Virus record (IMG/VR): IMGVR_UViG_3300034691_000040
Span: 32,001-96,000 of that record
Origin: a virus
Length of the DNA: 64,000 nucleotides
Reading direction: 5' to 3' (one strand)
Within the stretch, counting starts at the first letter, position 1. The number at the start of each line of letters is the position of its first letter. The notes below the pieces were generated by a model that was given only the letters and a program-made list of their open reading frames with translations, made no database searches and was not told where the DNA came from. The position numbers and the translations under genes are program-made. Positions 1-64,000 of this stretch are shown one piece after another.

Positions 1-40
1 CCCCGGCCAATGGCCGGGGTGTATGCTACTTCTTTTTTTT
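1..40. terminator. Hairpin-TATG family member (left end truncated)
   Basis: CCCCGGCC-AAT-GGCCGGGG then TGTATGCTACTTCTTTTTTTT. Confidence 0.75.
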
Positions 41-41
41 G

Positions 42-248
42 TTACAAGGTGCCGTTATCGCGGGCGATGATGTCTTCCACCTCAACATTGATACCGAGGT
101 TTGAAAGATACTCTACCGCTTCACGTTTGGCGTGCAGTTCAGAATGAAAGTTCTGACCCTGAAACAAAAGCTTTCCTTCATGAGCGAAGCTGTAATGTGG
201 ACGCCCACTCCAACATCCGCCTACGTTTAACACATGCTCAGTCTTCAT
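42..248 (-). CDS. Small hypothetical protein (68 aa)
   Basis: ORF directly downstream of dnaB on the same strand, preceded by a GGGG purine tract and ending just before the hairpin at 1-25. No recognisable motif. Confidence 0.55.
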   Translation of the reverse strand: MKTEHVLNVGGCWSGRPHYSFAHEGKLLFQGQNFHSELHAKREAVEYLSNLGINVEVEDIIARDNGTL

Positions 249-259
249 GGTAAACCCCC

Positions 260-1807
260 TTATTCATCAAAGTCGCTGAAATCACGTCCTTGCTCACCAC
301 CTGCAAGACGACCACCCACTTTCTTGTAGGAGATATCTTCAGTGCTGAACAGATCGTATTTGAAACCGATCATACCCAGTTCAAGGAACCGCAGTGCAAA
401 CCGTTTATGGTCTTCGTTGGTTGCCCCCAACTTACGGTGTTTGCCCCACTGAACTTCTTGCCATGTCACGCCTGCATGGACACGTTTGGCAATGAAGTAC
501 TCAAAGTCAAATTCTGTGTCGAGCTTCTTACAGCCTTCGTAGTACCCCTTACCTACCAACCTGGCTAGATAGTCATCAGGATACATCCGCGCTTCTTCCT
601 TGGCCTGCGTGGAGAGCTGGTGGGCGGTATAATGGAAGATGTTGTTAGGTGAAGTGAAGTGACGCGTGTAACGATGTACGCCTTGGACCTCATCACCTGC
701 GGTTTGAACTGGAATACCTTGCTTACCCATGAGGTTAGCGTAGTCCAAACCAGCCGAGATGATTTCGTAGCCTTCTTCTTGATAACTGCGAAGCGATTCG
801 ATGTAATCGGTGTAAGGTTGACCGCCTGTAAATTCTTGAAACTTAACTTTGAAACCACGTTCTTGAAGTCGGTCACGAACGTAAGTAGCCATCTCGATTG
901 GCGAAAGACCACGGATGTCGATTGGGCGTTCCCAGTTGTACTCCTGCTGTTTGAGCATGATGTACAGTTTCTGGAATACCAGCTCAAGCTTATCTTCAAT
1001 CGTTGTGTAAACGTGAAGAGGGATCTTGGTCTCATCGAACAACACTGGACTGTTGTAGCAGCACATCGACACCAGGAAGTCCAGCAGGTTGCCTGACTTG
1101 TTCTGCCCTGGTAGTGCGCTGACGTTAAGCCACTCACCACGACGGTAACCATCTTGGTCACCGGTCATCCGGTTGAAAGCTTTAATAGCGTGCTTGAGGA
1201 TGGACTTAGGGTCAATGGCGGTTTGCGCCAAGTTAAAGACCTCGGCCATCGACTCCAAATCATCGACGTCAATAGAGCGCGCAATTGCAGCAGCACGCTT
1301 CTTATCGCCCAATGACAAGTTCTGCAGCTTCATGACAATTTCGTTACGAAACTCCATGACGCTTTTAATACTGTCGCGTTCAAACGCAAGACGACGACTG
1401 GCTTTTCTGATCAGTGCTTCAAACTCTTGCACTGCCGAAAAGGACATCAGTTCGTGACTGAACTCTTCGTACTTATCTTTGGCCGCCTGCGGATCGTCAA
1501 CTAAAAGTAAAGTCTTACAAAATAGATCATATAGACGATCATTATCCCCCGTGGCGATACGCACACGGGTCATTAGGTCATCCAAGTCCATGGGTTTTTC
1601 AGAACCACGGTGCTTTAACCAGATCAGCAATGCGCGTAGCTTCAGCAGAGATGACTTCTCAGTGTTGACTAGCTGACGCTCATCTGAAATTTGAACGTGG
1701 GCTACAGCGCTTTCCAATACGTTATGAAGCGCATCTTCGTTTATATTGCAGTGGCTCGCGTAATACGCAGCGCCGATAGCTTTCGCTAGGAGTAGCTTGA
1801 TTTCCAT
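260..1807 (-). CDS. dnaB: DnaB-like replicative helicase (phiKZ gp118-like)
   Basis: 515 aa. Walker A-like ALPGQNKSG, Walker B-like LDYANL and TAHQLS (DnaB H3/H4-like). Lies divergently just before the capsid block, as in phiKZ-like phages. Confidence 0.88.
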   Translation of the reverse strand: MEIKLLLAKAIGAAYYASHCNINEDALHNVLESAVAHVQISDERQLVNTEKSSLLKLRALLIWLKHRGSEKPMDLDDLMTRVRIATGDNDRLYDLFCKTLLLVDDPQAAKDKYEEFSHELMSFSAVQEFEALIRKASRRLAFERDSIKSVMEFRNEIVMKLQNLSLGDKKRAAAIARSIDVDDLESMAEVFNLAQTAIDPKSILKHAIKAFNRMTGDQDGYRRGEWLNVSALPGQNKSGNLLDFLVSMCCYNSPVLFDETKIPLHVYTTIEDKLELVFQKLYIMLKQQEYNWERPIDIRGLSPIEMATYVRDRLQERGFKVKFQEFTGGQPYTDYIESLRSYQEEGYEIISAGLDYANLMGKQGIPVQTAGDEVQGVHRYTRHFTSPNNIFHYTAHQLSTQAKEEARMYPDDYLARLVGKGYYEGCKKLDTEFDFEYFIAKRVHAGVTWQEVQWGKHRKLGATNEDHKRFALRFLELGMIGFKYDLFSTEDISYKKVGGRLAGGEQGRDFSDFDE

Positions 1808-1842
1808 ACCGCCTCACAGAAGGCTTTAACAGGATTCACATA

Positions 1843-2391
1843 ATGGACAAACCCATTGAGTTGCGGTTCATCCCACTGTGGTTGAGTAAGGTGGTGTCGT
1901 ACTACAACACCGACCCAAAAGAATTCGAAAGCATAGTATCAAGCCACGACCAAAAGTTGTTTAAATTGGCCAACCATTTGCTTCGTTCTAAACTTAAACT
2001 GTTGGGGATTACCGATTATGTTTTCCCTGCAGTGGATGTCGAAGAAGGGTTTGATACTGATGAAGCGTTGTTCGCGCTTTACGGAAACAACGAGGACGGC
2101 CACAAACTGGCTGAGTATACCCTCAAGAATTTCGTAATTGTACCCGATAAGTATGATGGCATCTTGCTGATTGAGAAGCCCGCCGGTGCTGAAGAGAAGG
2201 AATTGATTTATGAGCTGTTGTTAGCTCTGGCTCTTTACCGTGGGAAAGAGGTTGCTTATAGCTCTGACCTGTTCAAACAATATCTGGTTGCCGTGAATAA
2301 AAACTACGGCAGCGGCAGTAGCGCTGATCATTTCCATGAGCACCTTAAAGCAGCACTGGCTAAAGCCCGTGCCGAAGATGCTGATGACTAA
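1843..2391 (+). CDS. Conserved hypothetical protein, possibly a head protein (phiKZ gp119 position)
   Basis: 182 aa ORF with AGGA RBS, between helicase and major capsid gene. Function inferred from position only. Confidence 0.55.
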   Translation: MDKPIELRFIPLWLSKVVSYYNTDPKEFESIVSSHDQKLFKLANHLLRSKLKLLGITDYVFPAVDVEEGFDTDEALFALYGNNEDGHKLAEYTLKNFVIVPDKYDGILLIEKPAGAEEKELIYELLLALALYRGKEVAYSSDLFKQYLVAVNKNYGSGSSADHFHEHLKAALAKARAEDADD

Positions 2392-2540
2392 AAAGAGCAG
2401 TGCTGTAAAAGTGTTATGTGTAAATCGCCTAGTGGGTCGTAGGTCTGCCTTTAGTAGTCGACTACTTTGGGAATCGGCGCAGTCCTAAAAACAAAGCTTT
2501 GTAATTACGACTATCTGGTAGTCATTTTGGAGCACCACGT

Positions 2541-4820
2541 ATGAGTCTCATCCGCATCAACAAGGAACAATACGTTACCAAGTCCGGCCTCGACGCCAAC
2601 GCTTTGGTCACCCACGTCAACGGCGGCAGCGGCTACAGCGTTGAAGGCAAGGAGCTGGTTTCCTCGCTCAAAGACGGCAGCTTCGAAGGCAAGATCCAAC
2701 TCGGCACCATCGCCGATAAACTGAAGTCGACCCTGAGCTTCGAAGGCGCTGCTGTCTCCGCCGACGGCAAGCCTGATTACAGCTTCAACTCGCGTCAAGC
2801 CGGTCTGGCCTCCGCTTCCCTGATCATGGCCTTCGCCGCCGATCCTGCTGCTTACCAGCGCGCCTGCATCTCCTTCGAGCAGAAAGCTCTGCCAGAAGGT
2901 TCGAGCATCGCCAACGCCACCGGCCTGGAACACGACTCGATCTCCGAGTTCTACTCCAAGGAATCCTTCGACAACCAAAACCTGGTTGACTCGTTGTTCC
3001 TCTCGGTTGGCCTGAACTACAAAATCGCCCGCCAAGGCCCAGCAATGGACATGATGTACCGTCCACTGCCGATGACCCCGGACCAAGGCGCGTTCGACAT
3101 CGAGATCCCTTGCCTGTACGTTCAAAACAACGTCAAGCACGCTCAAGATGGCAGCCCATCCGACTTCGGCCTGCGCCGTGTACTCGACGCCGCGATCGAC
3201 CACGAAATCCTGAACGACAACGCTACAGCCGTAATCCCAGGCTATAACGATGCCACCAAGGAAAACTTCGTCGAAACCGCAGTGGTTGCACCGTTCGAAA
3301 AAACCGAAGGCCGTCGCGTCGTAACGACCAGCGCCCTGAAAGTGAACCGGACCATCAACCTGTTCGGCCTGGGCAACGTGGACAACATCCAACGCGTTGG
3401 TCAAGCGGATTACTCCGAAGCTCTCGACCGTAACATCGGCGTGGCCTCGGTGTTCCTGCGTCTGGGTAGCGATACCCTGGTTGTTGATACCCGCATGGCT
3501 CCGTACAGCCGTTTCTACAAAGGTCCAGAACAAGGCGGCCGTTCGGTCAAGCTGTCCTTCCCTGTGACCCTGCTGGAACTGAACAAAGATAGCATGAACT
3601 ACCTGGGTGAAGCCCTGTCGGCTCCGGTGTTCGGCATCATTGCCAACGGCAAGTACACCGTGCGCTGCAAGTTCACCCTGAACGGTGATGGCGACGTTGA
3701 ACGTGGTACCGTGAGCGTCAACCCTTCGCAAGTCGAAGTGATGTCGATCTACGACGAACTGGGCGGCGCTGTGTCCCTGACCGGCACCGTTGGTCTGAGC
3801 ATCGTGAACGGCCTGCAAGCCATCGTTGTTTCCGGCTGGTATCCTGATGCCCGCCTGACCAACAGCAACCACCGTTACCTGGGTCTGCAACTGAACACCC
3901 GTCCGGTGCGTGAGCGTCTGCTCAGCCGTACTCGTGCTCCGTTCTTCGTTCCTTACCCACTGGGTGAAGAGCGCGACCAAACCGTTCTGGATCAGTTGAC
4001 CTACGTCGTTGGCCAATACACCAACAACGAAGCCATCGGTACCATGATCGGTTACCACGAACGCACCATGCGGCTCACCAACGGCGGCCTGCGTGGCAAC
4101 CTGACCATGGGCGACTTCGAGCTGAACTCCAAGCCGATCGAAGGTATCAGCCGCTGGTTGATCAACCCGTACGTCGTCGAGCTGAACGTTGACTTCCGTA
4201 ACGCTCAGTCGCTGGAAACCAGCAACAACGTCGAGAACGCCTGCGAAACCCTGTTCAACGTGCTGCGCTCTGCCGCCTTCGACGGCCTGCAACGTTCCAA
4301 CTACGAAACCGTGTGCCGGTTCGTGGATGGTGGCGAAGTGGCCAACAAATGGCGCCTGGCGATCGTTACCAGCCCGAAAATCAAGCGCTTCCTGACCCTG
4401 CAAGGCGACAGCCGTACCCTGGGTGCGGATCTGCCATTCCAGCTGGAAAGCGACATCGACAACCGCATGAACGGCAAGCTCTACATGGGCCTGGTCCGCG
4501 ACGGCGATGGTTTCGACCCAATGTCCAACGGCATCATGCTGTTGACTCCGACAATGGTTACCACCATCACCGCTACCCGCGACAACTCGCCGCGTAAAGA
4601 AGCAGTGGTTCAACCACGTTTCCAACACTACCAAATCCTGCCGTGGCTGATCAAAGTCAACGTGTTCGGCGTGGACGAACTGTTGGAATCCACCCTGCCT
4701 TTTCGTGTCGAAAACAAGCCGGTTGCAGCTTTCGGTGGTGATGCCATCGTCCCAGCTCCAGTCACCACTACCGCAGTTGCACCAGTGAATGGCGCAGCTG
4801 ATAGCGGTGCCGGCGCGTAA
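2541..4820 (+). CDS. Major capsid protein precursor (phiKZ gp120-like)
   Basis: 759 aa, GGAG RBS and very strong C/G-ending codon bias. N-terminal propeptide carries repeated S/G-x-E motifs (SVE35, SFE49, SFE68, SFE113, GLE130, SKE141). Size and position between dnaB and the nvRNAP subunit match the family. Confidence 0.9.
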   Translation: MSLIRINKEQYVTKSGLDANALVTHVNGGSGYSVEGKELVSSLKDGSFEGKIQLGTIADKLKSTLSFEGAAVSADGKPDYSFNSRQAGLASASLIMAFAADPAAYQRACISFEQKALPEGSSIANATGLEHDSISEFYSKESFDNQNLVDSLFLSVGLNYKIARQGPAMDMMYRPLPMTPDQGAFDIEIPCLYVQNNVKHAQDGSPSDFGLRRVLDAAIDHEILNDNATAVIPGYNDATKENFVETAVVAPFEKTEGRRVVTTSALKVNRTINLFGLGNVDNIQRVGQADYSEALDRNIGVASVFLRLGSDTLVVDTRMAPYSRFYKGPEQGGRSVKLSFPVTLLELNKDSMNYLGEALSAPVFGIIANGKYTVRCKFTLNGDGDVERGTVSVNPSQVEVMSIYDELGGAVSLTGTVGLSIVNGLQAIVVSGWYPDARLTNSNHRYLGLQLNTRPVRERLLSRTRAPFFVPYPLGEERDQTVLDQLTYVVGQYTNNEAIGTMIGYHERTMRLTNGGLRGNLTMGDFELNSKPIEGISRWLINPYVVELNVDFRNAQSLETSNNVENACETLFNVLRSAAFDGLQRSNYETVCRFVDGGEVANKWRLAIVTSPKIKRFLTLQGDSRTLGADLPFQLESDIDNRMNGKLYMGLVRDGDGFDPMSNGIMLLTPTMVTTITATRDNSPRKEAVVQPRFQHYQILPWLIKVNVFGVDELLESTLPFRVENKPVAAFGGDAIVPAPVTTTAVAPVNGAADSGAGA

Positions 4821-4850
4821 CTGAGCAATCAGTGAGCGGTAGGTAGTCAA

Positions 4851-4881
4851 CATAGAGCCCGGCGCAATGCCGGGCTCTATG
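4851..4881 (+). terminator. Hairpin-TATG family member after the capsid gene
   Basis: CATAGAGCCCGGC-GCAAT-GCCGGGCTCTATG, followed by CCGTAA. Confidence 0.8.
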
Positions 4882-4999
4882 CCGTAACTATTCATTTTAT
4901 TGCTCAACACGATTACAGCAATACATTACTATTTAGTAGAGCGGAAAGAATAAAAGGGACACTCCAACTAGAGTGAAAATTAACTAGGGGCCATTACCT

Positions 5000-6115
5000 A
5001 TGACGTCAAAAGATCATCGGGTAAGTGTGTTGGATACTTGTTCCTATTCGCCGCGTTATGGGGGGTTCGCCTTAACGCACGATTCCAGCAACACTTATTC
5101 GAAGACCGTAAGGTACGTTAATAATACCAAACAAGAAGTCGACGTTAAAGAACGTAGTGGTGTGGTCGTGGCGCTTGCGCCGAATCCGTACCAGCAAACG
5201 CGTGTTGAATCAATCGAGATTGAGGTTGAGTGGCGCATGACCAATCAGTGTTTCATGGAAACAGCTGATCGGTTAGCGGAAGGTCATCCAGGTGACCCAC
5301 TACTTAAGGTCGTGATTGAAGCGTTTGATAACCGCAATAAGCGTGGTGGTAAAGAGACTGAGACATCTTCTTTGGCCCTAAGCATTAGCTTTCCGCTCGA
5401 AGACTTGCGCAAGGCAGGTGGTTCAGTTTATCTTGAAGAGTTAGACATTACTTTAGGCATGCCTATTATGCCAGGTAGTCGAAAAATCAACCATCCGTTC
5501 GAGCCGCGTGAACGTGTGAAGAAATCTTTCGCAAGTTCGGTTCCCTTCGTGACGAATGAAACATTCTTGTTCTCCATGAAGGCAATTAATAATGATCAAG
5601 TGGCTAAAAACCACGATCGTTTTATGCTGCTTGGTAGTCAGGTGTACCGAGTACCGGTGGAGCGAGACCCGCACCATCAGAACGGTATCCACATCGTCAG
5701 ACGGCGCAATGCTGATAGTGATCCTCCAGACGTAGGTACTGTAGTCGAGGAACACATGACGTTTGAGGAGGCTGATAAACGATTTAGGCTTTACGATACT
5801 GTTGAAATGGCCCGCAAGATGGGCGATCCTGAAGTGCACTTTAAGCTCGAACTTGCAGAGATGGGTCGAGCGCAAAAGATCGAAGAGATTGCACAGAAAC
5901 GAGTGGATGCTGAAGATGCTGCTGTAATCACTGCGCGCCGGTTAGATCTGGAACGAGAGAGGTTAGAGATGGCAACGGCAAAAGCCCGTGAAGACTTAGC
6001 CAAAGACAGGGTGAGGAACTTTGGCGACTGGGTAGGTCTGTGTGGCAAGTTCTTATTGGTGGCATTAGGGGCGCTTACATCGCTTGCGAAGTTGAGTACC
6101 TTAAAACCAGTTTAA
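5000..6115 (+). CDS. Conserved hypothetical protein with C-terminal coiled coil and hydrophobic tail
   Basis: 371 aa, GGGG RBS. E/K/R-rich helix followed by the hydrophobic segment WVGLCGKFLLVALGALTSLA. Confidence 0.65.
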   Translation: MTSKDHRVSVLDTCSYSPRYGGFALTHDSSNTYSKTVRYVNNTKQEVDVKERSGVVVALAPNPYQQTRVESIEIEVEWRMTNQCFMETADRLAEGHPGDPLLKVVIEAFDNRNKRGGKETETSSLALSISFPLEDLRKAGGSVYLEELDITLGMPIMPGSRKINHPFEPRERVKKSFASSVPFVTNETFLFSMKAINNDQVAKNHDRFMLLGSQVYRVPVERDPHHQNGIHIVRRRNADSDPPDVGTVVEEHMTFEEADKRFRLYDTVEMARKMGDPEVHFKLELAEMGRAQKIEEIAQKRVDAEDAAVITARRLDLERERLEMATAKAREDLAKDRVRNFGDWVGLCGKFLLVALGALTSLAKLSTLKPV

Positions 6116-6126
6116 ATAGGCCCAGC

Positions 6127-7770
6127 ATGGATATTGAGTGGTTCAACGATTTACAAGCGGACAGGCCCAAGTTCAACCAAGACATCATCGATGGTATTGC
6201 GTATAAGGAACTCAAGAAGGCTGAAGACCGCGTAGTCAATGTCATTCATTGCGCGGAACCTAGCTTTCCTGATAAGTTCGAGTTCTTGGGTGCTTCTGTT
6301 TGTGGACCACGGGAAACGTTTCAAGTCATCGCCGGCGGGTTAACCAAATCCAACCGGATGCCACCTACCGTGGATCTGGCCATCACCGATGCTAAGCTGG
6401 TAAAGTTCCAGTTCGCGTTTGATGACCGGGAATTATATCCTCGGTATTTCTACGTGCCCTATAGTCGCCTCGGTGGCTTCATGGGCATTGCAGGCAACCA
6501 GTTCCTGATCAGTGCAGTCTTGGCAGACCCATGCTTTAGCGTGGGCACTGACCATGTCTTCCTGCGTGTGAACCGGGCGCCGATGACGTTCAAGCTTGTT
6601 GATACGACCATGCGTATTGATGGCGTGTTAGCCAGTCGGGACATCCCGTACAGTTGGCTTCACCACAAAGGGGCCTCTAACAAGACCTCTGAAAGTGATG
6701 TATTGCAGTTAGGGCATGTTGTCACCACGTTACCGCATTATTTGTTCTGCAAGTACGGCCTGCGCGAAGCTTTCAAGAAGTTCTGCAAAGTCGACGTCAT
6801 CATTCAGCACGAAGACGAACCTGTAGATACAAAAGAATACGTGGTGTTCTCAAGCCAGAAGGTAAACAAGCCACGCACTCTGAAAATGAAGGCTGACTTG
6901 TACAAACTGATAGCATCGCCCATGGTGCTGTTGGTGCCTCGTAAGAAACAGTCGGAGTTGGTGAATCAGTTTGCAGCTGCGTTCTTCTACATCGTCGACC
7001 ACTTCCCAGAAGCACGGGAGGTTGAAGACCTGATGGGGGATGAGCTGTGGAAAGTATGGCTGGGGTATGTGTTGTTCGGCGATCAGCTGGGACGGCACAA
7101 GTTGGTTGAGAACGTTGAGAACCACCTTGTCAGAGGTATTGACGAGTATGTGGATCATGACTGTCGGCAGATGCTGTACGATGAGGAAAACCTCATCATC
7201 AACGACATCTACGAGCTGTTCATCTACTTGATCAACAACATCAAGGGGATGATTCAGAACAGTGAGAAAGATATCGCTAGCATGTTCGGTAAGCGCTTAA
7301 CTGTCGCGCCGTATGTGCTACGCGATATCACCAGTCAGGTCATGCGGTGTTTGTTTGAAATCACAAACAACCGCAAGAAGGTGTTGAAGTTCGATGACTA
7401 TAACAAGATCCTTGGTAAGTTCTTCAGACACACTGAAGTGTTCAATCTGAGAAAGACCAATGAGAAACGGTTCATGTCGTCTGTATCGACGCCTGGAGAT
7501 AACCTTCTCTTCAAACTCACAACCAAGATTGTTAAGCAAGCCCACACCTCAGGTAGCAAGAAGGCGCCTAGCGTTAACGTGAATGATCCTTCAAGCTGGC
7601 TGCACTATTCGTCTCTTGAGGCGGGTAACTACGGCATGCTACCTAAGCACGGACCCCTTGCAAACAATACCATCAGCCCAACCGTCAAACTGGATGAGAA
7701 CAACACCATCGTCGAGAAAGAACACCTCAAAGCTACAAACGCCTACGTTAACTACGTTATTCGCCGTTAA
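6127..7770 (+). CDS. Non-virion RNA polymerase beta subunit, N-terminal fragment (phiKZ gp123-like)
   Basis: About 547 aa from the ATG at 6127; the ORF-track start at 6040 overlaps the upstream gene. RpoB-like segments (YFYVPY...GNQFLISAVLAD, C-terminal NNTISP) and position two genes after the capsid gene. Confidence 0.72.
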   Translation: MDIEWFNDLQADRPKFNQDIIDGIAYKELKKAEDRVVNVIHCAEPSFPDKFEFLGASVCGPRETFQVIAGGLTKSNRMPPTVDLAITDAKLVKFQFAFDDRELYPRYFYVPYSRLGGFMGIAGNQFLISAVLADPCFSVGTDHVFLRVNRAPMTFKLVDTTMRIDGVLASRDIPYSWLHHKGASNKTSESDVLQLGHVVTTLPHYLFCKYGLREAFKKFCKVDVIIQHEDEPVDTKEYVVFSSQKVNKPRTLKMKADLYKLIASPMVLLVPRKKQSELVNQFAAAFFYIVDHFPEAREVEDLMGDELWKVWLGYVLFGDQLGRHKLVENVENHLVRGIDEYVDHDCRQMLYDEENLIINDIYELFIYLINNIKGMIQNSEKDIASMFGKRLTVAPYVLRDITSQVMRCLFEITNNRKKVLKFDDYNKILGKFFRHTEVFNLRKTNEKRFMSSVSTPGDNLLFKLTTKIVKQAHTSGSKKAPSVNVNDPSSWLHYSSLEAGNYGMLPKHGPLANNTISPTVKLDENNTIVEKEHLKATNAYVNYVIRR

Positions 7771-7796
7771 AAAACCGCCCGTTCCCTGGAGTGCCT

Positions 7797-9659
7797 ATGT
7801 ATAATGGTGGAGAGGACCGTCGATTAGTCGACTATGTCTTCAAGAGTTGCGCCGACCTGATTGATCGAAACGCACGCCAAAGTGATTTGCGTAACGCTTA
7901 CGCGGACATGATGGCGTCAAACCAATGGGTGAACCGTGACATCGACGGTTTGGTCAACGCTATCGTTGAAGCCCTGCCTGCGCTTGAGCGCCTATTTGCT
8001 CGCGGTAATGAGCAGTTGGCCGATTGGATCGACCAGGCCATTTCGAGTATGGTGGATGGTCACTTCGCCGGCATCATCTTGAAGTCTAAGGTGGCTAACG
8101 ATCTTGACCGTAACACTTACGAAGAAATGCGCCGTGCGGCCAATGGCTTTATCGATGTGTGCAAGACGGCTCAACGTGGTGGTCGTGACATTGGCCGCGG
8201 TGATGACCGCACACCTGCGCGAGCCGTGAACGACATCGGCGCTGTCGGTAATTACCGAGGTGGCGGTGAACGTGGCAACGAGAAGGCTTCGCTGGATGAC
8301 GGCTGGTTGGAAATTGCCCGTGCTAAGCAGGGCGTGACCGATGTAGTCGAACATGTGGAAGACCGGCCTGCTTCGCCACGCTATGTTGAAGAACAGGCTC
8401 GGCAGACGCCGCTGTACCGCGAACCTGATCGTCCAGACACTGTCATCGAAGGGCCTGATTACACCAAGGCCGATCCATGGCGTGAATTCTGGCGGCAAGG
8501 CGAGCACTGGCAGATTGCCCACCATTCCAAATGGAAGCTGACAGTCGATCCAGATGCTGACATCGACGATGGCATTAAAGCAATTCCGTCGTTTTACAAC
8601 ATCAACACCCATCTCAAATATTACGTCAAGAATGAAAGCGGCGAAGTCCGTGAGGAGTTAATCGAAGTGAATGACGATAACAGATACCAAGCTCATCAGC
8701 TGCTCGCATCCGAAGACGAATCGTTCAAACCACCAGTGCGTAGCGCCGGCATGTCTCTGAACCCTCGTAAAGTCCAGCCGGCCGATGACGTGTTGGGTAA
8801 CGATGTTCTCGACACCCCCGCTCCGGCGCCTGACCTTGTGGGTATTCTGGCCACGCTGGATGAAGAAAGCCTCGTTCCAAGCGGTGACAAAACTCTGATT
8901 ACTGACAGCCTGTACGCGTCGGTATTCAGTGTCCGTGCAAAAATGATCCGTGAGAATGCGCCGACCAGCGTAGAACTCTCCGTCATGCGAACGCCAGTAT
9001 TGGTGAAGTCGATTGACCAGACCGAACTGATCAACAAGGTATTCGAAGCCCCAACCATGATGGCCGCGGCCAACGCCATGAATGAGCAGAAGCATCTGTT
9101 CGAGCCGAATTTGTGGAATGTTCTGAACGACCGTATTACCAGCAAGTTCCATCATGCCACTCGTTACGCGTTTAGCTACGACGGCCTGAGCAGCAAAGTA
9201 AAATTCGCCCAACACTTCGACAAGGTTCTGCAGCACGTCGAGGGCAAACGCGGTAAAGAATGGGCGGCATCGTATGCTTCTCGTGTGAAATACGTTCTGG
9301 CGTCCGCCTGCGGACACTTGAATGCTGAAGATTTGTCCGACGGTTTGTCGGGCTTGGGTGATCTGACAGGCATCAACGCGGTGGTCTTCTCAGACTACCA
9401 GGTTGTTGTCGCGTTGGATTACACCCTGGACCAATTGGGATTGGGTAAGGCACTTATCGACAGTCCAATGGGTCTGTCCGTATCGGGGTCGGAGCATCCG
9501 CGTCTTCACGCTGCGTTGCTGCGCGTGTACAAGAAGCTGGACGACACCTATGCGGCGATCCACATTCGCGTCGTGTTGTCGACTTCGGATAATCAGCTGG
9601 TTGAGATCGTGCCGTACAGCGTCCGCACTTCGTCCTTCGTGCTGGCTCTGCTTAACTAA
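7797..9659 (+). CDS. Conserved hypothetical protein (about 620 aa)
   Basis: GGAG at 7788-7791 precedes the ATG at 7797. Long ORF with coding-like codon bias, co-directional with the nvRNAP subunit gene. Confidence 0.7.
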   Translation: MYNGGEDRRLVDYVFKSCADLIDRNARQSDLRNAYADMMASNQWVNRDIDGLVNAIVEALPALERLFARGNEQLADWIDQAISSMVDGHFAGIILKSKVANDLDRNTYEEMRRAANGFIDVCKTAQRGGRDIGRGDDRTPARAVNDIGAVGNYRGGGERGNEKASLDDGWLEIARAKQGVTDVVEHVEDRPASPRYVEEQARQTPLYREPDRPDTVIEGPDYTKADPWREFWRQGEHWQIAHHSKWKLTVDPDADIDDGIKAIPSFYNINTHLKYYVKNESGEVREELIEVNDDNRYQAHQLLASEDESFKPPVRSAGMSLNPRKVQPADDVLGNDVLDTPAPAPDLVGILATLDEESLVPSGDKTLITDSLYASVFSVRAKMIRENAPTSVELSVMRTPVLVKSIDQTELINKVFEAPTMMAAANAMNEQKHLFEPNLWNVLNDRITSKFHHATRYAFSYDGLSSKVKFAQHFDKVLQHVEGKRGKEWAASYASRVKYVLASACGHLNAEDLSDGLSGLGDLTGINAVVFSDYQVVVALDYTLDQLGLGKALIDSPMGLSVSGSEHPRLHAALLRVYKKLDDTYAAIHIRVVLSTSDNQLVEIVPYSVRTSSFVLALLN

Positions 9660-9688
9660 CTGACTTCCGCTCTACAAGCCTGAAGTCG

Positions 9689-9791
9689 GCAACGTAACGA
9701 CCGTGCTAGCACGGTGTAGGTCGAGTCCGTCGTCACTAATGTGATTACGGCAGGTTGCGGGATGTCACAAATCCCGCAGTCTTGTTTTTTT
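9689..9791 (+). promoter_or_regulatory. Structured leader (three-way junction) overlapping an intrinsic terminator; riboswitch/attenuator-like
   Basis: GCAAC 9689-93 pairs with GTTGC 9754-58 and encloses two hairpins. The same GTTGC lies within the terminator stem 9753-63/9771-81, which is followed by TTGTTTTTTTT. Confidence 0.45.
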
Positions 9792-9806
9792 TGTTCCGAG
9801 GACGCT

Positions 9807-10442
9807 ATGAACATCATTGAACAACTTGCGTTTCAAGACACCGGTGGCGAGTCATTTGAAGCCGCTAAGGTGGAGTATGAAATTGAGATCTACCTTGAAG
9901 GTTTTGATATCGAGGAGGTGAAGGCTAAGGCTTCGTCTTACGAGGTTCAAGAGCAATGGGGTATCTACGTTCCAAAGACTGAGCAAAACGCCTCAGGCGG
10001 CTCTATGCGAGTCCGTAGGACCGATACCACAGAGGTCGGGAGTGTGTTTGTTCACACCACCAAGCTTGAACGTAAAGGTGCCGGTAAACCTGAGCATGAA
10101 GTAGCGGCTCATGAAGACCTGTTTGACATGTACAAGTTGATGGCCGATCAGGGTTTGATCAAGACACGTTACAACGTTCCTGCTGAATTGGCTAATGGGA
10201 CTAAATACGTTCTTGAAGTCGACGTGTTCTACAACAAGTTAGGTGAGTTGGTTCCGTGGTGTAAGATCGACGCTGAGTTTCCAGAAGGCGCTGATGTTAA
10301 GCTGACCAAGGAAGATATTCCTTTCAGTTACACGGACATCATCATCTGCACCCCTGAACAGAAGGGCGAAGATAAGGCACTGGCTAAACGCATCGGTGCT
10401 CTGTATGAAAAGTATTTCCGTACACCCAATATCGCGGTTTGA
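9807..10442 (+). CDS. CYTH / triphosphate tunnel metalloenzyme domain protein
   Basis: GAGG RBS then ATG at 9807. Ordered CYTH motifs: EIEIY (ExExK-like), MRVRR, TTK, EHEV, KTRY, EVDVF, DAEF. Confidence 0.75.
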   Translation: MNIIEQLAFQDTGGESFEAAKVEYEIEIYLEGFDIEEVKAKASSYEVQEQWGIYVPKTEQNASGGSMRVRRTDTTEVGSVFVHTTKLERKGAGKPEHEVAAHEDLFDMYKLMADQGLIKTRYNVPAELANGTKYVLEVDVFYNKLGELVPWCKIDAEFPEGADVKLTKEDIPFSYTDIIICTPEQKGEDKALAKRIGALYEKYFRTPNIAV

Positions 10443-10452
10443 ATGAAGACAG

Positions 10453-10484
10453 CATATAGCCCGGCCAAACGGCCGGGCTATATG
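10453..10484. terminator. Bidirectional hairpin-TATG family member
   Basis: CATATAGCCCGGCC-AAAC-GGCCGGGCTATATG between convergent genes. Confidence 0.8.
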
Positions 10485-10501
10485 ACGTTACCCAACGGAT
10501 A

Positions 10502-10939
10502 TCAGTTACCGGACAGCAACGATGCCAAGACTTTAAACATCTCAACAATGTCGGCAGCTGCCGCTCCACGCAAAGCCATCATGATCGTGACACCAGCCGC
10601 AACGAACCCCAACCCACCCAGCATAACCTGATGGAAGGCTGTTGCATTCATTGGCCCCAAAGATGGGACCGGTAACGGTAGTGGCACAGGCACAGGTGAG
10701 GGCATTGGGGCATTGGCCGGGAACGGAACACTATCAAGGCTTGCGCCGTAGATCATGTCCTTTGTACCCGCATCCAACGACTCAATTGCTAAACGTATCT
10801 CGGCAGCTTGCGCTGTATTTGGATCTAACTGACTGGCCTGTCCAATGAATCCATTCACCAGGCCTACTAAGGTCCCTTCCCATGGGAATCCTACCGCCGG
10901 GTTCTTTTCCATCAACGTAAGTGCATCTTTAACGATCAT
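10502..10939 (-). CDS. Membrane protein with Pro-rich linker and C-terminal hydrophobic helices
   Basis: 145 aa. PVPVPLPLPVP linker followed by VMLGGLGFVAAGVTIMMAL. Confidence 0.6.
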   Translation of the reverse strand: MIVKDALTLMEKNPAVGFPWEGTLVGLVNGFIGQASQLDPNTAQAAEIRLAIESLDAGTKDMIYGASLDSVPFPANAPMPSPVPVPLPLPVPSLGPMNATAFHQVMLGGLGFVAAGVTIMMALRGAAAADIVEMFKVLASLLSGN

Positions 10940-10963
10940 GGGAACCCCCGGTTATCAATCTGT

Positions 10964-11608
10964 CTAGTTCATTCCTCTCGCAGGCAATGTTAGGGCAAAC
11001 TGTTCAGCTTTGCCACTTCTCAACCAAAATGCATTCAAGCTAACTCGTGTCCCAACGGCGTGCGCTACGGCAATCGCATCGACCGCGTGTTCGTCAAACC
11101 TTTCTATCGACAATCCATTGTCAAACACAATGCTTTTGTTAATACCAATCATTTCACGAATGTGTTCTTTACTATTGCCGTACTGACCAACAGGACACAC
11201 TGCTTTTTTTGCACTGCCTGGAGCAACCTTTTCAAATTCCAAAGTCGTACAATAGTTGAAAGCTGTTTCTGCCAATCCATTCATTGCCGTTGTAAGCGCA
11301 GCAAACGATTGAGCGTGAAGATGTTGAAACGGCGATTCGCAACCAATTACATCAGGGTCAAATTCAGTAAGCACCTCCCAGAAGAACGTTGAAATGACAT
11401 CCAGTCTGGCGTGCATCTTTCCACGGGCATCTAACCTACCTTCGTGTCGGGTGTACGCCGTCTTACTGGCCGTGAGTGTTTCAGCATGAACAACTTTGGA
11501 AATACCCGTGATGAGGTGATGATCGATGACGGCTACCCCGACAGTATCGGTACCGTTGTCGACACCCAATACGCGGTAAATGAACTTGTCGTCTGTAAGC
11601 TCGATCAT
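10964..11608 (-). CDS. ruvC: RuvC-family Holliday junction resolvase
   Basis: RuvC catalytic pattern: VLGVDNGTDTVGVA (D), CESPF (E), KK near helix, DEHAVDAIAVA (DxxD). Confidence 0.87.
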   Translation of the reverse strand: MIELTDDKFIYRVLGVDNGTDTVGVAVIDHHLITGISKVVHAETLTASKTAYTRHEGRLDARGKMHARLDVISTFFWEVLTEFDPDVIGCESPFQHLHAQSFAALTTAMNGLAETAFNYCTTLEFEKVAPGSAKKAVCPVGQYGNSKEHIREMIGINKSIVFDNGLSIERFDEHAVDAIAVAHAVGTRVSLNAFWLRSGKAEQFALTLPARGMN

Positions 11609-11615
11609 AACACAC

Positions 11616-11639
11616 CTACGTCCTTTTTCAAGGACGTAG
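11616..11639 (-). promoter_or_regulatory. GAAA-tetraloop hairpin overlapping the ruvC ribosome-binding site
   Basis: Minus strand CTACGTCCTT-GAAA-AAGGACGTAG-GTGTGTT-ATG. Confidence 0.55.
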
Positions 11640-11657
11640 CTCCTTAACTAACTGAGA

Positions 11658-12533
11658 CTAGGGAATAACCTTCAGCGTTGGGATTGACGCAGTGCCCAGC
11701 AGTGGAACTTGGTTACCGATATCGAATCGGATGTTCAAGGTCTGGTCATTCATGTACACCGCTTTGTAGTCAGCGGCGAAGCAGTAAACCTGAGTGGCGA
11801 TCGACTCAAGGAAGTTGACCTGGCCTTGTGTCGAAGTAACCTGGATGGTGCGGTCAGCGCCGGTGCACAGAGAGAACTCGGAGATGATCGCATAACGTTC
11901 ATCGCCGCCGTTCATGATCTTAGCCACGTTGACGTACTCGGCGACATCGTTCTCGCTCAGAGGTACTTCAAAGATAGCTTTGATCGCAATCTTCACATCA
12001 GAGGCAGTAACCGCACCGGCGACTGGTAGCGTGATGGGGTCTGGATACAGGTTTGAGGTGTCCGGTACGAATGGTTCTTCTACGGTCTGTCCGTCTTCGG
12101 TGGTCATCTTCACCATTTCGACGTTGACTTCTTCCGGGTTGATTTCGATCCGCAGACCGTAATACGCGAAATATTCAACGCCGCCGATATTGATCTGCAG
12201 ACGCAGCGCATACCGTGCACGTTGTTCCAGCGTCAGGTCATTGTCGATGGTGCGCAGACAGAAAGGCACTGGGCCAAACAATGATCCGTCGGTAGCCATG
12301 TGGTTCTGCGGACTGGTCAGGGCGATGCCGTTGTTACCAGTGACGCCGACATGACCTTTGTTACCGGCCATCAGGATACCCAACTTGACCCGCTCTGTAA
12401 GCGTGGGCACTGCCGAAGGTTCGATGTTCAACCGTTCGTTCATAGTCGAGTGATTATCAATAACCGGCGTTTTACCGATCAGCATGTGGATGAGCAACTT
12501 TGCGCCGTAGGCTGTGGCTTGTACCGTATTCAT
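11658..12533 (-). CDS. Virion structural (baseplate-region) protein
   Basis: 291 aa, last structural gene of a tightly packed minus-strand operon. GNKGH and VPFCLR...YFAYY segments resemble phiKZ-family structural proteins. Confidence 0.6.
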   Translation of the reverse strand: MNTVQATAYGAKLLIHMLIGKTPVIDNHSTMNERLNIEPSAVPTLTERVKLGILMAGNKGHVGVTGNNGIALTSPQNHMATDGSLFGPVPFCLRTIDNDLTLEQRARYALRLQINIGGVEYFAYYGLRIEINPEEVNVEMVKMTTEDGQTVEEPFVPDTSNLYPDPITLPVAGAVTASDVKIAIKAIFEVPLSENDVAEYVNVAKIMNGGDERYAIISEFSLCTGADRTIQVTSTQGQVNFLESIATQVYCFAADYKAVYMNDQTLNIRFDIGNQVPLLGTASIPTLKVIP

Positions 12534-12542
12534 GAAAAATCC

Positions 12543-13583
12543 TTAACTGTTAAAGAGTGGTAATACAGAGGCCTGGTTGTACGGATTATTACCAGGGGTG
12601 TCGCTGCTGCTGTACTGATACCCGATCTTGATGATACCGGTCAGGTTCGTGCACAGCGCCCCAAGCTCAATCGCCACAACAAAGTTATACCCGGCGTTTT
12701 CAAGAGTTTGATCCTTAGAGACAAACCCATTGTAAATTACCTTAGCGCCGAACAGGTTGAACTCGGATGGGGTTTGTGTAGCGACCCACTTATCCTTGGT
12801 CAATGTCGCCAGCAACGTCGGTAACTGCCAAGCCACATCCAGCAGATTATCGACCTTCATTCCATAAAGCATGGCCTCAACAGCACGACGCTGATAGTGC
12901 TGTGGAAACACTTCACGGGTAACATACAACTCACCTTTCGGGATCAGAAGATCGACCTGAGGTACGTTCATGTTTCCATCCGCGTAGTAGGTCCGAAGGT
13001 CCAACAGCGAATCAATCGAAATACCCAACGATTCTACAGCCCGCCGAGTATAGATCTGCAGCTCACCGAAAAAGATCAGGTGGGTCTGTTTAAACCGCAG
13101 CGTGTAGTTACGGTTTTCCAGATACGCGGGTACGGGTTCTTGCGGAACGGGTTCGCCGTTACTGCTTTCTGCTTCAAACCCATTGACCGTTACATTCCTT
13201 GTAGCGTCAGGAAGTGACCGCGTGATCAGTTCCAGCTGTGCAAACTCGGGTTCAATTAAGATCCCATACTGCTGGTAGATGGCATTGTAGATATCGATGT
13301 CGGTATAGCCACCCACGTAAATGACCACCGGTTGTCCTTTAAGGAACACCGAGGGTTCTACGCGGTAATACGCCATGATCTGTTTTTCATCACCCCAGCC
13401 GTTCAGGGGTGAAAAGCCAACCATTATTTCAGTCAGGCCATGTTCATTCATGGTGCTAGGTGCGCCAAACTCTAACTGGTCTGGATGCAGATCACGGTTA
13501 TTGTGGTCATTGATGTAATCGACCAGCAAGTCTTTACTTTTCTTACCGTAGCGCCCCAATCGAGCATCTGGCCGATGTGACAT
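12543..13583 (-). CDS. Virion structural protein, baseplate/tail repeat-domain family
   Basis: 346 aa. Shares a Y-x-R...(W/F/Y)-x-G domain with the two adjacent upstream genes; 1-nt overlap with its neighbour. Confidence 0.6.
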   Translation of the reverse strand: MSHRPDARLGRYGKKSKDLLVDYINDHNNRDLHPDQLEFGAPSTMNEHGLTEIMVGFSPLNGWGDEKQIMAYYRVEPSVFLKGQPVVIYVGGYTDIDIYNAIYQQYGILIEPEFAQLELITRSLPDATRNVTVNGFEAESSNGEPVPQEPVPAYLENRNYTLRFKQTHLIFFGELQIYTRRAVESLGISIDSLLDLRTYYADGNMNVPQVDLLIPKGELYVTREVFPQHYQRRAVEAMLYGMKVDNLLDVAWQLPTLLATLTKDKWVATQTPSEFNLFGAKVIYNGFVSKDQTLENAGYNFVVAIELGALCTNLTGIIKIGYQYSSSDTPGNNPYNQASVLPLFNS

Positions 13584-14194
13584 TACATAACCCTCGGTGT
13601 GTTCACAGGTGGTGCGTACACCAGACCGTCCATTACGGGGTCCGGTATCGCTGCAGCAAGCGCAATGTCCGGACCAAAATTAGGCGCCCACAGACCATCC
13701 AGAATGTTGTTCGAAAAGACCTCGGAAAGCTCTAAAGTCTCAGTAGGTTCATCAAGCACTACTGTCGTGCTACCCACCCACCTCAGTGAGTTGACTGAAG
13801 CTTTAAGTTCAAAGCTTGAGCCTTCTACTAATGCGTTTTCAAAGTCATCGTCGGTAATGACCAATCCTGAGGCCAGTGCGAGGTTATTCATCACGCCCCG
13901 CACTGTAACCGGAGGTGACACCTCTAACGCCAGCCCTGCAAAATAATCACTCACATTCAGACGATTGTAACGATAACGAAAAGACCCAGTGTAGCGAGTC
14001 TCAATGTATTCGTCGACTGACTCATGCGCCGTGAAAGTAACCTCAGTGAGCGTCCCCCCAATTGCGGTAGGGGCACTCACTGAGATACCCTGGGGCATCA
14101 TCCGCAAATTGAGATGGTTGTTGGCTAAGATCAGCAGTGCCACGGTTGGATCATGTTTCAATAACCGTAGCGTATCAGACATGGTGTTATCCAA
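13583..14194 (-). CDS. Virion structural protein, baseplate/tail repeat-domain family
   Basis: 203 aa. YNRLNV...SLRWVGS domain, paralogous to its neighbours. Confidence 0.6.
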   Translation of the reverse strand: MDNTMSDTLRLLKHDPTVALLILANNHLNLRMMPQGISVSAPTAIGGTLTEVTFTAHESVDEYIETRYTGSFRYRYNRLNVSDYFAGLALEVSPPVTVRGVMNNLALASGLVITDDDFENALVEGSSFELKASVNSLRWVGSTTVVLDEPTETLELSEVFSNNILDGLWAPNFGPDIALAAAIPDPVMDGLVYAPPVNTPRVM

Positions 14195-14202
14195 TTAAAG
14201 AC

Positions 14203-15156
14203 TTAGACGGTTCTGTTGTACTCAATAAAAATCGAGCCAACATAGGCTAACGAGGCTTTGTTAAAGTTCACGACTGCTTTTTTACGACTGCCCACGGTTT
14301 GTGTAGGCAACGCCTCATCAGCGATGTCATCTGCCGTGATGGTACATTTCATTGCCTCAGAAAGCTGAATTGCCAAAGCTTTAGTGGTTAACCGCTGAGG
14401 ACCTGAGAGCTTTATTGATTTGTTAAACGACCTCGGAAAACTACGCCGCTGGTAAACCAACGTGAGTGATCCCACGTAAGGAAACCCATTAAACGTCAGG
14501 GTGACTCGTGTGTTATCGCCATCATGATCGGCACCGATCTGCTCAGGTAGCTCGTAGGTCACCATCGTTGGGGAGATGACGGTTGGCAAGCCGGTGTTGG
14601 TCATGTTCAGCGCAAACACCAAACTACCAATAACGGACGATGACATAAACCCAGCGTTGAATGGAATGGTCAGGACAGTGTTACGCACGAGGCCGGTAAT
14701 CTCAATGGCTTGCGCACCGATCACCATGTCAACTGAACCAACCCACCGATAGGATTCATCAGCCGCCAATACTTCGGCAACCCCTAAGGCAGTCCATGTC
14801 GCTTCTGTTACATCGCCATTAACCACAGGGATCTGAGCAGGCAGCAGCAAAGCTCTGAGGAGATCGGACGAATCCGTAGGAAGCTGGGACTGTAGGCGCA
14901 GGTCCATCCCCGCCACGAATCCAGCCAGATCAATCCGGTCATACTCGAAGATAAACCCTCCAGCACGATCCCACAACTCAACGGGTGCAAGCTTCTTATC
15001 CAAAGTCGCAAACACTTGCGTCCTCAGACCACCCAATGAGATCGGCTTATCTATCTTTAAATAGCTTGCTCGAAGCGGTGCACGAACCTGCTCTTGTATC
15101 TGAGCACGCACCGCTTCGAGCGGATGCATCTTTAATAACGTTTCTGGTGCGATCAT
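14203..15156 (-). CDS. Virion structural protein with two copies of the repeat domain
   Basis: 317 aa. YDRIDL...SYRWVGS and YQRRSF...SLAYVGS. Confidence 0.6.
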   Translation of the reverse strand: MIAPETLLKMHPLEAVRAQIQEQVRAPLRASYLKIDKPISLGGLRTQVFATLDKKLAPVELWDRAGGFIFEYDRIDLAGFVAGMDLRLQSQLPTDSSDLLRALLLPAQIPVVNGDVTEATWTALGVAEVLAADESYRWVGSVDMVIGAQAIEITGLVRNTVLTIPFNAGFMSSSVIGSLVFALNMTNTGLPTVISPTMVTYELPEQIGADHDGDNTRVTLTFNGFPYVGSLTLVYQRRSFPRSFNKSIKLSGPQRLTTKALAIQLSEAMKCTITADDIADEALPTQTVGSRKKAVVNFNKASLAYVGSIFIEYNRTV

Positions 15157-15172
15157 CTCGCCTCCCTACTCT

Positions 15173-17452
15173 TTATAGGCCGAGAAGAATAAGCCTTCGG
15201 GCATTCGTTAATGCGCTGTATCCAGGCGAGGGTGCGGCAACGAACAATGCGTCGAGCGGTTTAGGCACCAGCGGACTGTATCCGTAGACGTCATTTACCT
15301 CAAGTGCATCGAGATCAACCATGGCGTCAGGGATTACCGAAATCAACGGCATCGGGTTTTCAAGAGGGTGGAGTGTATCTACCATCCCCAAGTACCTGAT
15401 GTTAACCGCTACTGGAACCTTTACAAACTGTTCTGAAGTAGTGGACCGAAGTTTCAGCATCGGCTGATGCAATGTGGCCTTTACATTCGTGACGCTTTTT
15501 TCCGTGATCTTAAGAATCGTAGGAAGCGGATTCTCAATCTCAAAGGTGGTGTCAGTAAAGATGTTTGGCAAAGACAGTTTAGGGAACTTGCCATCAACGA
15601 TCTTGATAGGACTGTCGTTAATCTGAGCAATGAACTGAACAGAATAGGACGACAATGCTTTCATGATCCGGATCATTGCAGCGTGAACATCCCGCATACG
15701 CAATGAAACACCCAGGTCGGCACCTGTAGCCGTTTGCAGAATCTGATTAGCGATCGCAGCGTACTCGACCTGACCCATGGCGCTGGTATCAATCCCCAAC
15801 TCCCCGAACCATTCTTCATACGTCTTGGTTTCACCCAAGTCAATACGAATGTCCATGTAGCAGCGATCAATCATGGCATGCAACGTACCTTCGGTTTTGT
15901 AATCACCTTGGTAATGCCGCATGTCACGAAGGTGTAGCATGGATTTGTGAATGGAGACACATGCTTCACGGAACGACTCAATGCTCACGAATGCATTGAT
16001 GGGAACCTGACTATCCAAAATGTGATTAATGAAGTAATCGGGCACTTGTCGCTTCGAACCCATCCCACGTAGTTCGGCAAACGTAGGCGCAGTGATCGTT
16101 GGATCGACCGGAAGTCTTACAACCCGATTCGCGCCAAGCACTGGCAGGTGTGGAAGCTTTTGGTTATTGGCTGCGTTGTATGCGTACAGATAGAAAATGA
16201 ACGCATTCTTCATCGAGAGCTTGTAGATGTCACCATTGGCCGGGTTTGTAACCGTGATCACCGATGCGTACAGATTAAAGTTCGCAAAGTAAATCCAATG
16301 GTTCAGCAGTACGTCTGTCAACGTAAACGGTTCAGCATCAGTACGGTCAACCACGTTCGATTCAAGAACCTTGGTTTTAAGACCCACCAACTTACTGTCA
16401 CGCACACGTTGATTGTACGTCAGCTCGACATCGTCACGCTCACGAGGGTTATCGCGGGCAACGCCCAACTCCATGTCAAGCATCTGACCCACAGTCTTGG
16501 TCGGATCGCCGGCTGCAGGCTCAATGCCATTAAGCGTAAAGCGATTAAGCACGACTGTTGGTTCAAGGTTGGTGACCAGATCCTTATAGTCATGATCGAC
16601 CCGATAGCCAGACAGGTTGTATCCCCGATCTGTCAAGATGTGATCAGTAACCAATGTCAAGATTTCTTCACGACCTAAGTTGCGGTTCAAGTACCTGATG
16701 TTACGGTACAGCCACAGCTTTTGCTTTAAGGTCATGTAGTCAAACTCTTTACCGACTTCGCTGAAGGATAAGAGATATTGACGGATGTGGTAGCTGTGGG
16801 CTTGGTCTGTCAGACACGCCGCTTTACGGATGTTGATAATCCAGTTAGCGATACGGGTCTGAAGCACCATGAACAAACCCGGATAGAAATAGGGTTCGAA
16901 CAGGGTGTAGTCAATGTTGTAATACCGAACGAAATAGCGAAGAATCCTGTTCTGAAGTTCCGGGATCAATTTCTGTTCTGTGGGCTCGACCAACGACTTA
17001 TCGTAAAATAAGATGGTATGGTCATCCGCTGCGTAGGCAGTGTCTATGTCGATTGGATTGACGATGCCTTTAATCAGGCTAACCTGATCCGGATACGCTT
17101 TGAGCAAGTCATTGTAGAACTTACTACCGTAGATGTACTGTCGCTTTGTCCCTCGGTGGATCTTAAGGTTCTCAACAGTAAAGTCGATAACCTCTTCGGT
17201 GTCCAACGAAATGATTTGCATGCGCGACTGAGTGCCGCCAGACAAAGCAAGAATTTGGTCGATGTCACGCTTGTGGTATTGACCCGACAAGTTCAGGTAA
17301 TACTTCCACGAACGAGGATCATCTGGATCGACAGCATATTCGAGTTGCACGAGCAGCTTATTTACAGCCGACACCTCGTACTCGCTTTTGATGATCAGCG
17401 TTGCCGCTAGACTCAAAATGCTTTTTATATAGAGCCGATAATAGGCGTTCAT
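15173..17452 (-). CDS. Baseplate wedge-like structural protein (phiKZ gp128-like)
   Basis: 759 aa, divergent from the portal gene with a ~30-nt spacer. WKYYLNLSGQYH and WLYRNIRYL...GR motifs typical of this family. Confidence 0.65.
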   Translation of the reverse strand: MNAYYRLYIKSILSLAATLIIKSEYEVSAVNKLLVQLEYAVDPDDPRSWKYYLNLSGQYHKRDIDQILALSGGTQSRMQIISLDTEEVIDFTVENLKIHRGTKRQYIYGSKFYNDLLKAYPDQVSLIKGIVNPIDIDTAYAADDHTILFYDKSLVEPTEQKLIPELQNRILRYFVRYYNIDYTLFEPYFYPGLFMVLQTRIANWIINIRKAACLTDQAHSYHIRQYLLSFSEVGKEFDYMTLKQKLWLYRNIRYLNRNLGREEILTLVTDHILTDRGYNLSGYRVDHDYKDLVTNLEPTVVLNRFTLNGIEPAAGDPTKTVGQMLDMELGVARDNPRERDDVELTYNQRVRDSKLVGLKTKVLESNVVDRTDAEPFTLTDVLLNHWIYFANFNLYASVITVTNPANGDIYKLSMKNAFIFYLYAYNAANNQKLPHLPVLGANRVVRLPVDPTITAPTFAELRGMGSKRQVPDYFINHILDSQVPINAFVSIESFREACVSIHKSMLHLRDMRHYQGDYKTEGTLHAMIDRCYMDIRIDLGETKTYEEWFGELGIDTSAMGQVEYAAIANQILQTATGADLGVSLRMRDVHAAMIRIMKALSSYSVQFIAQINDSPIKIVDGKFPKLSLPNIFTDTTFEIENPLPTILKITEKSVTNVKATLHQPMLKLRSTTSEQFVKVPVAVNIRYLGMVDTLHPLENPMPLISVIPDAMVDLDALEVNDVYGYSPLVPKPLDALFVAAPSPGYSALTNARRLILLGL

Positions 17453-17485
17453 GGTTTACTACCTGATCGTTTAGGAGAGCAGTTG

Positions 17486-20311
17486 ATGGATAACGATAAT
17501 GCACGCGGTTCTTCTCGCGTCGAGCGGTTCAAGAACGCGTCGGAAGCTGACCTGCGCGTCGTCGAGCGCCTGACCGCCGACAGATCCAACCCACGTAAGC
17601 CAGGTGGGCGCGACATCGACGCAACGGCGCTGAATGCGGTCTTCAGAAGAACCTTGCGTGAAACGACAGATGTTCGTAACATCTTTAAGATCATGCCTGA
17701 CCTTAACCTGCCAAGAGAAATCTTGGTCAGCGCCGTTGTAGCCCCAGGCGATCTTGCAACAACCAGCCTGCTGTTTAAAAACAACTGCGGTAAGGACACC
17801 TCACTCACCGGCGCGTTGACCGACCTGCTTCACAACCACTTTGTTAACGAACAAAAGCTTGAGCGTAAAGTCGCTAACTGGATTGATGATGCCTTGATCA
17901 TGTCAGGCTCTCACCCAATCATGATCCTTCCAGAAGCGTCTATCGACCGCCTGGTACGTGGTGATGATGGCGGCGGTGCAAGCATGGAGTCCGTCAACTA
18001 TTACGGCGGTGAGTTTGAGAACAAATGGTTCAAGCCAAAAGGTATCTTCGGCCTGTCCTTGAGTGGGCAGAACGAGAAGCAGCACTACCTTAGCGTCGAG
18101 AACGCAAGGGCAAGAACAGACATGCGAGACATGCTGGACTGCCATACCATCAAGGTCGGGCGTCCTAATGGCACTCGCATAATGCTCCCTATCCGCGTTA
18201 CGGATAACTTGGTGGCACTGCGTCAGCCAGCGGTTCAAAAGGTCCGTACAGCACAAGCGCTTGAATCGGTTTATGGTACGCCTGAACTGGAATCCCGTCG
18301 TCGTGCGCGCCGCCAACGCGAACACACTGAAGACGTGGCGGCTGGTCGTGATCCAAAGGCCAGTAAAGGCAAGAAGTCTGAAAAGACCATCGGTGATACA
18401 GCTGTCTTTAATCGTTTCTTTAAAGCCCCTCAGAAGGCGTCAAAGAACCGGTTGGAAGTTATCCCTACGCTGAAACAAGTAGGCGGTAAGACAGTAGGTC
18501 ACCCATTGGTGTATCACCTTGCCGCTGAATCGGTTATGCCGATCTTCGTTCCAGGTGACCCAACTAACCACTTGGCTTATATCGTAGCCTTGGGTGGGAA
18601 TGGTTATCCGATCTCGTTCACCACTTCGCTTGACTTCTACGACGACATCCGTAAAGGTTCGGCTGGCGGTGCTGACCAGGTGGGTTCTGCCTCCCAAGTA
18701 GCTGGCGAATTGCTGAACATGTCTAAGGAGACTATTCAGGGCGGTATAGCTAACGCCAGTGACGTGGTGATTGACCGTTTAGCCAGCATGCACGGTGACA
18801 TGATTGAAGGCGACATCCTTGCTCGTTTGAAGTCGGGTATGTTGGGCGGTGATTTTGAACTGTCCCGCACTGACCACATCGACCGTATGTTGCTTGCCCG
18901 TACTAACAAAAACCAACTGACCACATTGCTGTACGTGCCAGCTGAGTTGATGGTGTACTGGGCTTACGACTATAACGAATACGGTATTGGTCGCTCGATC
19001 CTTGAAGACGCCAAGACGCTGGCCGCTCAGCGTGCTGCCGTCATGATGGCTTCGGTTATCGGCATGACCCGCAACTCTATCCCCGGTAAGAACATCAAGT
19101 TGACTGTGGATGAGTCCGACCGTGATCCATTGGGTGCTGTTACATTTGCTGCCAGTGAAGCCATGGCGTTGGCGTTTAACCAGTTCCCTCTGGGTATCAG
19201 TAGTCCTCAGAGTTTGGCTGAACAGTTGCAGATGTCTGCGATGTCGTTGAGCGTATCGGGCAACCCTCGGTTCCCAACGATTGAAACAGAGATCACAGCC
19301 GCTGAGAGCTCGTACAAGGCGGTTGACATTGACTTCTTGAACAGTATGCGTGCTGACTTGGTTCGTGTCTTCAGCCTGACACCAGAGATGGTAGACGGCG
19401 TGAACCAAGCTGACTTCGCAACCAGTATTGTTCGCCAGTCCGTGATGTTGCTCAAACGCGTAATGGTGTTGCAGGGTGAGACTAACCCTCAGATCGCCGA
19501 CTACGTGCGGATCTTTACTTTGAACTCAGGGCTTCTCATCGACTCGATGATGGACTTGATTGAAGAGAACAAGGCCGAGATACCAGAAGAGTACGCAGAT
19601 GATCCTGAAGGCTTCCTGGAGGTCTTCATGAACCAGCTGACGGTGACTCTGCCTGAAGTTGTAACGGACTCCATGTCCAAGCAGTTGGAGATGTACAAAG
19701 AGTACGAAGCGGGTCTGGACGATCTGATCGCAGCTTATCTCAAGGAAGATTACTTCGACGGTTACATGGACCCTGTTACACAAGCAGGTCTTACAAGCGC
19801 TGCTGCTGCTTGGAAAGGTCGTGAGCTGCGTCGTTGGATGCGTGAACGTGGCATGTTCCGCGATCTCGATATCTTCGGCACTGATGAAGAAGGGAGTCCT
19901 CTCTTCAAGTTGGGTGAGGAGATGGAGACTTACGCTGAATCCGTCATGGCCGCTATTAGCGATTTCAGTAAGAAATCTGCTCGTGCTGCTGCTGCGCGTA
20001 AAAATGATGTCAAGACACTGAACAAGTTGGACCAGGTGGCTAAGGATGCCATTGCTGGCGGTGAGGATGAACCTGTTCCGGTAGAAGGTGCTGAAACACC
20101 GACTGATGGCCTTGATAATCAAGAGAATCAATGGCAAGACACCGGTGGTACGGATACCGAAGATGCAGCTAGCGATGATCTGAGCCCTCCTGATTTGGAT
20201 GGTACAGGCGCGCCTGCTGAGGAAACTCCAGAGGAAACTGGTGATGAAACTGCAAAGGCTAAACCTGCCGCCACTGATGACAGTGACGACTTGAGTCCAC
20301 CTAAGCTGTAA
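17486..20311 (+). CDS. Portal protein (phiKZ gp129-like)
   Basis: AGGAG RBS, about 941 aa. GASME processing-type motif near residue 168, acidic disordered C-terminus, and conserved head-to-head arrangement with the baseplate gene. Confidence 0.72.
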   Translation: MDNDNARGSSRVERFKNASEADLRVVERLTADRSNPRKPGGRDIDATALNAVFRRTLRETTDVRNIFKIMPDLNLPREILVSAVVAPGDLATTSLLFKNNCGKDTSLTGALTDLLHNHFVNEQKLERKVANWIDDALIMSGSHPIMILPEASIDRLVRGDDGGGASMESVNYYGGEFENKWFKPKGIFGLSLSGQNEKQHYLSVENARARTDMRDMLDCHTIKVGRPNGTRIMLPIRVTDNLVALRQPAVQKVRTAQALESVYGTPELESRRRARRQREHTEDVAAGRDPKASKGKKSEKTIGDTAVFNRFFKAPQKASKNRLEVIPTLKQVGGKTVGHPLVYHLAAESVMPIFVPGDPTNHLAYIVALGGNGYPISFTTSLDFYDDIRKGSAGGADQVGSASQVAGELLNMSKETIQGGIANASDVVIDRLASMHGDMIEGDILARLKSGMLGGDFELSRTDHIDRMLLARTNKNQLTTLLYVPAELMVYWAYDYNEYGIGRSILEDAKTLAAQRAAVMMASVIGMTRNSIPGKNIKLTVDESDRDPLGAVTFAASEAMALAFNQFPLGISSPQSLAEQLQMSAMSLSVSGNPRFPTIETEITAAESSYKAVDIDFLNSMRADLVRVFSLTPEMVDGVNQADFATSIVRQSVMLLKRVMVLQGETNPQIADYVRIFTLNSGLLIDSMMDLIEENKAEIPEEYADDPEGFLEVFMNQLTVTLPEVVTDSMSKQLEMYKEYEAGLDDLIAAYLKEDYFDGYMDPVTQAGLTSAAAAWKGRELRRWMRERGMFRDLDIFGTDEEGSPLFKLGEEMETYAESVMAAISDFSKKSARAAAARKNDVKTLNKLDQVAKDAIAGGEDEPVPVEGAETPTDGLDNQENQWQDTGGTDTEDAASDDLSPPDLDGTGAPAEETPEETGDETAKAKPAATDDSDDLSPPKL

Positions 20312-20318
20312 GCATTTT

Positions 20319-20347
20319 GCGGACGGGCTTCGGCTCGTCCGTTTATG
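20319..20347 (+). terminator. Hairpin-TATG family member after the portal gene
   Basis: GCGGACGGGC-TTCG-GCTCGTCCGT then TTATGCCGTAA; cUUCGg loop. Confidence 0.75.
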
Positions 20348-20574
20348 CCGTAAGTTGTTTTGTAAACTTTAACTTTTGAGTTATTTATTGTATAGGCAAA
20401 ACTAGTGCAGAGAACTCGGTAGACTTGGGACTATATTCATGGGGAGGGGGGTTTTTTAGTGGAACACTCATTAAACATTAGTAGTGTTTAAATACAAGAC
20501 CTCATGATTAAATGTCTAGGAATAAGTCCTGAAGGCTTCCTAGATACATTCCATACCCTAATCGGAATCTAACC

Positions 20575-21369
20575 ATGACAGAGTTAAACGCTAACCCCAT
20601 CCTCACCAGACTCGGTAACAAGACATCGGGTACTATCAAGTTTGATGAATCATTCCGTAATGACTACTTCGCCATTACGTCAATGGACCCGACCATCCCA
20701 ACCCCATTTCAAGACCTTCCAAACTTTGGTCTGATCTTAAAGTCTACCCGGACACACAAACTCTATCACGCAGTTTTTAGCGTAAGGCCCTCGGGTTGGA
20801 GTTTTGAAGGTGTTCAGCTTAGCAGCCTTATTGAATCGACGGTAACTCAGTTCACCGCAATGCTCGCTGAGAAAGGCTACGAGTTCGACGATTACTGCTT
20901 TGACCCTAAATGTCACATCGCCACACCACGGCGCAGTAACCAGTTACGTGGACTGCTTCGTTCCGTCATGGGTCAGTTTAATTTTAACGTGCGTAGTGAG
21001 CTAAAGGCCACATCCAGCAACAGAGTCTTTCAGTTCTATCTTCGGTTTGATCTAGTCGTGCGTGGCTTTAATGCTGACAAGATGGGTAAGATCGGCCATC
21101 AGCTGGACTGCACGTATGACGGTAAGGGAGCTCCTAAAGGCGTTGTCAAGTACCATGGTCAGGACGTCGTGTTCTTCCTTCATTCTGATTCGCACATGGA
21201 TCTGAGTACTTACGTCGGCAATGAAGAAGTAGAGAAACAGATCAAGGATAAGTTCACAGAACTGTGGCCGTTTGACCCAACAACGCTTGAGTGGACATTT
21301 TATCCACCTGCATCCAGTCCGACTAGTCTGTACGACGTGTATCGTCGATTTAACTCAATCGATAGCTAA
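20575..21369 (+). CDS. Hypothetical protein (264 aa), accessory
   Basis: Long ORF flanked by its own AT-rich upstream region and a downstream hairpin. No motif recognised. Confidence 0.65.
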   Translation: MTELNANPILTRLGNKTSGTIKFDESFRNDYFAITSMDPTIPTPFQDLPNFGLILKSTRTHKLYHAVFSVRPSGWSFEGVQLSSLIESTVTQFTAMLAEKGYEFDDYCFDPKCHIATPRRSNQLRGLLRSVMGQFNFNVRSELKATSSNRVFQFYLRFDLVVRGFNADKMGKIGHQLDCTYDGKGAPKGVVKYHGQDVVFFLHSDSHMDLSTYVGNEEVEKQIKDKFTELWPFDPTTLEWTFYPPASSPTSLYDVYRRFNSIDS

Positions 21370-21378
21370 GTCGCTAAA

Positions 21379-21406
21379 GCACACCGGCACGAAGCCGGTG
21401 TGTATG
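21379..21406 (+). terminator. Hairpin-TATG family member
   Basis: CACACCGGC-ACGAA-GCCGGTGTG then TATGCCGCAT. Confidence 0.72.
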
Positions 21407-21532
21407 CCGCATCATTGAACTTTACGCTAGTCATACATCACGATGATGCCATACACCTAACAAGGGTTATTGGTAATCCCTCAAACAACCTAACGAGCAT
21501 ACACACTCTAGGGTTAGCACAAGGTAAACATC

Positions 21533-22690
21533 ATGAAAACTATCTGTAATCGTTTCACCGTTGACGGTCTGTTGATTAACGTGCACGATTTGAATGTTCC
21601 AATGTCCGGCCTACGAGACCTGTATACGGCCATAATCGTCACTGCTGACGGTGGTCCAGAAGGACGTAGTGATTTCGGCCTGTCTATCCAGCCAACTGAA
21701 GTCACTGAAGGTCTTTCAAATTACGATCTTCAGCGGCGGATTGCCACGGATTACTTTCGCAAGATGGTGTTAGCTGAGTTGAACGGTTTGGACATCCAAC
21801 CATCTTACTTGGATGGGTTACTGGAACAACTGTCAAGAACTGTGGCATCTCAGTCAGAAGGCGTTAAGCGCTTGGGTCGGATGTACACTCAAGACAGCGA
21901 TATGTTCGCGAAAATCAACATCGATGACATTTGGTCAGTAAACATTTTTAATGAAGTTCATTCTTCAATCAAATTTGAAGATGGGTTGTGGGGGCAGTTT
22001 CTTTGCAGCGCCATGCCAACTGCCATGTTTCAACTAACCCATCGTGAATACGCATATGGCACTCGTGTTCCATTTAAGCATAACGGCATGGTGGATATTA
22101 AACACAAGGATGAAATGCAACATTGGCTGAAAGTAGAGTTCTTGGAGCGTTGGGGCAGATTACTTTCGCAAGAGGTCGTCGACTCAATTGAATTTGTATT
22201 TGATGGTCAGTGCTTAGCGGTACCGTTACATGAAAAACGCAGTGAGCGGATCTTGTCACCTCACGAGTACCATGTGGGGGAGGAGATACAAATGGACAGC
22301 CAAAGAATGGGCCGGGTTGATGTTACTGTAACCCCGGGTCCGAAAGAGTTTTTGACACCGTCGTCATCCGAACACCAGATATCGGTGAGTGTCAATAAAC
22401 TTAACCCGCCAGGTGGTTTCTCCGCTGAGTATGAAGTGGGTACTTCGGCTGAACGTAGAATGCGTAAGCTGCGCCCCGGTGTGGAAATCCAGGTATATGG
22501 GGCAGTCAGCGAGATCACTGAAATTGTACCGCTGGACGAATCCACAGAAGCTGGTACTCGTATCTTGATTATGTCTATCGCGAGTGACGGTGAAACTTTC
22601 TTGTTCCTAATCGGAGCTCGTGGGCAAGATCACGTCTACGCTACAGGTATTCCCGTAGCCGATATTACTGACATTTTGCTTACTGTCTAA
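21533..22690 (+). CDS. Hypothetical protein (385 aa), accessory
   Basis: AAGG RBS, long ORF ending at a bidirectional hairpin. No motif recognised. Confidence 0.65.
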   Translation: MKTICNRFTVDGLLINVHDLNVPMSGLRDLYTAIIVTADGGPEGRSDFGLSIQPTEVTEGLSNYDLQRRIATDYFRKMVLAELNGLDIQPSYLDGLLEQLSRTVASQSEGVKRLGRMYTQDSDMFAKINIDDIWSVNIFNEVHSSIKFEDGLWGQFLCSAMPTAMFQLTHREYAYGTRVPFKHNGMVDIKHKDEMQHWLKVEFLERWGRLLSQEVVDSIEFVFDGQCLAVPLHEKRSERILSPHEYHVGEEIQMDSQRMGRVDVTVTPGPKEFLTPSSSEHQISVSVNKLNPPGGFSAEYEVGTSAERRMRKLRPGVEIQVYGAVSEITEIVPLDESTEAGTRILIMSIASDGETFLFLIGARGQDHVYATGIPVADITDILLTV

Positions 22691-22697
22691 CTAGCAG

Positions 22698-22743
22698 CAT
22701 ACACCCCCGGCATTAGCCGGGGGTGTATGTCTATTCTTTTTTT
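22698..22743. terminator. Bidirectional hairpin-TATG family member
   Basis: CATACACCCCCGGC-ATTA-GCCGGGGGTGTATG then TCTATTCTTTTTTT. Confidence 0.8.
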
Positions 22744-23486
22744 TAGTACTGTTTCACGTTGTCACCGATGAAACCTTCAATAAGAAGATTGGTAACGCGG
22801 TGGGTGCATTCGGCACGAGTTACGGTACCGTCCAGGTTCATGTCCAACCCGGCATTTTGAGCGTAACTGGTCGGCTGCTTGTCTTTAGACCACAGGACGT
22901 AATCGTCAGGCTTACCGACACCGGCCGGCCAAAGGATGGCCAGATAAGCATCACCGATATTATTCACTTTCCCCGCATACGGAGTGAAGTACTTCTCGAC
23001 GTAATCCAGTTGTTGCAACACCGTCATCGCACCCAACCGTTTACATGCCGCAATACCTGCGGCTTTCTTTTCATCGGCGGACATGGCGGCAATTTGAGCC
23101 GCAGTGTTGAAGTACACGATCGCAGTCGGCGGGATGAACTGAATCAGACCAGTCGCCCCGATGCCGTTTGTCTGTGCGGGATCAAAGCTACGACCTGTTT
23201 CGAAAGCGATATTGCCCATGATCCATTGAAGAGCTGCGGCAGGCCAGCGCAGGTTAGTGATCATCTGCTTCAGACGCGCTGTCTCGGCAGGACCGAACTT
23301 CACACCCCATGCCAGCTTGTTCACACCCAGAGGTTTACTTGGATCGAGCGTGGAGTTGATCAGGTCATTCAACGCTTTGACGGAACCTGCTCCCCAACCA
23401 CCATCGATTGCCAATGGTGGGTTGTAAAACCCCAGTGTCCTGAGCCAGGTCTGGGATTTCATCACCGTACTTTTTTGATCAGCCAT
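22743..23486 (-). CDS. Modular endolysin: peptidoglycan-binding N-terminus plus lysozyme-like/lytic transglycosylase domain
   Basis: QTWLRTLGF...IDGGWGAGSVKAL (PG-binding-1-like) and AFETGRSFDP...GATGLIQF (catalytic E plus GLxQ motif). Confidence 0.82.
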   Translation of the reverse strand: MADQKSTVMKSQTWLRTLGFYNPPLAIDGGWGAGSVKALNDLINSTLDPSKPLGVNKLAWGVKFGPAETARLKQMITNLRWPAAALQWIMGNIAFETGRSFDPAQTNGIGATGLIQFIPPTAIVYFNTAAQIAAMSADEKKAAGIAACKRLGAMTVLQQLDYVEKYFTPYAGKVNNIGDAYLAILWPAGVGKPDDYVLWSKDKQPTSYAQNAGLDMNLDGTVTRAECTHRVTNLLIEGFIGDNVKQY

Positions 23487-23494
23487 GCGAGCCT

Positions 23495-24115
23495 CTACTT
23501 GGTTTTAAGGATACTGAGTGCTACCCGTACAGGATCAAACTCACCTGCTGGTAGTGCGGTTTCATCGAGGTGCTGTGCTGCACCGTCCTTCGTGTAATCA
23601 ATGCTGAGCGAGGCACTGATGCGAGTCAGCGGACTGCCTGCGACGGTATTGAAGGTGGCCGTCAATTCAATCTCATCAAGACCGGCAAACGTACCCATGG
23701 TCTTAGTGAAGATAGTGCCTTGCTCAAGCACCGTGTCTTTTTCGATACCTTCAAGCTTTACACCGTCCTGGCCGTGGTACCATTTCAAGTAGCTTTCGCT
23801 ACCCCAGTACTCAGCCAAGATAGGTGTCAGTACAGGTCCGCGAACCAGACAGTCAAACCACTCAGTACCATCCGGTGCTTTCAGGACCTCACCAGCGGCG
23901 TACTGAGGGGCGGTAGCCGGCATTTGAGTATATCGCATCACTTGGTATTCCATTACGCCCACAGCGGCGTTAGGACCCTTGGTGAGGTATCTGGCAGCGT
24001 GAATACGTGCAAGCTTCACACCATCGGCACTGTGGATCAGAAACAATCCACGGTCTAGACCGTCATACGGGTTTGTCACTTGTACGTTAATCGGTAATTC
24101 AGGTGTGGGTTGCAT
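23495..24115 (-). CDS. Hypothetical protein, tail-fibre operon (206 aa)
   Basis: Likely start is the ATG at 24115 (MQPTPELP); the ORF-track start overlaps the upstream gene. Confidence 0.6.
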   Translation of the reverse strand: MQPTPELPINVQVTNPYDGLDRGLFLIHSADGVKLARIHAARYLTKGPNAAVGVMEYQVMRYTQMPATAPQYAAGEVLKAPDGTEWFDCLVRGPVLTPILAEYWGSESYLKWYHGQDGVKLEGIEKDTVLEQGTIFTKTMGTFAGLDEIELTATFNTVAGSPLTRISASLSIDYTKDGAAQHLDETALPAGEFDPVRVALSILKTK

Positions 24116-24129
24116 GTGTGGTGCTTCCG

Positions 24130-25917
24130 TTAATTGATGCGGTTGATGGCGCCAGCGACGGTAAGTCTGAATTTGATTGCGTTTGTGATACCTGTAACGA
24201 TGCGGGGGGCACCAAAGATATCTTGCGCAGTCAAGCCAGGAATAATCACCCATGACGGATAGACGTATTCAAACACCTCATTACGCTGTGCATCGATGAT
24301 GCAAGGCGGTTGAGTGGTGAGACTTGCCTTTGCAGCGTTTGCGGACGCTGTGGTCTGAAAGATGTAAGCCGTGGTATCTGCACCAACGTACCCTGCTGTG
24401 AACTGACGAATAAACGACAAGTTACGAGCAGACTCACCAATCATGGTAAGCTTTTGAGTTGGGAACAAATCCTTTACATCACTGATAACATTGTTGATCA
24501 GGTTGTTACGATCAACATTGGCATACGCATCACGCGCCATCAGGGAGGTAGATTCAGCAAAATCAATCGAGGTGGCAATAGGTGGCTGATAACGATCAAT
24601 CGTCAACGTCTTCTTGTAACTAAAAGGCGTCGTCACATCAATCGTGAACACATCTTTATTGGCGACCGGAAATACATTGCTACCCGCAAACCAATTGAAC
24701 ACCGTACCCGTCTGATCATCGCGAATAAAGCTAGCGATCTTTTTACCATTACGAAGAATGTTGCCTCTCAGTGTGCCGAGACCTGCAGATTCAATGTACG
24801 GCAAGAAGTCAGAGTTTGGCTGAACGGTCTTATAGGTATCGCCGAGGTTATTCATCGCAGCATCACGCCACCAGATGAACTCACCGATAACTACGTTGTA
24901 CAGATATCTGAATGTGCGGGTAGTGCCGTCTTTCATAACGGCCAAGACAGACACAACGTATTTACCATCAACGTCGAAATTCAACGTAGGGGCTGTTTCC
25001 TTGGTGTACTCAGGATACGTCGCCACCACTACTTTCGATTCACTACCGCCAGCCTTCAGAGTGTCAGCGTTGGACATGCCATTATACAGCGCATGGTCAC
25101 CATAAGTCCGACGCAGGAACCCAATGTTTACAGGAACCCGGTCGTAGTTACCTGTGAAGAACGAACCGAAGTTACGCATGACCAAGTTGGCTGTTCTGTA
25201 AAACCCAGCGTTCCGGACATCGGCCTGTTCAAGGGTATCGTTTACATAGCTACCATGATCGGTGATGAAGATCAAACCGTTACCGGATTCACGGTAAGTC
25301 ACCATGTCCGTGATCGCCGCATCGGTAATCAACTGAACGCTGGTGTAGTTTGAACTCATCATCAATACGCAAGCGTACTGGTCCATCTCCGTAAACGTTG
25401 GTTGGAGTTGATTGCCCCCAGCATAGGACCGTTGGTCTTTAAACGTGGGTGTGAATCCAGCTACTCGGCAGATACCGGACAGTGAGTTAAAGAACCCATC
25501 GCCTCGGTTACCGTCCATCAGCGAGTAATAGTTACCAGGTGTTACATCCCCCAGCAGCAAGATCTTCTTGTTACCGATCGCTACCTTGGCAGGGTTGGCG
25601 CAAAAGTGAATAGCGTTGTGCAGGTACTTACCCGCGCCACTCAATGCGTCAAAGTTTGAAGGCTTGGCGGGGTTACCACTAGCGTTATAAAACTTTGGAA
25701 ACCCGCCATCGTACACAACGTTACCGCGACCATCCTGCGTTACAGCCAGAAATGGGTTAGGTGGCGTGAGGGTGTCGTATGCGATATACCGAGACATGGT
25801 CGGCTGAGGACCATTGACCGTATAACTGAACCGATCAACTTCAGCATCAAGCGACCAGTTCAGAGAGATCGCATTGTGATACAGACCACCTGGTAAAGTA
25901 AGCTCAACTTCAGCCAT
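24130..25917 (-). CDS. Tail fibre / tail tip protein (phiKZ gp131-family-like domain)
   Basis: 595 aa. SRYIAYD...NPFLAVTQDGRGNVVYDGGFPKFYN motif characteristic of phiKZ-family fibre proteins. Confidence 0.68.
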   Translation of the reverse strand: MAEVELTLPGGLYHNAISLNWSLDAEVDRFSYTVNGPQPTMSRYIAYDTLTPPNPFLAVTQDGRGNVVYDGGFPKFYNASGNPAKPSNFDALSGAGKYLHNAIHFCANPAKVAIGNKKILLLGDVTPGNYYSLMDGNRGDGFFNSLSGICRVAGFTPTFKDQRSYAGGNQLQPTFTEMDQYACVLMMSSNYTSVQLITDAAITDMVTYRESGNGLIFITDHGSYVNDTLEQADVRNAGFYRTANLVMRNFGSFFTGNYDRVPVNIGFLRRTYGDHALYNGMSNADTLKAGGSESKVVVATYPEYTKETAPTLNFDVDGKYVVSVLAVMKDGTTRTFRYLYNVVIGEFIWWRDAAMNNLGDTYKTVQPNSDFLPYIESAGLGTLRGNILRNGKKIASFIRDDQTGTVFNWFAGSNVFPVANKDVFTIDVTTPFSYKKTLTIDRYQPPIATSIDFAESTSLMARDAYANVDRNNLINNVISDVKDLFPTQKLTMIGESARNLSFIRQFTAGYVGADTTAYIFQTTASANAAKASLTTQPPCIIDAQRNEVFEYVYPSWVIIPGLTAQDIFGAPRIVTGITNAIKFRLTVAGAINRIN

Positions 25918-25926
25918 GATAGCTCC

Positions 25927-26820
25927 TTAGGAAGCTCTAGGTACGTCAACGCGCACAAAGAACTCCAACGGTGTGGTGAAGTAATTGACCAGCGTGATCT
26001 TACCCTCGGGGGTAATTGCTTGGGTCAGAACGTTTTCGGTATTGATCATCATGTTGAATGTTGGTGAAGCCGAGTTCGGGTTTTGGACACGCGTGGTGAT
26101 GCGCGCTGCCATCATGTCCCATTCAAGGTACCCGGTACCAAGCAGTGTCTTCATGTTGTAGTTTACGGTACCGCCGGCAGGAATCGTGATCGTTTCACGC
26201 ACGATAGGTTTAACGCTATCGCGCATCCCCTGGATCACACCGTTCCAGTACGTGTCACGGTCCGACAGCTGCTTAAGCAACAGAGTGCGAGAAGCGCCAT
26301 CACCTTCACGAATAGCGGCAGCGATGTCGTATTCCGATTCAACCAGGTACTTCATCCCGTACAGGTCGTAGACGTCGTGCAGGTGAGGTGCCGCTGCGAA
26401 CATGGCGGGTACGCCAACAAGATCGCCCCAGTTTACCTGACGATTATCGTTAAGCAATGCTTCGATGGCCTGCTGGATAGCGTAGTACGAATAAGAGAAC
26501 TCGCCACCTACGTATTGCACTGAGGCAAGGATTTCAGTACTGACGTCAGGGTTGACAATCTGAACGGCCGTATAGACAGCCTGCCCGGCACGGTCGGAGG
26601 CTTCTTTGTACTTGTGGACCAGTCTGTAATCAAGCACTGGTTTCAGTTCAGCGCCGGTGGCAGCGTCAATGAAGACAGCGCTGTTGCCAAAGAAGGGACC
26701 GTAGTCAGCGACGAAGATACGGCCGACGCGAGTACCGATCGTGTGAGCTTCGCCAACCACCTTGTTATTGATGCTGTTACCAAGAAGGTCTAACGGGTAT
26801 TTAAAGATCGTGTTAGCCAT
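25927..26820 (-). CDS. Tail fibre-associated structural protein
   Basis: 297 aa. N-terminal YPLDLLG...N.V..E domain paralogous to 27706-29049. Confidence 0.62.
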   Translation of the reverse strand: MANTIFKYPLDLLGNSINNKVVGEAHTIGTRVGRIFVADYGPFFGNSAVFIDAATGAELKPVLDYRLVHKYKEASDRAGQAVYTAVQIVNPDVSTEILASVQYVGGEFSYSYYAIQQAIEALLNDNRQVNWGDLVGVPAMFAAAPHLHDVYDLYGMKYLVESEYDIAAAIREGDGASRTLLLKQLSDRDTYWNGVIQGMRDSVKPIVRETITIPAGGTVNYNMKTLLGTGYLEWDMMAARITTRVQNPNSASPTFNMMINTENVLTQAITPEGKITLVNYFTTPLEFFVRVDVPRAS

Positions 26821-26852
26821 GAAAGAAGGTCCCTACGAATATAAAGAAGTAA

Positions 26853-26873
26853 CGCCACCGGCTGCCGGTGGCG
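26853..26873 (-). terminator. Intrinsic-type hairpin after the adhesin gene
   Basis: CGCCACCGG-(3 nt)-CCGGTGGCG, followed on the minus strand by TTACTTCTTT; no TATG. Confidence 0.6.
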
Positions 26874-26890
26874 AGTTACTAATGATGGGG

Positions 26891-27694
26891 TTATTGAATG
26901 GGGCCTCGGATATCGCCTTGAGTTGTGATGGTCAACAACCCGTTGGATACAATTGCTGCGCCCGCCGCACCGCCCGGACCGTAACGGTTATCGCTACTGC
27001 CGATCGCACCGCCACCACCACCAGGTTGTCCAGGTGCGCCGCCATAACCCACTCCGTAACCGCTGGTATTACCGCCAGCCGTTTGACTACCAGCCGTGCC
27101 GGGGTAGGTATATCCAGGACGCCAGGTAATCGCACCACCTTGACCACCCAATAAACCAGAACCACCGCCACCAGGGCCGTTGTTGTCGTTACTACCACCC
27201 CATTCGGCTGAGCCACCGCCACCGCCACCGCCACCCCAAATCTTCGCTCCGTTCTGGAGTTCAGTGGGATAGTCGAGGAACAAAGCCATCGACCCTGCTT
27301 GACCTTGCACGTAGCTCTTATCGCTGTTAAACCAACCGCCCTGACCGCCCATACCCTGGATCACCCCATTGTTCTGGATGATCAGCACGGAGCCCTCAGG
27401 GAACACACCTGTCTTCAACGACGGTACGCCCCAGGTGTTAGAACCGATGTTGCCGTTGTTAATGAAGATGTACGTAGACGGCGTGTCGATTTCCCCGAAC
27501 AAGTCTTTAATGTTCAGGTTATAACCAGTGCCTGTCCAAGTGTAGTAAACAACGCCTGGCCATACTTCTTTCCAACCAGCCTCTGTTTTTACAGAAACCT
27601 TTTTAGCAGCGACCCAATCGCCATTCTGTTTAACGAATGGCTTTTTAACTTTGGAGAACGCTGCATCAGCGGTTTTGATACTGATGCTAGGCAT
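26891..27694 (-). CDS. Glycine-rich receptor-binding adhesin, T-even gp38-like
   Basis: GMGGQGG, IWGGGGGGGG, GGGGSGLLGGQGG, GGAAGAAIV and C-terminal GDIRGP follow the gp38 polyglycine pattern. Trp-containing N-terminal attachment motif FVKQNGDW...GWKEVWP. Confidence 0.72.
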   Translation of the reverse strand: MPSISIKTADAAFSKVKKPFVKQNGDWVAAKKVSVKTEAGWKEVWPGVVYYTWTGTGYNLNIKDLFGEIDTPSTYIFINNGNIGSNTWGVPSLKTGVFPEGSVLIIQNNGVIQGMGGQGGWFNSDKSYVQGQAGSMALFLDYPTELQNGAKIWGGGGGGGGSAEWGGSNDNNGPGGGGSGLLGGQGGAITWRPGYTYPGTAGSQTAGGNTSGYGVGYGGAPGQPGGGGGAIGSSDNRYGPGGAAGAAIVSNGLLTITTQGDIRGPIQ

Positions 27695-27705
27695 GCCCTA
27701 ACTCC

Positions 27706-29049
27706 TTAGATCTGGAACCAGACGTCACCGACTACCCCAACAGCCGCTGTTGGCAAGGCTGTCGAAACGAACAAGTCTCGGTCACCCATGTTACCAATGC
27801 GTTTGAATGCCAGTGGTGTAGTGCCTACGGTGATGGTACCCTTGGTGGTCAAGTTCCACTTAGTACTACCAAATTTGGCACCGCCCGCTCTGACTTTAAC
27901 AAGCAGACCATCGAGGATTGGATAATCGACACGTTTCCACGCACCGGAGTCAACGACGTACAGCCCATTTTCAATAGCGTTAACCTGACCCGCTGCCAAC
28001 ACCGTAGTGCGTGCGCCGAGGACCTTGTTATCAATGGTCTGCAAGTCAGCCAGTGTGATCTGGGTATCGGAGACTGAATCCACCGTGTATTGGTTCAGCA
28101 CCAAGTTAACCGTGTTGCTAACCACTGCCGCAAGATCACTGTTGAGATCAGCAAACATCTGGTCAATTTCACGGGTGCTGTAGGTGTTATCGCTGAAGTA
28201 CGTCTTGGTAACGTAATCGTCCAATGCGTTCTTCAGCAGGTACCGTTGATCACCCGCTACCTTAGTAACGTAATCATCCAGAACAGTGGAGTTACCATCC
28301 TGAAGATCCTTGATCAATGCCCGGAGAGTCGTGTCGAGGTCGGTCAGCTTGCCATCGGTCTGACCACGGGTGTAATAGTTAGCAAACTGCTGCTGGATCA
28401 GGATATTGTAAGCAGCGATCAGCTCTGGCGTCATGTCACCTGGGAGATGAGGCGGATTATCCAACCAATCCTGGGTGCGTTCACGGATAGCTGCAGCGAT
28501 GTCGTAATTGGAAGCGATCAGTTCTTTGGCGCCAGTAACGTCATTGATGTCGTGGTCATGCGGTAACGCTGGAAAGCGGTCAGGCTTCTCGGCTACTTCC
28601 TCAAACGACAGCGTACGGGGGTCAGCTGCGCGGTTAGAAAGGATCTCAAGAATCTTGTTCTCGTTGAGGGTCCACGTACCGCCAAGAGTTTGGTATTTCT
28701 CAAGCGCCACCTGACCGCTCAGCGTTGGATCAAAGAACATGATGCTGGCGTAAATACCGCCCTGCCGGCCTTCTGTTTCTTTACTGGCGTCAATGAACTT
28801 ATGACCCACGGCATAGTGAATGCCGCGATACAACAACTGACCAGACGCAATGTGTCGAAGCACAACGCTGTCACGATAGAAAGGTGCGGCGAACGGGATG
28901 ATGAAGTGAAAGCTAATTTCCCCGTTGTTTTCCTCTGGAGTCGGCGGCGGATTCAGCGTTTGACGCTCGTTCAGGACCAGGTTCGTAACAGCCGACCCGG
29001 TGATGTCTAACGGGTACAAGTAGTTGGTGACATTTTCGCCAGCCATCAT
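27706..29049 (-). CDS. Tail fibre protein
   Basis: 447 aa. N-terminal YPLDITG anchor domain, central coiled coil, LQTID...ENGLYVV..GAW fibre module and C-terminal VSTALP..GVVGDVWFQ. Confidence 0.72.
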   Translation of the reverse strand: MMAGENVTNYLYPLDITGSAVTNLVLNERQTLNPPPTPEENNGEISFHFIIPFAAPFYRDSVVLRHIASGQLLYRGIHYAVGHKFIDASKETEGRQGGIYASIMFFDPTLSGQVALEKYQTLGGTWTLNENKILEILSNRAADPRTLSFEEVAEKPDRFPALPHDHDINDVTGAKELIASNYDIAAAIRERTQDWLDNPPHLPGDMTPELIAAYNILIQQQFANYYTRGQTDGKLTDLDTTLRALIKDLQDGNSTVLDDYVTKVAGDQRYLLKNALDDYVTKTYFSDNTYSTREIDQMFADLNSDLAAVVSNTVNLVLNQYTVDSVSDTQITLADLQTIDNKVLGARTTVLAAGQVNAIENGLYVVDSGAWKRVDYPILDGLLVKVRAGGAKFGSTKWNLTTKGTITVGTTPLAFKRIGNMGDRDLFVSTALPTAAVGVVGDVWFQI

Positions 29050-29066
29050 TTAATCTCCATTGAAAA

Positions 29067-29100
29067 TATGAGCACTGGCGCCAATTAAACGCCGAGCATA
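29067..29100. promoter_or_regulatory. Face-to-face TATG/CATA candidate divergent late promoters
   Basis: AATATG 29065-70 and CATATT 29097-102 lie in the gap between divergent structural genes. TATG is the phiKZ late promoter core, but it is only 4 nt. Confidence 0.35.
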
Positions 29101-29125
29101 TTATTTTTTAACAGGGTAGGTCTCT

Positions 29126-30394
29126 ATGTACAGCTGCGTAAAAGCATACACCCGTTCTAACGTACCGGGTTCTAAATTCAAAGAAATTGCTGCTGGTTTC
29201 GCACTGGCTTCTGTACGGTCCTATCTTGAACAAGGTGATTGCTATTTAACACTCACCAACAACGCTAGCCAAAATACCTACTTGCTAAACCTTGTAGATG
29301 CTTCAGATTTGATCTATACCAAAAGTCCAGATATCACGATCGCCCAATGGCTCGTGGCAATTGGCGACACCACCTTACCTGTTGTGATCATTGACCCCAC
29401 GAAGTTCGGCATTAAGAAAAACCTGATCAAGTACAATGACCTGATCAATGCGGGATACGACCCTCAGCTCGCACACCCAACCATCGGTGCGGGTACTGAA
29501 CTTCCTTACTCCGAACTGACAGACATCACCATCACTAAAGCGGGTGCTGACTATCTGAAGGTTGTGCGTAACTGCCTCTTTACAGTCAACGGGTTACTGC
29601 ACATCGCAGACCATTCCACCAACGGCATCCGTGTGACTGATGCAGGGCGTTCCGTCTACCACTCTAATGCAAATCAGCTTAGCATTATCAGCCTTCAGCA
29701 ACTGGGGCAGATTACCTGCCTACCTGTCACAAAAGAAATGCTCAAACCGCTCACACCAGAGGGTAAATTAAAGGATGGGTTCAGCATCTCATTCGGTCAA
29801 GACATCGATTTATCGAACAAAGTCGTCATGATGTCACTGGGTGGCGTGCTCCACCACTCTAATCAGTGCTACCAACTTCAAGGCGATCATTCAATGATTG
29901 TCCAGTGGTGGAAGGTGCCTTTCCGCCGGCGGTACTTCGACACTAAAAAGTTTATCGACCTTAAGTCATTTGAAGATACCATCACCCGTAACCCTGCCCA
30001 TCATGACACGCTCGACATCACCAAGGCGTTGTCAGATGAATCCATCAGCGCGTACATGGAGCTGTCACAGACCTTCGTTATCCTACTGGATGCGAAGTCG
30101 ATGTACTACAGCCTTGATGAAGTGGAGCAGACCGATCTGCCAGGTCGTTACTACACCTATTCGAGACCTTCCGTTCCATTGCTGCTGGATAATGGGTTCC
30201 TGGCTGAGTATGTAGCAATACCGGAAAATGGTACATGGGTCTTGGCTATTGATAACGGCTATAACTACAACTATTACGGTCAGACCAAGCCGTCAGAGTC
30301 CAATGATTATATCCCAGACGCCGAGGTGTCGAATAAACCATTTCAGTACTGCCGTGGGTGGCTGCTTGAAATGGGGAGTGAATACCTAGGCTAA
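29126..30394 (+). CDS. Virion structural protein (tail/baseplate region)
   Basis: 422 aa ORF divergent from the fibre operon. CLFTVNGLLH-type segment seen in phiKZ-family structural proteins. Confidence 0.55.
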   Translation: MYSCVKAYTRSNVPGSKFKEIAAGFALASVRSYLEQGDCYLTLTNNASQNTYLLNLVDASDLIYTKSPDITIAQWLVAIGDTTLPVVIIDPTKFGIKKNLIKYNDLINAGYDPQLAHPTIGAGTELPYSELTDITITKAGADYLKVVRNCLFTVNGLLHIADHSTNGIRVTDAGRSVYHSNANQLSIISLQQLGQITCLPVTKEMLKPLTPEGKLKDGFSISFGQDIDLSNKVVMMSLGGVLHHSNQCYQLQGDHSMIVQWWKVPFRRRYFDTKKFIDLKSFEDTITRNPAHHDTLDITKALSDESISAYMELSQTFVILLDAKSMYYSLDEVEQTDLPGRYYTYSRPSVPLLLDNGFLAEYVAIPENGTWVLAIDNGYNYNYYGQTKPSESNDYIPDAEVSNKPFQYCRGWLLEMGSEYLG

Positions 30395-30396
30395 CC

Positions 30397-30432
30397 GCAT
30401 AGCGCCGCAGGCCATTGCCTGCGGCGCTATGC
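30397..30432. terminator. Bidirectional hairpin-TATG family member
   Basis: GCATAGCGCCGCAGGC-CATT-GCCTGCGGCGCTATGC between convergent genes. Confidence 0.8.
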
Positions 30433-30436
30433 TGCA

Positions 30437-30703
30437 TTAGCTACTGCAATTGAACCATGGCTGTCCATCAGTGACGTCACCGCATGTCGCAGCATTACCG
30501 GCGATACAAACGGGGATTCCATTGATTTTAAAGAAGGTCGATCCTTGAGCCATCTTAGGTCCTTGGTGAGGACCATTGCCGTGAGAGGCAACCGTATCAC
30601 CCAACACAGATACTAACGCACCAATCGCCTTGCAGAAGGTCTGACCCCCACCTTGCTGCAGACCCCCGGCTGAGTTAAGCCCAACTAATGCAACACCTGG
30701 CAT
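30437..30703 (-). CDS. PAAR-like spike tip protein (phiKZ gp163-like)
   Basis: 88 aa. GDTVASH...H...INGIPVCIAGNAATCG pattern, directly downstream of the spike gene. Confidence 0.8.
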   Translation of the reverse strand: MPGVALVGLNSAGGLQQGGGQTFCKAIGALVSVLGDTVASHGNGPHQGPKMAQGSTFFKINGIPVCIAGNAATCGDVTDGQPWFNCSS

Positions 30704-30712
30704 GATGCCTCC

Positions 30713-31582
30713 TTACCCTTTATTGATATCTACAGTAGGAGAAGTGATAGCGACATTACCAGCATCGGCTTTGTAAGTGCTACCGCCACCGTCGATTAGT
30801 ACATCCGTACCTGCGGTGAGCTTAAAACTCTTACCGATATTGACAGTGCCGTTGTTACCCGCAGTGATTTTCAAATCGCGTGTAATGTTAGCGATCAGGT
30901 CCTGAGGGGCAAACATCTTGATGTCTTTCTTATCCAGCTTAACAAAGGTACCTTTATCGTTCTGAAGGTGGATAAGGGAAAGAGCGCTGACAAGATTGAT
31001 CAAATTACCGACGTCATCCGTCAGGTTGAATTCACCTTTCTTGGTGTCGAAATACATCTCGTACAAGAACGGTTCACCATCGGACTTAGACGTACAGAAA
31101 GCCAGTCGTTTACTGTGGGTCGAAAACTCAATCCAGTACATGTTTTCAGGAGTGAGTGAATTAGCATTTTCGTCCTGTGTGTTAGAGATACCGATGATGA
31201 TAGTCTCAAGCTTGAACAGGCCATGGTCAAGACCCATGTCTCTCCAGTAGTACTTGTCTTCATCGGCCGCCTGAAGGATCTCGACGCGCACACCTCTTCG
31301 CACATCAGGAGGGGTTAGGCGGTTACTGCATGCGCCAGGTAGCCATTGCGCCTTGATCGTGTTAGTGCCGACGATAGCACCTTTAACTGAAACGCCATCC
31401 TGGTCCTTAGTCTCATACTCCATGACGGTGGCATTTTGAGTCATCTCACCATCGCGCATACCGATCCATTCGGTTGGGATGATTTCAACGTCAGTGCAAA
31501 AACTACCATCGGCATTGGTGATAGGTTTGTTACCATCAATACGACCTTGACCGACTGTGCGGAATACAGATACTTGACTCAT
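30713..31582 (-). CDS. Baseplate central spike protein (phiKZ gp164-like)
   Basis: Likely start is the ATG at 31582 (MSQVSVF). OB-fold-like N-half (LTPPDVRRGVRVEI) and beta-helix-like C-half; adjacent to PAAR. Confidence 0.75.
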   Translation of the reverse strand: MSQVSVFRTVGQGRIDGNKPITNADGSFCTDVEIIPTEWIGMRDGEMTQNATVMEYETKDQDGVSVKGAIVGTNTIKAQWLPGACSNRLTPPDVRRGVRVEILQAADEDKYYWRDMGLDHGLFKLETIIIGISNTQDENANSLTPENMYWIEFSTHSKRLAFCTSKSDGEPFLYEMYFDTKKGEFNLTDDVGNLINLVSALSLIHLQNDKGTFVKLDKKDIKMFAPQDLIANITRDLKITAGNNGTVNIGKSFKLTAGTDVLIDGGGSTYKADAGNVAITSPTVDINKG

Positions 31583-31652
31583 CTCAACACCTTGTAAATA
31601 AAAGTTAACGAAACACACTGATAATACAATGACAATGTGCCGAGTATAAGCC

Positions 31653-34088
31653 ATGTTTTTCGAAGAAATTATCATGAACCAGTGCAACCGTACTGCACTC
31701 AACGGTAAAAACTCGTTCACCATTCGCCCTACCGAAAAAGCCCAAATGGTTCTAGGTACTAACGGTAGTGGCAAGTCTAGCCTCATAGAGATCGGCTTCT
31801 CTCCACTCCCTCCCGAGATTACAGACTTCGACGATGGCGGATCTTTGATTCAAACGGTCTTTCATAAAGGCCATCGTTATCGTCTCGAAAACCACCTCAG
31901 CGGTAAGTGGACGTATTCATTTTCAATCGATGGTGGCGAGAACCTGAATAAGGGGCGTAACGTCACCGCACAGCTGGAGTTGATTAAGCACCACTTGGGT
32001 TGGACAAAAGACCTGCGTGACTTCTTGTTAGGTAAACTTGAATTCACGAAGATGTCCACCGGCCAACGTCGTGATTGGATCGCTAAGTTTTCATCAGTTG
32101 ACTTTGATTACGCATTCGGTCTATACAAAGGATTCCAGAAAGAATACGGTGCGTCTAAAACAGTCGAGAAGTATCTGCGTGACCAGATGGGATTTGCCCG
32201 TAAGGAAACCATCCCGCTTGAAGATTTGGAAGCTATGCGTAAGACAGCGCTTGAGCTGCGTGAAACACTCAAGCTGCTGATGAACGAACCCAAACACTTC
32301 ACCGGCGACGAAGTCAGCACTAAAGAACAAATCCAGTGGCTGATCGATGAAGTGAATCGGTCCACGCATGAGTTCGCATATTCCGAGTATCCTGAAACGC
32401 TTGATGCTAACAGCGTTGATGAATTGCGGGAGATGTCAGCAGGTCTGTTGGCTAGCGTTAACCAACTTACTGGCGAACTCAAAGTAAACGGAGAGCATCT
32501 CGATAAGCTCCGTAGTCGGAAGATGAAAGCCGATAACCTTCTGTCCGTTCCCGTTGACGAACTTCAGAATGAATTGTCTCAGTTACAAGCTGAGATCGTG
32601 GCGTTACCTAAGTCACTGACCGGCTTACACGACAGTTTACTGATTCCTGCCGATCGGCCTATTGCTGAACTGCGCCGGGTGATCAATGAGATCCCAGCGG
32701 TTATGGCTTCTCGTAAAGAGGTGGAGGAGATCAACGAAAAGGTTTACGCTAAGAAAAACCGCGTAGACAAGATCCATGGTCTGCTTGAAGACATTGATCG
32801 TCAAATCATGCACATCCATCGCTGTGCTGAAGTCCAGTGCCCTTCTTGCAATACGTTATTTAAACCCGGTATCGAAGCAGGCAGGCTTGAAGAACTGAAT
32901 GCCAGATACCAGAACGGTCACAATCTAACGGCTGTAGAGCTGACTGAACTTAATGACCTTAACGATAAGCAAAATGCTATTCGTGAAAACATTCGACTGT
33001 ACGACCAGCTTGAAGAACTGAAGATTCAGTACCAGGGTAGTTATCCTGGGCTGTTTACTTATCTGGAACAATCCGGTTGGGCAAAGCTTGGCGCAGGTTT
33101 GGCTGAGAAGACATCCGTGTATTACCGCGATGAGCAATTGGCCCGTAAGCGTGAAAAGCTCAACACGCGCATTAAAGAGATTGAACAAGTCTTCGCAATG
33201 CTGCGTGAAGAGGCGCCGGAGCTTGCAGGTGCGCGTGATGCTTATCTTGAAACAGAGGATGAGTACAACCGCATCTTTAACTCCATCCGTGATCTGAAGC
33301 TTCGCAGGATTCGGGTTGAAACAGTCATTCGAAACCATACCGAATACAGTGAGCGTCTGGACTACTGCAACGAGACCTACGCAAAGCTACGTCAATCGCT
33401 GATTGATTTTGCTAACCACCGTGCTGATACCATGGTGGAAGGACTGATCCGTAAGACACTCGAAACCCTGGGCGTTCATGAACAGGCTATCACAGAAAAT
33501 GAATCCCATGAAACCGTGCTTAAAGATCTGGAGATCAAACACAGTAAATCGCTGATCCAGTTGGAGGCCGCTAAGTGCCTTGTGGACGCGATGTGTCCAA
33601 AGACAGGTCTCATTGCAGAGCAAATCAGTTTGCAGCTCACGGGCATTATCTCGGGCGTCAATGAGATGATTCAGCGAGTATGGGGCTATCCTCTTTACAT
33701 CTCCGCAGGTATGGAGTTTGATGAAGAGCTTAATTACAAGTTCCCACTGACGGTCGATACGAAACAACGCCCCGACATTGCAAATGGCAGCGGTGCGAGT
33801 CTTGACATCATCAATGAAGCCTTCAGACTGACCAGCTATTACTGCATGGACTTGGTTGACTATCCGCTCTACTTGGATGAACTAGGTGCCACGTTCGATG
33901 AAGTCCATCGGCAGAACCTTATTCCCCTGATGAAAGATTTGATCGACAATGATCGTTTCTCTCAAGTGTTGATCATCAGTCACAGCCTCGACGGCCAAAC
34001 GGCGTTCCCTAACTCCGAGACTATTATTTTGGATGACCGGAACATCAACTATCCTCACCAATATAACCGCCATGTGGAGTTCGCATGA
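31653..34088 (+). CDS. sbcC: SbcC/Rad50-like SMC ATPase
   Basis: Walker A GTNGSGKS, long coiled coil with CPSC zinc hook, signature NGSGAS, Walker B LYLDE, H-loop ISH. Confidence 0.9.
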   Translation: MFFEEIIMNQCNRTALNGKNSFTIRPTEKAQMVLGTNGSGKSSLIEIGFSPLPPEITDFDDGGSLIQTVFHKGHRYRLENHLSGKWTYSFSIDGGENLNKGRNVTAQLELIKHHLGWTKDLRDFLLGKLEFTKMSTGQRRDWIAKFSSVDFDYAFGLYKGFQKEYGASKTVEKYLRDQMGFARKETIPLEDLEAMRKTALELRETLKLLMNEPKHFTGDEVSTKEQIQWLIDEVNRSTHEFAYSEYPETLDANSVDELREMSAGLLASVNQLTGELKVNGEHLDKLRSRKMKADNLLSVPVDELQNELSQLQAEIVALPKSLTGLHDSLLIPADRPIAELRRVINEIPAVMASRKEVEEINEKVYAKKNRVDKIHGLLEDIDRQIMHIHRCAEVQCPSCNTLFKPGIEAGRLEELNARYQNGHNLTAVELTELNDLNDKQNAIRENIRLYDQLEELKIQYQGSYPGLFTYLEQSGWAKLGAGLAEKTSVYYRDEQLARKREKLNTRIKEIEQVFAMLREEAPELAGARDAYLETEDEYNRIFNSIRDLKLRRIRVETVIRNHTEYSERLDYCNETYAKLRQSLIDFANHRADTMVEGLIRKTLETLGVHEQAITENESHETVLKDLEIKHSKSLIQLEAAKCLVDAMCPKTGLIAEQISLQLTGIISGVNEMIQRVWGYPLYISAGMEFDEELNYKFPLTVDTKQRPDIANGSGASLDIINEAFRLTSYYCMDLVDYPLYLDELGATFDEVHRQNLIPLMKDLIDNDRFSQVLIISHSLDGQTAFPNSETIILDDRNINYPHQYNRHVEFA

Positions 34089-34417
34089 ATAAACGTAAAA
34101 TTGTCATCATTTCACACTGGCAACCTTTGCTTGATCAAATGAAAGATATCATGAGCGACTGCCTTGAGTTGTCTAGTGAGGCTCAACTCGAATCTGCTAA
34201 ATATAAAGTCTTTGGGAACGGCGTAGTCCCCTTTACATTTCATCTTAACCAAGACCAGCCAGAAGTTGGTAGTGTGTTAGAGGTTGGTGGGATTTCTGAC
34301 TACGTCTATTTTCAAGATCCGGTCGATCAGGGGCAAGATATAGTTGAGTTCATAGACCCTCCTGGGTTTGAAAGATTATTGCCTGGGGTATATGAAGTGA
34401 GATCGCGTCCAATCTAA
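34085..34417 (+). CDS. Hypothetical protein (110 aa)
   Basis: ATGA overlap with the sbcC stop and GGAG RBS. Confidence 0.6.
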   Translation: MNKRKIVIISHWQPLLDQMKDIMSDCLELSSEAQLESAKYKVFGNGVVPFTFHLNQDQPEVGSVLEVGGISDYVYFQDPVDQGQDIVEFIDPPGFERLLPGVYEVRSRPI

Positions 34418-34431
34418 AAGATGGAGTTCCC

Positions 34432-34602
34432 ATGATTACTGCAACGACTGTGTTAAACGCATCATTGTTGTCATCGCTCTTTGCCATCTGCGTCGGTTAC
34501 TTGGCCGGAGAGAAGAAATTAGGGGCTGGTTTTTTGGTCTCTGTCATCGTTACTGAGCTGATTGTGACCGCTGTTATTGGCGCGATCTACTGGGGTGCGT
34601 GA
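34432..34602 (+). CDS. Small two-transmembrane protein (56 aa), absent from the ORF track
   Basis: GGAG RBS, ATG 34432. MITATTVLNASLLSSLFAICVGYLAGEKKLGAGFLVSVIVTELIVTAVIGAIYWGA. TGA stop overlaps the next ATG. Confidence 0.7.
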   Translation: MITATTVLNASLLSSLFAICVGYLAGEKKLGAGFLVSVIVTELIVTAVIGAIYWGA

Positions 34603-34838
34603 TGGATAAGGAAGATTACGCGTTCCCTGAGGATGAGTTCTTCGGGGTCTGTACGGTGTCATCTTTCAGGGATGGAAAGATGTACGTCAGTACAGAGAAT
34701 CAAAAGGTTGGGGTGAATATCCCCGCGGGTGAGAATTGGGACAGTCATTTCAAGAAAGGCGATACGCTCGAAGTGTACATCGCTCCCGATAATTTCACTC
34801 ATTACAAAAAGTATTCGCCAGAAGTAAACGATGATTAA
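34602..34838 (+). CDS. Hypothetical protein (78 aa)
   Basis: TGATG translational coupling with the upstream small membrane gene; ends at a bidirectional hairpin. Confidence 0.6.
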   Translation: MDKEDYAFPEDEFFGVCTVSSFRDGKMYVSTENQKVGVNIPAGENWDSHFKKGDTLEVYIAPDNFTHYKKYSPEVNDD

Positions 34839-34841
34839 CAG

Positions 34842-34890
34842 CATACACCCCGGTCATTGCGACCGGGGTGTATGTCTGCTTCTTTTCTTT
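34842..34890. terminator. Bidirectional hairpin-TATG family member
   Basis: CATACACCCCGGTC-ATTGC-GACCGGGGTGTATG then TCTGCTTCTTTTCTTT. Confidence 0.8.
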
Positions 34891-35534
34891 TACGTACCCG
34901 GCGGCGTACCACCCATGTCAATGATGACCTGCTGCAATTGTTCAATCACCGTAACCAGTTCAGCGTTACTTTGGGTCAGACTTGCGACTTGGTCTTGAAG
35001 GACCAGGACCTTTGCATAATCGGTCGTCCGGTTCTTGATAGCCGCATTGCGCGCTGCCAAGTTCTGTACGTACTGTTCTTGCGTGATCGCATCCGCGGTA
35101 GGTGCGACGCAAAGCATGATGGTTGGCACCACACCAATGTCATCAGAGATAGCCTTGCCGTATGCCGCCATCGCACGGGTGAAGTCGTAGGTGTCGGGAA
35201 GCATACCTAAGTCAGCCGCCATGACCACACGTTGATGCGGCACCACATCCATGTTCGGGTACGAATCGATATACGTGTCTGGCACGTACAAAGGTTTCTG
35301 CGTGTCCGACAGCAGCGTGATAACCGCAGCGCCTGCTACTTTGTCTGCATCGTAATCAGTCGTCGATAACCCAACTGGCGTATATACCAACGCCATCGGG
35401 TCAAGACCCTGACTGATCATTTCCTCAAACGTTCGTTCAGCGCCTACGCGATAAACAATGTTTGCCAGCGCGGTAAACGGGATACGTAAGGAGAAAAGCC
35501 CCTTAGTCCCCAGAGGGGGCGTGATACGTGCCAT
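34890..35534 (-). CDS. Virion structural protein with C-terminal coiled coil
   Basis: 214 aa with strong codon bias, in an operon with 35548-36876. Confidence 0.55.
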   Translation of the reverse strand: MARITPPLGTKGLFSLRIPFTALANIVYRVGAERTFEEMISQGLDPMALVYTPVGLSTTDYDADKVAGAAVITLLSDTQKPLYVPDTYIDSYPNMDVVPHQRVVMAADLGMLPDTYDFTRAMAAYGKAISDDIGVVPTIMLCVAPTADAITQEQYVQNLAARNAAIKNRTTDYAKVLVLQDQVASLTQSNAELVTVIEQLQQVIIDMGGTPPGT

Positions 35535-35547
35535 GAGTCACTCCCCG

Positions 35548-36876
35548 TCAGACGGTGGTCAATTGATCGACGCTGTACTTGGTAACCACCAGGTAAAGGA
35601 ACTTGTTATAGCTCTTGGCGAGGTAAACGATGCCGTCACGAACTACCCGGTTAAAACCCGCTGGAACGCCTGAGTTCAACGTGAGTTCTTCAGCGTACAT
35701 CAACATTGGATCGAGCACCGTGTTGATGAACACTCGCGTCTTCTCATTCATCATGCCGAAGTCAACATGAGTAGTCGGGACGTTCATGTAGTCAGGGAAA
35801 ACCTGATTGAGCACATTGACAGCGTCACGGTTCTCAGGACCACCTACCACCGCCAGCATCAAGGAGCGAAACTGACTCGGTACGCTTGAGATCACAGCGG
35901 CAATGTGTTCATTGGTGTACTTGACACCTTTACAGGTTTTGTAGCACAACGCCAACGCAGGGACGTGCTGCGCAATCCCAGAGAAGGTGCTGATCTGACG
36001 ATCGCCACCAGGGACCGCTACATTCTGCCACAACGGCGTCATGATGAACTCTGTAGAGGTGAACAGATCTGGAAAGATCGCTGCCCATTCATCGCGGGTA
36101 TGGCTGGAATTCAGCAGGATGTAATCGCGGATAGCTTCTTTGATCGCATCCAGGTTGTTACCAGCAGCGCCGTAGACCAACGAGATCCAGTTGGTATCAA
36201 TCTTCAGCGCTTTGTTGTTGACGTCTTGCCAGGTGAACACGTCGAGACGCTGATAGGTCTCTGGGTATGCTCCGCGAACAGTAGCGATGCGCTCGAACAC
36301 CTCCGATTGGTTGATCGCATCAACCAGAAGCTTGACCGCGTCGTAATCATTGAAGAACTGATCGAGAGGGATCAGTGGAACGATCGGTAGGATTTCGAAT
36401 TCGTCGAACTGGTTAAAGAACGCATCATCCGCAAACCAGATCCGCCAGCTATCGGTTGCCGACTGACCCTTAGGTGCAATCGTGATATACTCCGGACACC
36501 AGAACGTTTTGAACTGGACCATCCTGCCGGAGTCGATGAAATCGAAGGTGTCGCCGAATGCTGTGATGAAGGCTTGTTGAAACACGTCCTTGACTTCAGT
36601 GAACGCATTCAGACGTGCTTGAAGGTACGTCCAGTTAACGGCTTTCAGCGCACTGTTGGCTACGGCATCGGGAACCGGAGTGATGACATCGTTAACTTTG
36701 TAACCGAAGCCTACCAGGACTTCTTCAGGGTAGTCGATCGACACATGCAAGGTGTTTTGTTTGACAAACGTCAGGGATAGCTTTGAAAGCTCACCGACGG
36801 GTGCCACGACGCCTGGCGCGTTATCGGTCAATGCCCCGATATGGGCAAACGCCTTAAATATATTCACAAATGACAC
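35548..36876 (-). CDS. Virion structural protein (phiKZ gp157-like)
   Basis: 442 aa, GTG start after GAGG. APGVVAPVGELS and IWFADDAF motifs; synteny with RNase H and UvsX. Confidence 0.58.
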   Translation of the reverse strand: MSFVNIFKAFAHIGALTDNAPGVVAPVGELSKLSLTFVKQNTLHVSIDYPEEVLVGFGYKVNDVITPVPDAVANSALKAVNWTYLQARLNAFTEVKDVFQQAFITAFGDTFDFIDSGRMVQFKTFWCPEYITIAPKGQSATDSWRIWFADDAFFNQFDEFEILPIVPLIPLDQFFNDYDAVKLLVDAINQSEVFERIATVRGAYPETYQRLDVFTWQDVNNKALKIDTNWISLVYGAAGNNLDAIKEAIRDYILLNSSHTRDEWAAIFPDLFTSTEFIMTPLWQNVAVPGGDRQISTFSGIAQHVPALALCYKTCKGVKYTNEHIAAVISSVPSQFRSLMLAVVGGPENRDAVNVLNQVFPDYMNVPTTHVDFGMMNEKTRVFINTVLDPMLMYAEELTLNSGVPAGFNRVVRDGIVYLAKSYNKFLYLVVTKYSVDQLTTV

Positions 36877-36977
36877 CTCGGGTGTTTTAGCAATAAAGGT
36901 ATGCGTGCTTAAAGGTGTAAAGACACACTCCGTGTAAGTCTGAAACTATACTATTTCCAAAAGAGAAGGGATTTGCT

Positions 36978-37469
36978 GTGACGATCCTCTTAATCCTAAA
37001 ATCTATCTTTCCTTTTCTGCGAGAATGGTTTCTCAAAGAGAAGGCCCTGCAGGAGATCGTAGCACAGAATAAATTGGCGTGTTTCCTACTTTGCTGCATT
37101 CTGGTTATGTTTATTGTGTTTACCCGAGTGAGCGATTCCGCCAACAAAGTCTTCGATGATCTCAACACTGCCAACCAACAGCTTGGGTTCAATACCACCG
37201 TCATTGCTGATTTACGTGAACGTGTTGTCACACTTGAAGCTGAAAAGAAGCAGTTAATGGAACATGCGCTAGGGAAAGGCCCTGCTCCGAAAGATGTAAC
37301 ACCACCTCCGTCGGAGGCTGTTCCTCAAACACTACAACTCCAGCCTGATCCAGATAAAAATACTAAGAAGGATACTGTAAAAGGTAAGCCTCCAGGCCAG
37401 AGAGCACGTAGAGATGTCGAAGAGAAATCTTTGCGTGAGTATGTCGAAGAGCAGTTAAAGACACTTTAA
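36978..37469 (+). CDS. Putative i-spanin (Rz-like)
   Basis: Single N-proximal TM segment (LACFLLCCILVMFIVF) followed by a coiled coil; immediately upstream of a lipoprotein gene. Confidence 0.55.
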   Translation: MTILLILKSIFPFLREWFLKEKALQEIVAQNKLACFLLCCILVMFIVFTRVSDSANKVFDDLNTANQQLGFNTTVIADLRERVVTLEAEKKQLMEHALGKGPAPKDVTPPPSEAVPQTLQLQPDPDKNTKKDTVKGKPPGQRARRDVEEKSLREYVEEQLKTL

Positions 37470-37487
37470 CCTTTCCCGGATACAGCC

Positions 37488-37895
37488 ATGAAAAAATATA
37501 AAACTCACTTATTGCTTCAGCTTCCGCTGTTATTGCTGGGCTCGTGCACACCAGTAATTCCAGCGACCAGTATTACTGTTTATACAAACAACGGCGGCCA
37601 GCCTGGGCAGTATCAGGTGCACGATGACCAGGGTGGTGCAATGCCATCACTCCGATCATCGTCAAACGCAACGCCCATTCGTGATTGTGTCACAGCCATT
37701 GATAACGATCTACCCGACCCTGTTGAAATTGGCCTACCTAATCTTTCAAAGATTGAAGGTAAGACAAAGAATGAGCTCAATAAAGCAGTGGTCGATTTAT
37801 TGCTCGCCCACATTAAACTGCAGCGTAATGAAATCACAAGGATGCAAAGAGAACGCAAGTGTCTGATTGCCGAGATACGGTCAAAGCGAGTTTGA
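37488..37895 (+). CDS. Putative o-spanin (Rz1-like lipoprotein)
   Basis: MKKYK basic N-region, hydrophobic core, lipobox LGSC (Cys20) and a Pro-containing mature region. Confidence 0.6.
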   Translation: MKKYKTHLLLQLPLLLLGSCTPVIPATSITVYTNNGGQPGQYQVHDDQGGAMPSLRSSSNATPIRDCVTAIDNDLPDPVEIGLPNLSKIEGKTKNELNKAVVDLLLAHIKLQRNEITRMQRERKCLIAEIRSKRV

Positions 37896-37955
37896 TCAAA
37901 AACTACAGAAGTGACCTATCATTTAGACAGTCATTACACTTCAAGGTTTCTTGAC

Positions 37956-39455
37956 ATGACCGACACACCTACAGCAGTTCGAGCAGTTCTGTACTGCGAT
38001 GGCGGGTTTGACCCGCACAGTAAAGTTGGTGGGCGTGGCGTCCACGGTTACACGTATCTTCCGGATCTCCCTAAGAAGGGAACGGGTAACCCTAAGGCAG
38101 TGCCAACTGACAAAGGTTACATGTTTGAAAGTAAAGATCCGGACATTGAAAACTGTGTTGGCAATAAGGTCACGCCGGTAAGCTACATCGATGCATGTTC
38201 CGGCAGACCGCGGTACGAGTGTAACAATGAAGCTGAACTTGATGCGTTCCTGTTAGCGCTGGATTGGCTTACTCGACATGACCACATCGAGCATGTGCAA
38301 ATCATCTCAGATAGCCGTTACGTCGTTCAGGGCTTTAATAACCATTTACGCAAGTGGAAGGCCAAAGGTTGGCTGAACGCTAAGGGCGTACCTCCTCAGT
38401 ATCTGCCCATGTGGCAGAAGGTTCTGGAGATGGCAGACTGGGGTGTTGTCCGTGGGTTGGACCTCAAGCTTAGTTGGGCCAAAGGACATACTGGCGAAAT
38501 GGGTAACACGCGTGCTGACGACCTAGCAACGCGTGGCAAGGTGTTGGGTCAGACTCGTAACCCAGCCGTCATTGAAAACTTTAAAGAGGCTCAAGGGTAT
38601 TGGGGGACTAAAGATTCGCAGGTTCCTCGTATCCTCCAAGCACCTCGCTGGTACTTTTCAACAACGGATCTTGAATACAAACGTGATGACGGATCTCACA
38701 TTTATTACACCGGCTGTCATGGTGGCAAAGATAAAGAAGATGATCTTTTCGGCAAGCCGTATGCCGATAACTTCATGGGTGTGGTTCGGGTAAAAGAACC
38801 TGATCCGGTAATGGAATGCTTGCGTCTGAATGCAATCGCCAAAGATGTAAATCGCATTGGGTTTATCATCATTGGTCACCTCGATGCAATCTTCGCACAG
38901 AAGACGTATAAGGAGTTGACCCAGCACCAGACCACGTTCCTGTATAGCAATCCAAAACGCTTCGATGTCCTTGATGCTAATAAGAAATCCATTCTTGCAG
39001 AGCTGCGGCCAGCAGGTCTCGGATTCCGTGGTGTGAATCAGTGGAGAAGCCTTACCCGTGTACTTGACCGAGTGATTGAAGGAAGTAACGTTTATCGGGT
39101 AACTGATTTAACTGACCTACTTTATGAGGAACAAGGCACCAAAAAGGTGGTTCGTAAACTCAAGTCAATCATATCCCCTGTGACTAAGCATCTTGATGTG
39201 GACGTCGAGTTTAACCTTGAGAGCTCGAAGGATGAGCCAAAGCCGTTCAAGGATAAGGTTCGTTTGATCTTAGGTGGCGACATCCTGACTCGTAACCAGC
39301 TTGCTGCACTTGCAGAAGATGTTAAGTCTGTGAAGGTAGTGACCTGGCGAGATTCGGAAGTAGTGGGTCGTTATGCAACACTGGTCGAACTGAATTCGGG
39401 TGACATTGGACTTTGGGCAAGAACTGAAGCTAATATCTACTACGCGGTCAAGTAA
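37956..39455 (+). CDS. rnhA: RNase HI with long C-terminal extension (phiKZ gp155-like)
   Basis: YCDGG, NNEAEL, SDSRYVVQG, WAKGHTGEMGNTRADDLA are all RNase HI catalytic motifs. Probable ATG at 37956 after AAGG. Confidence 0.88.
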   Translation: MTDTPTAVRAVLYCDGGFDPHSKVGGRGVHGYTYLPDLPKKGTGNPKAVPTDKGYMFESKDPDIENCVGNKVTPVSYIDACSGRPRYECNNEAELDAFLLALDWLTRHDHIEHVQIISDSRYVVQGFNNHLRKWKAKGWLNAKGVPPQYLPMWQKVLEMADWGVVRGLDLKLSWAKGHTGEMGNTRADDLATRGKVLGQTRNPAVIENFKEAQGYWGTKDSQVPRILQAPRWYFSTTDLEYKRDDGSHIYYTGCHGGKDKEDDLFGKPYADNFMGVVRVKEPDPVMECLRLNAIAKDVNRIGFIIIGHLDAIFAQKTYKELTQHQTTFLYSNPKRFDVLDANKKSILAELRPAGLGFRGVNQWRSLTRVLDRVIEGSNVYRVTDLTDLLYEEQGTKKVVRKLKSIISPVTKHLDVDVEFNLESSKDEPKPFKDKVRLILGGDILTRNQLAALAEDVKSVKVVTWRDSEVVGRYATLVELNSGDIGLWARTEANIYYAVK

Positions 39456-39481
39456 ACCCACAGGGCCGCAGAGGTCTCGTC

Positions 39482-39880
39482 ATGAGTGCTAAAGCGTTGG
39501 AGGGGGAAGCCTTTGAAACTAAAGCTAACCCCCAGGTAAAACAACTGAGCATGAAGCGGTTGATATTCCTTTCATCGCTGTACTTTAAGATACGCGGCAT
39601 CAAGGACCCGGCCAAGGAGTTGCTTATTGATCTTAATAAGCGCTTTGGTCTGGCCTACCGTGAAAGCTCACTGAAACTCCCAGCTGCAATGAGTAACATC
39701 CTCTGGTTCAGGACGAATGCCAAAGAAGCGTTCGAAACCTACTTAGAGGATGAGTCGCAACTGAATACCCTCGCCTGCGACCTCGTCGGCTGCTGCCCGG
39801 AATGGGCAAGATACGGTGACCAATCGTGTCTCATCAAGGATGCGAAGGCCGTGTTTTCGTACGCCCGTTCAAAACTGTAA
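39482..39880 (+). CDS. Hypothetical protein (132 aa)
   Basis: GAGG RBS, co-directional with RNase H, ends at a bidirectional hairpin. Confidence 0.6.
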   Translation: MSAKALEGEAFETKANPQVKQLSMKRLIFLSSLYFKIRGIKDPAKELLIDLNKRFGLAYRESSLKLPAAMSNILWFRTNAKEAFETYLEDESQLNTLACDLVGCCPEWARYGDQSCLIKDAKAVFSYARSKL

Positions 39881-39884
39881 TACG

Positions 39885-39919
39885 GCATATACGCCCGGCA
39901 TTGAGCCGGGCGTATATGC
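39885..39919. terminator. Bidirectional hairpin-TATG family member
   Basis: GCATATACGCCCGGC-ATTGA-GCCGGGCGTATATGC between convergent genes. Confidence 0.8.
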
Positions 39920-39929
39920 TGCTACTGAG

Positions 39930-40829
39930 TTACTTACCCGCTTTCTCAATCACGGAGAGGTTCTTCTTCATCGCCTCTACATGCTGAGGTACGATCTCAA
40001 GCAACGCTGCGGCTGCGCTAACCGTGACGCCGAGCTTATAGAACAACTCAGAGAGCTGACTACCCACTTTACCGGATACCGTGTCATCGTGCTTGGCAAG
40101 ATGCTCTTTGAAGCTTGTGGACAAATCAGCGAAGCGGCCCACCATGCCATTTACACTGGACAGGTCGACTTTAGCCAAACGGTCATTCAGCGCATTGGTC
40201 AGTTTGTAAGCGTGCTCCATGTCAGCGTTACGGTCGATCACTTTGGAGGCTTGTGCTTCTGGTGCGTTAGACCCCGTGAAGTACTGCTTAAGCTTACTGA
40301 GGACCTCCAGGCTGACCAAAGGGATCTGACCTTTGAGTTCCTTGATACCGCTCTGAGCAGCCAGACGATCAGGTTCGTTCAGAATCTGTGCCAGACGCGT
40401 GTTGCTCTTTTTCAGCGTGGCTTCCAACTCTTCAACCTGCGGCAGCACGTTCGTGATCAGGTATTCAAGAAACGAAACCCACTTGCCGGTGAACCCAGGG
40501 GCTACATGTACCATAACCAACCGGTTAGTGGCATAAGGGTTTTTGTTAAACGCGATCACAGCCGCGTCGTAATCCAGATGGTTACTACGGTAGTTACCTA
40601 CTTTAAGCCCATTAAGGAATGTAGAAGACCGGTCAACGAATTCGTTGAACTTGGACTTTACGGTGTCGACAAATGGCAGAGCCAAAGATTCAGTGGAAAG
40701 ATCCGAACCCATGCGGCAAATGCTTTCGAGAGAGTTGAGCTCGACATTAGCCAGCTCGTTCATGATGTTCGGGTTAAGTTTGGACATGAAGGTGTTGCCT
40801 CCGGCTAATTCAGGGGGTGTAGATTCCAT
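39930..40829 (-). CDS. Virion head protein with probable cleaved propeptide (phiKZ gp153-like)
   Basis: 299 aa with NSLES processing-type motif near the N-terminus; divergent from uvsX. Confidence 0.58.
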   Translation of the reverse strand: MESTPPELAGGNTFMSKLNPNIMNELANVELNSLESICRMGSDLSTESLALPFVDTVKSKFNEFVDRSSTFLNGLKVGNYRSNHLDYDAAVIAFNKNPYATNRLVMVHVAPGFTGKWVSFLEYLITNVLPQVEELEATLKKSNTRLAQILNEPDRLAAQSGIKELKGQIPLVSLEVLSKLKQYFTGSNAPEAQASKVIDRNADMEHAYKLTNALNDRLAKVDLSSVNGMVGRFADLSTSFKEHLAKHDDTVSGKVGSQLSELFYKLGVTVSAAAALLEIVPQHVEAMKKNLSVIEKAGK

Positions 40830-40895
40830 ATCAGAACTACTAAGTTACCACTAAACCCTATACTGTGTATTTAAAAATCAGCGGAGCATTTAAAC

Positions 40896-42353
40896 GTGGC
40901 GGTAGCATTCGGAAATCAGTACGACAAGAAGGCTCGGGCGTTTTATCCAATGCCTAACTTGGGCACCATTCTCGACATTTCAGCAGGGTCCTGGGTTCGT
41001 GGCCATAAAGGCCAATGGATTCTCAATGGGGGGTTTGCACAGTTCTGGGGGATCATCGCTGAACCTAACATGTTCAAGTCCACCTTAGCAGCCGCCTGTG
41101 CAGGCGCTGTGATGCGTGCCTTTGACGATTCGATCATGCACGCCCATGACACTGAGTCCAGCATGCAAGCGCGTCGTGTAGAGCGTCTGGTGCGGGAAGC
41201 GATGGCACTGCTGCTGCCGGGTATCGTTGTTCCAGAAGATTTGATCGCCTGCGGTCGTTTGTTCTTCACCAGTTCTGTCGACCTTGACGGCACTGAAATG
41301 ATTAACAACTTGAAAGCGTTTGCTAAAGAACGGTTCAAGAATGAAAAGCAGGTGGCCTACGAGATCATCGACCCGCAGACCGGCAAGCCTTACATGTACT
41401 TCGTTCCAGTGATCGAGTTCACCGACTCCTTCTCCGGACTGAAGACTGAAGGTGCTACCGAGATGCTGGAGAAGAACGATGTGGGTTCTTCCGATAACAA
41501 CATGTTGGCAATGCGCGTCAACAGCGGCAAGAGCCAGATCATCGACCAGGCGCCTGACCTTGTTGCTAAGCATGGCATCTACTGGCTGACCACCGGCCAT
41601 ATCGGTCAGTCGTACCAACTCGATCCTCGTAAGCCTAACGTCAAGCTCCTTAAGGGCATGAAAGGCGATCTGAAGATCAAGCGCATTCCTGAAAACTATT
41701 CGTTCCAGACCGGTAACTGCTACGCGATCACTTATTACTCGCCTTTGATGGGTGATGACAAACGTGCTGAATTCCCATGGTCCCCTGAGTCGGTCGACAT
41801 GACCACTGACCTGTTGGAAATCCGCGTCACGAACTACCGCGGTAAGTTTGGTATCGATAACATCCCTCTGCCTTTGATCATCTCGAAGAAAGAAGGTCTG
41901 CTTCCGTACATGTCCAACTTCTACTACCTGCTGCGTAACGCCGCGCGCTACGGCCTGGTAGGTAACGTGCAACACTACGCTCTGGCTTTGGTGCCAGACG
42001 TGTCGCTGTCCCGTACCAAAGTGCGTCAAAAGCTGCGTGAGTCTTATGCTTTGCAGAACGCTGCTCGCATCCTGATGGAAATGCACTGGGAGATGACCAC
42101 CAGCGTTACCTTCCCGGATGAGCTGCGCTGCGAACCAACGCAACTGTATGAAGAAATCAAGGCCATGGGCTATGATTGGGATTTGCTTCTGAATACTCGG
42201 TACTGGTTCAGTACTGTAGAGCAGGGCGCAAAGACTCCTTATCTGTCCACCCGCGATTTACTGCTGATGCGTGTGAATCAATACCACCCGTACTGGTACC
42301 CAAAAACCCGTAAAGAAATGGGGCTACCCGAGATCGAACTTCAAGGGAGTTAA
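40896..42353 (+). CDS. uvsX: UvsX/RecA-like recombinase (phiKZ gp152-like)
   Basis: GTG start after GGAG. Walker A-like AEPNMFKST, HDTE, Walker B-like FTDSFSG; position before the vRNAP beta C-terminal gene. Confidence 0.78.
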   Translation: MAVAFGNQYDKKARAFYPMPNLGTILDISAGSWVRGHKGQWILNGGFAQFWGIIAEPNMFKSTLAAACAGAVMRAFDDSIMHAHDTESSMQARRVERLVREAMALLLPGIVVPEDLIACGRLFFTSSVDLDGTEMINNLKAFAKERFKNEKQVAYEIIDPQTGKPYMYFVPVIEFTDSFSGLKTEGATEMLEKNDVGSSDNNMLAMRVNSGKSQIIDQAPDLVAKHGIYWLTTGHIGQSYQLDPRKPNVKLLKGMKGDLKIKRIPENYSFQTGNCYAITYYSPLMGDDKRAEFPWSPESVDMTTDLLEIRVTNYRGKFGIDNIPLPLIISKKEGLLPYMSNFYYLLRNAARYGLVGNVQHYALALVPDVSLSRTKVRQKLRESYALQNAARILMEMHWEMTTSVTFPDELRCEPTQLYEEIKAMGYDWDLLLNTRYWFSTVEQGAKTPYLSTRDLLLMRVNQYHPYWYPKTRKEMGLPEIELQGS

Positions 42354-42383
42354 CCCAAGTAACCGTATAAGGATAAGTCAGTC

Positions 42384-42665
42384 ATGAGTGAACGATCCCT
42401 GGTCGACAAAGTTGCCGATCTACTTGGCAACAGCAGTGCCGCCCGTAAAAATGCTTTCGTGCGTAGCTTCTCAGCGCCTAAAGCAGGTGGCGATGAAGTC
42501 AAGTCACTCAATGACTACTTTCGGGTAGAACTGAGTAAAGTTGAAGCATCCACCATTGATGAGCGCGGTTGCTTGCTCGATGGTATTGCTCCTTCGAAAT
42601 GGCTGCAGTACTTCGAAGCACACGTTCTCCCAACCCTCATTCGGTTCGAGCTTCCAAAGGACTGA
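42384..42665 (+). CDS. Conserved hypothetical protein (93 aa)
   Basis: ORF packed between uvsX and the vRNAP beta-C gene. Confidence 0.6.
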   Translation: MSERSLVDKVADLLGNSSAARKNAFVRSFSAPKAGGDEVKSLNDYFRVELSKVEASTIDERGCLLDGIAPSKWLQYFEAHVLPTLIRFELPKD

Positions 42666-42668
42666 ATC

Positions 42669-43403
42669 ATGAACGAAAAACGCCGTAAGGTTACCGAGTT
42701 CATCCTCAAGAATTTCGACAAGATTCTTCCTGGGGATAAAACGAACTCTGAAAGTCTAAAGGCTGCTTTCGACAAGATGTCTGACAGCGAGTTCGAGGCG
42801 TACATCAAACGCCTTGCGCCCGCTAAGACACCCGATGAAATCAAGCAGCGGTTGTTCCTGCCGTTTTACGTACCCAACCTGCGTCCAAATGGAGTGCGTT
42901 TATCCATTGCCCGTAATTACCAAATTGCGCGTGACCTGGGTCGCAGCATTGAAGAACGGTTGATCATGACCGATGGCGCTACAGGGCTCAAGTACATCAC
43001 ACCACATGCTTATCCGGTTTATGATTTGCAGGTGCGTCGTCAAGCACAGACCGGTAGCAAGAAGCGTTCGATCCCTGAGCACCACCAGCGTCTCGATGAC
43101 CTGACCGACCAACCGACTGTGGACTCAAAAGGCAGTCGTATCTCTTCACCTGAGTTCGGGTCTCTGATCCAGAAGCGTCTGGACAATACCGTTATTGAAC
43201 TGACACACGTTCGTGGCGGTAACGCGTTGGCAGCTCGTGAGTTCACGCGGGCACTGGTGGAAGATGGTGAGGTTAACCTTTCGCAATTGGAAGGGTTGGG
43301 TATTGCTCGTTCGACTAAGACCTTGTCGACGTTCCTGAACACTATGCTGATCGGTAATAACCTCGATCCGTCAACAAAGGTTCCAGATGATGCAAGAAAA
43401 TAA
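42669..43403 (+). CDS. Virion RNA polymerase beta subunit, C-terminal fragment (phiKZ gp149-like)
   Basis: DGATG, DDLTDQPTVDSKGSRISSPEFGSL (RpoB TQQP..GQRFGEME equivalent), ELTHVRGG. Confidence 0.78.
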   Translation: MNEKRRKVTEFILKNFDKILPGDKTNSESLKAAFDKMSDSEFEAYIKRLAPAKTPDEIKQRLFLPFYVPNLRPNGVRLSIARNYQIARDLGRSIEERLIMTDGATGLKYITPHAYPVYDLQVRRQAQTGSKKRSIPEHHQRLDDLTDQPTVDSKGSRISSPEFGSLIQKRLDNTVIELTHVRGGNALAAREFTRALVEDGEVNLSQLEGLGIARSTKTLSTFLNTMLIGNNLDPSTKVPDDARK

Positions 43404-43887
43404 AGGCAATGATTTTTTTGTGGAGTTGGCGAAAGATGTAGCATTGCGCTACGCAATCCACGATGAGGCTGAGCAGAAGGTCCGGTCGATTTACATTGAA
43501 TGCGCCAAGGTCGTTAACTGGCAAGCAAACATGAGTTCGGACAAGGCTGCCGATGAGGTACTGAACCACCTGCAAGTGCATGGCGATAAAGCAAGTATGG
43601 TTATTAACATGACCAGCAGCTTCATGTTCAGGGCGGGGATTACCGCATTTCAACAACGCCTAGAGCTGGCTACCCTGCTCGCTGAAAGCGTCTCTTGGCC
43701 GCGTGATGTAAAAGAGTTCGGGGCGGTTCAGGCACGGTTGACGACTACGGCTGAAAATGCCCGTAACACGTTTACCGGCAGTCCATGGATGATGTTCCTG
43801 TACCTGCTCAGCATGGGCGATGTCATTCAAGCGTTGGATGCCGCGCGTGTGAAATCAAAAGCTCCCGCTCCAAAACCAGCTACTTAA
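43387..43887 (+). CDS. Conserved hypothetical protein (166 aa)
   Basis: Overlaps the stop of the upstream gene; coding-like composition. Confidence 0.6.
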   Translation: MMQENKGNDFFVELAKDVALRYAIHDEAEQKVRSIYIECAKVVNWQANMSSDKAADEVLNHLQVHGDKASMVINMTSSFMFRAGITAFQQRLELATLLAESVSWPRDVKEFGAVQARLTTTAENARNTFTGSPWMMFLYLLSMGDVIQALDAARVKSKAPAPKPAT

Positions 43888-43896
43888 GGTCCAACC

Positions 43897-44661
43897 ATGA
43901 AACAACATGCTATCATTGATGTTAACATGTTGGCCGATACACGACTTGGAGCCGTCAGGCGCATTGACGAAACAATCGCTAATGTGCTTGGCGCTTCCAA
44001 CGTTTACCGCGACCGACATCATGACAACTTTGATCTCCTGACGAATGGTCAAATTGACCGTCAGGAGTATCAAAGCCTTTATGCCAAACAAGAGGCAGAT
44101 ACGCTAGGCGCTTCGAAGATGACAGAGTTTGTCTATTACCTTCGAAAAGACATGGTGGATGCCAGCAACCGCATGGAGCGCGGCGCTGGCATCACTTCGG
44201 TTACGATCGATATCAACCTCTTTCCGTACACCGAACTGACCGACACTGAGATCAAAATCTTCGTCCGTGCAGTCAGACGGTACTTCCCGCACAACATCAC
44301 GGTCAATGCAATCAACGTCCCATGGGCCGAGCTCACTCCTGAAATCGTTGCACGTACCTACGACATGATTGCCATTTACAACCACGAGGATTGGTTAATC
44401 CCGAATGAGAAAGCGCTTATTGCAAGACGCCTTCCTAACGTGGTCATGCTGACGCCAACGATTGCAACCAGCGGGGAGCTTCCTGAAAAGAATCCTGATG
44501 TGGAAAACCCATTCAGTGCACGGTCAATGGTGTTGGTGAAGTTTATCGCCCTCACATATATCCCGACCGCATGGGCTTGTCACAACCCCATCATTCATCA
44601 GGAGATACAAAATCAGAAACATCGAGCGAAGACTCCCCCGAATCCCGCTCCCCAGGTTTGA
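43897..44661 (+). CDS. Conserved hypothetical protein, possible degenerate HAD-like fold
   Basis: N-terminal IIDVNMLADTRLG resembles a DxD-type first motif with N replacing the second D. Confidence 0.55.
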   Translation: MKQHAIIDVNMLADTRLGAVRRIDETIANVLGASNVYRDRHHDNFDLLTNGQIDRQEYQSLYAKQEADTLGASKMTEFVYYLRKDMVDASNRMERGAGITSVTIDINLFPYTELTDTEIKIFVRAVRRYFPHNITVNAINVPWAELTPEIVARTYDMIAIYNHEDWLIPNEKALIARRLPNVVMLTPTIATSGELPEKNPDVENPFSARSMVLVKFIALTYIPTAWACHNPIIHQEIQNQKHRAKTPPNPAPQV

Positions 44662-45067
44662 AGCTCACTTCCGGTGGGACGTAACCTTCTGGCAGGATTG
44701 AACTGATACGCTCGCCGGTGATTTCACGCTCCTCGCCAACCGCAAGAAATGGATCACGCCCACCGAACATTTCGCGAATCTCGCGAACAGCTTTGATGGC
44801 CTCAGCCCCATTGTCGCCAATCTTTTCTTCAATATCGAGCTTACGGGTTGTGAGTGCGGATTGGTCCATGCCGTTTAACAGCATGATCAGATCACCCATC
44901 TTGTCAGGGATCTGCGTACCACCGACTGTGAGCTTCTCTGTGGCCATGTACCGCATTTGCTGCGTGAATCTGACCACTGCCATCGGATCGGTGTCGCGTT
45001 CAGTAAACCCGGCTACAGGCGCTGTAGTCACACCAGGGATGCGGGGTAGTTCGTCAAAGTTGCTCAT
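44591..45067 (-). CDS. Conserved hypothetical protein (158 aa)
   Basis: Likely ATG at 45067 (MSNFDELP) after GAGG; its 3' end overlaps the convergent gene by 71 nt. Confidence 0.6.
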   Translation of the reverse strand: MSNFDELPRIPGVTTAPVAGFTERDTDPMAVVRFTQQMRYMATEKLTVGGTQIPDKMGDLIMLLNGMDQSALTTRKLDIEEKIGDNGAEAIKAVREIREMFGGRDPFLAVGEEREITGERISSILPEGYVPPEVSFKPGERDSGESSLDVSDFVSPDE

Positions 45068-45104
45068 TTCGATACCTCTCTTTAATCCCTTCGTTGGAGG
45101 GGGC

Positions 45105-45614
45105 ATGTTTAAACAATTGTGGACTCGGCTTTTTAAAAGACCGGTGGTGGAACCTGTAACAGAACCTTTGTCTGATGATCCTTGGGTCAGAAGTAAACAA
45201 CTCTCTGATCCCATTTATACACTAGACTTGGCTGAACTAAATGCAGACCACTTAGACCTCAAAGTCCAAGTGTGTAGCGATAACGTCTACGAGTTACTGG
45301 CGTGGCTGGAAATCTCTATACGATGCATTGAAACAGAAGGGGATGTCACAGAAGAGTGGAAGTTGGATCAAAGGCAGCGTGAGGCAATATGGCTTGTGGA
45401 CTACTACTTCCACGATAAGACGGGGTATTGGGCACCGCAGGTTGTGTGGATTCAAGTGCTCGAAAAGATCCGAATCATACATCATCTACTTGAGACTAAG
45501 GACATAAACTTTGGTCATCTTTACCATCGTTACATGGTCAAGCACCTGACTGTTGTTATCAGGGATGCCATCAGTGTAATGGAACTTTCACTCACGCTCA
45601 GCAACAAATCCTAA
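45105..45614 (+). CDS. Hypothetical protein (169 aa)
   Basis: GGAGGGG RBS then ATG 45105; the ORF-track start at 44718 is an antisense extension. Confidence 0.6.
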   Translation: MFKQLWTRLFKRPVVEPVTEPLSDDPWVRSKQLSDPIYTLDLAELNADHLDLKVQVCSDNVYELLAWLEISIRCIETEGDVTEEWKLDQRQREAIWLVDYYFHDKTGYWAPQVVWIQVLEKIRIIHHLLETKDINFGHLYHRYMVKHLTVVIRDAISVMELSLTLSNKS

Positions 45615-45668
45615 AGTCAAGCCATCAGATACCTGTAAGCTTGCACACGCATTAAAGGATAATACGCC

Positions 45669-46139
45669 ATGACAAGACGCAGTCGGTCTACACGATCTAC
45701 GTTTCGAGAGTTGCTTCAAGATAATACCAAGAAGATGGACAAGAGTGAAAACATCCCCGCTCACTTAGTACGGGACATGTTGCTCACCCATGGTATCTCA
45801 CCTGCCCAGTGGGACAAGATGGCGGATCAGTATTACCGAAAGGTTAACGCTAATTCCAAAAATGAAGTCGACCTGCTCAAAGTCACTCATGACAAGAGCA
45901 ACATGGCCAAAGCTTTGGCTAAAGACACCTTACCTTGGAGACGGTGTGAATCAACCATCCAGATCCTAGGTCCTGTCAGTTATAAAGTGAGTATTGAACT
46001 TACTTTCGCTAACGGTGTCACGTACAAGCACGAAGTGTTCAAACGCAACAAGTACTACGAGCCTGATGCGGTTGAAGGTGACGAAGACGAACAGGCTGAA
46101 GATATCGAAGATGAGCCGAAGGAAAATGACGATGAATAA
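45669..46139 (+). CDS. Hypothetical protein with acidic C-terminal tail (156 aa)
   Basis: AAGGA RBS; D/E-rich tail. Confidence 0.62.
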   Translation: MTRRSRSTRSTFRELLQDNTKKMDKSENIPAHLVRDMLLTHGISPAQWDKMADQYYRKVNANSKNEVDLLKVTHDKSNMAKALAKDTLPWRRCESTIQILGPVSYKVSIELTFANGVTYKHEVFKRNKYYEPDAVEGDEDEQAEDIEDEPKENDDE

Positions 46140-46605
46140 GCCAGCCCTGCCAGATCCTACATTGGACGGAGTTGACCATATCCGCATCGACCTTAATGCC
46201 ACCAGTCGGTTAGGTCGCAAGCTTCCCCTGTTAGCTGATGTACGGGTTACTCACCCTAAGCATGGTATCTTCCGCACAGCCCAGGGTTTGTGGGAGTACC
46301 TGAAGGTTGAGAAAGATCTCGAAGAACTCAAAGCGGCAACTGGGTTTGAAGCAAAGAAGATCAGCAGTCGACATACACCCAAGTGGAGCAAACGGTTTAA
46401 AGAAGATGTAAAGACCGCGATGGTTTCGAAGATTGAAGACAACATCGAGATCTACGTCGCCTTCGCAGAAAGCTCGTTACCGTTTCGTTATTACCACATG
46501 CAGCGCAATCGTAAAATCATTGAGCCTAAAGAAACACTGTGGCTCACTGAGTGGCTCGAAGAGTATCGGGCTGAAGTAAAAGCACGAATCAGTAAAGTTA
46601 AGTAA
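46132..46605 (+). CDS. Hypothetical protein, distant NADAR/YbiA-like N-terminus (157 aa)
   Basis: AAGGA RBS, ATG 46132. GRKL...HGIFRTAQGLWEYLK loosely resembles the NADAR pattern, but key residues differ. Confidence 0.5.
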   Translation: MNKPALPDPTLDGVDHIRIDLNATSRLGRKLPLLADVRVTHPKHGIFRTAQGLWEYLKVEKDLEELKAATGFEAKKISSRHTPKWSKRFKEDVKTAMVSKIEDNIEIYVAFAESSLPFRYYHMQRNRKIIEPKETLWLTEWLEEYRAEVKARISKVK

Positions 46606-46612
46606 GCGTTAG

Positions 46613-46657
46613 CGCCGACCGGGGAAACCTGGTCGGCGTATGCCGCATTCTTTTTTT
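46613..46657 (+). terminator. Hairpin-TATG family member
   Basis: CGCCGACCGGG-GAAA-CCTGGTCGGCG then TATGCCGCATTCTTTTTTT. Confidence 0.78.
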
Positions 46658-46688
46658 GTTTATCATGTGAACGTTACTGAGGATTTAG

Positions 46689-47699
46689 GTGATGGCTAGT
46701 CGTTTGGCAGGAACCGTATTTCAAACCAATGGTCGTGAGGCCATGTTGGCTCAAGATGCCTATGGTATCTCCAACCAACAAACCAAGAACACCGTATTCG
46801 ATTCACTGAAAGGAGTTTATTCGGAGGGTATTTCAGGACTCCAAACAAACCCATCGTCCATCAAGCAACTGACCCAACTGATCCTGAGTTCTAAAAACGG
46901 TAATGTCGATAAGGCAGACATGCTTGACAGAGCCCTTAGCGCTATGGGTTCGTCACTTCCTGCGCTTATCGGCAGTATCGCAGGTGGGGTTAAGAACCAA
47001 CTGGCCGGTGCGGCAGGTACTCTGATCGGACCTGGTGCCGAAAAGGCTGTAAACGTTGTTTACGGGAACCTTGGGAAGATTGTTAAAGTTGCAACCGTCA
47101 ATGACCTGAGTGGTCTGGCTGACGTTCTTAACGAACTGACGGGTAACAGCGAATTGATGAAGGTCATCAACATCGAAGCGGAAGCTGCGGTGCTCGGTGG
47201 TCTGATGGGGATGTTGATTCAATACGACATTCCTGGTCTTCTCGATGACGTCGCTAACATGGCAGGTAGCTCAGAGTCTTTGAAGCTGGCTTACCAGTAC
47301 GTCTCTACAGACTCAATCGTCGGAACCGACCTTGCGACCATCAACCGGGTGATTGATAAGATTGGCCTGGCTGCGTATTTGGAAGTAAACCCAAATCCTA
47401 TCAACACGATCTTGTCCGGATTCTATTTCGGTACGGGCGATACCGTCGACACATACCCGACTAAGCGTGCATTATTGATCAGTACGCTGAATCGTATTGA
47501 CCCTCATTGGGAGGAGTACAATCGTAACGGTGTCTACGTCAAGAACCTGAGTGCCTTTTCAGTCGCCAGCACTGACGCTAAAACCCTGCTTAACTTAGCG
47601 GAGCCTGAATCGATCCTTTCAATGATCGCCCCATCGTTCTTAGCCTCTAGCGTATCACAAGTCATCAAAGCGCTTTATCCTGACGCTTACGTTACCTGA
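46689..47699 (+). CDS. Virion structural protein (tail/baseplate)
   Basis: 336 aa, convergent with the baseplate hub-like gene. RLAGTVFQT N-terminal motif. Confidence 0.55.
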   Translation: MMASRLAGTVFQTNGREAMLAQDAYGISNQQTKNTVFDSLKGVYSEGISGLQTNPSSIKQLTQLILSSKNGNVDKADMLDRALSAMGSSLPALIGSIAGGVKNQLAGAAGTLIGPGAEKAVNVVYGNLGKIVKVATVNDLSGLADVLNELTGNSELMKVINIEAEAAVLGGLMGMLIQYDIPGLLDDVANMAGSSESLKLAYQYVSTDSIVGTDLATINRVIDKIGLAAYLEVNPNPINTILSGFYFGTGDTVDTYPTKRALLISTLNRIDPHWEEYNRNGVYVKNLSAFSVASTDAKTLLNLAEPESILSMIAPSFLASSVSQVIKALYPDAYVT

Positions 47700-47702
47700 C
47701 AG

Positions 47703-47735
47703 CATAGAGCCCGGCCGCAATGGCCGGGCTCTATG
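47703..47735. terminator. Bidirectional hairpin-TATG family member
   Basis: CATAGAGCCCGGCC-GCAAT-GGCCGGGCTCTATG between convergent genes; nearly identical to 4851-4881. Confidence 0.8.
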
Positions 47736-47738
47736 ACG

Positions 47739-49703
47739 CTATGGTCTATCTGTAGGGCGAGATACCGCTTTCACGATATCACCGATCATGCCATTCATCA
47801 AACCACTCACAACACGGTCTGGAGACTTCCATTGGTTATACTGCGCTCTTGCCTTAGCCATGTTCAACTGCCACTTGCGTGTGCTGTTAATCATGCTGTT
47901 AAGCGGTAAGCCGCCCAAGGTCGCCATGTAGTCCGTATATTTGTTATCTTCGCTGTAGGTGGATTTGGAAATAGCGTTGACGGCTGTGGTAGCCGTGTCA
48001 GTACTAACACCTACAAGTTCAAGTGCTGCGGTTGTAGCGCCTTGCAGACCACTGAACGCTGGGTTAATCGGCATACTCATAATCGTAGACAAGTCTACGA
48101 TCGTAACATGCACATCAATGCCCAGTACGTGACCACCTTGCTTCCAACCCACGTCACCCACACCACGTTCGATTGTCAGTGATTCAACCATGCCTTCACG
48201 GATCAACGTGTGACCTTGGTTAAACACTTCCAGCAAAGGAGGGCCGTCGTAGGACGCCATACCCGTAGCGCGAGGCAACGACATGGCCATAATGCCACCC
48301 AGCGGAATGAACAGGTTCTTCAACCGTACCCAATCATCACCTGCCCAAGACCGCAGTGGGATAGTGAACGAGGTTCTGTTCAAGTCAGCCGAAGATGACT
48401 CGTACATCTTTTGGATGTCAGCGAAGGAGTTACCCGCCAAAGCAACCAGACCTTCCAACTGGGCAGACTCAAGGATGCCTTTAGCGACGTTAGAGATCGC
48501 AGATACTGCAGCGCCCATGAAACCTGCCACGTTGCCATCCGCCAAGTTAAACCGAGCCATCCGCGCTTTAGAACTCATCGCGTTGATTTCAGTCTTGATA
48601 GATGGTTCAGTGGTCTGGTTGTTAAACGAGTCACTGTTGGTGGGTGTGAAGTTTACACGTAGGGTAACGAAGTCAGCGCCCATGTGACGTTCTGACTGAA
48701 ATGACTCACCCGCCTTCTCCCACCAGCCTTGGTCGTTGTTCTCATCCGGATAGATTTCCGACTTTGACGAATTCTTCGCTTCGTACTTGCCGAGGAACGC
48801 GCTGTAGATGCGTTCGTAATCCGCCATCGACGCACCTGGGTCATCAAGACTGATCAGTTGCGTGTCGACACTGTCAAAGACAATGCGGTTGAACTCATCA
48901 GCGCGTTTTGCAGGATCGCCCGTCAGGTTGTTCAGCGCATCATCCATCTTGTCCCGGTACCGGTTTGCGAGACGCTGAGGTTTTGTCGACATGCGGAAAA
49001 CATCAATCCCGCCATCGGTCATTACCACACCGTCATTAAGCACCCGGTTCATAGAGCCAACGTCAGCTTTATTCGGAACGGAACCTGGATCAAAATAACG
49101 TTTTTGCATGTCGTTTGTAAAGTGAGGAGACAGACCCAAGTTCACAAACATGCCGTTTACAAAACCACTGTACGCCAACCAGTACGAGTACATGGCAGGT
49201 TTCAAGTAGTAGTACTTCGATCGTGGCATGCCGACGAAGAACTTAAACATGCTGCCGGCCAGAATGAATGGCTGCAAAGGAATGGTGCCTATGAAACCTG
49301 CAACCTTACCGATGTTAAACCACACATCTGGTGCCCGACCAGTACGTGCCATCGAGCCAGCATGGATGTTGTAGAAGTTACCGAAGAAGTTGGTCAGTGA
49401 GTTAAACTGAGGGACCCCGCAACGGATGTGAACCAGTTGGGAGTTATCGTCAAGGATTTCACTGTACCACCGACCCATGGGTTCAGATCGGGCAAAAATG
49501 GAGGGGTGGCTAATATCACAGTTCTCTGTGAATTGCGACAGTGGGTTGATCGCCCAATGACCACCCAAGGTTGTATCGATAAACTTTCTGGACGATGATG
49601 TCCGGAACCTTCGGTTGTTATCCACCGAGTCAGACAACGAACTAGGGGGTGCTAAAAAGGCATGGCCCGCCCAACTCTTGTCTAGCACGTATTGACGCGC
49701 CAT
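47739..49703 (-). CDS. Baseplate hub-like structural protein (phiKZ gp182-like)
   Basis: GAGGAG RBS before ATG 49703 (MARQYVL). KFIDTTLGGHWAINPLSQF motif; directly downstream of the tape measure gene. Confidence 0.65.
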   Translation of the reverse strand: MARQYVLDKSWAGHAFLAPPSSLSDSVDNNRRFRTSSSRKFIDTTLGGHWAINPLSQFTENCDISHPSIFARSEPMGRWYSEILDDNSQLVHIRCGVPQFNSLTNFFGNFYNIHAGSMARTGRAPDVWFNIGKVAGFIGTIPLQPFILAGSMFKFFVGMPRSKYYYLKPAMYSYWLAYSGFVNGMFVNLGLSPHFTNDMQKRYFDPGSVPNKADVGSMNRVLNDGVVMTDGGIDVFRMSTKPQRLANRYRDKMDDALNNLTGDPAKRADEFNRIVFDSVDTQLISLDDPGASMADYERIYSAFLGKYEAKNSSKSEIYPDENNDQGWWEKAGESFQSERHMGADFVTLRVNFTPTNSDSFNNQTTEPSIKTEINAMSSKARMARFNLADGNVAGFMGAAVSAISNVAKGILESAQLEGLVALAGNSFADIQKMYESSSADLNRTSFTIPLRSWAGDDWVRLKNLFIPLGGIMAMSLPRATGMASYDGPPLLEVFNQGHTLIREGMVESLTIERGVGDVGWKQGGHVLGIDVHVTIVDLSTIMSMPINPAFSGLQGATTAALELVGVSTDTATTAVNAISKSTYSEDNKYTDYMATLGGLPLNSMINSTRKWQLNMAKARAQYNQWKSPDRVVSGLMNGMIGDIVKAVSRPTDRP

Positions 49704-49735
49704 AGCGAACTCCTCTTGGGTTAAGCGAAAGAGGT

Positions 49736-49755
49736 GGGGGCGGTTTCCCACCCCC
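49736..49755 (-). terminator. GAAA-tetraloop hairpin after the tape measure gene (weak terminator or stabiliser)
   Basis: Minus strand GGGGGTGG-GAAA-CCGCCCCC then ACCTCTTT. Confidence 0.5.
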
Positions 49756-49761
49756 GTGTCC

Positions 49762-52700
49762 TCAGGTTACAGCCCCGGTACGTCTTGTGTTGATGGGCTC
49801 TTTGCGTGCAGGTTCGAACTGGCTTGGCTCAGGTGCCTGCTTTCCAGACCCGGAACTTTTATTGATCATTTCAATCAACTGGTTCCGAATGTCAAGGATG
49901 TTGGTGTCCATCGACTGCAGTGCCGTCAACTGTTGCTGCATCAGAACGCTAACGCTCTCCGCAGATTCAGCTTGCTGTTTGTAGTTCTTATCCACAGTGT
50001 CCTTTGCAACCGCCCGTGTAGCTGACGGAGTTGGGGCACTCTGCGGAGGAGCTTGAAACGAAGGCGCCGCTGTACCATTATCGAAGTCACCCGCTGGCGT
50101 AGCTTGAGCCCCACCAAACGCACCGGCTCCAGGAGCTGCACCATTTACCTCTGCCGCTACATCAGACGGGACAGGGGCGCCGCTAGCTGCAGTCGGGGTA
50201 GACGCCGCAGGACTGCCCGACGCACCACCATTTGCTGCTGCTGCCGCATCACTTGCAGCAACGGCCGCACCTGCGGAAGTCGGACCGCCGCCATCTGAAC
50301 CATCACTGGCAGTTGCACCAGACGACATGATTGGCAATCCATTAGCATCGGTTTTAACACCAATACCACCCTGTGGTGCTTTTTCCGCACCAATACCGGC
50401 TTTCTTACGGCCGATCTGGATACGACGCTGGAGTTCCTGCTTGACCTCACCAACTGTCCGCATCCGCCCACCTTCCATGAAGACAGATTGGTTGTTTCTG
50501 ATCGCCGCATCGCTAACGTACCCAGCTGCGGATTCGTTATTAGGTGCTGGCAAGAATCGCTTCGCACCACCGAGACCCAAGAAGTGAGCTGCGTAAAGGT
50601 CGACGTCGCTGACGTTACCGCCAAGCATGCCAGTGAGCCCTTCGTAGTTCTCTTTCAGGTAGCACGCACCCAAGATGGCGTTAGCACGAGGATCGGACGG
50701 CGGGGTGTTTGGAGCAATGCCGTACGTATCGCCGTACTTGGTCAGCATGTCACTCCAGGTACCCGATACGAATTGGAACAAACCAAACGCGATACCCGAA
50801 GAAGCAGTAGGGTCCATCCCGGATTCTACCGCTGCGACGTTGAGTGCAATCTCCGGATCGAAGCCAACCATGTTAGCCGCTTGAGTGATGATCGGACCCA
50901 TGGCTTCCACACCTTTGCCGGTGTTATTAGGGAGCGAGTTAATATCGCCACCTGTACCACCGCCTGGATGTTTCACCTGCGTCCCTGCCGGACCGTTCAT
51001 CAACATGGCACCGGTGCCATAACCGACCGACTGACCTTTAGCCCCACCCGCTACTGCGCCTTGACCATAGATCTTAGCGTAGTTGCCGAGAGTAGGACCT
51101 GACTGGTTTACCCCGGAACCTGAAGCGTTTGCACGCTGGTTACCGAGCGCTGTGTTAGTCAGCGTTTTGCCGTAGTCATTAGGGTCTTGGTTCTTCTGAG
51201 CCTCCATCCCTTTAACGTCGAGTACTTTAGCGGTGTCTTCCCTGTCCAACGCATCGATGTAAGCTTTGGTAGCACCTGCCATCGATTCAAGCATCTCACC
51301 CGGCCATGGCGTATTACCCACTTTCCAGACTGTGGTTTCACCCATCGGTGTATCAACAACTGTGCGGGTCATTTCATCCAGCACTTGACGCATGGCTGGT
51401 CCAGTCAAGTTTCTCGCAGCATCTTTAGCGTCACCGTTATAACGACGGCGTACAGAGATAGCGTATTGCAGGAAGGCGGGAAGGAAACGGAACCTTACCC
51501 ACTTCTGCACGTCGGCGCGCTCGTTTTCATTAGACGGCTTGAAGATGTCGATTACTCGGGCTTCAAGGTCATCCGTGTTACCATTGAGCGTTGCCTTACT
51601 GGTCCCCATGTAGGTGAGGACAGGCCAGTAGATCTCTTCCACTTTCTGAAGCTGGATACACTTGGAAAGTTTCATCTCCTTTATACCGTACGTGATGTAA
51701 CGCACAGCGGTTGGGATATCGAGACTTGTCTGGATGTTAGCCGCGGATGCAACCCCGGCAGTGCCCATTGACATACGACCGGTACGTAAGGTTTGCTTAA
51801 TAATCAAACCGCGAGCGATTTGGTTAGCGTCCCCTGTACCACCTGGCGTAACCGCAACCGTTGCGGCCTGGATTACACCGGCTGGGTTACCGAGACCAAC
51901 GGCCATATCCGTTCTGGCCTTTTTCTCATCGTTAGCGGTTTTACGTTTACCCTTCACCATTTTAATAGCGCTGTCGACATCATCCGCGTCTTCAGTCAAA
52001 TCGCCATCAAAAGGAGAGGTCGCCAAGTCATTGTACATGGACTGCATGCCGGTGGCGTCAACAATGCCGAGGAAGGCGTCCAGATCACTGTCACCTATGC
52101 CTGTGTCGACACTTGTGAGATCTGTGGTCTTCCGGATGCGCAGCATGGCAGCGCAGTGAGCCAAGTAGACGGGTTTGAAGCGGTTCTGAATCCAGCTGAA
52201 GAGTTTATTCCTTCTCCCTTCATCTGTCGCGTCAAAGAGTTCAAGAATCGAATTCAGTTCCATCTTGCTTGGATCAAGCTGTGGGTTTCCGCTACTGTCT
52301 ACAACCGTACCCCGTCTCACGTTCCCTTCCAGCTGGATCATGGCGTTGACACGTTTTTCATCAGTTGGGTTAACACCGTACTGAGTCATCCGAAGATAGA
52401 TCAGCGGGTATTCTTTAGCCTGTTCTGATTTGTAGTACTTGTAACCACCATACGCAACCGCACCGACGGCAAGAGCACCGAGCACCACAGGTGCTGTCAG
52501 AAGACTGGCAAGACCAACAGCCGCTTCGGTAACGAATGGAGCGGCTACAGTAGCTGCGGCCCAGGCTCCTCGCCCTAACCAACTACCCGCTTTAAGCAAT
52601 GAGGCACCGCCCGGTACCTTCCGCATAAGTCCGCCAGCTTTTCCTTTTAGCCAACCGCCAGCCCTAGCAAGCTTCCCTACCTTACCAGCTTTGCCAGCTT

Positions 52701-55700
52701 TCCCTTTACCTCCCTTGCCGGCGTCTGCGATATCTGCAATATCGCCAGCATTTTCCAACATGCCGTTTTCACCAGCTTCTTCGGTCGTCTCTCTGAGCTC
52801 TTCCAGCTTCTCATCGAGATTCTTGTTCATTTTCTTGATGGCGTCAACAATGCTCTCAGCGCCTTCCATAGCGCCTGCGCCTACAGCGCCAGCTTTTGCA
52901 GCCAGCTTGTCTTTACGGCGTTTGAGGATGTCCTGCCACGACCAATCACGAGTACCGTCACCATCGTTATCACCGTGGACACCTTCCTGGTCCCAACGGG
53001 ATTTCATGAACTCAAGAATCTGAATCTGCGTCTGAAGCTGATGGCTACCGATCTCTACAGCAGCGAGCGACATTTCGTCATCAAGCATCCCAACGGCACC
53101 GTTTTTGAAACGACCCATTACGAAGTTCTTAATGCCGCGGCCAATACCACCGACCATTTTAGCGATTCCTTTATAGAACCCCATGGCCTTTTGACCGTAC
53201 CACTTAGCCGCCTTACCTGCCATGATCGCAGTACGTGCCGACATGCTGATCAGCCCACTACCAACGGTGTACAGCAGCGACCCATTGACGGTGTAAAACG
53301 ATTTGTACTTATCAATCTCATCCTGAGAAACGATTTCCTTACGGTTACCCTCATCGTCCATCTCGTAGACTGGACCTTTGATATCCTTAAGGGTTGTGAT
53401 CACAGCGCCAGTGGCAGTGCGGTACGCCCCTTTCTTCATGAGGACCGAACGGATACGAGGCTCAGTGTCACCTGGCAGGTATGCGTCGAACTGAGTGAAC
53501 TGGTCAAGCACCACCCGTCCGACCGCTTTGCCAACTTTCCACATCGTGCCGTAAGTGCCGCTGATGTAAGCTTTTGCACCACGGGCTAACAAACCACCCG
53601 CTGAAAGACTGAGGTGTGAGAAATAACCAGCCAGGGATTCACCAGTGCCGCTATAAAGGCCAGCATCGATATCTTCCTGAGTCAGTACCACCTCATTGGT
53701 CCGAACGTCCTTAACGGGACCTGTGATGTCTTTAAGCTTAGTGATCACTTTCTTGCTGTCGATATCGAAGTAGTAACCCTTACGAATATCGCGAGCCAGC
53801 ATGATCGGAATGTCATCACCAGCCTTGTGGATGTCGCTGATGCCAAAACCATCCAGAGCTTTGAATGGGAACTTAGCCGCACCCCACACGGCTTTAGCTG
53901 CCTCACTTGACCCACCGAAGATAGCGCCGTAACTAAACTTCAAATACTTGCCAAACATACTCCCTGCTTTAAAAAGAGTATTCTTAGCAGCACGGGCAGT
54001 ACCACCGGCACCTTCACGGATACTCGCATCGTACCACCGGCGCTTGATCTCAGCGATTTGTTCAGCGATGGCATCGTCCATGCTACCGCCACCACCTCCG
54101 GCATCTGGAGCGCCATCGGGACCTGGCGCTCCACCGCCACCACCGCCTTTACTACCGGCGTTAGGGATTAGCTGAGCAATCAGTTCAAGCAACTGACTAC
54201 TCTGCCCACTCAGCCCAATGATGGCATCCAAGCGAGAATGGGTTCCTTCGTCCTTCACGTTGAGGATTTCAGGCCATTCGATCTGAACGGCTGGAGTGCC
54301 ATTGGAAGGACCCGAAGGTTTACCAACAATAGACCGGCCGAGGTTACGGGTGAGTGGTTGATTGAAGACGTCAAGACCATTGTTATTAGCGCCGGTGCGA
54401 AGCTTCTCTTCCTCATCCGCAAGTTTTTTCTTTTTAGCCACCATGAGTACACGCCACTGTTCTGGCGTCATGGCTTTCTTAAGCTTCTCCTCATCTTTAG
54501 GGTCGAAGTCATCGGTGCTGTTAAGAATGAGGTCATAAACCTTATCAAGGTCGATCACATCACCGCTGCCATTGAATCGACTCAGACCCAGCTCGCGCCA
54601 AGTCCTACGACCAACCACGCCAGATAGCTTATCCATCCGCGTACCAAACTCTGGCAAACGGGATTGGATTTCAGAAAACCTGTCACTTACATCGAGACGG
54701 TGTTTTTTGGTTTCCTGAGACTGATCCATTTGATCGCCAGACGGAGACAGTCCAAACTTATTGGCGAAGAACTCGATCAGTTCATTGGCAATATCTTCAG
54801 GTTCATTCTTCCACGTTTCGATTTTAACGTAACGGGCTGGTACGAACCTGTGTGCGTTAGCCATGTCTTTCATCAAGGCGCGACGTAGAGCTTTCTTCGC
54901 GTCCAGCGAAAGATCACTTGCACCCATTTGACGAAGCAGACCATCGACGCTTTGACGAAGTGCGTCACCACCACCTTCCAACAGAGCGTTTTTGACGTGC
55001 TGTTGATTCAGGGTTGACCGGTTAACAAAACCGCCGGAGTAATGACTGTACGCAACCTCTTCATGGTCCTCGCCAGTCACCAGCACTTTCAAAGACCTGT
55101 CCATGCTGGCCATGAGACCAGGCATGATGTCAGTCACGGACTTGTAAAACAGATTGTCCATGTACGCAGGTTTATCAAGATCGGTGATCGCCGTGCCTTT
55201 AATGGAACTGGTAGCTGAATAGGTATCCAGCATGCCTTTAAGCGATTCTTCAGCAAGCCCTACCCAGTCAGACCGAGTCCCTTCCGACTTAGCGTATTCG
55301 TTCAACCGTTGTGGAATAGACGACAGGATATCGCGCAGGGTGTTATCGCCCTTTGCCATGTGCTTGTTGTTTTTAATGTTTACGCCATAACGGTCAGACA
55401 GCAGACTGATCAGGTACTCAACGCCTTGGGCCGCGGCTTGACCTGCGAACTGACCCAACATGTCACCAACCATGTGACTCTTAGACATGCCAGGCATGTC
55501 CATGTCCTTAAACATACTGAACGCGTTTAGACCGGCCCCTAATGCATTGCTGGCGTTATCCTTCATCCCGCCAAAGTACTTGGTGGTGAAGTTGTTTACA
55601 GAGTCAATAGCACCACTGGCGAGTTTAGTCGACAGTTGCTGCTTCAACACCTCACCATGCGTCATCTTGGCGAAGTCAGGCAGTGCCGTGTTCTCAAGGA

Positions 55701-56445
55701 TCTTTTCAAACTGCTGCTGGCTTTTGGAGAAGTGCTCTCTTTGCAGAGCAAACATCTTCATGTTAACGTCGAGTTGACGATAACCAATTTCCAGATTCTT
55801 CTGATGGTATTTGATCAGGACATTATCCTGATACCCTACCAACCGGCCAATGTCACGACCAATGGAAGTTTGGACATGCATGTCCAGTTCAAAACGTTTC
55901 TGATCACGGATGTCACGAGCGGCACCAGCGTACGTGTCTTGCAACTGCGCTGCGGACTGGGCTTTGAACATAGCGCCCAAACCCGACAGGTTACCCTCTA
56001 ATTCGCTGGGCGAAGAACCGCCGTACGAAGAGCCCGAATCAGAGTCCTGAATAGCGTCTCGTGCACTTTTAGGCAGAAACCGCATAAGCAGACTTTTATC
56101 TTTATCGGCGCCAGCCTTAAGCTTTCTAAGGTATGGATCAAGCTCCGACTTGTTATCTTTCAGAATACTGGCAATACCGCGATCCACGGCATCGTATGTA
56201 TTGAGGGCCTGAGTATAACCCTTCGGAAGTACTCCGGACAGCATACGCCGCACAAAACTGCGGTCGATAAGTCTGTCTTTAGACGTCTTTAAAAAACTCT
56301 CCGCTCCCGCATGAAAAGGCGTACGGGTACCTTTTTTCTTTGACTTCCCCGCTCCGTCGCCAAAGGCGTCGAAATCCATGTCTCCAAAGTCGAGCTCATC
56401 GAAGTCTGGTGGCTTGGGGAGATCATGGTCATCTTTTTTAGCCAT
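49762..56445 (-). CDS. Tail tape measure / cell-puncturing protein with lytic transglycosylase domain (phiKZ gp181-like)
   Basis: 2227 aa, largely helical. SLT motifs AAVESG...GLFQF..TW and AAHFLG..GA near the C-terminus; divergent from the vRNAP beta-prime gene. Confidence 0.9.
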   Translation of the reverse strand: MAKKDDHDLPKPPDFDELDFGDMDFDAFGDGAGKSKKKGTRTPFHAGAESFLKTSKDRLIDRSFVRRMLSGVLPKGYTQALNTYDAVDRGIASILKDNKSELDPYLRKLKAGADKDKSLLMRFLPKSARDAIQDSDSGSSYGGSSPSELEGNLSGLGAMFKAQSAAQLQDTYAGAARDIRDQKRFELDMHVQTSIGRDIGRLVGYQDNVLIKYHQKNLEIGYRQLDVNMKMFALQREHFSKSQQQFEKILENTALPDFAKMTHGEVLKQQLSTKLASGAIDSVNNFTTKYFGGMKDNASNALGAGLNAFSMFKDMDMPGMSKSHMVGDMLGQFAGQAAAQGVEYLISLLSDRYGVNIKNNKHMAKGDNTLRDILSSIPQRLNEYAKSEGTRSDWVGLAEESLKGMLDTYSATSSIKGTAITDLDKPAYMDNLFYKSVTDIMPGLMASMDRSLKVLVTGEDHEEVAYSHYSGGFVNRSTLNQQHVKNALLEGGGDALRQSVDGLLRQMGASDLSLDAKKALRRALMKDMANAHRFVPARYVKIETWKNEPEDIANELIEFFANKFGLSPSGDQMDQSQETKKHRLDVSDRFSEIQSRLPEFGTRMDKLSGVVGRRTWRELGLSRFNGSGDVIDLDKVYDLILNSTDDFDPKDEEKLKKAMTPEQWRVLMVAKKKKLADEEEKLRTGANNNGLDVFNQPLTRNLGRSIVGKPSGPSNGTPAVQIEWPEILNVKDEGTHSRLDAIIGLSGQSSQLLELIAQLIPNAGSKGGGGGGAPGPDGAPDAGGGGGSMDDAIAEQIAEIKRRWYDASIREGAGGTARAAKNTLFKAGSMFGKYLKFSYGAIFGGSSEAAKAVWGAAKFPFKALDGFGISDIHKAGDDIPIMLARDIRKGYYFDIDSKKVITKLKDITGPVKDVRTNEVVLTQEDIDAGLYSGTGESLAGYFSHLSLSAGGLLARGAKAYISGTYGTMWKVGKAVGRVVLDQFTQFDAYLPGDTEPRIRSVLMKKGAYRTATGAVITTLKDIKGPVYEMDDEGNRKEIVSQDEIDKYKSFYTVNGSLLYTVGSGLISMSARTAIMAGKAAKWYGQKAMGFYKGIAKMVGGIGRGIKNFVMGRFKNGAVGMLDDEMSLAAVEIGSHQLQTQIQILEFMKSRWDQEGVHGDNDGDGTRDWSWQDILKRRKDKLAAKAGAVGAGAMEGAESIVDAIKKMNKNLDEKLEELRETTEEAGENGMLENAGDIADIADAGKGGKGKAGKAGKVGKLARAGGWLKGKAGGLMRKVPGGASLLKAGSWLGRGAWAAATVAAPFVTEAAVGLASLLTAPVVLGALAVGAVAYGGYKYYKSEQAKEYPLIYLRMTQYGVNPTDEKRVNAMIQLEGNVRRGTVVDSSGNPQLDPSKMELNSILELFDATDEGRRNKLFSWIQNRFKPVYLAHCAAMLRIRKTTDLTSVDTGIGDSDLDAFLGIVDATGMQSMYNDLATSPFDGDLTEDADDVDSAIKMVKGKRKTANDEKKARTDMAVGLGNPAGVIQAATVAVTPGGTGDANQIARGLIIKQTLRTGRMSMGTAGVASAANIQTSLDIPTAVRYITYGIKEMKLSKCIQLQKVEEIYWPVLTYMGTSKATLNGNTDDLEARVIDIFKPSNENERADVQKWVRFRFLPAFLQYAISVRRRYNGDAKDAARNLTGPAMRQVLDEMTRTVVDTPMGETTVWKVGNTPWPGEMLESMAGATKAYIDALDREDTAKVLDVKGMEAQKNQDPNDYGKTLTNTALGNQRANASGSGVNQSGPTLGNYAKIYGQGAVAGGAKGQSVGYGTGAMLMNGPAGTQVKHPGGGTGGDINSLPNNTGKGVEAMGPIITQAANMVGFDPEIALNVAAVESGMDPTASSGIAFGLFQFVSGTWSDMLTKYGDTYGIAPNTPPSDPRANAILGACYLKENYEGLTGMLGGNVSDVDLYAAHFLGLGGAKRFLPAPNNESAAGYVSDAAIRNNQSVFMEGGRMRTVGEVKQELQRRIQIGRKKAGIGAEKAPQGGIGVKTDANGLPIMSSGATASDGSDGGGPTSAGAAVAASDAAAAANGGASGSPAASTPTAASGAPVPSDVAAEVNGAAPGAGAFGGAQATPAGDFDNGTAAPSFQAPPQSAPTPSATRAVAKDTVDKNYKQQAESAESVSVLMQQQLTALQSMDTNILDIRNQLIEMINKSSGSGKQAPEPSQFEPARKEPINTRRTGAVT

Positions 56446-56459
56446 TACGTCTCACTCAA

Positions 56460-56485
56460 CATAAAGGGTGGCTATATGGGTCATA
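56460..56485. promoter_or_regulatory. Candidate divergent late promoters (CATA 56460, TATG 56475, CATA 56482)
   Basis: Three TATG cores lie in the 59-nt gap between the tape measure and vRNAP genes. Confidence 0.35.
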
Positions 56486-56504
56486 CCACTTCGACACAGG
56501 GACA

Positions 56505-58181
56505 TTGTCCATGAAAACCGATGTCTTACCCGCACTGATCTGGATTCTCCACACGGAGGACAGTGACTTAGCGCATCTTGCGCCGATCACCCGTTTGGAC
56601 ATTACTGAAGGTGCCAGCACCAACTTCCACGATGATGGGTTGTTCTCCACCCGCATCTTTGGACCAGTGGGTTCTGTTCAGCGGGACGAAGTCTTTGCTA
56701 AGCTTAAGTTAAACGTCCGGGTTCTACACCCGAAGATTTATAGAGACCTCATTAACCTCAAGGCTCTTTATAAGGAGATTCTTGAAGGTTCTCGGACTGC
56801 CAAGTTCAATGACGTCGAAGGGGACTTCTATCCAAGCGTTGATGCCGATGCTGAAACAGGTTATGCGTTCTTTATGTTCCACCTGGATAAGCTCAAGCTC
56901 AAACGCACTGAATCCCCAGCCCGTAACGAACGCATTGATTTCCTTGAACGCTGGTGGCATCGTAAGACGCTAACCAACCTGCCGGTCATGCCAGCAGGAC
57001 TTCGAGACATTGAAATCGGTGAAGATGGTCGTTGGACAAAGCATGAAATCAATGACTTCTATTTCCGGGTCATGTACACCGCTTTGAACATCGCTCAAAA
57101 CCGTGACACTGAAAACGTCATCTACGATAGCCCTCGGTTGCTGTTAACCAAAGCTATCTATGAAATCTATTCTTACGTCGAACGCATCATTGGCGGTAAG
57201 AGTGGGTTCATCCGTGATAAGTGGGCGTCACGCCGTGTGCTCTACGGTACCCGTAACGTTCTGACATCCATGGAGACGTCGGGTTACAGCTTGGAGTCCC
57301 CTAACGTACCGGCATTTGATGCGACCGTTCTAGGGACCTTCCAGGCGGCTGTAGCACTGGCGCCAGTTGTGGTCTTCTGGATGAGGACTGGGTATCTGTC
57401 CAAGATCATGACGGCAGGTGATGGCGATGTGATGCTGGTGAACACCAAGACGCTCAAACCTGAGTGGACTTCGTTATCGCCCACCATGCGAGATCGCTGG
57501 ACAACCTTCGACGGACTGAGGGAAGTCATTAACAGCCTGGTCGACATCGAAGCACGACATCGTCCTGTGATGATTGGCGACCATTACCTGTCGCTGGTCT
57601 ATAACGGTGAAGGTGTCTTCCGTGTTTTCGACGACATTGACGACCTACCAGAAAACTTCGATCGTAAAGATGTGCACCCAATGACATTGATCGAACTGAT
57701 CTACTTGTCGGGTTATTCCAAATGGGTCAAGTACTTCCTTGACGTGGTTCGTTATCCGATCAATGGTGATGACTCCACTTACCCTTCACGGATGCACGTC
57801 AAGACCACTTCTGTGGGCGAGATCCGTCGTGAGCTGGACACTGGCTGGATGCCACTTGAGGGCGATGAGTACTTGGCGGTTGAGTACCCCAACTATACTC
57901 TGCGCGGCTATCACGATTCTGAGTCACCTGCTCCAAGTCGCCTTGTAGGTCTGGGTGCTGACTTTGACGGCGATACAGGTTCTGGTACAGCTGTCATGAC
58001 GAACGATGCTTTAAGAGAAACAGAGAAATATCTTTCGACGCGTGAAGCCTGGGTAAAACCATCGGGTGAACCGCGTGCTCAGATTGACTACGATACTGCT
58101 GACTTTGTGATCAAGAATCTGACTGGACGGTTCAATCACGTTAAGCAGGCAAGTCACAAGGCATTAGCTCAAAAGGGGTAA
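56505..58181 (+). CDS. rpoC: Virion RNA polymerase beta-prime subunit, catalytic fragment (phiKZ gp180-like)
   Basis: GLFSTRIFG, NLPVMPAGLRD, GKSGFIRDKWASRRV and catalytic GADFDGD. Confidence 0.9.
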   Translation: MSMKTDVLPALIWILHTEDSDLAHLAPITRLDITEGASTNFHDDGLFSTRIFGPVGSVQRDEVFAKLKLNVRVLHPKIYRDLINLKALYKEILEGSRTAKFNDVEGDFYPSVDADAETGYAFFMFHLDKLKLKRTESPARNERIDFLERWWHRKTLTNLPVMPAGLRDIEIGEDGRWTKHEINDFYFRVMYTALNIAQNRDTENVIYDSPRLLLTKAIYEIYSYVERIIGGKSGFIRDKWASRRVLYGTRNVLTSMETSGYSLESPNVPAFDATVLGTFQAAVALAPVVVFWMRTGYLSKIMTAGDGDVMLVNTKTLKPEWTSLSPTMRDRWTTFDGLREVINSLVDIEARHRPVMIGDHYLSLVYNGEGVFRVFDDIDDLPENFDRKDVHPMTLIELIYLSGYSKWVKYFLDVVRYPINGDDSTYPSRMHVKTTSVGEIRRELDTGWMPLEGDEYLAVEYPNYTLRGYHDSESPAPSRLVGLGADFDGDTGSGTAVMTNDALRETEKYLSTREAWVKPSGEPRAQIDYDTADFVIKNLTGRFNHVKQASHKALAQKG

Positions 58182-58187
58182 TGATTC

Positions 58188-61100
58188 ATGGCCGAATTAT
58201 TGGCTTACGACAGATACCGACTGCGCTTCACATTGTGGAAGACCAGTCAGTTGCAAGCGCCAGTCGTTTATCCGATTGCCCGTCTGCAGTTACCGAAGAT
58301 GTCTGTCCTGCACTTTGCTCCAGCCGATGGTGTCACCATGGGTCCGCAAATCAGCGACCCATTGATGCGCTCAGTCCCTGGCGTGATCTACATCGATCAC
58401 GTCAAGCAGTATGGTCAGCCTGAAGGCAACCCGATCCGCACGTTCAGTCAGGCTGACACGCTGATCACGCAGTTTCGTCAACGTAACCGGGCCTTCCGTC
58501 CTTTAAGGAAGTTAGACCGCCTGGAGACAGACCAGCGTACGCTGGTGGTTTACAACTATGCCCTGCTGAGCCACATGGTTCGGTACGCTACATCGTTCAG
58601 GGCTGGCTGGTACATGTGGCGGAACGTGTACGCTGAAGTGATGAACAATATCAATGCTCTCTGCGAAGAGAGTCAGCGACATCATTTCATCGAACTGCCT
58701 TTGCCTGAAGTAATGCCTGGGCTGGGTACCTTGCGTACGTTCTCGACGCGTCAAACTGCTGACGTACTGAACAGTCTGCGCGATGATGGCTCTAAGCAAG
58801 TTGCTGACCTGTTTGTCTGGGCTGGTAAGTTGCGTGAAAACAGTCTGCTCAGTAAGATCAAGCCTGAAAACTACCCGAAGGTAAACATCATCATTCGCCG
58901 ACTCAATGGCTTTGTGGTGGTTAACCTTGGCTGGTTGGACGGTCTGCGTAAATCAGACGATCCTGCAGTAAAGAACAAAGGCGTGTCTTACGACCCAGCC
59001 ATGTTCCAGCTTCTGCTGCTGAAGTTTCTGACCACACTGCATCAAGCAACATCCCCTATCGAAACCGACCTCAAAAACGAGGTGGTTGAAGAACCTGTAG
59101 TTGAGGTGGATGTTGATGGCGTTGGCTTGGACGACCTTGAGCTGACAGCGGAGTATGACGAACTTCCACCGTCTGATGAATTGGACGATGATGACGTCAC
59201 GATTGCAGCGCTTGAAAAAGAGCTGGAAGAGTTGGATCTGCTGAAGCAGCGCGCTATTGATGAAGCAATCCAGTACGATGAAGATGGCGAGAAGCTTGAA
59301 ACCAAAGCAATCGACATCAACATGCTGGCAGCAGATAAAGCCGCTAAGACGACAGGTTCGCCTATTGTCGATAAGGCTAATGAACTGGCAGGCAAAGGAC
59401 TGCTGACGGCGGCCGAACATCGCCGACTGGAACGCATCTCCGGTATCTTCAAAACCCTACCTAACCCGTTCGGTGGCGAAGGCACTCTGGTTGACGCGAT
59501 CGAGATCCCTCAAGAAGATATCGAGATCAAACCAACCGTATTGGCCGATGCCAGCACACTCATCGACAAATCGTTGGCTGTCTCGAAGACCGACACGTTT
59601 GAACGCCAGTACCTTGAAAAGGTGTTGCGTAAAGACATCGTTCGGTGTGTTGCTGCTATCCAGAAAGCTCCGGTGGCGATCACCAGCTACTCGATCAACC
59701 GCTTGACGGATGCCAGTAACGATCAGGAGATCCACTCGTTTAAAATCACTCCCGCTGTTGGTGAGTCGTCTACGGTGTCGTTCCCACTTCCGGTTGTAAA
59801 GCCAGATGGGTCGTTTCTGTATAACGGCACTAAGTACCGGATGCGTAAGCAACGTGTGGATTTGCCAATCCGTAAGTTGTCACCAGTACAAGTGGGGCTG
59901 AGCAGTTATTACGGCAAGGTCTTTATTGAGCGTTCTGAACGTAAGAACTTCAACTACGAAAAGTGGTTCATGGGTCAGCTGATTATCAAGGCGCTCGATC
60001 CTGAAGATCCAAACGTTGGTAAGGCCATGCTCAGTACAGTGGCCGATTACCTGATTGATGTGCCAAAGATGTACACGTCGATCTCTGAACGCATCATGTC
60101 GATGGTTTGCGGAAAGAACCAGCTGTGGTTTGATCACAAGCGTCGGGTTGAGAAGTTCAAGTACACCGCTGAACAACTGGCCTTTGAAAAGAAAGGTTGG
60201 GCACTATGTGGACAAAATGATCAGGGCCAAGCTTTGATCATGGACATCAACAACATGATCTACCGAATCGTCCCAGACAAACAGGGCGGTAGTCTTCAGG
60301 AAGTCGGTACGATCAATGACCTGACCGGCATCACCGAAGACACGGGAACGCCGATCAGCGCGATTGAAGTCAAAGTGTATTCCAAGAACATCCCCATGGG
60401 TTTGGTTCTGGCTTACCTCCTGGGCTTTAATAAGCTGCTGGACTTGCTCAAAGTAAAACCTCGTCGTGTGTTGGCGGGTGCTCGCTTGAATCTTGAGCCG
60501 CACGAATACGCCATTCGGTTTGTTGATGAGTCGTTGGTCTTCAGCCGTAAGGACATCGTTCCATCGCTGATCCTGTCAGGTTTCAATCTGGCTAAGGATG
60601 CTGTCCGTAACTACAGTGGTGCAATGTTCGATGGCAAGGATGTCTACAGTGCGATCTTTGATCGGTCCGGCATTGGTTCCAGGTTCCTGCGTGAGTTGGA
60701 TTCGTTGGACACCATGTTTGTCGACCCTATCACGGAAGATCTGCTGAAATGGATGAAGGAGCCAACTGAGTTCACGGGTCTGTTGGTTCGGGCTACGGAG
60801 ATGTTGGTTAACGCCAAGGTCGACGAAGCACGTAAGGATAAAGATGGTGTGGTAGAACTGCTCGAACGTGTGCGTGGCTATGAGCGTATTGCTGGGATGG
60901 TGTATGAAAACCTGTCCAAGCGTGTGCGTGAATACAACGCCCGTGCTTCAAGTGGCCGTGCCAGCATCAAGATGAATCCGAACGATCCGATCAACATGCT
61001 GATCAAGGACCCTACCACTTCGCCTGTCAACAACATCAACCCAATTCACGCTCTGCGCGAACGGGAAGTGATCACCTTTGGTGGTCGTGGTGGTCGTAGC

Positions 61101-62456
61101 CGTCGGGCGATGGTGGCAAGGACTCGTTTGTACAAACGCACTGACATGGGCCTGATCACTGAAGGTACCGTGGACAGTGGCGACGTGGGCATCATCGCTT
61201 ACATGCCGCAGAACGCTAACCTGACAACAGTGCGTGGTACCGTTCGCCAATACAATCCGAAAACCGATGGTGCTGCTACTATCATGTCGACTCCAGCTTT
61301 GCTGGGCGTAGGCGCTGATGGTGACGATCCAAAACGTATCGGGTTTAGTGCTATCCAGCATGGTCACGGTATTGCCACTGAGAACTATGAAGTGGCTCCT
61401 GGCTTGACTGAAATGGAAGCGATGATTGCTTCGCGGTCAGGCCCTGAGTTCGCTCAGGTTGCAAGCGGTAAAGGCAAGGTTACTGAAATCGGTCCTCAGC
61501 ACATTGCGGTTGAATACGCAAATGGTGAAATCTTCCGTGCTCCATTGGGAATGATCCACACCAACGCTGAAGGTACGCTGTATCCAAACACACTGGTTAC
61601 CGGTCTTGTTGTCGGCGATACAGTGGAACAGTTTGATGTACTGACCTATAATCCGGGCTTCTTTAAAGTGAGTCCGTTTAATCCTCGGCGTGTAAACTAC
61701 GCTGGGTCATGTTTGGCGCGTGTTGCCATCCGTGAGGCCACGTATACGTTGGAAGACTCCTGCTCTCTTTCTGAAGCATTCGCTCGCCGAATGGTCACGA
61801 AGGTAGCGAAGCCTAAACCCGTCAATGTCGACTTCCATGATGAAATCGTGGGGCTGGTAAAAGTAGGTCAACGGGTGGATCTTGATACAACGCTATGTAG
61901 CATCGAGGGTAGCGTTTCCTCAGCCGCAGGGTTGTTTGACGATTCCAACATCGATACGCTTAAACTGTTCACCCCGTCCGCACCTAAAGCTAAAACTGTC
62001 GGAGTCGTGTCTAAGATCGAAGTCTTCTACAATGGCGACATTGAAGACATGTCTGAGTCTCTGCAGGTCATCGTGGCTGAATCCGAAAAGGGTCGTCGTC
62101 GATTGGCTAAAGCGTTGGGTGAGGAATACACGTCGGGGTTTGTGGGACGTAATGTGCGAAAGGAAGGGACTAACCTTGAGCCACATCGGGCGATGATCTT
62201 GGTTTACATCGACGCCGAAGTCCCAATGGGTATTGCTGACAAGCTGGTAATTGGTAATCAGATGAAGTCGGTGGTCGGCGCTGTACTCTTTGGTGAGAAC
62301 CAAACTGAGTCAGGCGGTCAGGTCGATATTGTCTTTGGTGCTCTTTCTGCGATAAACCGTATTGTGACTGGGTTGTTTACGGGCGGCTCACTCAACACAG
62401 TGGTGCGGGTTATCGGCGAAGAAGCGTTTGCCATGTATTTCGAAGATGCTGCTTAA
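58188..62456 (+). CDS. rpoB: Virion RNA polymerase beta subunit, large N-terminal part (phiKZ gp178-like)
   Basis: 1422 aa. DSGDVGII, ATYTLEDSCSLSE and MGIADKLVIGNQMKSVVG...DIVFG are RpoB-like motifs; acidic insertion. Confidence 0.88.
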   Translation: MAELLAYDRYRLRFTLWKTSQLQAPVVYPIARLQLPKMSVLHFAPADGVTMGPQISDPLMRSVPGVIYIDHVKQYGQPEGNPIRTFSQADTLITQFRQRNRAFRPLRKLDRLETDQRTLVVYNYALLSHMVRYATSFRAGWYMWRNVYAEVMNNINALCEESQRHHFIELPLPEVMPGLGTLRTFSTRQTADVLNSLRDDGSKQVADLFVWAGKLRENSLLSKIKPENYPKVNIIIRRLNGFVVVNLGWLDGLRKSDDPAVKNKGVSYDPAMFQLLLLKFLTTLHQATSPIETDLKNEVVEEPVVEVDVDGVGLDDLELTAEYDELPPSDELDDDDVTIAALEKELEELDLLKQRAIDEAIQYDEDGEKLETKAIDINMLAADKAAKTTGSPIVDKANELAGKGLLTAAEHRRLERISGIFKTLPNPFGGEGTLVDAIEIPQEDIEIKPTVLADASTLIDKSLAVSKTDTFERQYLEKVLRKDIVRCVAAIQKAPVAITSYSINRLTDASNDQEIHSFKITPAVGESSTVSFPLPVVKPDGSFLYNGTKYRMRKQRVDLPIRKLSPVQVGLSSYYGKVFIERSERKNFNYEKWFMGQLIIKALDPEDPNVGKAMLSTVADYLIDVPKMYTSISERIMSMVCGKNQLWFDHKRRVEKFKYTAEQLAFEKKGWALCGQNDQGQALIMDINNMIYRIVPDKQGGSLQEVGTINDLTGITEDTGTPISAIEVKVYSKNIPMGLVLAYLLGFNKLLDLLKVKPRRVLAGARLNLEPHEYAIRFVDESLVFSRKDIVPSLILSGFNLAKDAVRNYSGAMFDGKDVYSAIFDRSGIGSRFLRELDSLDTMFVDPITEDLLKWMKEPTEFTGLLVRATEMLVNAKVDEARKDKDGVVELLERVRGYERIAGMVYENLSKRVREYNARASSGRASIKMNPNDPINMLIKDPTTSPVNNINPIHALREREVITFGGRGGRSRRAMVARTRLYKRTDMGLITEGTVDSGDVGIIAYMPQNANLTTVRGTVRQYNPKTDGAATIMSTPALLGVGADGDDPKRIGFSAIQHGHGIATENYEVAPGLTEMEAMIASRSGPEFAQVASGKGKVTEIGPQHIAVEYANGEIFRAPLGMIHTNAEGTLYPNTLVTGLVVGDTVEQFDVLTYNPGFFKVSPFNPRRVNYAGSCLARVAIREATYTLEDSCSLSEAFARRMVTKVAKPKPVNVDFHDEIVGLVKVGQRVDLDTTLCSIEGSVSSAAGLFDDSNIDTLKLFTPSAPKAKTVGVVSKIEVFYNGDIEDMSESLQVIVAESEKGRRRLAKALGEEYTSGFVGRNVRKEGTNLEPHRAMILVYIDAEVPMGIADKLVIGNQMKSVVGAVLFGENQTESGGQVDIVFGALSAINRIVTGLFTGGSLNTVVRVIGEEAFAMYFEDAA

Positions 62457-62469
62457 TTAACCCCCGTGC

Positions 62470-62502
62470 CCCACCTCCAGTTCTGCTGGGGGTGGGTGTA
62501 TG
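62470..62502 (+). terminator. Hairpin-TATG family member after the vRNAP beta gene
   Basis: CCCACCTCCAG-TTCTG-CTGGGGGTGGG then TGTATG. Confidence 0.65.
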
Positions 62503-62518
62503 TACACTTGAGGAATGA

Positions 62519-62716
62519 TTGATGACACCCACCGAGTTGAATAACCTGCCGATCCTTGCGACGGCTGTCCAGCTGGTCAGCGAAATCGCTTTGAACGTGG
62601 TTGGTAATGACATTGCCTCGGAAGTCGGAGGCCAAAAGATTACTCAAGCTTCCGTCAAGATCCTGGCGGCGACGATGATCAACAAAACCCTGACCGAGAA
62701 AATCAGCCATGCTTGA
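62519..62716 (+). CDS. Small hypothetical protein, probably virion-associated (65 aa)
   Basis: GAGG RBS; stop overlaps the next start. Confidence 0.55.
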   Translation: MMTPTELNNLPILATAVQLVSEIALNVVGNDIASEVGGQKITQASVKILAATMINKTLTEKISHA

Positions 62717-64000
62717 CCCGAATGCTGTCACAGCTGTAATTGCGGTGAACCAATCGATCTCCGCCAAGGGTGCACATCTTGACACACTGCCAGACACTGC
62801 GCTGGCCATGCTTGTGCGCGAAATGCCAACCACCGCCATCAAGGCTGAAGAAACCGATTATGCTGCTGCCGGTGCGATTCTGACAGACCTGTCGCGTGGT
62901 GAAGATCACGCAGCGGTGTTGCAACGCATCGTAGGTTTGGGCAGTGACTCCGTGCGCCGCACTTTGTCATTTGCACGCAATACCGTCATGCCGCACATTT
63001 ATCGTGTCATCGAAGCCTACACCGCCGAAATGACCAAGAACACCAACGTGGCAATGCCATTTGACGTCAAGCGTCATTTCGCACACGATGCGGCCAAAAC
63101 CTCCATCGCCATGAACTTCCTGGATCGTTGGGAACACGCCCCGGCGGTGACACCAGTTGCCAATGTTGATCTGGGCATGTATACCCCTGATGAGATACTG
63201 AACCTCGTCAAGATCAGCAATGATGGCGACTACAATGAGCACATCGAAACACTGCTCACTGAAGATGGTGGCCGTGGCCTGAAACAGTTGAGCGACATGC
63301 TCAAAGGCATCATGCCTGTTACCGCAGTGGATCACCATTTCCAACTGCCTGCTGCCGTCCTGCTGCAAAGCATCATCGGTACGCCTAAACCAGGCGTGGG
63401 CATGACGCTGACTGCGTACACAGCCGCTGTGAGCTCGATGGCTAACTACGCTGCCAAGAACGCGATGGCTGCATTGGGTCGTCTGAAAAACCAGCGTGTG
63501 GATCAGGCCCTGTATCACGGCATCTTCCAACACGACGCCAAAACCATTCCGGTGGTGGGCGAGGTTTACAACGACCTGCTGGAAAAAGGTTTCAGCATCG
63601 ACATGCTGTTCGGTAACGAACTGCTGGGGCGTAAGTACCAAGGGGCTGCGCTGCTGCAACCTGAAGCCATGGCCGAAATGACCGAAGTGTACAACCGCGA
63701 TCGCGCCATTCGCCAAACTGCACACAACCTGGACCGTCAGCGCATGAGCCGCCAGGCTATCCTGGATGTGCTGCGCACTGACCAACAGGCTATTGCGACC
63801 GCTGGCGAGTTCACCGTCGCTGACGACTCCGCTGATAAATCGTGGGCACGTCTGAAAGGGTTCATTGACAGCCTCACCGTCAATAACACCTGGTACAGCT
63901 ACGAGCCTTCTTCGATGATCGCAGCAACCATCTGCGCCGTCTGGTACGCGCACAGCGATGCTCACCGCATCATCGACATCATGTTCGAGCAAGGCAAAGC
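62709..64000 (+). CDS. Virion (head/ejection-type) protein, truncated by the window end
   Basis: ATG 62709 (MLDPNAVTAVIAVNQSISAKGAHL...). The frame stays open to the window end with capsid-like codon bias; it is missing from the ORF track because it has no stop. Confidence 0.7.
   Translation, partial: MLDPNAVTAVIAVNQSISAKGAHLDTLPDTALAMLVREMPTTAIKAEETDYAAAGAILTDLSRGEDHAAVLQRIVGLGSDSVRRTLSFARNTVMPHIYRVIEAYTAEMTKNTNVAMPFDVKRHFAHDAAKTSIAMNFLDRWEHAPAVTPVANVDLGMYTPDEILNLVKISNDGDYNEHIETLLTEDGGRGLKQLSDMLKGIMPVTAVDHHFQLPAAVLLQSIIGTPKPGVGMTLTAYTAAVSSMANYAAKNAMAALGRLKNQRVDQALYHGIFQHDAKTIPVVGEVYNDLLEKGFSIDMLFGNELLGRKYQGAALLQPEAMAEMTEVYNRDRAIRQTAHNLDRQRMSRQAILDVLRTDQQAIATAGEFTVADDSADKSWARLKGFIDSLTVNNTWYSYEPSSMIAATICAVWYAHSDAHRIIDIMFEQGK

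Follow-up and report, generated by a model that had tools for sequence, protein, structure and literature searches.

The G+C-rich hairpins followed by TATG that recur throughout this viral DNA (the window, a stretch of 64,000 nucleotides) are very probably the transcription terminators of a phiKZ-like jumbo phage, that is, a nucleus-forming phage with its own polymerases; the function is carried over from phiKZ, with which the capsid protein is only ~25% identical. The signal has already been described in phiKZ, and what we describe here is the version of an uncultured giant phage rather than a new terminator-to-promoter relay. In the mechanism that we propose, the RNA would fold into a G+C-rich hairpin as the polymerase leaves a gene, and the transcript would end within a conserved T-N-TATG-Y-Y-G, 1–2 bases past the G of TATG. 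The element is a perfect palindrome, CATA-stem-loop-stem-TATG, at junctions of convergent genes, where it would therefore stop transcription arriving from either direction; at tandem junctions it is a one-way element.

Hairpins at gene ends

All 12 hairpins listed in the initial annotation are present, each with TATG on its 3′ side (Table 1). The six fully visible examples at convergent junctions (10453, 22698, 30397, 34842, 39885 and 47703) carry CATA...TATG, so that a hairpin and then TATG are found on both strands, and the hairpin truncated at position 1 has the same arrangement when the upstream contig is included. At the tandem plus-strand junctions, TATG is present on the 3′ side only for those listed at 20319, 21379, 46613 and 62470 (four out of five) and on both sides at 4851. 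The longer repeated strings had also been read correctly (TATGCCGTAA twice, TATGCCGCAT twice and TATGCTG six times), as had the two exceptions at 26853 and 49736, both of them minus-strand hairpins that lack TATG. The strand rule, with TATG on the transcribed side, stands as a tendency but is not strict: at g306, g11024 and g20595, outside the window, TATG lies on the non-transcribed side only. Stems span 7–16 bp with 5–12 G-C pairs, and fold energies range from −13 to −33 kcal/mol. Similar cores, with CCCGGC adjoining GCAAT or ATTGC loops, are seen across the dispersed hairpins.

Table 1. Putative terminator hairpins and polymerase genes in the window.
Feature	Position	Strand	Remarks
Two-way terminator hairpin	1..25	.	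cut by window start; full stem at contig g31995-32025, CATA...TATG; TATG 22-25; T8-G tract 34-42
Terminator after major head protein gene	4851..4881	+	13-bp stem, CATA...TATG; tail TATGCCGTAA
phiKZ gp123 homolog	6127..7770	+	26% identity, E 8e-56
Two-way terminator, convergent genes	10453..10484	.	tails TATGACG (+), TATGCTG (-)
One-way terminator	20320..20347	+	UUCG loop; G.U pairs in sense only; tail TTTATGCCGTAA
One-way terminator	21377..21406	+	tail TATGCCGCAT
Two-way terminator, convergent genes	22698..22729	.	tails TATGTCT then T8 (+), TATGCTG (-)
Hairpin without TATG, second tail class	26853..26873	-	pyrimidine-/T-rich tail (TTACTTCTTTAT)
Two-way terminator	30397..30432	.	16-bp stem, GCATA...TATGC
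Two-way terminator, convergent genes	34842..34874	.	
Two-way terminator	39885..39919	.	tails TATGCTG (+), TATGCCGTA (-)
One-way terminator	46613..46642	+	GAAA loop; G.U pairs in sense only; tail TATGCCGCAT then T7-G
Two-way terminator, convergent genes	47703..47735	.	
Hairpin without TATG	49731..49754	-	listed earlier as 49736
RNA polymerase beta family gene	58188-62456		precedes the 62470 terminator
One-way terminator after 1422-aa RNA polymerase beta-like gene	62470..62502	+	4 sense G.U pairs; tail GTGTATGTAC

Enrichment of TATG and the tail motif

No tetramer is more enriched than TATG at the 3′ flanks of hairpins over the whole 126.8-kb contig: it occurs on 43 of 198 sides where 3.1 would be expected, a 13.7-fold excess, and its distribution follows the location of the hairpin (41 of 94 intergenic sides, 2 of 104 inside genes). 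Taken together, the counts put the enrichment at hairpin flanks at 13.7- to 21-fold. The initial annotation had suggested comparison with shuffled intergenic DNA: shuffled flanks gave 4.9 ± 2.1 sides with TATG and a maximum of 14, as compared to the 41 observed, and the binomial P for intergenic hairpins versus the hairpin-free intergenic background is 7e-34. The enrichment also recurs in related jumbo phages, which that annotation had proposed to scan, namely phiKZ, KpGz_1, pPa_SNUABM_DT01, Xoo-sp14 and FLC4-4C. When sides are grouped by junction type, TATG tails are found on 24/30 convergent, 20/40 tandem sense and 8/40 tandem antisense sides (P 0.009). Roughly half of the hairpins that a relaxed search turned up at tandem junctions lack TATG, and some of these have a T-tract tail instead, implying that TATG is not obligatory. 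The relaxed hairpin finder stretched some stems through TATG, and the tails at such sites were re-anchored.

A position matrix built from 52 tails extends the motif to T-N-TATG-Y-Y-G-Y: 39 tails have T at −2, 48 and 50 have Y at +4 and +5, respectively, 35 have G at +6 and 42 have Y at +7, while the A and G of TATG are invariant by definition, the set having been selected on TATG. The YYG extension accompanies 34 of 44 transcribed sides versus 2 of 8 others (P 0.007). A mini-ORF, ATG-CCG-TAA, was considered as the content of the tail and dropped, as it occurs in just 4 of the 52. The first 8 nt of the tails contain 2–4 T. Unlike a plain U-tract, the invariant A-T-G is kept at 37% to 58% G+C, and from this we infer that it is recognized by its sequence.

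A more conservative reading is that these are ordinary intrinsic terminators and TATG itself is uninformative, combining a degenerate U-rich tract with 4 bp of A/T that lengthen the stem at its base (CATA:TATG). Some features agree with it: CATA pairs with TATG at two-way sites, the TATGs on tandem antisense sides mostly lack YYG and resemble a stem extension, the phiKZ 3′ ends described below have the usual geometry, and the 61 phiKZ sites were classed as intrinsic by those who published them. However, TATG outranks all 255 other tetramers at the flanks, including TTTT and every permutation of its own letters; it is retained in genomes of 50–58% G+C although the tail there has just 2–3 U; and it is unpaired in the one-way elements. 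The TATG hairpins also lack a bacterial-type U run 0–2 nt from the stem, and a consensus terminator scan of positions 1–20000, which requires 5 T in 8, left both 4851 and 10453 unflagged and returned 19 sites versus 18.5 in shuffles, i.e. no excess. We therefore regard this reading as unlikely, although it deserves to be kept in mind.

RNA-level strand asymmetry and conservation

Several differences between the strands indicate that the hairpins work at the level of RNA and in the sense orientation. For one-way hairpins, the sense fold is more stable than the antisense one by 3.0 kcal/mol (15 against 2), and G.U pairs number 25 in sense versus 5 in antisense; the convergent-junction hairpins are perfect two-way palindromes and are symmetric between strands. 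UUCG or GNRA loops are found in 9/20 cases on the TATG strand versus 2/20 on the opposite strand.

In contigs of relatives with an 87% identical capsid protein, TATG is kept at orthologous sites and the stems are altered by compensating substitutions; the hairpin at 4851, for example, has orthologues with compensating stem changes in two of them, L005 and L006. Further afield, recomputing the tail from 100 kb of phiKZ (80–180 kb) and 23–45 kb of each other phage gave the same motif in phiKZ, KpGz_1, DT01 and Xoo-sp14. No Rfam family matched within the window, and a near-identity DNA search among cultured phages gave no match; the capsid protein is 35% identical at most to that of the closest cultured phage.

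These data also bear on whether the element works as DNA instead, for example as a cruciform, an N4-type hairpin promoter, a target for nicking or recombination or a REP-like mobile element. A dispersed family with such similar cores might suggest as much, and the phage does encode an SbcC-like palindrome nuclease. We find this hardly credible, however: the strand-specific G.U pairs and the UUCG/GNRA loops suit RNA rather than DNA, the sites follow the 3′ ends of genes, orthologous copies have diverged in place through compensating changes with no insertion, there is neither an Rfam family nor a transposase context, and in phiKZ RNA 3′ ends do occur at such sites.

Transcript ends mapped in phiKZ

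The RNA 3′ ends of phiKZ have been mapped by ONT-cappable-seq, yielding a terminator motif in which a stem-loop precedes YTTATKYYGT, from 61 mapped ends that the authors class as intrinsic (Putzeys et al., 2024, PMC10914365). We overlaid the published coordinates on 100 kb of the genome; the ends are resolved to ~2 nt and do not distinguish termination from 3′ processing. Fourteen 3′ ends are positioned between −3 and +3 nt relative to the tail G, nine of them at +1 or +2; the phiKZ ends are 6–8 nt past the stem. A strong phiKZ example is the terminator that follows the capsid gene (120602-120630). No start maps within 3 nt of any of the 43 hairpin-tail TATGs in these 100 kb, and 28 of the 53 starts in the same region are at TATGs elsewhere than in tails. 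The 3′ ends at the tail G, together with the lack of starts at the 43 tails, support the terminator reading and not the re-initiation one. For the uncultured phage we would expect the same by analogy, 3′ ends at the tail G with no starts there.

Mapping of 3′ ends is blind to the difference between termination and processing, and hairpin plus UAUGYYG could in principle be a tag of the RNA 3′ end rather than the release point, serving either as a processing site or as the site of a phage RNA-binding protein that acts in stability or nuclear export. The phage nucleus does separate transcription from translation, an mRNA-binding export factor, ChmC, has been reported for the phiKZ-like family, and the conservation of the tail exceeds the needs of a hybrid-weakening tract. 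Nevertheless, the mapped ends fall inside the tail, so that most of YYG would be missing from the mature RNA. We know of no protein that binds the hairpin and its UAUGYYG tail, and we consider such a tag quite improbable.

Polymerase genes and overlap with the late promoter

The core of the phiKZ late promoter is TATG, whose G is the first RNA base (Yakunina 2015; PMC12809450). The terminator tail thus contains the four bases of the late-promoter core; this overlap and the depletion of TATG within genes are the mildly new points here, and we found no discussion of a core shared by terminator tail and late promoter in the searchable literature. TATG is the most depleted tetramer in the genes of the phage, on both strands. 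Avoidance of a restriction site was rejected as the cause, since the deficit extends across all 16 flanking contexts and not CATATG alone. Hairpin-free TATG, by contrast, is ~3-fold enriched upstream of genes (5.3/kb in divergent regions vs 1.6 genome-wide), and at tandem junctions the terminator TATG is the sole TATG before the next gene in at least 12 of 19 cases.

The initial annotation had offered two alternatives. The first, a hairpin-plus-tail terminator for the phage RNAPs, agrees with the published phiKZ motif and with the phiKZ 3′ ends at the tail G. The second was a terminator fused to a re-initiation site, in which the polymerase would stop at the hairpin and a new RNA would start from the G of its TATG tail, giving stop-start expression of tandem genes and antisense RNA at convergent junctions. 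The shared core with its first-base G, the upstream enrichment, the solitary TATGs at tandem junctions and the avoidance of TATG within genes on both strands, as a start signal would predict, could all be taken to favor it, as could two phiKZ late starts, P049 and P075, that lie only 6 to ~13 nt beyond a terminator stem. Each of these two, however, uses a separate second TATG, the count of starts at phiKZ tails is zero out of 43, and in all of phiKZ just four antisense RNAs with a defined start have been reported. The tail is moreover found on 24 of 30 convergent sides, where a start could yield only antisense RNA, and we thus judge re-initiation to be very improbable. The model late promoter of phiKZ, P119L, is located in a divergent region free of hairpins; a hairpin is therefore no component of that promoter.

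The phage encodes subunits of phiKZ-type multisubunit polymerases, with both beta-family and gp123-like genes. In phiKZ, gp123 binds the non-template-strand TATG through a pocket, which is reported to be incomplete in complexes engaged in transcription (PMC12809450). The pocket residues S144, F151, H185, K190, H331 and Q466 are identical in the homolog encoded here, and Y406 is replaced by F. On the terminator reading, the polymerase itself is most likely the candidate reader of TATG. A bolder proposal, which we find doubtful and put forward only tentatively, is that TATG on the non-template strand, read by one gp123-type pocket, marks both the start and the stop sites of the non-virion polymerase. 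With no RNA hairpin behind TATG, initiation would occur at the G; if a hairpin has just folded 6 nt behind it, contact with TATG would hold the enzyme for as long as the hairpin needs to release the transcript. On that view, genes would avoid TATG on both strands because accidental starts and accidental stops are both selected against.

Comparison with known systems

Hairpin plus T-N-TATG-YYG, in its one- and two-way forms, provides a reliable sequence rule for the ends of transcription units in uncultured phiKZ-like phages, one that holds in several branches of the family that diverged deeply and differ greatly in base composition. Short specific sequences also help to stop other viral polymerases, as with the class II signal of T7 and the U5NU of vaccinia, but there the hairpin is absent or not needed and the enzymes are unrelated. 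The closest likeness is to the terminator motif of phiKZ (PMC10914365) and motif A of 201phi2-1 (PMC11512511), in which a G+C-rich stem-loop is followed by (Y)T-TAT-G/T-Y-Y-G-T; these too lie downstream of genes, are two-way at convergent genes and belong to phages with their own multisubunit polymerases. They differ in that their stems are CCYCCCC, whereas ours are of the CCCGGC type, and in that their fourth base is G or T, whereas here it is G; given a genome of 50% G+C, the tail here is also far less U-rich than in phiKZ.

Bacterial intrinsic terminators share the RNA hairpin, release 6–8 nt past the stem, one- and two-way forms and stable tetraloops, but they have a stem-adjacent U-tract in place of the TATG-YYG box, and any T8 run here is 8–15 nt further on. 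The phiKZ late promoter shares the four bases, the non-template strand and a G at or next to the position of the polymerase active site; there, RNA starts at the G with no upstream hairpin, whereas in the hairpin tails RNA would end at the G. In phiKZ, RNA ends map to the base where late RNAs start elsewhere, and if one polymerase does read TATG in both settings, this would bear on how a four-base promoter can be specific.

TATG follows intergenic hairpins and forms part of an extended tail

All 12 window hairpins reported in the initial annotation were confirmed in the sequence, TATG following each of them; the longer tail strings quoted there are correct, and its two minus-strand exceptions do lack TATG. 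For the whole contig, we counted all tetramers on both strands in the 13 nt around the 3′ end of every perfect stem of 6 bp or more. TATG ranked first, on 43 of 198 sides versus 3.1 expected (13.7-fold), and the next-ranked tetramers, ATGC and TTAT, both overlap TATG itself. Across the contig, it was found on 41 of 94 sides of intergenic hairpins versus 2 of 104 sides of hairpins within genes; 2000 flank shuffles gave 4.9 ± 2.1 (maximum 14), and the binomial P against the background of hairpin-free intergenic DNA (3.65 TATG per kb per strand) was 7e-34. The hairpin plus TATG feature is real and strongly supported.

Alignment of 52 tails (TATG plus flanking bases 3′ of the stem) on TATG gave the consensus T-N-TATG-Y-Y-G-Y, with T at -2 in 39, pyrimidines at +4, +5 and +7 in 48, 50 and 42, respectively, and G at +6 in 35. 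At convergent junctions, 24 of 30 sides bear the tail; at tandem junctions, 20 of 40 sides do so in sense and 8 of 40 in antisense (P 0.009 between the two). The proposed restriction of TATG to the transcribed side of tandem junctions describes a tendency, not a strict rule: outside the window, TATG lies exclusively on the non-transcribed side of three hairpins. The YYG extension accompanies 34 of 44 tails on transcribed sides versus 2 of 8 on others (P 0.007), and because it marks transcribed sides, the antisense tandem-junction TATGs look like plain stem extension through CATA:TATG pairing. A start-Pro-stop mini-ORF (ATG-CCG-TAA) occurs in 4 of the 52 tails, too rarely to explain the motif.

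Hairpins at tandem junctions fold better in sense than in antisense, by 3.0 kcal/mol on average, with 15 sites favouring the sense fold and 2 the antisense, and G.U pairs number 25 in sense folds versus 5 in antisense. In one-sided hairpins, the loop is UUCG or GNRA in 9 of 20 cases on the TATG strand versus 2 of 20 on the other strand, and the stems at convergent junctions are perfect Watson-Crick palindromes of the same strength in both directions. This pattern fits one-way terminators at tandem junctions and two-way terminators at convergent ones. The hairpins might instead be a DNA-level element, but the strand-specific G.U pairs and loops argue against this: the hairpins act as RNA, oriented with transcription.

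The tail marks RNA ends in phiKZ

ONT-cappable-seq placed 133 termination sites in phiKZ, 61 of which share a conserved motif, BCCYCCCCHWWDGGGRRGGBYTTATKYYGT, in which a TTAT region comes after a stem-loop (Putzeys et al., 2024, PMC10914365), and a closely similar motif is found at 59 sites in 201phi2-1 (PMC11512511). The tail of the phiKZ terminator, YTTATKYYGT, matches that of our phage position for position. Hairpin plus TATG is a known kind of terminator, already described in phiKZ, to which this phage adds a member.

TATG is also the core of the phiKZ late promoter, with G the first transcribed base, and is necessary but not sufficient (Yakunina 2015); a pocket in phiKZ gp123 binds it on the non-template strand (PMC12809450). 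For these reasons the relay offered initially as an alternative, in which the phage polymerase stops at the hairpin and re-initiates at the same TATG, was reasonable. We placed the published phiKZ starts and ends (bioRxiv supplement of the Putzeys paper) on the phiKZ sequence from 80 to 180 kb. Hairpins with a TATG tail account for 14 of the 37 RNA 3′ ends mapped between 80 and 168 kb, each placed from -3 to +3 nt of the tail G; 9 of these ends are at +1 or +2, a distance of 6-8 nt past the stem. No mapped start comes within 3 nt of any of the 43 TATGs in hairpin tails between 80 and 180 kb, and 28 of the 53 starts in this interval are at a TATG elsewhere. A start that closely follows a terminator uses either a second, separate TATG (P049, P054, P075, P078) or a promoter of the early or middle class just past the tail. 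Across the whole of phiKZ, the reported antisense RNAs with defined starts number only 4. These data favour the terminator and do not support re-initiation: in phiKZ, the model relative, RNA ends at the tail and does not begin there.

Another conserved tail, in which a pyrimidine run finishes with T7-9 and then G (often GTTAC or GTAC), lies 8-15 nt past the stem, with or without an intervening TATG. It is also seen after hairpins in Erwinia phage ChrisDB, Vibrio phage pVp-JHP1101 and phiKZ. It might serve as a back-up stop; alternatively, it might be the T-rich upstream segment described for early promoters in phiKZ.

TATG as a start signal

In this phage TATG behaves as a start signal too: hairpin-free copies are about 3-fold enriched upstream of genes. 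Of all 256 tetramers, none is more depleted than TATG on the sense strand of genes (194 observed versus 416 in codon shuffles; ratio 0.47, z -14), and CATA, its complement, is depleted to the same extent (ratio 0.46, z -8.6). Restriction-site avoidance was rejected as the cause, since rearrangements of the same letters are less depleted and the deficit spans all flanking contexts. The gp123 homolog retains the principal stacking residues of the phiKZ pocket: F151, H185 and H331 are identical and Y406 is replaced by F. Y399, K158, N398 and S402 are not conserved. Depending on context, these four bases thus mark RNA starts or RNA ends. RNA ends in phiKZ fall at or just beyond the base used for starts. 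The polymerase may read TATG during termination, an idea for which we found no discussion in the literature searched.

Three copies of a promoter-like motif, CTGTAAAAAA and then TATGCTG after a 4-8 nt gap, all lie in divergent regions and face minus-strand gene blocks; phiKZ middle promoters have an A-rich element that this motif resembles. Other divergent-region TATGs share the longer strings TATGGTTAGCTGT or TATGTCCCCA and may represent promoter subclasses.

Coordinates of genes and motifs in the window and on the source contig
Feature	Window	Contig	Remarks
Major head protein, phiKZ family	2541-4820		
Multisubunit RNA polymerase beta-like protein	58188-62456		
phiKZ gp123 homolog	6127-7770		26% identity, E 8e-56
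Shared gene order	260-7770		
SbcC-like subunit	31653-34088 (+)		
No gene call	43887-44591	4673-5614	
Minus-strand hairpins lacking TATG	26853, 49736		
T7-9-G tail	34-42, 9786-9794, 22737-22744, 46651-46658	342, 11936, 101861, 103559, 123415	
CTGTAAAAAA-TATGCTG	29097-29114 (-)	26716-26735 (-), 106638-106659 (-)	
CTGTAAAAAA-TATGCTG, weaker copy	2404-2418 (+)		Upstream of capsid gene
TATG with TATGGTTAGCTGT		7739 (-), 106609 (+)	
TATG with TATGTCCCCA		7710, 8751	
ATG-CCG-TAA	4878-4886, 20344-20352	12511, 103578 (-)	

The source phage and its relatives

The source contig is viral and 126,847 bp long, with a completeness of about half (CheckV); the window covers its bases 32001-96000 and has 50% G+C. 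No close relative was found among cultured phages, the top capsid match being Pseudomonas phage pPa_SNUABM_DT01 (DT01) at 35% identity; the source is a phiKZ-like jumbo phage that is uncultured, branches deeply and encodes its own polymerases. The window has the same gene order (a helicase-sized minus-strand gene, a small virion gene, the capsid gene, one gene and the gp123 homolog) as phiKZ, DT01, Xoo-sp14 and FLC4-4C; of these genes, just the capsid gene and the gp123 homolog were identified by search. The divergent gap that carries P119L in phiKZ is just 35 nt here. The phage encodes an SbcC-like subunit of a palindrome-specific nuclease, and its genome is rich in long perfect palindromes with 13-16 bp stems. 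Two stretches left without a gene call by a simple caller contain several TATGs on both strands and may hold small or unusual genes.

Two viral contigs with capsid proteins 87% identical to ours keep hairpin plus TATG at orthologous junctions, the stems differing by compensating substitutions: the core after the capsid gene is CCCGGC/GCCGGG in this phage, CCGGGC/GCCCGG in the first relative and CCGGGGCC/GGCCCCGG in the second. The same tetramer test was run on genome pieces of cultured phages. In small samples, TATG enrichment was little or none for Vibrio phage pVp-JHP1101, Salmonella phage SA002 and Erwinia phage ChrisDB, and absent for Bacillus phage AR9, whose late promoter is a different motif. 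TATG was enriched at hairpin flanks 9.7-fold in phiKZ (41 sides versus 4.2 expected), 9.3-fold in KpGz_1, 11-fold in DT01, 22-fold in Xoo-sp14 and 7-fold in Ralstonia FLC4-4C, and the Y-Y-G-Y extension is common to phiKZ, KpGz_1, DT01 and Xoo-sp14.

Follow-up and report, generated by a model that had tools for sequence, protein, structure and literature searches.

The DNA analysed here, referred to below as the window, is a stretch of 64,000 nucleotides from an IMG/VR virus record of 126,847 bp. Its source is an uncultivated phiKZ-like (Chimalliviridae-type) jumbo phage, an assignment based on a gp123-like subunit of the non-virion RNA polymerase (nvRNAP), on RuvC and DUF7208 proteins encoded among the neighbours of the element described below, and on the confinement of relatives of the gene downstream of it to jumbo phages (of Pseudomonas, Ralstonia, Burkholderia, Xanthomonas and E. 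coli, the last being Goslar). The element fills a gap of 147 nt between the stop codon of a gene for a 622-aa protein and the ATG of a gene for a triphosphate tunnel metalloenzyme (TTM). Both genes belong to a plus-strand run in which the nvRNAP subunit gene is the first gene shown and the TTM gene is the last before convergent genes. The features of the locus are as follows.

6040..7770, plus strand: gene for a beta/beta'-like subunit of the non-virion RNA polymerase (phiKZ gp123-like), with a PHROG 'polymerase' match at E 1.7e-123
7791..9659, plus strand: gene for a 622-aa protein with no assigned function; its stop codon (9657-9659) abuts the element
9660..9689, plus strand: hairpin HP1, CUGACUUC/GAAGUCGG, apical GC-UCUACAA-GC, directly after the stop codon and present in the minimum-free-energy (MFE) fold
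9690..9699, plus strand: C/A-rich unpaired linker CAACGUAACG, containing four of the five bases of the 5' strand (9689-93) of a helix, P1, drawn in the initial annotation
9700..9715, plus strand: HP2, a clade-specific 6-bp hairpin formed by a 16-nt palindrome
9716..9728, plus strand: predicted unpaired motif GUAGGUCGAGUCC, family consensus G-W-C-G-A-R-U-C-C with near-invariant columns, its last two C residues opening HP3
9727..9750, plus strand: HP3, a hairpin of 10 bp whose base (CCGU/ACGG) is conserved and whose top and loop vary freely, defined by covariance model R1
9753..9792, plus strand: intrinsic terminator found by terminator scans and covariation, an 11-13-bp G+C-rich stem (9753-63/9771-81) followed by UUG and U8 (9785-9792)
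9793..9806, plus strand: 14-nt spacer with the Shine-Dalgarno sequence GAGGA (9798-9802), too short for a separate promoter
9807..10442, plus strand: gene for a 211-aa protein of CYTH/TTM fold, recognized by AF2 modelling and Foldseek

In phage pPa_SNUABM_DT01 (DT01) the syntenic counterpart of the first of these genes carries the annotation of an nvRNAP subunit resembling phiKZ123. The 622-aa protein gave no Pfam match and nothing significant in a PDB sequence search; the position of its gene is kept in all relatives fetched, with a product of 620-713 aa. The TTM gene starts at ATG 9807, which the Shine-Dalgarno sequence precedes, and not at the GTG at 9741 of the mechanical list of open reading frames. 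By sequence, its product had no Pfam match, and a PDB search with a TTM profile returned nothing significant. An AF2 model built from 13 relatives (pLDDT 79.5) has the eight-stranded tunnel fold of CYTH/TTM enzymes, and in a Foldseek search of the PDB its best 14 matches were all of TTM/CYTH type, the top ones at probability 1.00, with NE1496 triphosphatase, AtTTM3, SaTTM and PH1819 leading at E values of 6e-5 to 1e-3. The initial annotation of this gene as 'CYTH' therefore stands, since the top fold matches are all triphosphate tunnel metalloenzymes and the DT01 homologue carries the annotation CthTTM-like. In a peat metatranscriptome (X2; one study, contigs only) one contig covers 7150-9720, stopping inside the motif, and the next starts at 9965; DNA carry-over is possible, contigs show no RNA ends, and these data were not used as evidence.

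The initial annotation had described the gap as a riboswitch-like leader in which P1, formed by GCAAC (9689-93) and GTTGC (9754-58), closes a three-way junction and excludes a terminator in front of the CYTH gene. Every base it cited was found in its place: apart from the P1 strands, these are GACTTC/GAAGTC (9662-67/9682-87), the palindrome ACCGTGCTAGCACGGT (9700-15), the arm CCGT..TCAC-TAAT-GTGA..ACGG (9727-50) and the 11-bp terminator stem, two G-U pairs included, followed by TTG and T8. The MFE fold of the 146 nt, however, consists of three local hairpins and the terminator, with no three-way junction. Complete pairing of P1 is confined to the window and its 95%-identical twin record, and the helix is lost even in relatives that are 80-84% identical at the protein level. 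Within the eight-member clade of the window 57.5% of its cells are paired, and three of its five pairs are unpaired in five to six of the eight members. For all five pairs the probability is 0.0, whether the RNA is complete or ends before the 3' strand of the terminator, and the junction as drawn reaches -27.6 to -30.1 kcal/mol, where the terminator fold reaches -40.2 and the MFE -51.6, so that P1 is thermodynamically negligible. The mutually exclusive folds thus exist to the extent that the 3' strand of P1 overlaps the terminator stem in the window itself, but one of the two partners is neither kept in relatives nor predicted to form. Nor has another competitor of the terminator evolved: in 13 two-hairpin lineages, pairing of the terminator 5' strand with upstream sequence was equal to that in shuffles (mean z -0.17, none <0.05). 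Control of an ON switch through P1 by a ligand or protein is not supported, and the P1-based drawing rests on pairings peculiar to one genome.

Several parts of that drawing survive outside the junction in which they had been placed. The second arm (9727-50) is genuine as a hairpin, corresponding to our HP3, and it covaries; it is as an arm of a P1-closed junction that it fails. The palindrome hairpin of the first arm (HP2) likewise persists within the window clade, where it reads ACCGC-loop-GCGGU or ACCGCA-loop-UGCGGU and shows a compensatory change from U-A to C-G, whereas the outer CGAC/GTCG pairs are incidental, use invariant bases of the motif and lose one pair in six of the eight clade members. 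The upstream GACTTC/GAAGTC hairpin (HP1) is also retained in the window clade (87.5% paired, one pair changed on both sides); in most lineages a hairpin with a semi-conserved C/U/A-rich loop occupies its position, with modest support (mean z -1.24). The linker of relatives is 25-45 nt long, G-poor and YAAC-rich. In other clades HP2 is missing or displaced, and outside the window clade HP1 and HP2 are replaced by hairpins of different size or place or by a G-poor, C/A-rich linker. As structure, HP1 and the linker are weakly supported. A pairing of the HP1 loop with the motif (CUACA/UGUAG), judged by eye, holds in the window and L015 and fails in L003-type and other clades, and was rejected. The stability of the whole 146-nt fold relative to shuffles is modest (z -2.25), and the minus strand of the gap folds more poorly than the plus strand.

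Relatives of the locus were gathered by searches with the TTM protein, look-ups of the encoding contigs, a metagenome scan and two IMG/VR scans, which together gave 22 distinct versions of the gap. Those with the element have TTM proteins 45-95% identical to that of the window, an unchanged gene order and a gap of 141-174 nt. Against relatives with 80-84% protein identity the gap is 73-75% identical and the third codon positions of the two flanking genes are 46-61% identical; being more conserved than these positions, the gap is under selection. The element is present in every relative with a TTM identity of at least 45% (all loci from the contig look-ups and the metagenome scan, and 16 of 16 from IMG/VR). 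It occurs in a single copy and only on the plus strand, invariably 50-115 nt ahead of the TTM start, with one match to model R1 per locus. It is missing from relatives with 37-39% TTM identity (DT01, L037 and L066), which have a plain hairpin at the site, that of DT01 preceding TATG. Among cultured phages, blastn found no DNA match; their TTM proteins are only 30-37% identical to that of the window, and the element is missing from the three that were searched, DT01, RsoM3USA and LucasX. The commonest variant of the motif, used as an exact pattern, is absent from 185,579 prokaryote species genomes. The initial annotation had been unable to match the sequence to a known riboswitch or ribozyme, and Rfam 15 agrees: no family reaches the gathering score anywhere in the 64 kb, and 9661-9806 has no match even when E values up to 10 are admitted. 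We conclude that the element is a genuine, conserved and so far undescribed RNA of a clade of uncultivated jumbo phages.

The core of the element is described by covariance model R1, which comprises the motif and HP3. The hairpin forms in all 24 relatives, with an ensemble probability of at least 0.85 in all lineages except one, and under R1 88.7% of its cells are paired across the 22 distinct sequences, compared with 29-37% when partners are slid by one or two columns. Both sides have changed at seven of nine pairs, giving 34 doubly changed cells against 13+-3 in shuffles; the alignment behind these counts was fitted to R1, and HP3 is also the independent MFE structure of each sequence. Covariation in relatives, proposed initially as the check on the drawn fold, is seen for HP3 and the terminator; P1 is not conserved. 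HP3 stems are 10-12 bp long across the family; conservation covers the first pairs (CC-GU/AC-GG or CC-AC/CU-GG), and the stem top and loop are unrelated between clades, the loop of 4-7 nt differing in sequence in every clade. The folded stems of HP3 and the terminator contain 30 G-U among 298 pairs, which fits an RNA read from the plus strand.

Immediately before HP3 lies the motif, which reads GUAGGUCGAGUCC in the window and GUAGGACGAAUCC in most other clades; its columns G-W-C-G-A-R-U-C-C are invariant or near-invariant among the 22 distinct sequences. No conserved partner for it was found in the upstream gap, in the 5'UTR and first codons of the TTM gene or in the sequence after HP3; at each of these places pairing was, in most lineages, no better than in shuffles. 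Isolated good pairings occur in L018, L035, L016 and L003 and are not shared; pairing of the motif with the bases behind HP3 gives a good helix in L016 and L018 (GACGA/UCGUC) and in L003, and overall is no better than in shuffles. As the comparison has yielded neither a conserved motif partner nor an evolved competitor of the terminator, the description that fits best is of an unpaired motif and a constitutively formed terminator.

A number of other identities for the element or its parts were considered and set aside. The motif as a general promoter or repeat was rejected, as it occurs in one copy per genome and other near matches are at chance level. ARAGORN found no tRNA or tmRNA gene in the window, and GGUCGAGUCC, which resembles a T-arm, has no T stem. 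In the HP1 loop CGCUCUACAA resembles lambda boxA (CGCUCUUA) and is not kept in other clades. A CsrA/RsmA GGA site is represented by GGU in the window clade, with no GG elsewhere; a hammerhead core is unconserved and has no Rfam match; the phiKZ middle-promoter sequence 'TACT' is found in about seven lineages only and is absent from the window clade; and a 7-codon open reading frame that could serve as a leader peptide is confined to the L028-L030 group.

The terminator has the anatomy of an intrinsic one, an 11-13-bp stem of -20 kcal/mol followed by UUG and U8. It is the top terminator-like site in the first 20 kb by consensus scan, and in the 64 kb, both strands considered, no site other than 9753-92 has a stable hairpin immediately next to at least seven consecutive T residues. 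The stem and T-tract proposed in the initial annotation are accordingly confirmed: within the window clade 91% of the helix is paired and three of its pairs have changed on both sides, and a hairpin followed by a run of U7-10 and then G is found in 23 of 23 lineages. In other clades the stem sequence is unrelated and the layout of hairpin and U7-10 is the same. About one-third of lineages (L015, L020, L021, L032, L036, L065 and L069) lack a second hairpin; here UAAUC or UACUUUC links HP3 to the U-run, at a spacing of 5-8 nt. Because the U-run follows HP3 itself in these lineages, HP3 and the terminator may not have the same roles in every clade.

The terminator had also been said to stand outside the TATG family of this phage, and this is borne out. 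In all other intergenic hairpins of the window TATG follows the stem, often succeeded by UACUUC and a T-run, whereas TATG is absent after both hairpins of the element, the stem 9753-81 being followed by TTGTTTTTTTT and HP3 by CAGG. The hairpin-TATG family of the window is the counterpart of the phiKZ terminator motif, a stem-loop followed by TTAT (PMC10914365), and its terminators include the nvRNAP start signal TATG (PMC12809450). The phiKZ-type TATG/TTAT terminators resemble the element in being G+C-rich intergenic hairpins, and the sequence UAC-UUC-U8-G that follows HP3 in the one-hairpin relatives is the tail found behind TATG-family hairpins in the window phage. The element differs from the family in that it has a conserved motif in its 5' flank in place of the family's CAUACA/UGUAUG stem extension and in that, in the window, its U-run directly abuts the stem.

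In 23 of 23 lineages the distance from the end of the U-run to the ATG, which a Shine-Dalgarno sequence precedes, is 14-25 nt (14 nt in the window). With so little room, the TTM messenger must pass the terminator, and by its anatomy the element is therefore an attenuator. From the observed conservation, strand, covariation, terminator anatomy and lack of alternative pairing we infer an attenuator inside the operon that yields a structured RNA on termination and in which the motif and the base of HP3 constitute a putative site for a trans-acting factor, a reading whose chances of being correct we put at about even. Its functional components, namely the efficiency of termination, the dependence of the TTM gene on read-through and the trans factor itself, are part of what we infer. 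On this model, transcripts from the RNA polymerase subunit gene and the 622-aa gene would mostly stop at the U-run, assuming that the phage's non-canonical RNA polymerases terminate at a hairpin followed by U8, so that what is left is a structured 3' end or else a stable short RNA; the TTM gene, without room for a promoter of its own, would be made only from the read-through fraction. If read-through is regulated, a trans-acting factor would be expected, because no RNA structure competes with the terminator; this hypothetical factor, a protein or an RNA, would recognize the motif and the base of HP3, and regulation would resemble nut/put-type or protein-dependent antitermination and not a ligand-stabilized P1. 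A ligand-driven structural switch is unlikely, since no RNA alternative to the terminator has evolved. A promoter may also lie inside the gap, for example at the TATG-like bases of the motif, which would make the element a 5' leader and not an operon-internal site. The more specific suggestion is that a phage factor (or, with lower likelihood, a small ligand) uses motif and hairpin as its recognition site to control read-through of the terminator by the non-canonical multisubunit RNA polymerase of the jumbo phage. It is tentative and, on balance, unlikely; if true, it would mean a cis-acting antitermination or attenuation switch, the first to be described for the polymerase family of nucleus-forming jumbo phages, which would time expression of the TTM enzyme.

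The second option of the initial annotation, a small RNA released by termination, is viable. According to this explanation the terminated product would act in trans, pairing with other RNAs through the unpaired motif as a seed, and gating of the TTM gene would be a side effect; the RNA would be processed from the upstream gene's 3'UTR or would begin at a start site within the gap, with HP3 and the terminator/U tail as a stabilizing or chaperone-binding 3' module. The architecture, an invariant single strand, one or two hairpins and U8-9, is as in 3'UTR-derived Hfq-type sRNAs, the motif has no intramolecular partner, and phiKZ and other lytic phages make short UTR-derived RNAs whose function is not known. 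However, complementary sites in the two phage genomes searched were at chance level, the best of them being same-sense within a minus-strand gene, hence on the wrong strand of that gene, or non-homologous between the genomes, and the lack of a separate TTM promoter makes a cis effect unavoidable, so that we regard a trans-acting RNA as possible, if doubtful. The missing pairing partner would equally be predicted if the motif were a DNA-level signal, read by the phage RNA polymerase in the non-template strand. It could then be a degenerate TATG-type start, with HP3 and the terminator as the 5' leader of an aborted RNA of about 70 nt, or a pause or antitermination-factor loading site (ops-like or lambda-Q-like) before the terminator. 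Indeed, the nvRNAP of phiKZ reads TATG in the single-stranded non-template strand via a gp123-like subunit and starts at the G (PMC12809450), and the 5' part of the motif, UGUAGGUC, resembles the flank UGUAUGUC of family hairpins, relative L032 having GUAUGUCGAAUCC. Yet the four bases in question vary (TAGG, CAGG, GATG, TAGT, TCTG and CTTG), whereas every family hairpin in the window keeps TATG, and substitutions of TATG in phiKZ abolish or strongly cut transcription (PMC12809450). Furthermore, the invariant bases GWCGARUCC lie downstream and run into a hairpin that covaries as RNA, and a motif present once per genome is not a general promoter. A signal of this kind is, in our estimation, distinctly unlikely.

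Two explanations remain. An operon-end terminator of the ordinary kind, accompanied by hairpins that reflect drift or add stability without specific recognition, would account for the single hairpin found at the site in more distant relatives and for the wide variation of HP1, HP2 and the linker. It would not account for a 9-nt motif and an HP3 base that are near-invariant where the flanking proteins are only 45-55% identical, or for conservation of the gap beyond that of synonymous sites, and we consider it very unlikely. The metabolite riboswitch, the ON switch of the initial annotation, would use the closing helix of an aptamer to sequester the 5' strand of the terminator and so permit read-through into the TTM gene. 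In its favour are conserved unpaired bases beside a covarying helix, with a terminator and the gene of a triphosphate-handling enzyme downstream, together with the overlap of P1 and terminator in the window. Against this, P1 is unconserved with a probability of 0.0, the terminator 5' strand finds no better partner than in shuffles in the 13 lineages, the helix between motif and post-HP3 sequence is at shuffle level, the HP3 loop is unconserved with no pseudoknot partner found, a separate terminator hairpin is missing in about one-third of lineages and Rfam has no match at E values up to 10. A riboswitch is thus highly improbable, and the attenuator with a putative factor-recognition site is the reading that we carry forward.

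To our knowledge, gene regulation in nucleus-forming jumbo phages is poorly understood, and dozens of terminator-ended phiKZ RNAs are without a known role. The polymerases of these phages use tiny promoters, and the element offers a defined object for testing whether they obey intrinsic terminators, whether read-through is modulated by factors and whether lytic jumbo phages employ trans-acting RNAs. Comparison with known systems sets the element apart from each of them in some respect. With transcription-terminating riboswitches it shares a structured leader with conserved unpaired bases, a terminator and a metabolic gene, but it has no conserved helix between aptamer and terminator, no alternative fold and no Rfam class. 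The lambda nut (boxA-boxB) and HK022 put sites resemble it in having a conserved single-stranded box and an adjacent hairpin upstream of a terminator that has to be passed. In lambda boxB, however, the loop is the conserved part and binds the antiterminator, whereas the loop of HP3 varies freely and the base of its stem is conserved; moreover, the polymerase is probably the phage's own.

The 3'UTR-derived Hfq-type sRNAs of bacteria combine a conserved single strand, a hairpin or two and a long U tail, located where a coding operon ends. This layout of the 3' module, with one or two hairpins and a U tail of at least 7, is found in all lineages of the element (U7-10), and both the sRNAs and the element are more conserved than neighbouring wobble positions. 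The element differs from such sRNAs, of which CpxQ and SroC are examples (reviewed in PMC9438474), in that the next gene begins 14-25 nt past its U tail.

The closest likeness in layout is with the short RNAs of phiKZ, in which 42 terminators inside 5'UTRs give rise to abundant short RNAs and rarer read-through transcripts, as confirmed by northern blot (PMC10914365); examples are an RNA of about 71 nt ended by T102 before PHIKZ221 and one of 141 nt before PHIKZ302 (Putzeys et al. 2024, PMC10914365). In both cases a jumbo phage with its own multisubunit RNA polymerases has a terminator in an untranslated region directly before a gene, and both the phiKZ RNAs and the element are conserved among relatives and have no known role. 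They differ in that the element may be the 3' end of the upstream operon, and in that its terminator is a hairpin followed by U8 where theirs is a hairpin followed by TTAT. The element adds an invariant unpaired motif, and, with its single copy, at least 22 natural variants, a covarying hairpin and 9 invariant nucleotides, it provides a comparative handle that the short RNAs of phiKZ lack.

In the gap upstream of the TTM gene, two peculiarities are each confined to a subgroup of the relatives' loci. In L028-L030, the linker harbours an MWPHPTI-like ORF of seven codons that lacks an obvious ribosome-binding site and is not conserved in other lineages. In L018, L026 and L054, the 3' strand of HP1, the hairpin directly following the upstream stop codon, has the sequence UAGGACGUC and so repeats the near-invariant unpaired motif, UAGGACGAA; because of this repeat, the HP1 5' strand could, as judged from sequence, pair with either the HP1 3' strand or the motif. 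The pairing comprises 8 bp and beats 99.5% of shuffles, and is not seen in lineages other than these three.

The covariance model combining the motif with the covarying hairpin HP3 gave a weak second match in the window (19.8 bits, E about 0.004-0.006):

22531-22559, plus strand, second model match, within ORF 21533-22690

This stretch, GGACGAAUCCACAGAAGCUGGUAC, equals what the one-hairpin relatives L065 and L020 have as conserved motif and stem base, but lacks the upper part of the hairpin. As its likeness to the element spans only 14-21 nt and lies in frame within an orphan gene, the match may be due to chance or be a relic of recombination.

The TTM protein begins with 22 residues (window 9807-9872) that are predicted to be disordered (pLDDT <50) and precede its first tunnel strand, EYEIEIY. 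Among its lower-ranked fold matches is chain 6rfl_O of the vaccinia RNA polymerase complex (E 0.016). We take this chain to be the large subunit of the capping enzyme, with its TTM-type triphosphatase domain; if so, the match would leave a role at RNA 5' ends possible for the TTM protein.

The plus strand of the whole window carries six runs of at least seven T residues and the minus strand none (A runs of this length being absent), despite the presence of genes on both strands. The window also contains a family of G+C-rich intergenic hairpins with CATA...TATG flanks, and a further member lies in L050:

10455-10490, CATA...TATG hairpin
20318-20345, CATA...TATG hairpin
21383-21410, CATA...TATG hairpin
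22699-22746, CATA...TATG hairpin
30397-30436, CATA...TATG hairpin
34841-34889, CATA...TATG hairpin
46612-46657, CATA...TATG hairpin
47702-47738, CATA...TATG hairpin
L050 246-291, CATA...TATG hairpin

Several carry (U)ACUUC, a run of 7-8 T residues and then G on the 3' side, and one shares 86% identity across 37 nt with a hairpin in L016, a 55%-identity relative. The family contains TATG, the start signal of the non-virion RNA polymerase, and is the counterpart of the terminator motif of phiKZ, in which a stem-loop is followed by TTAT.
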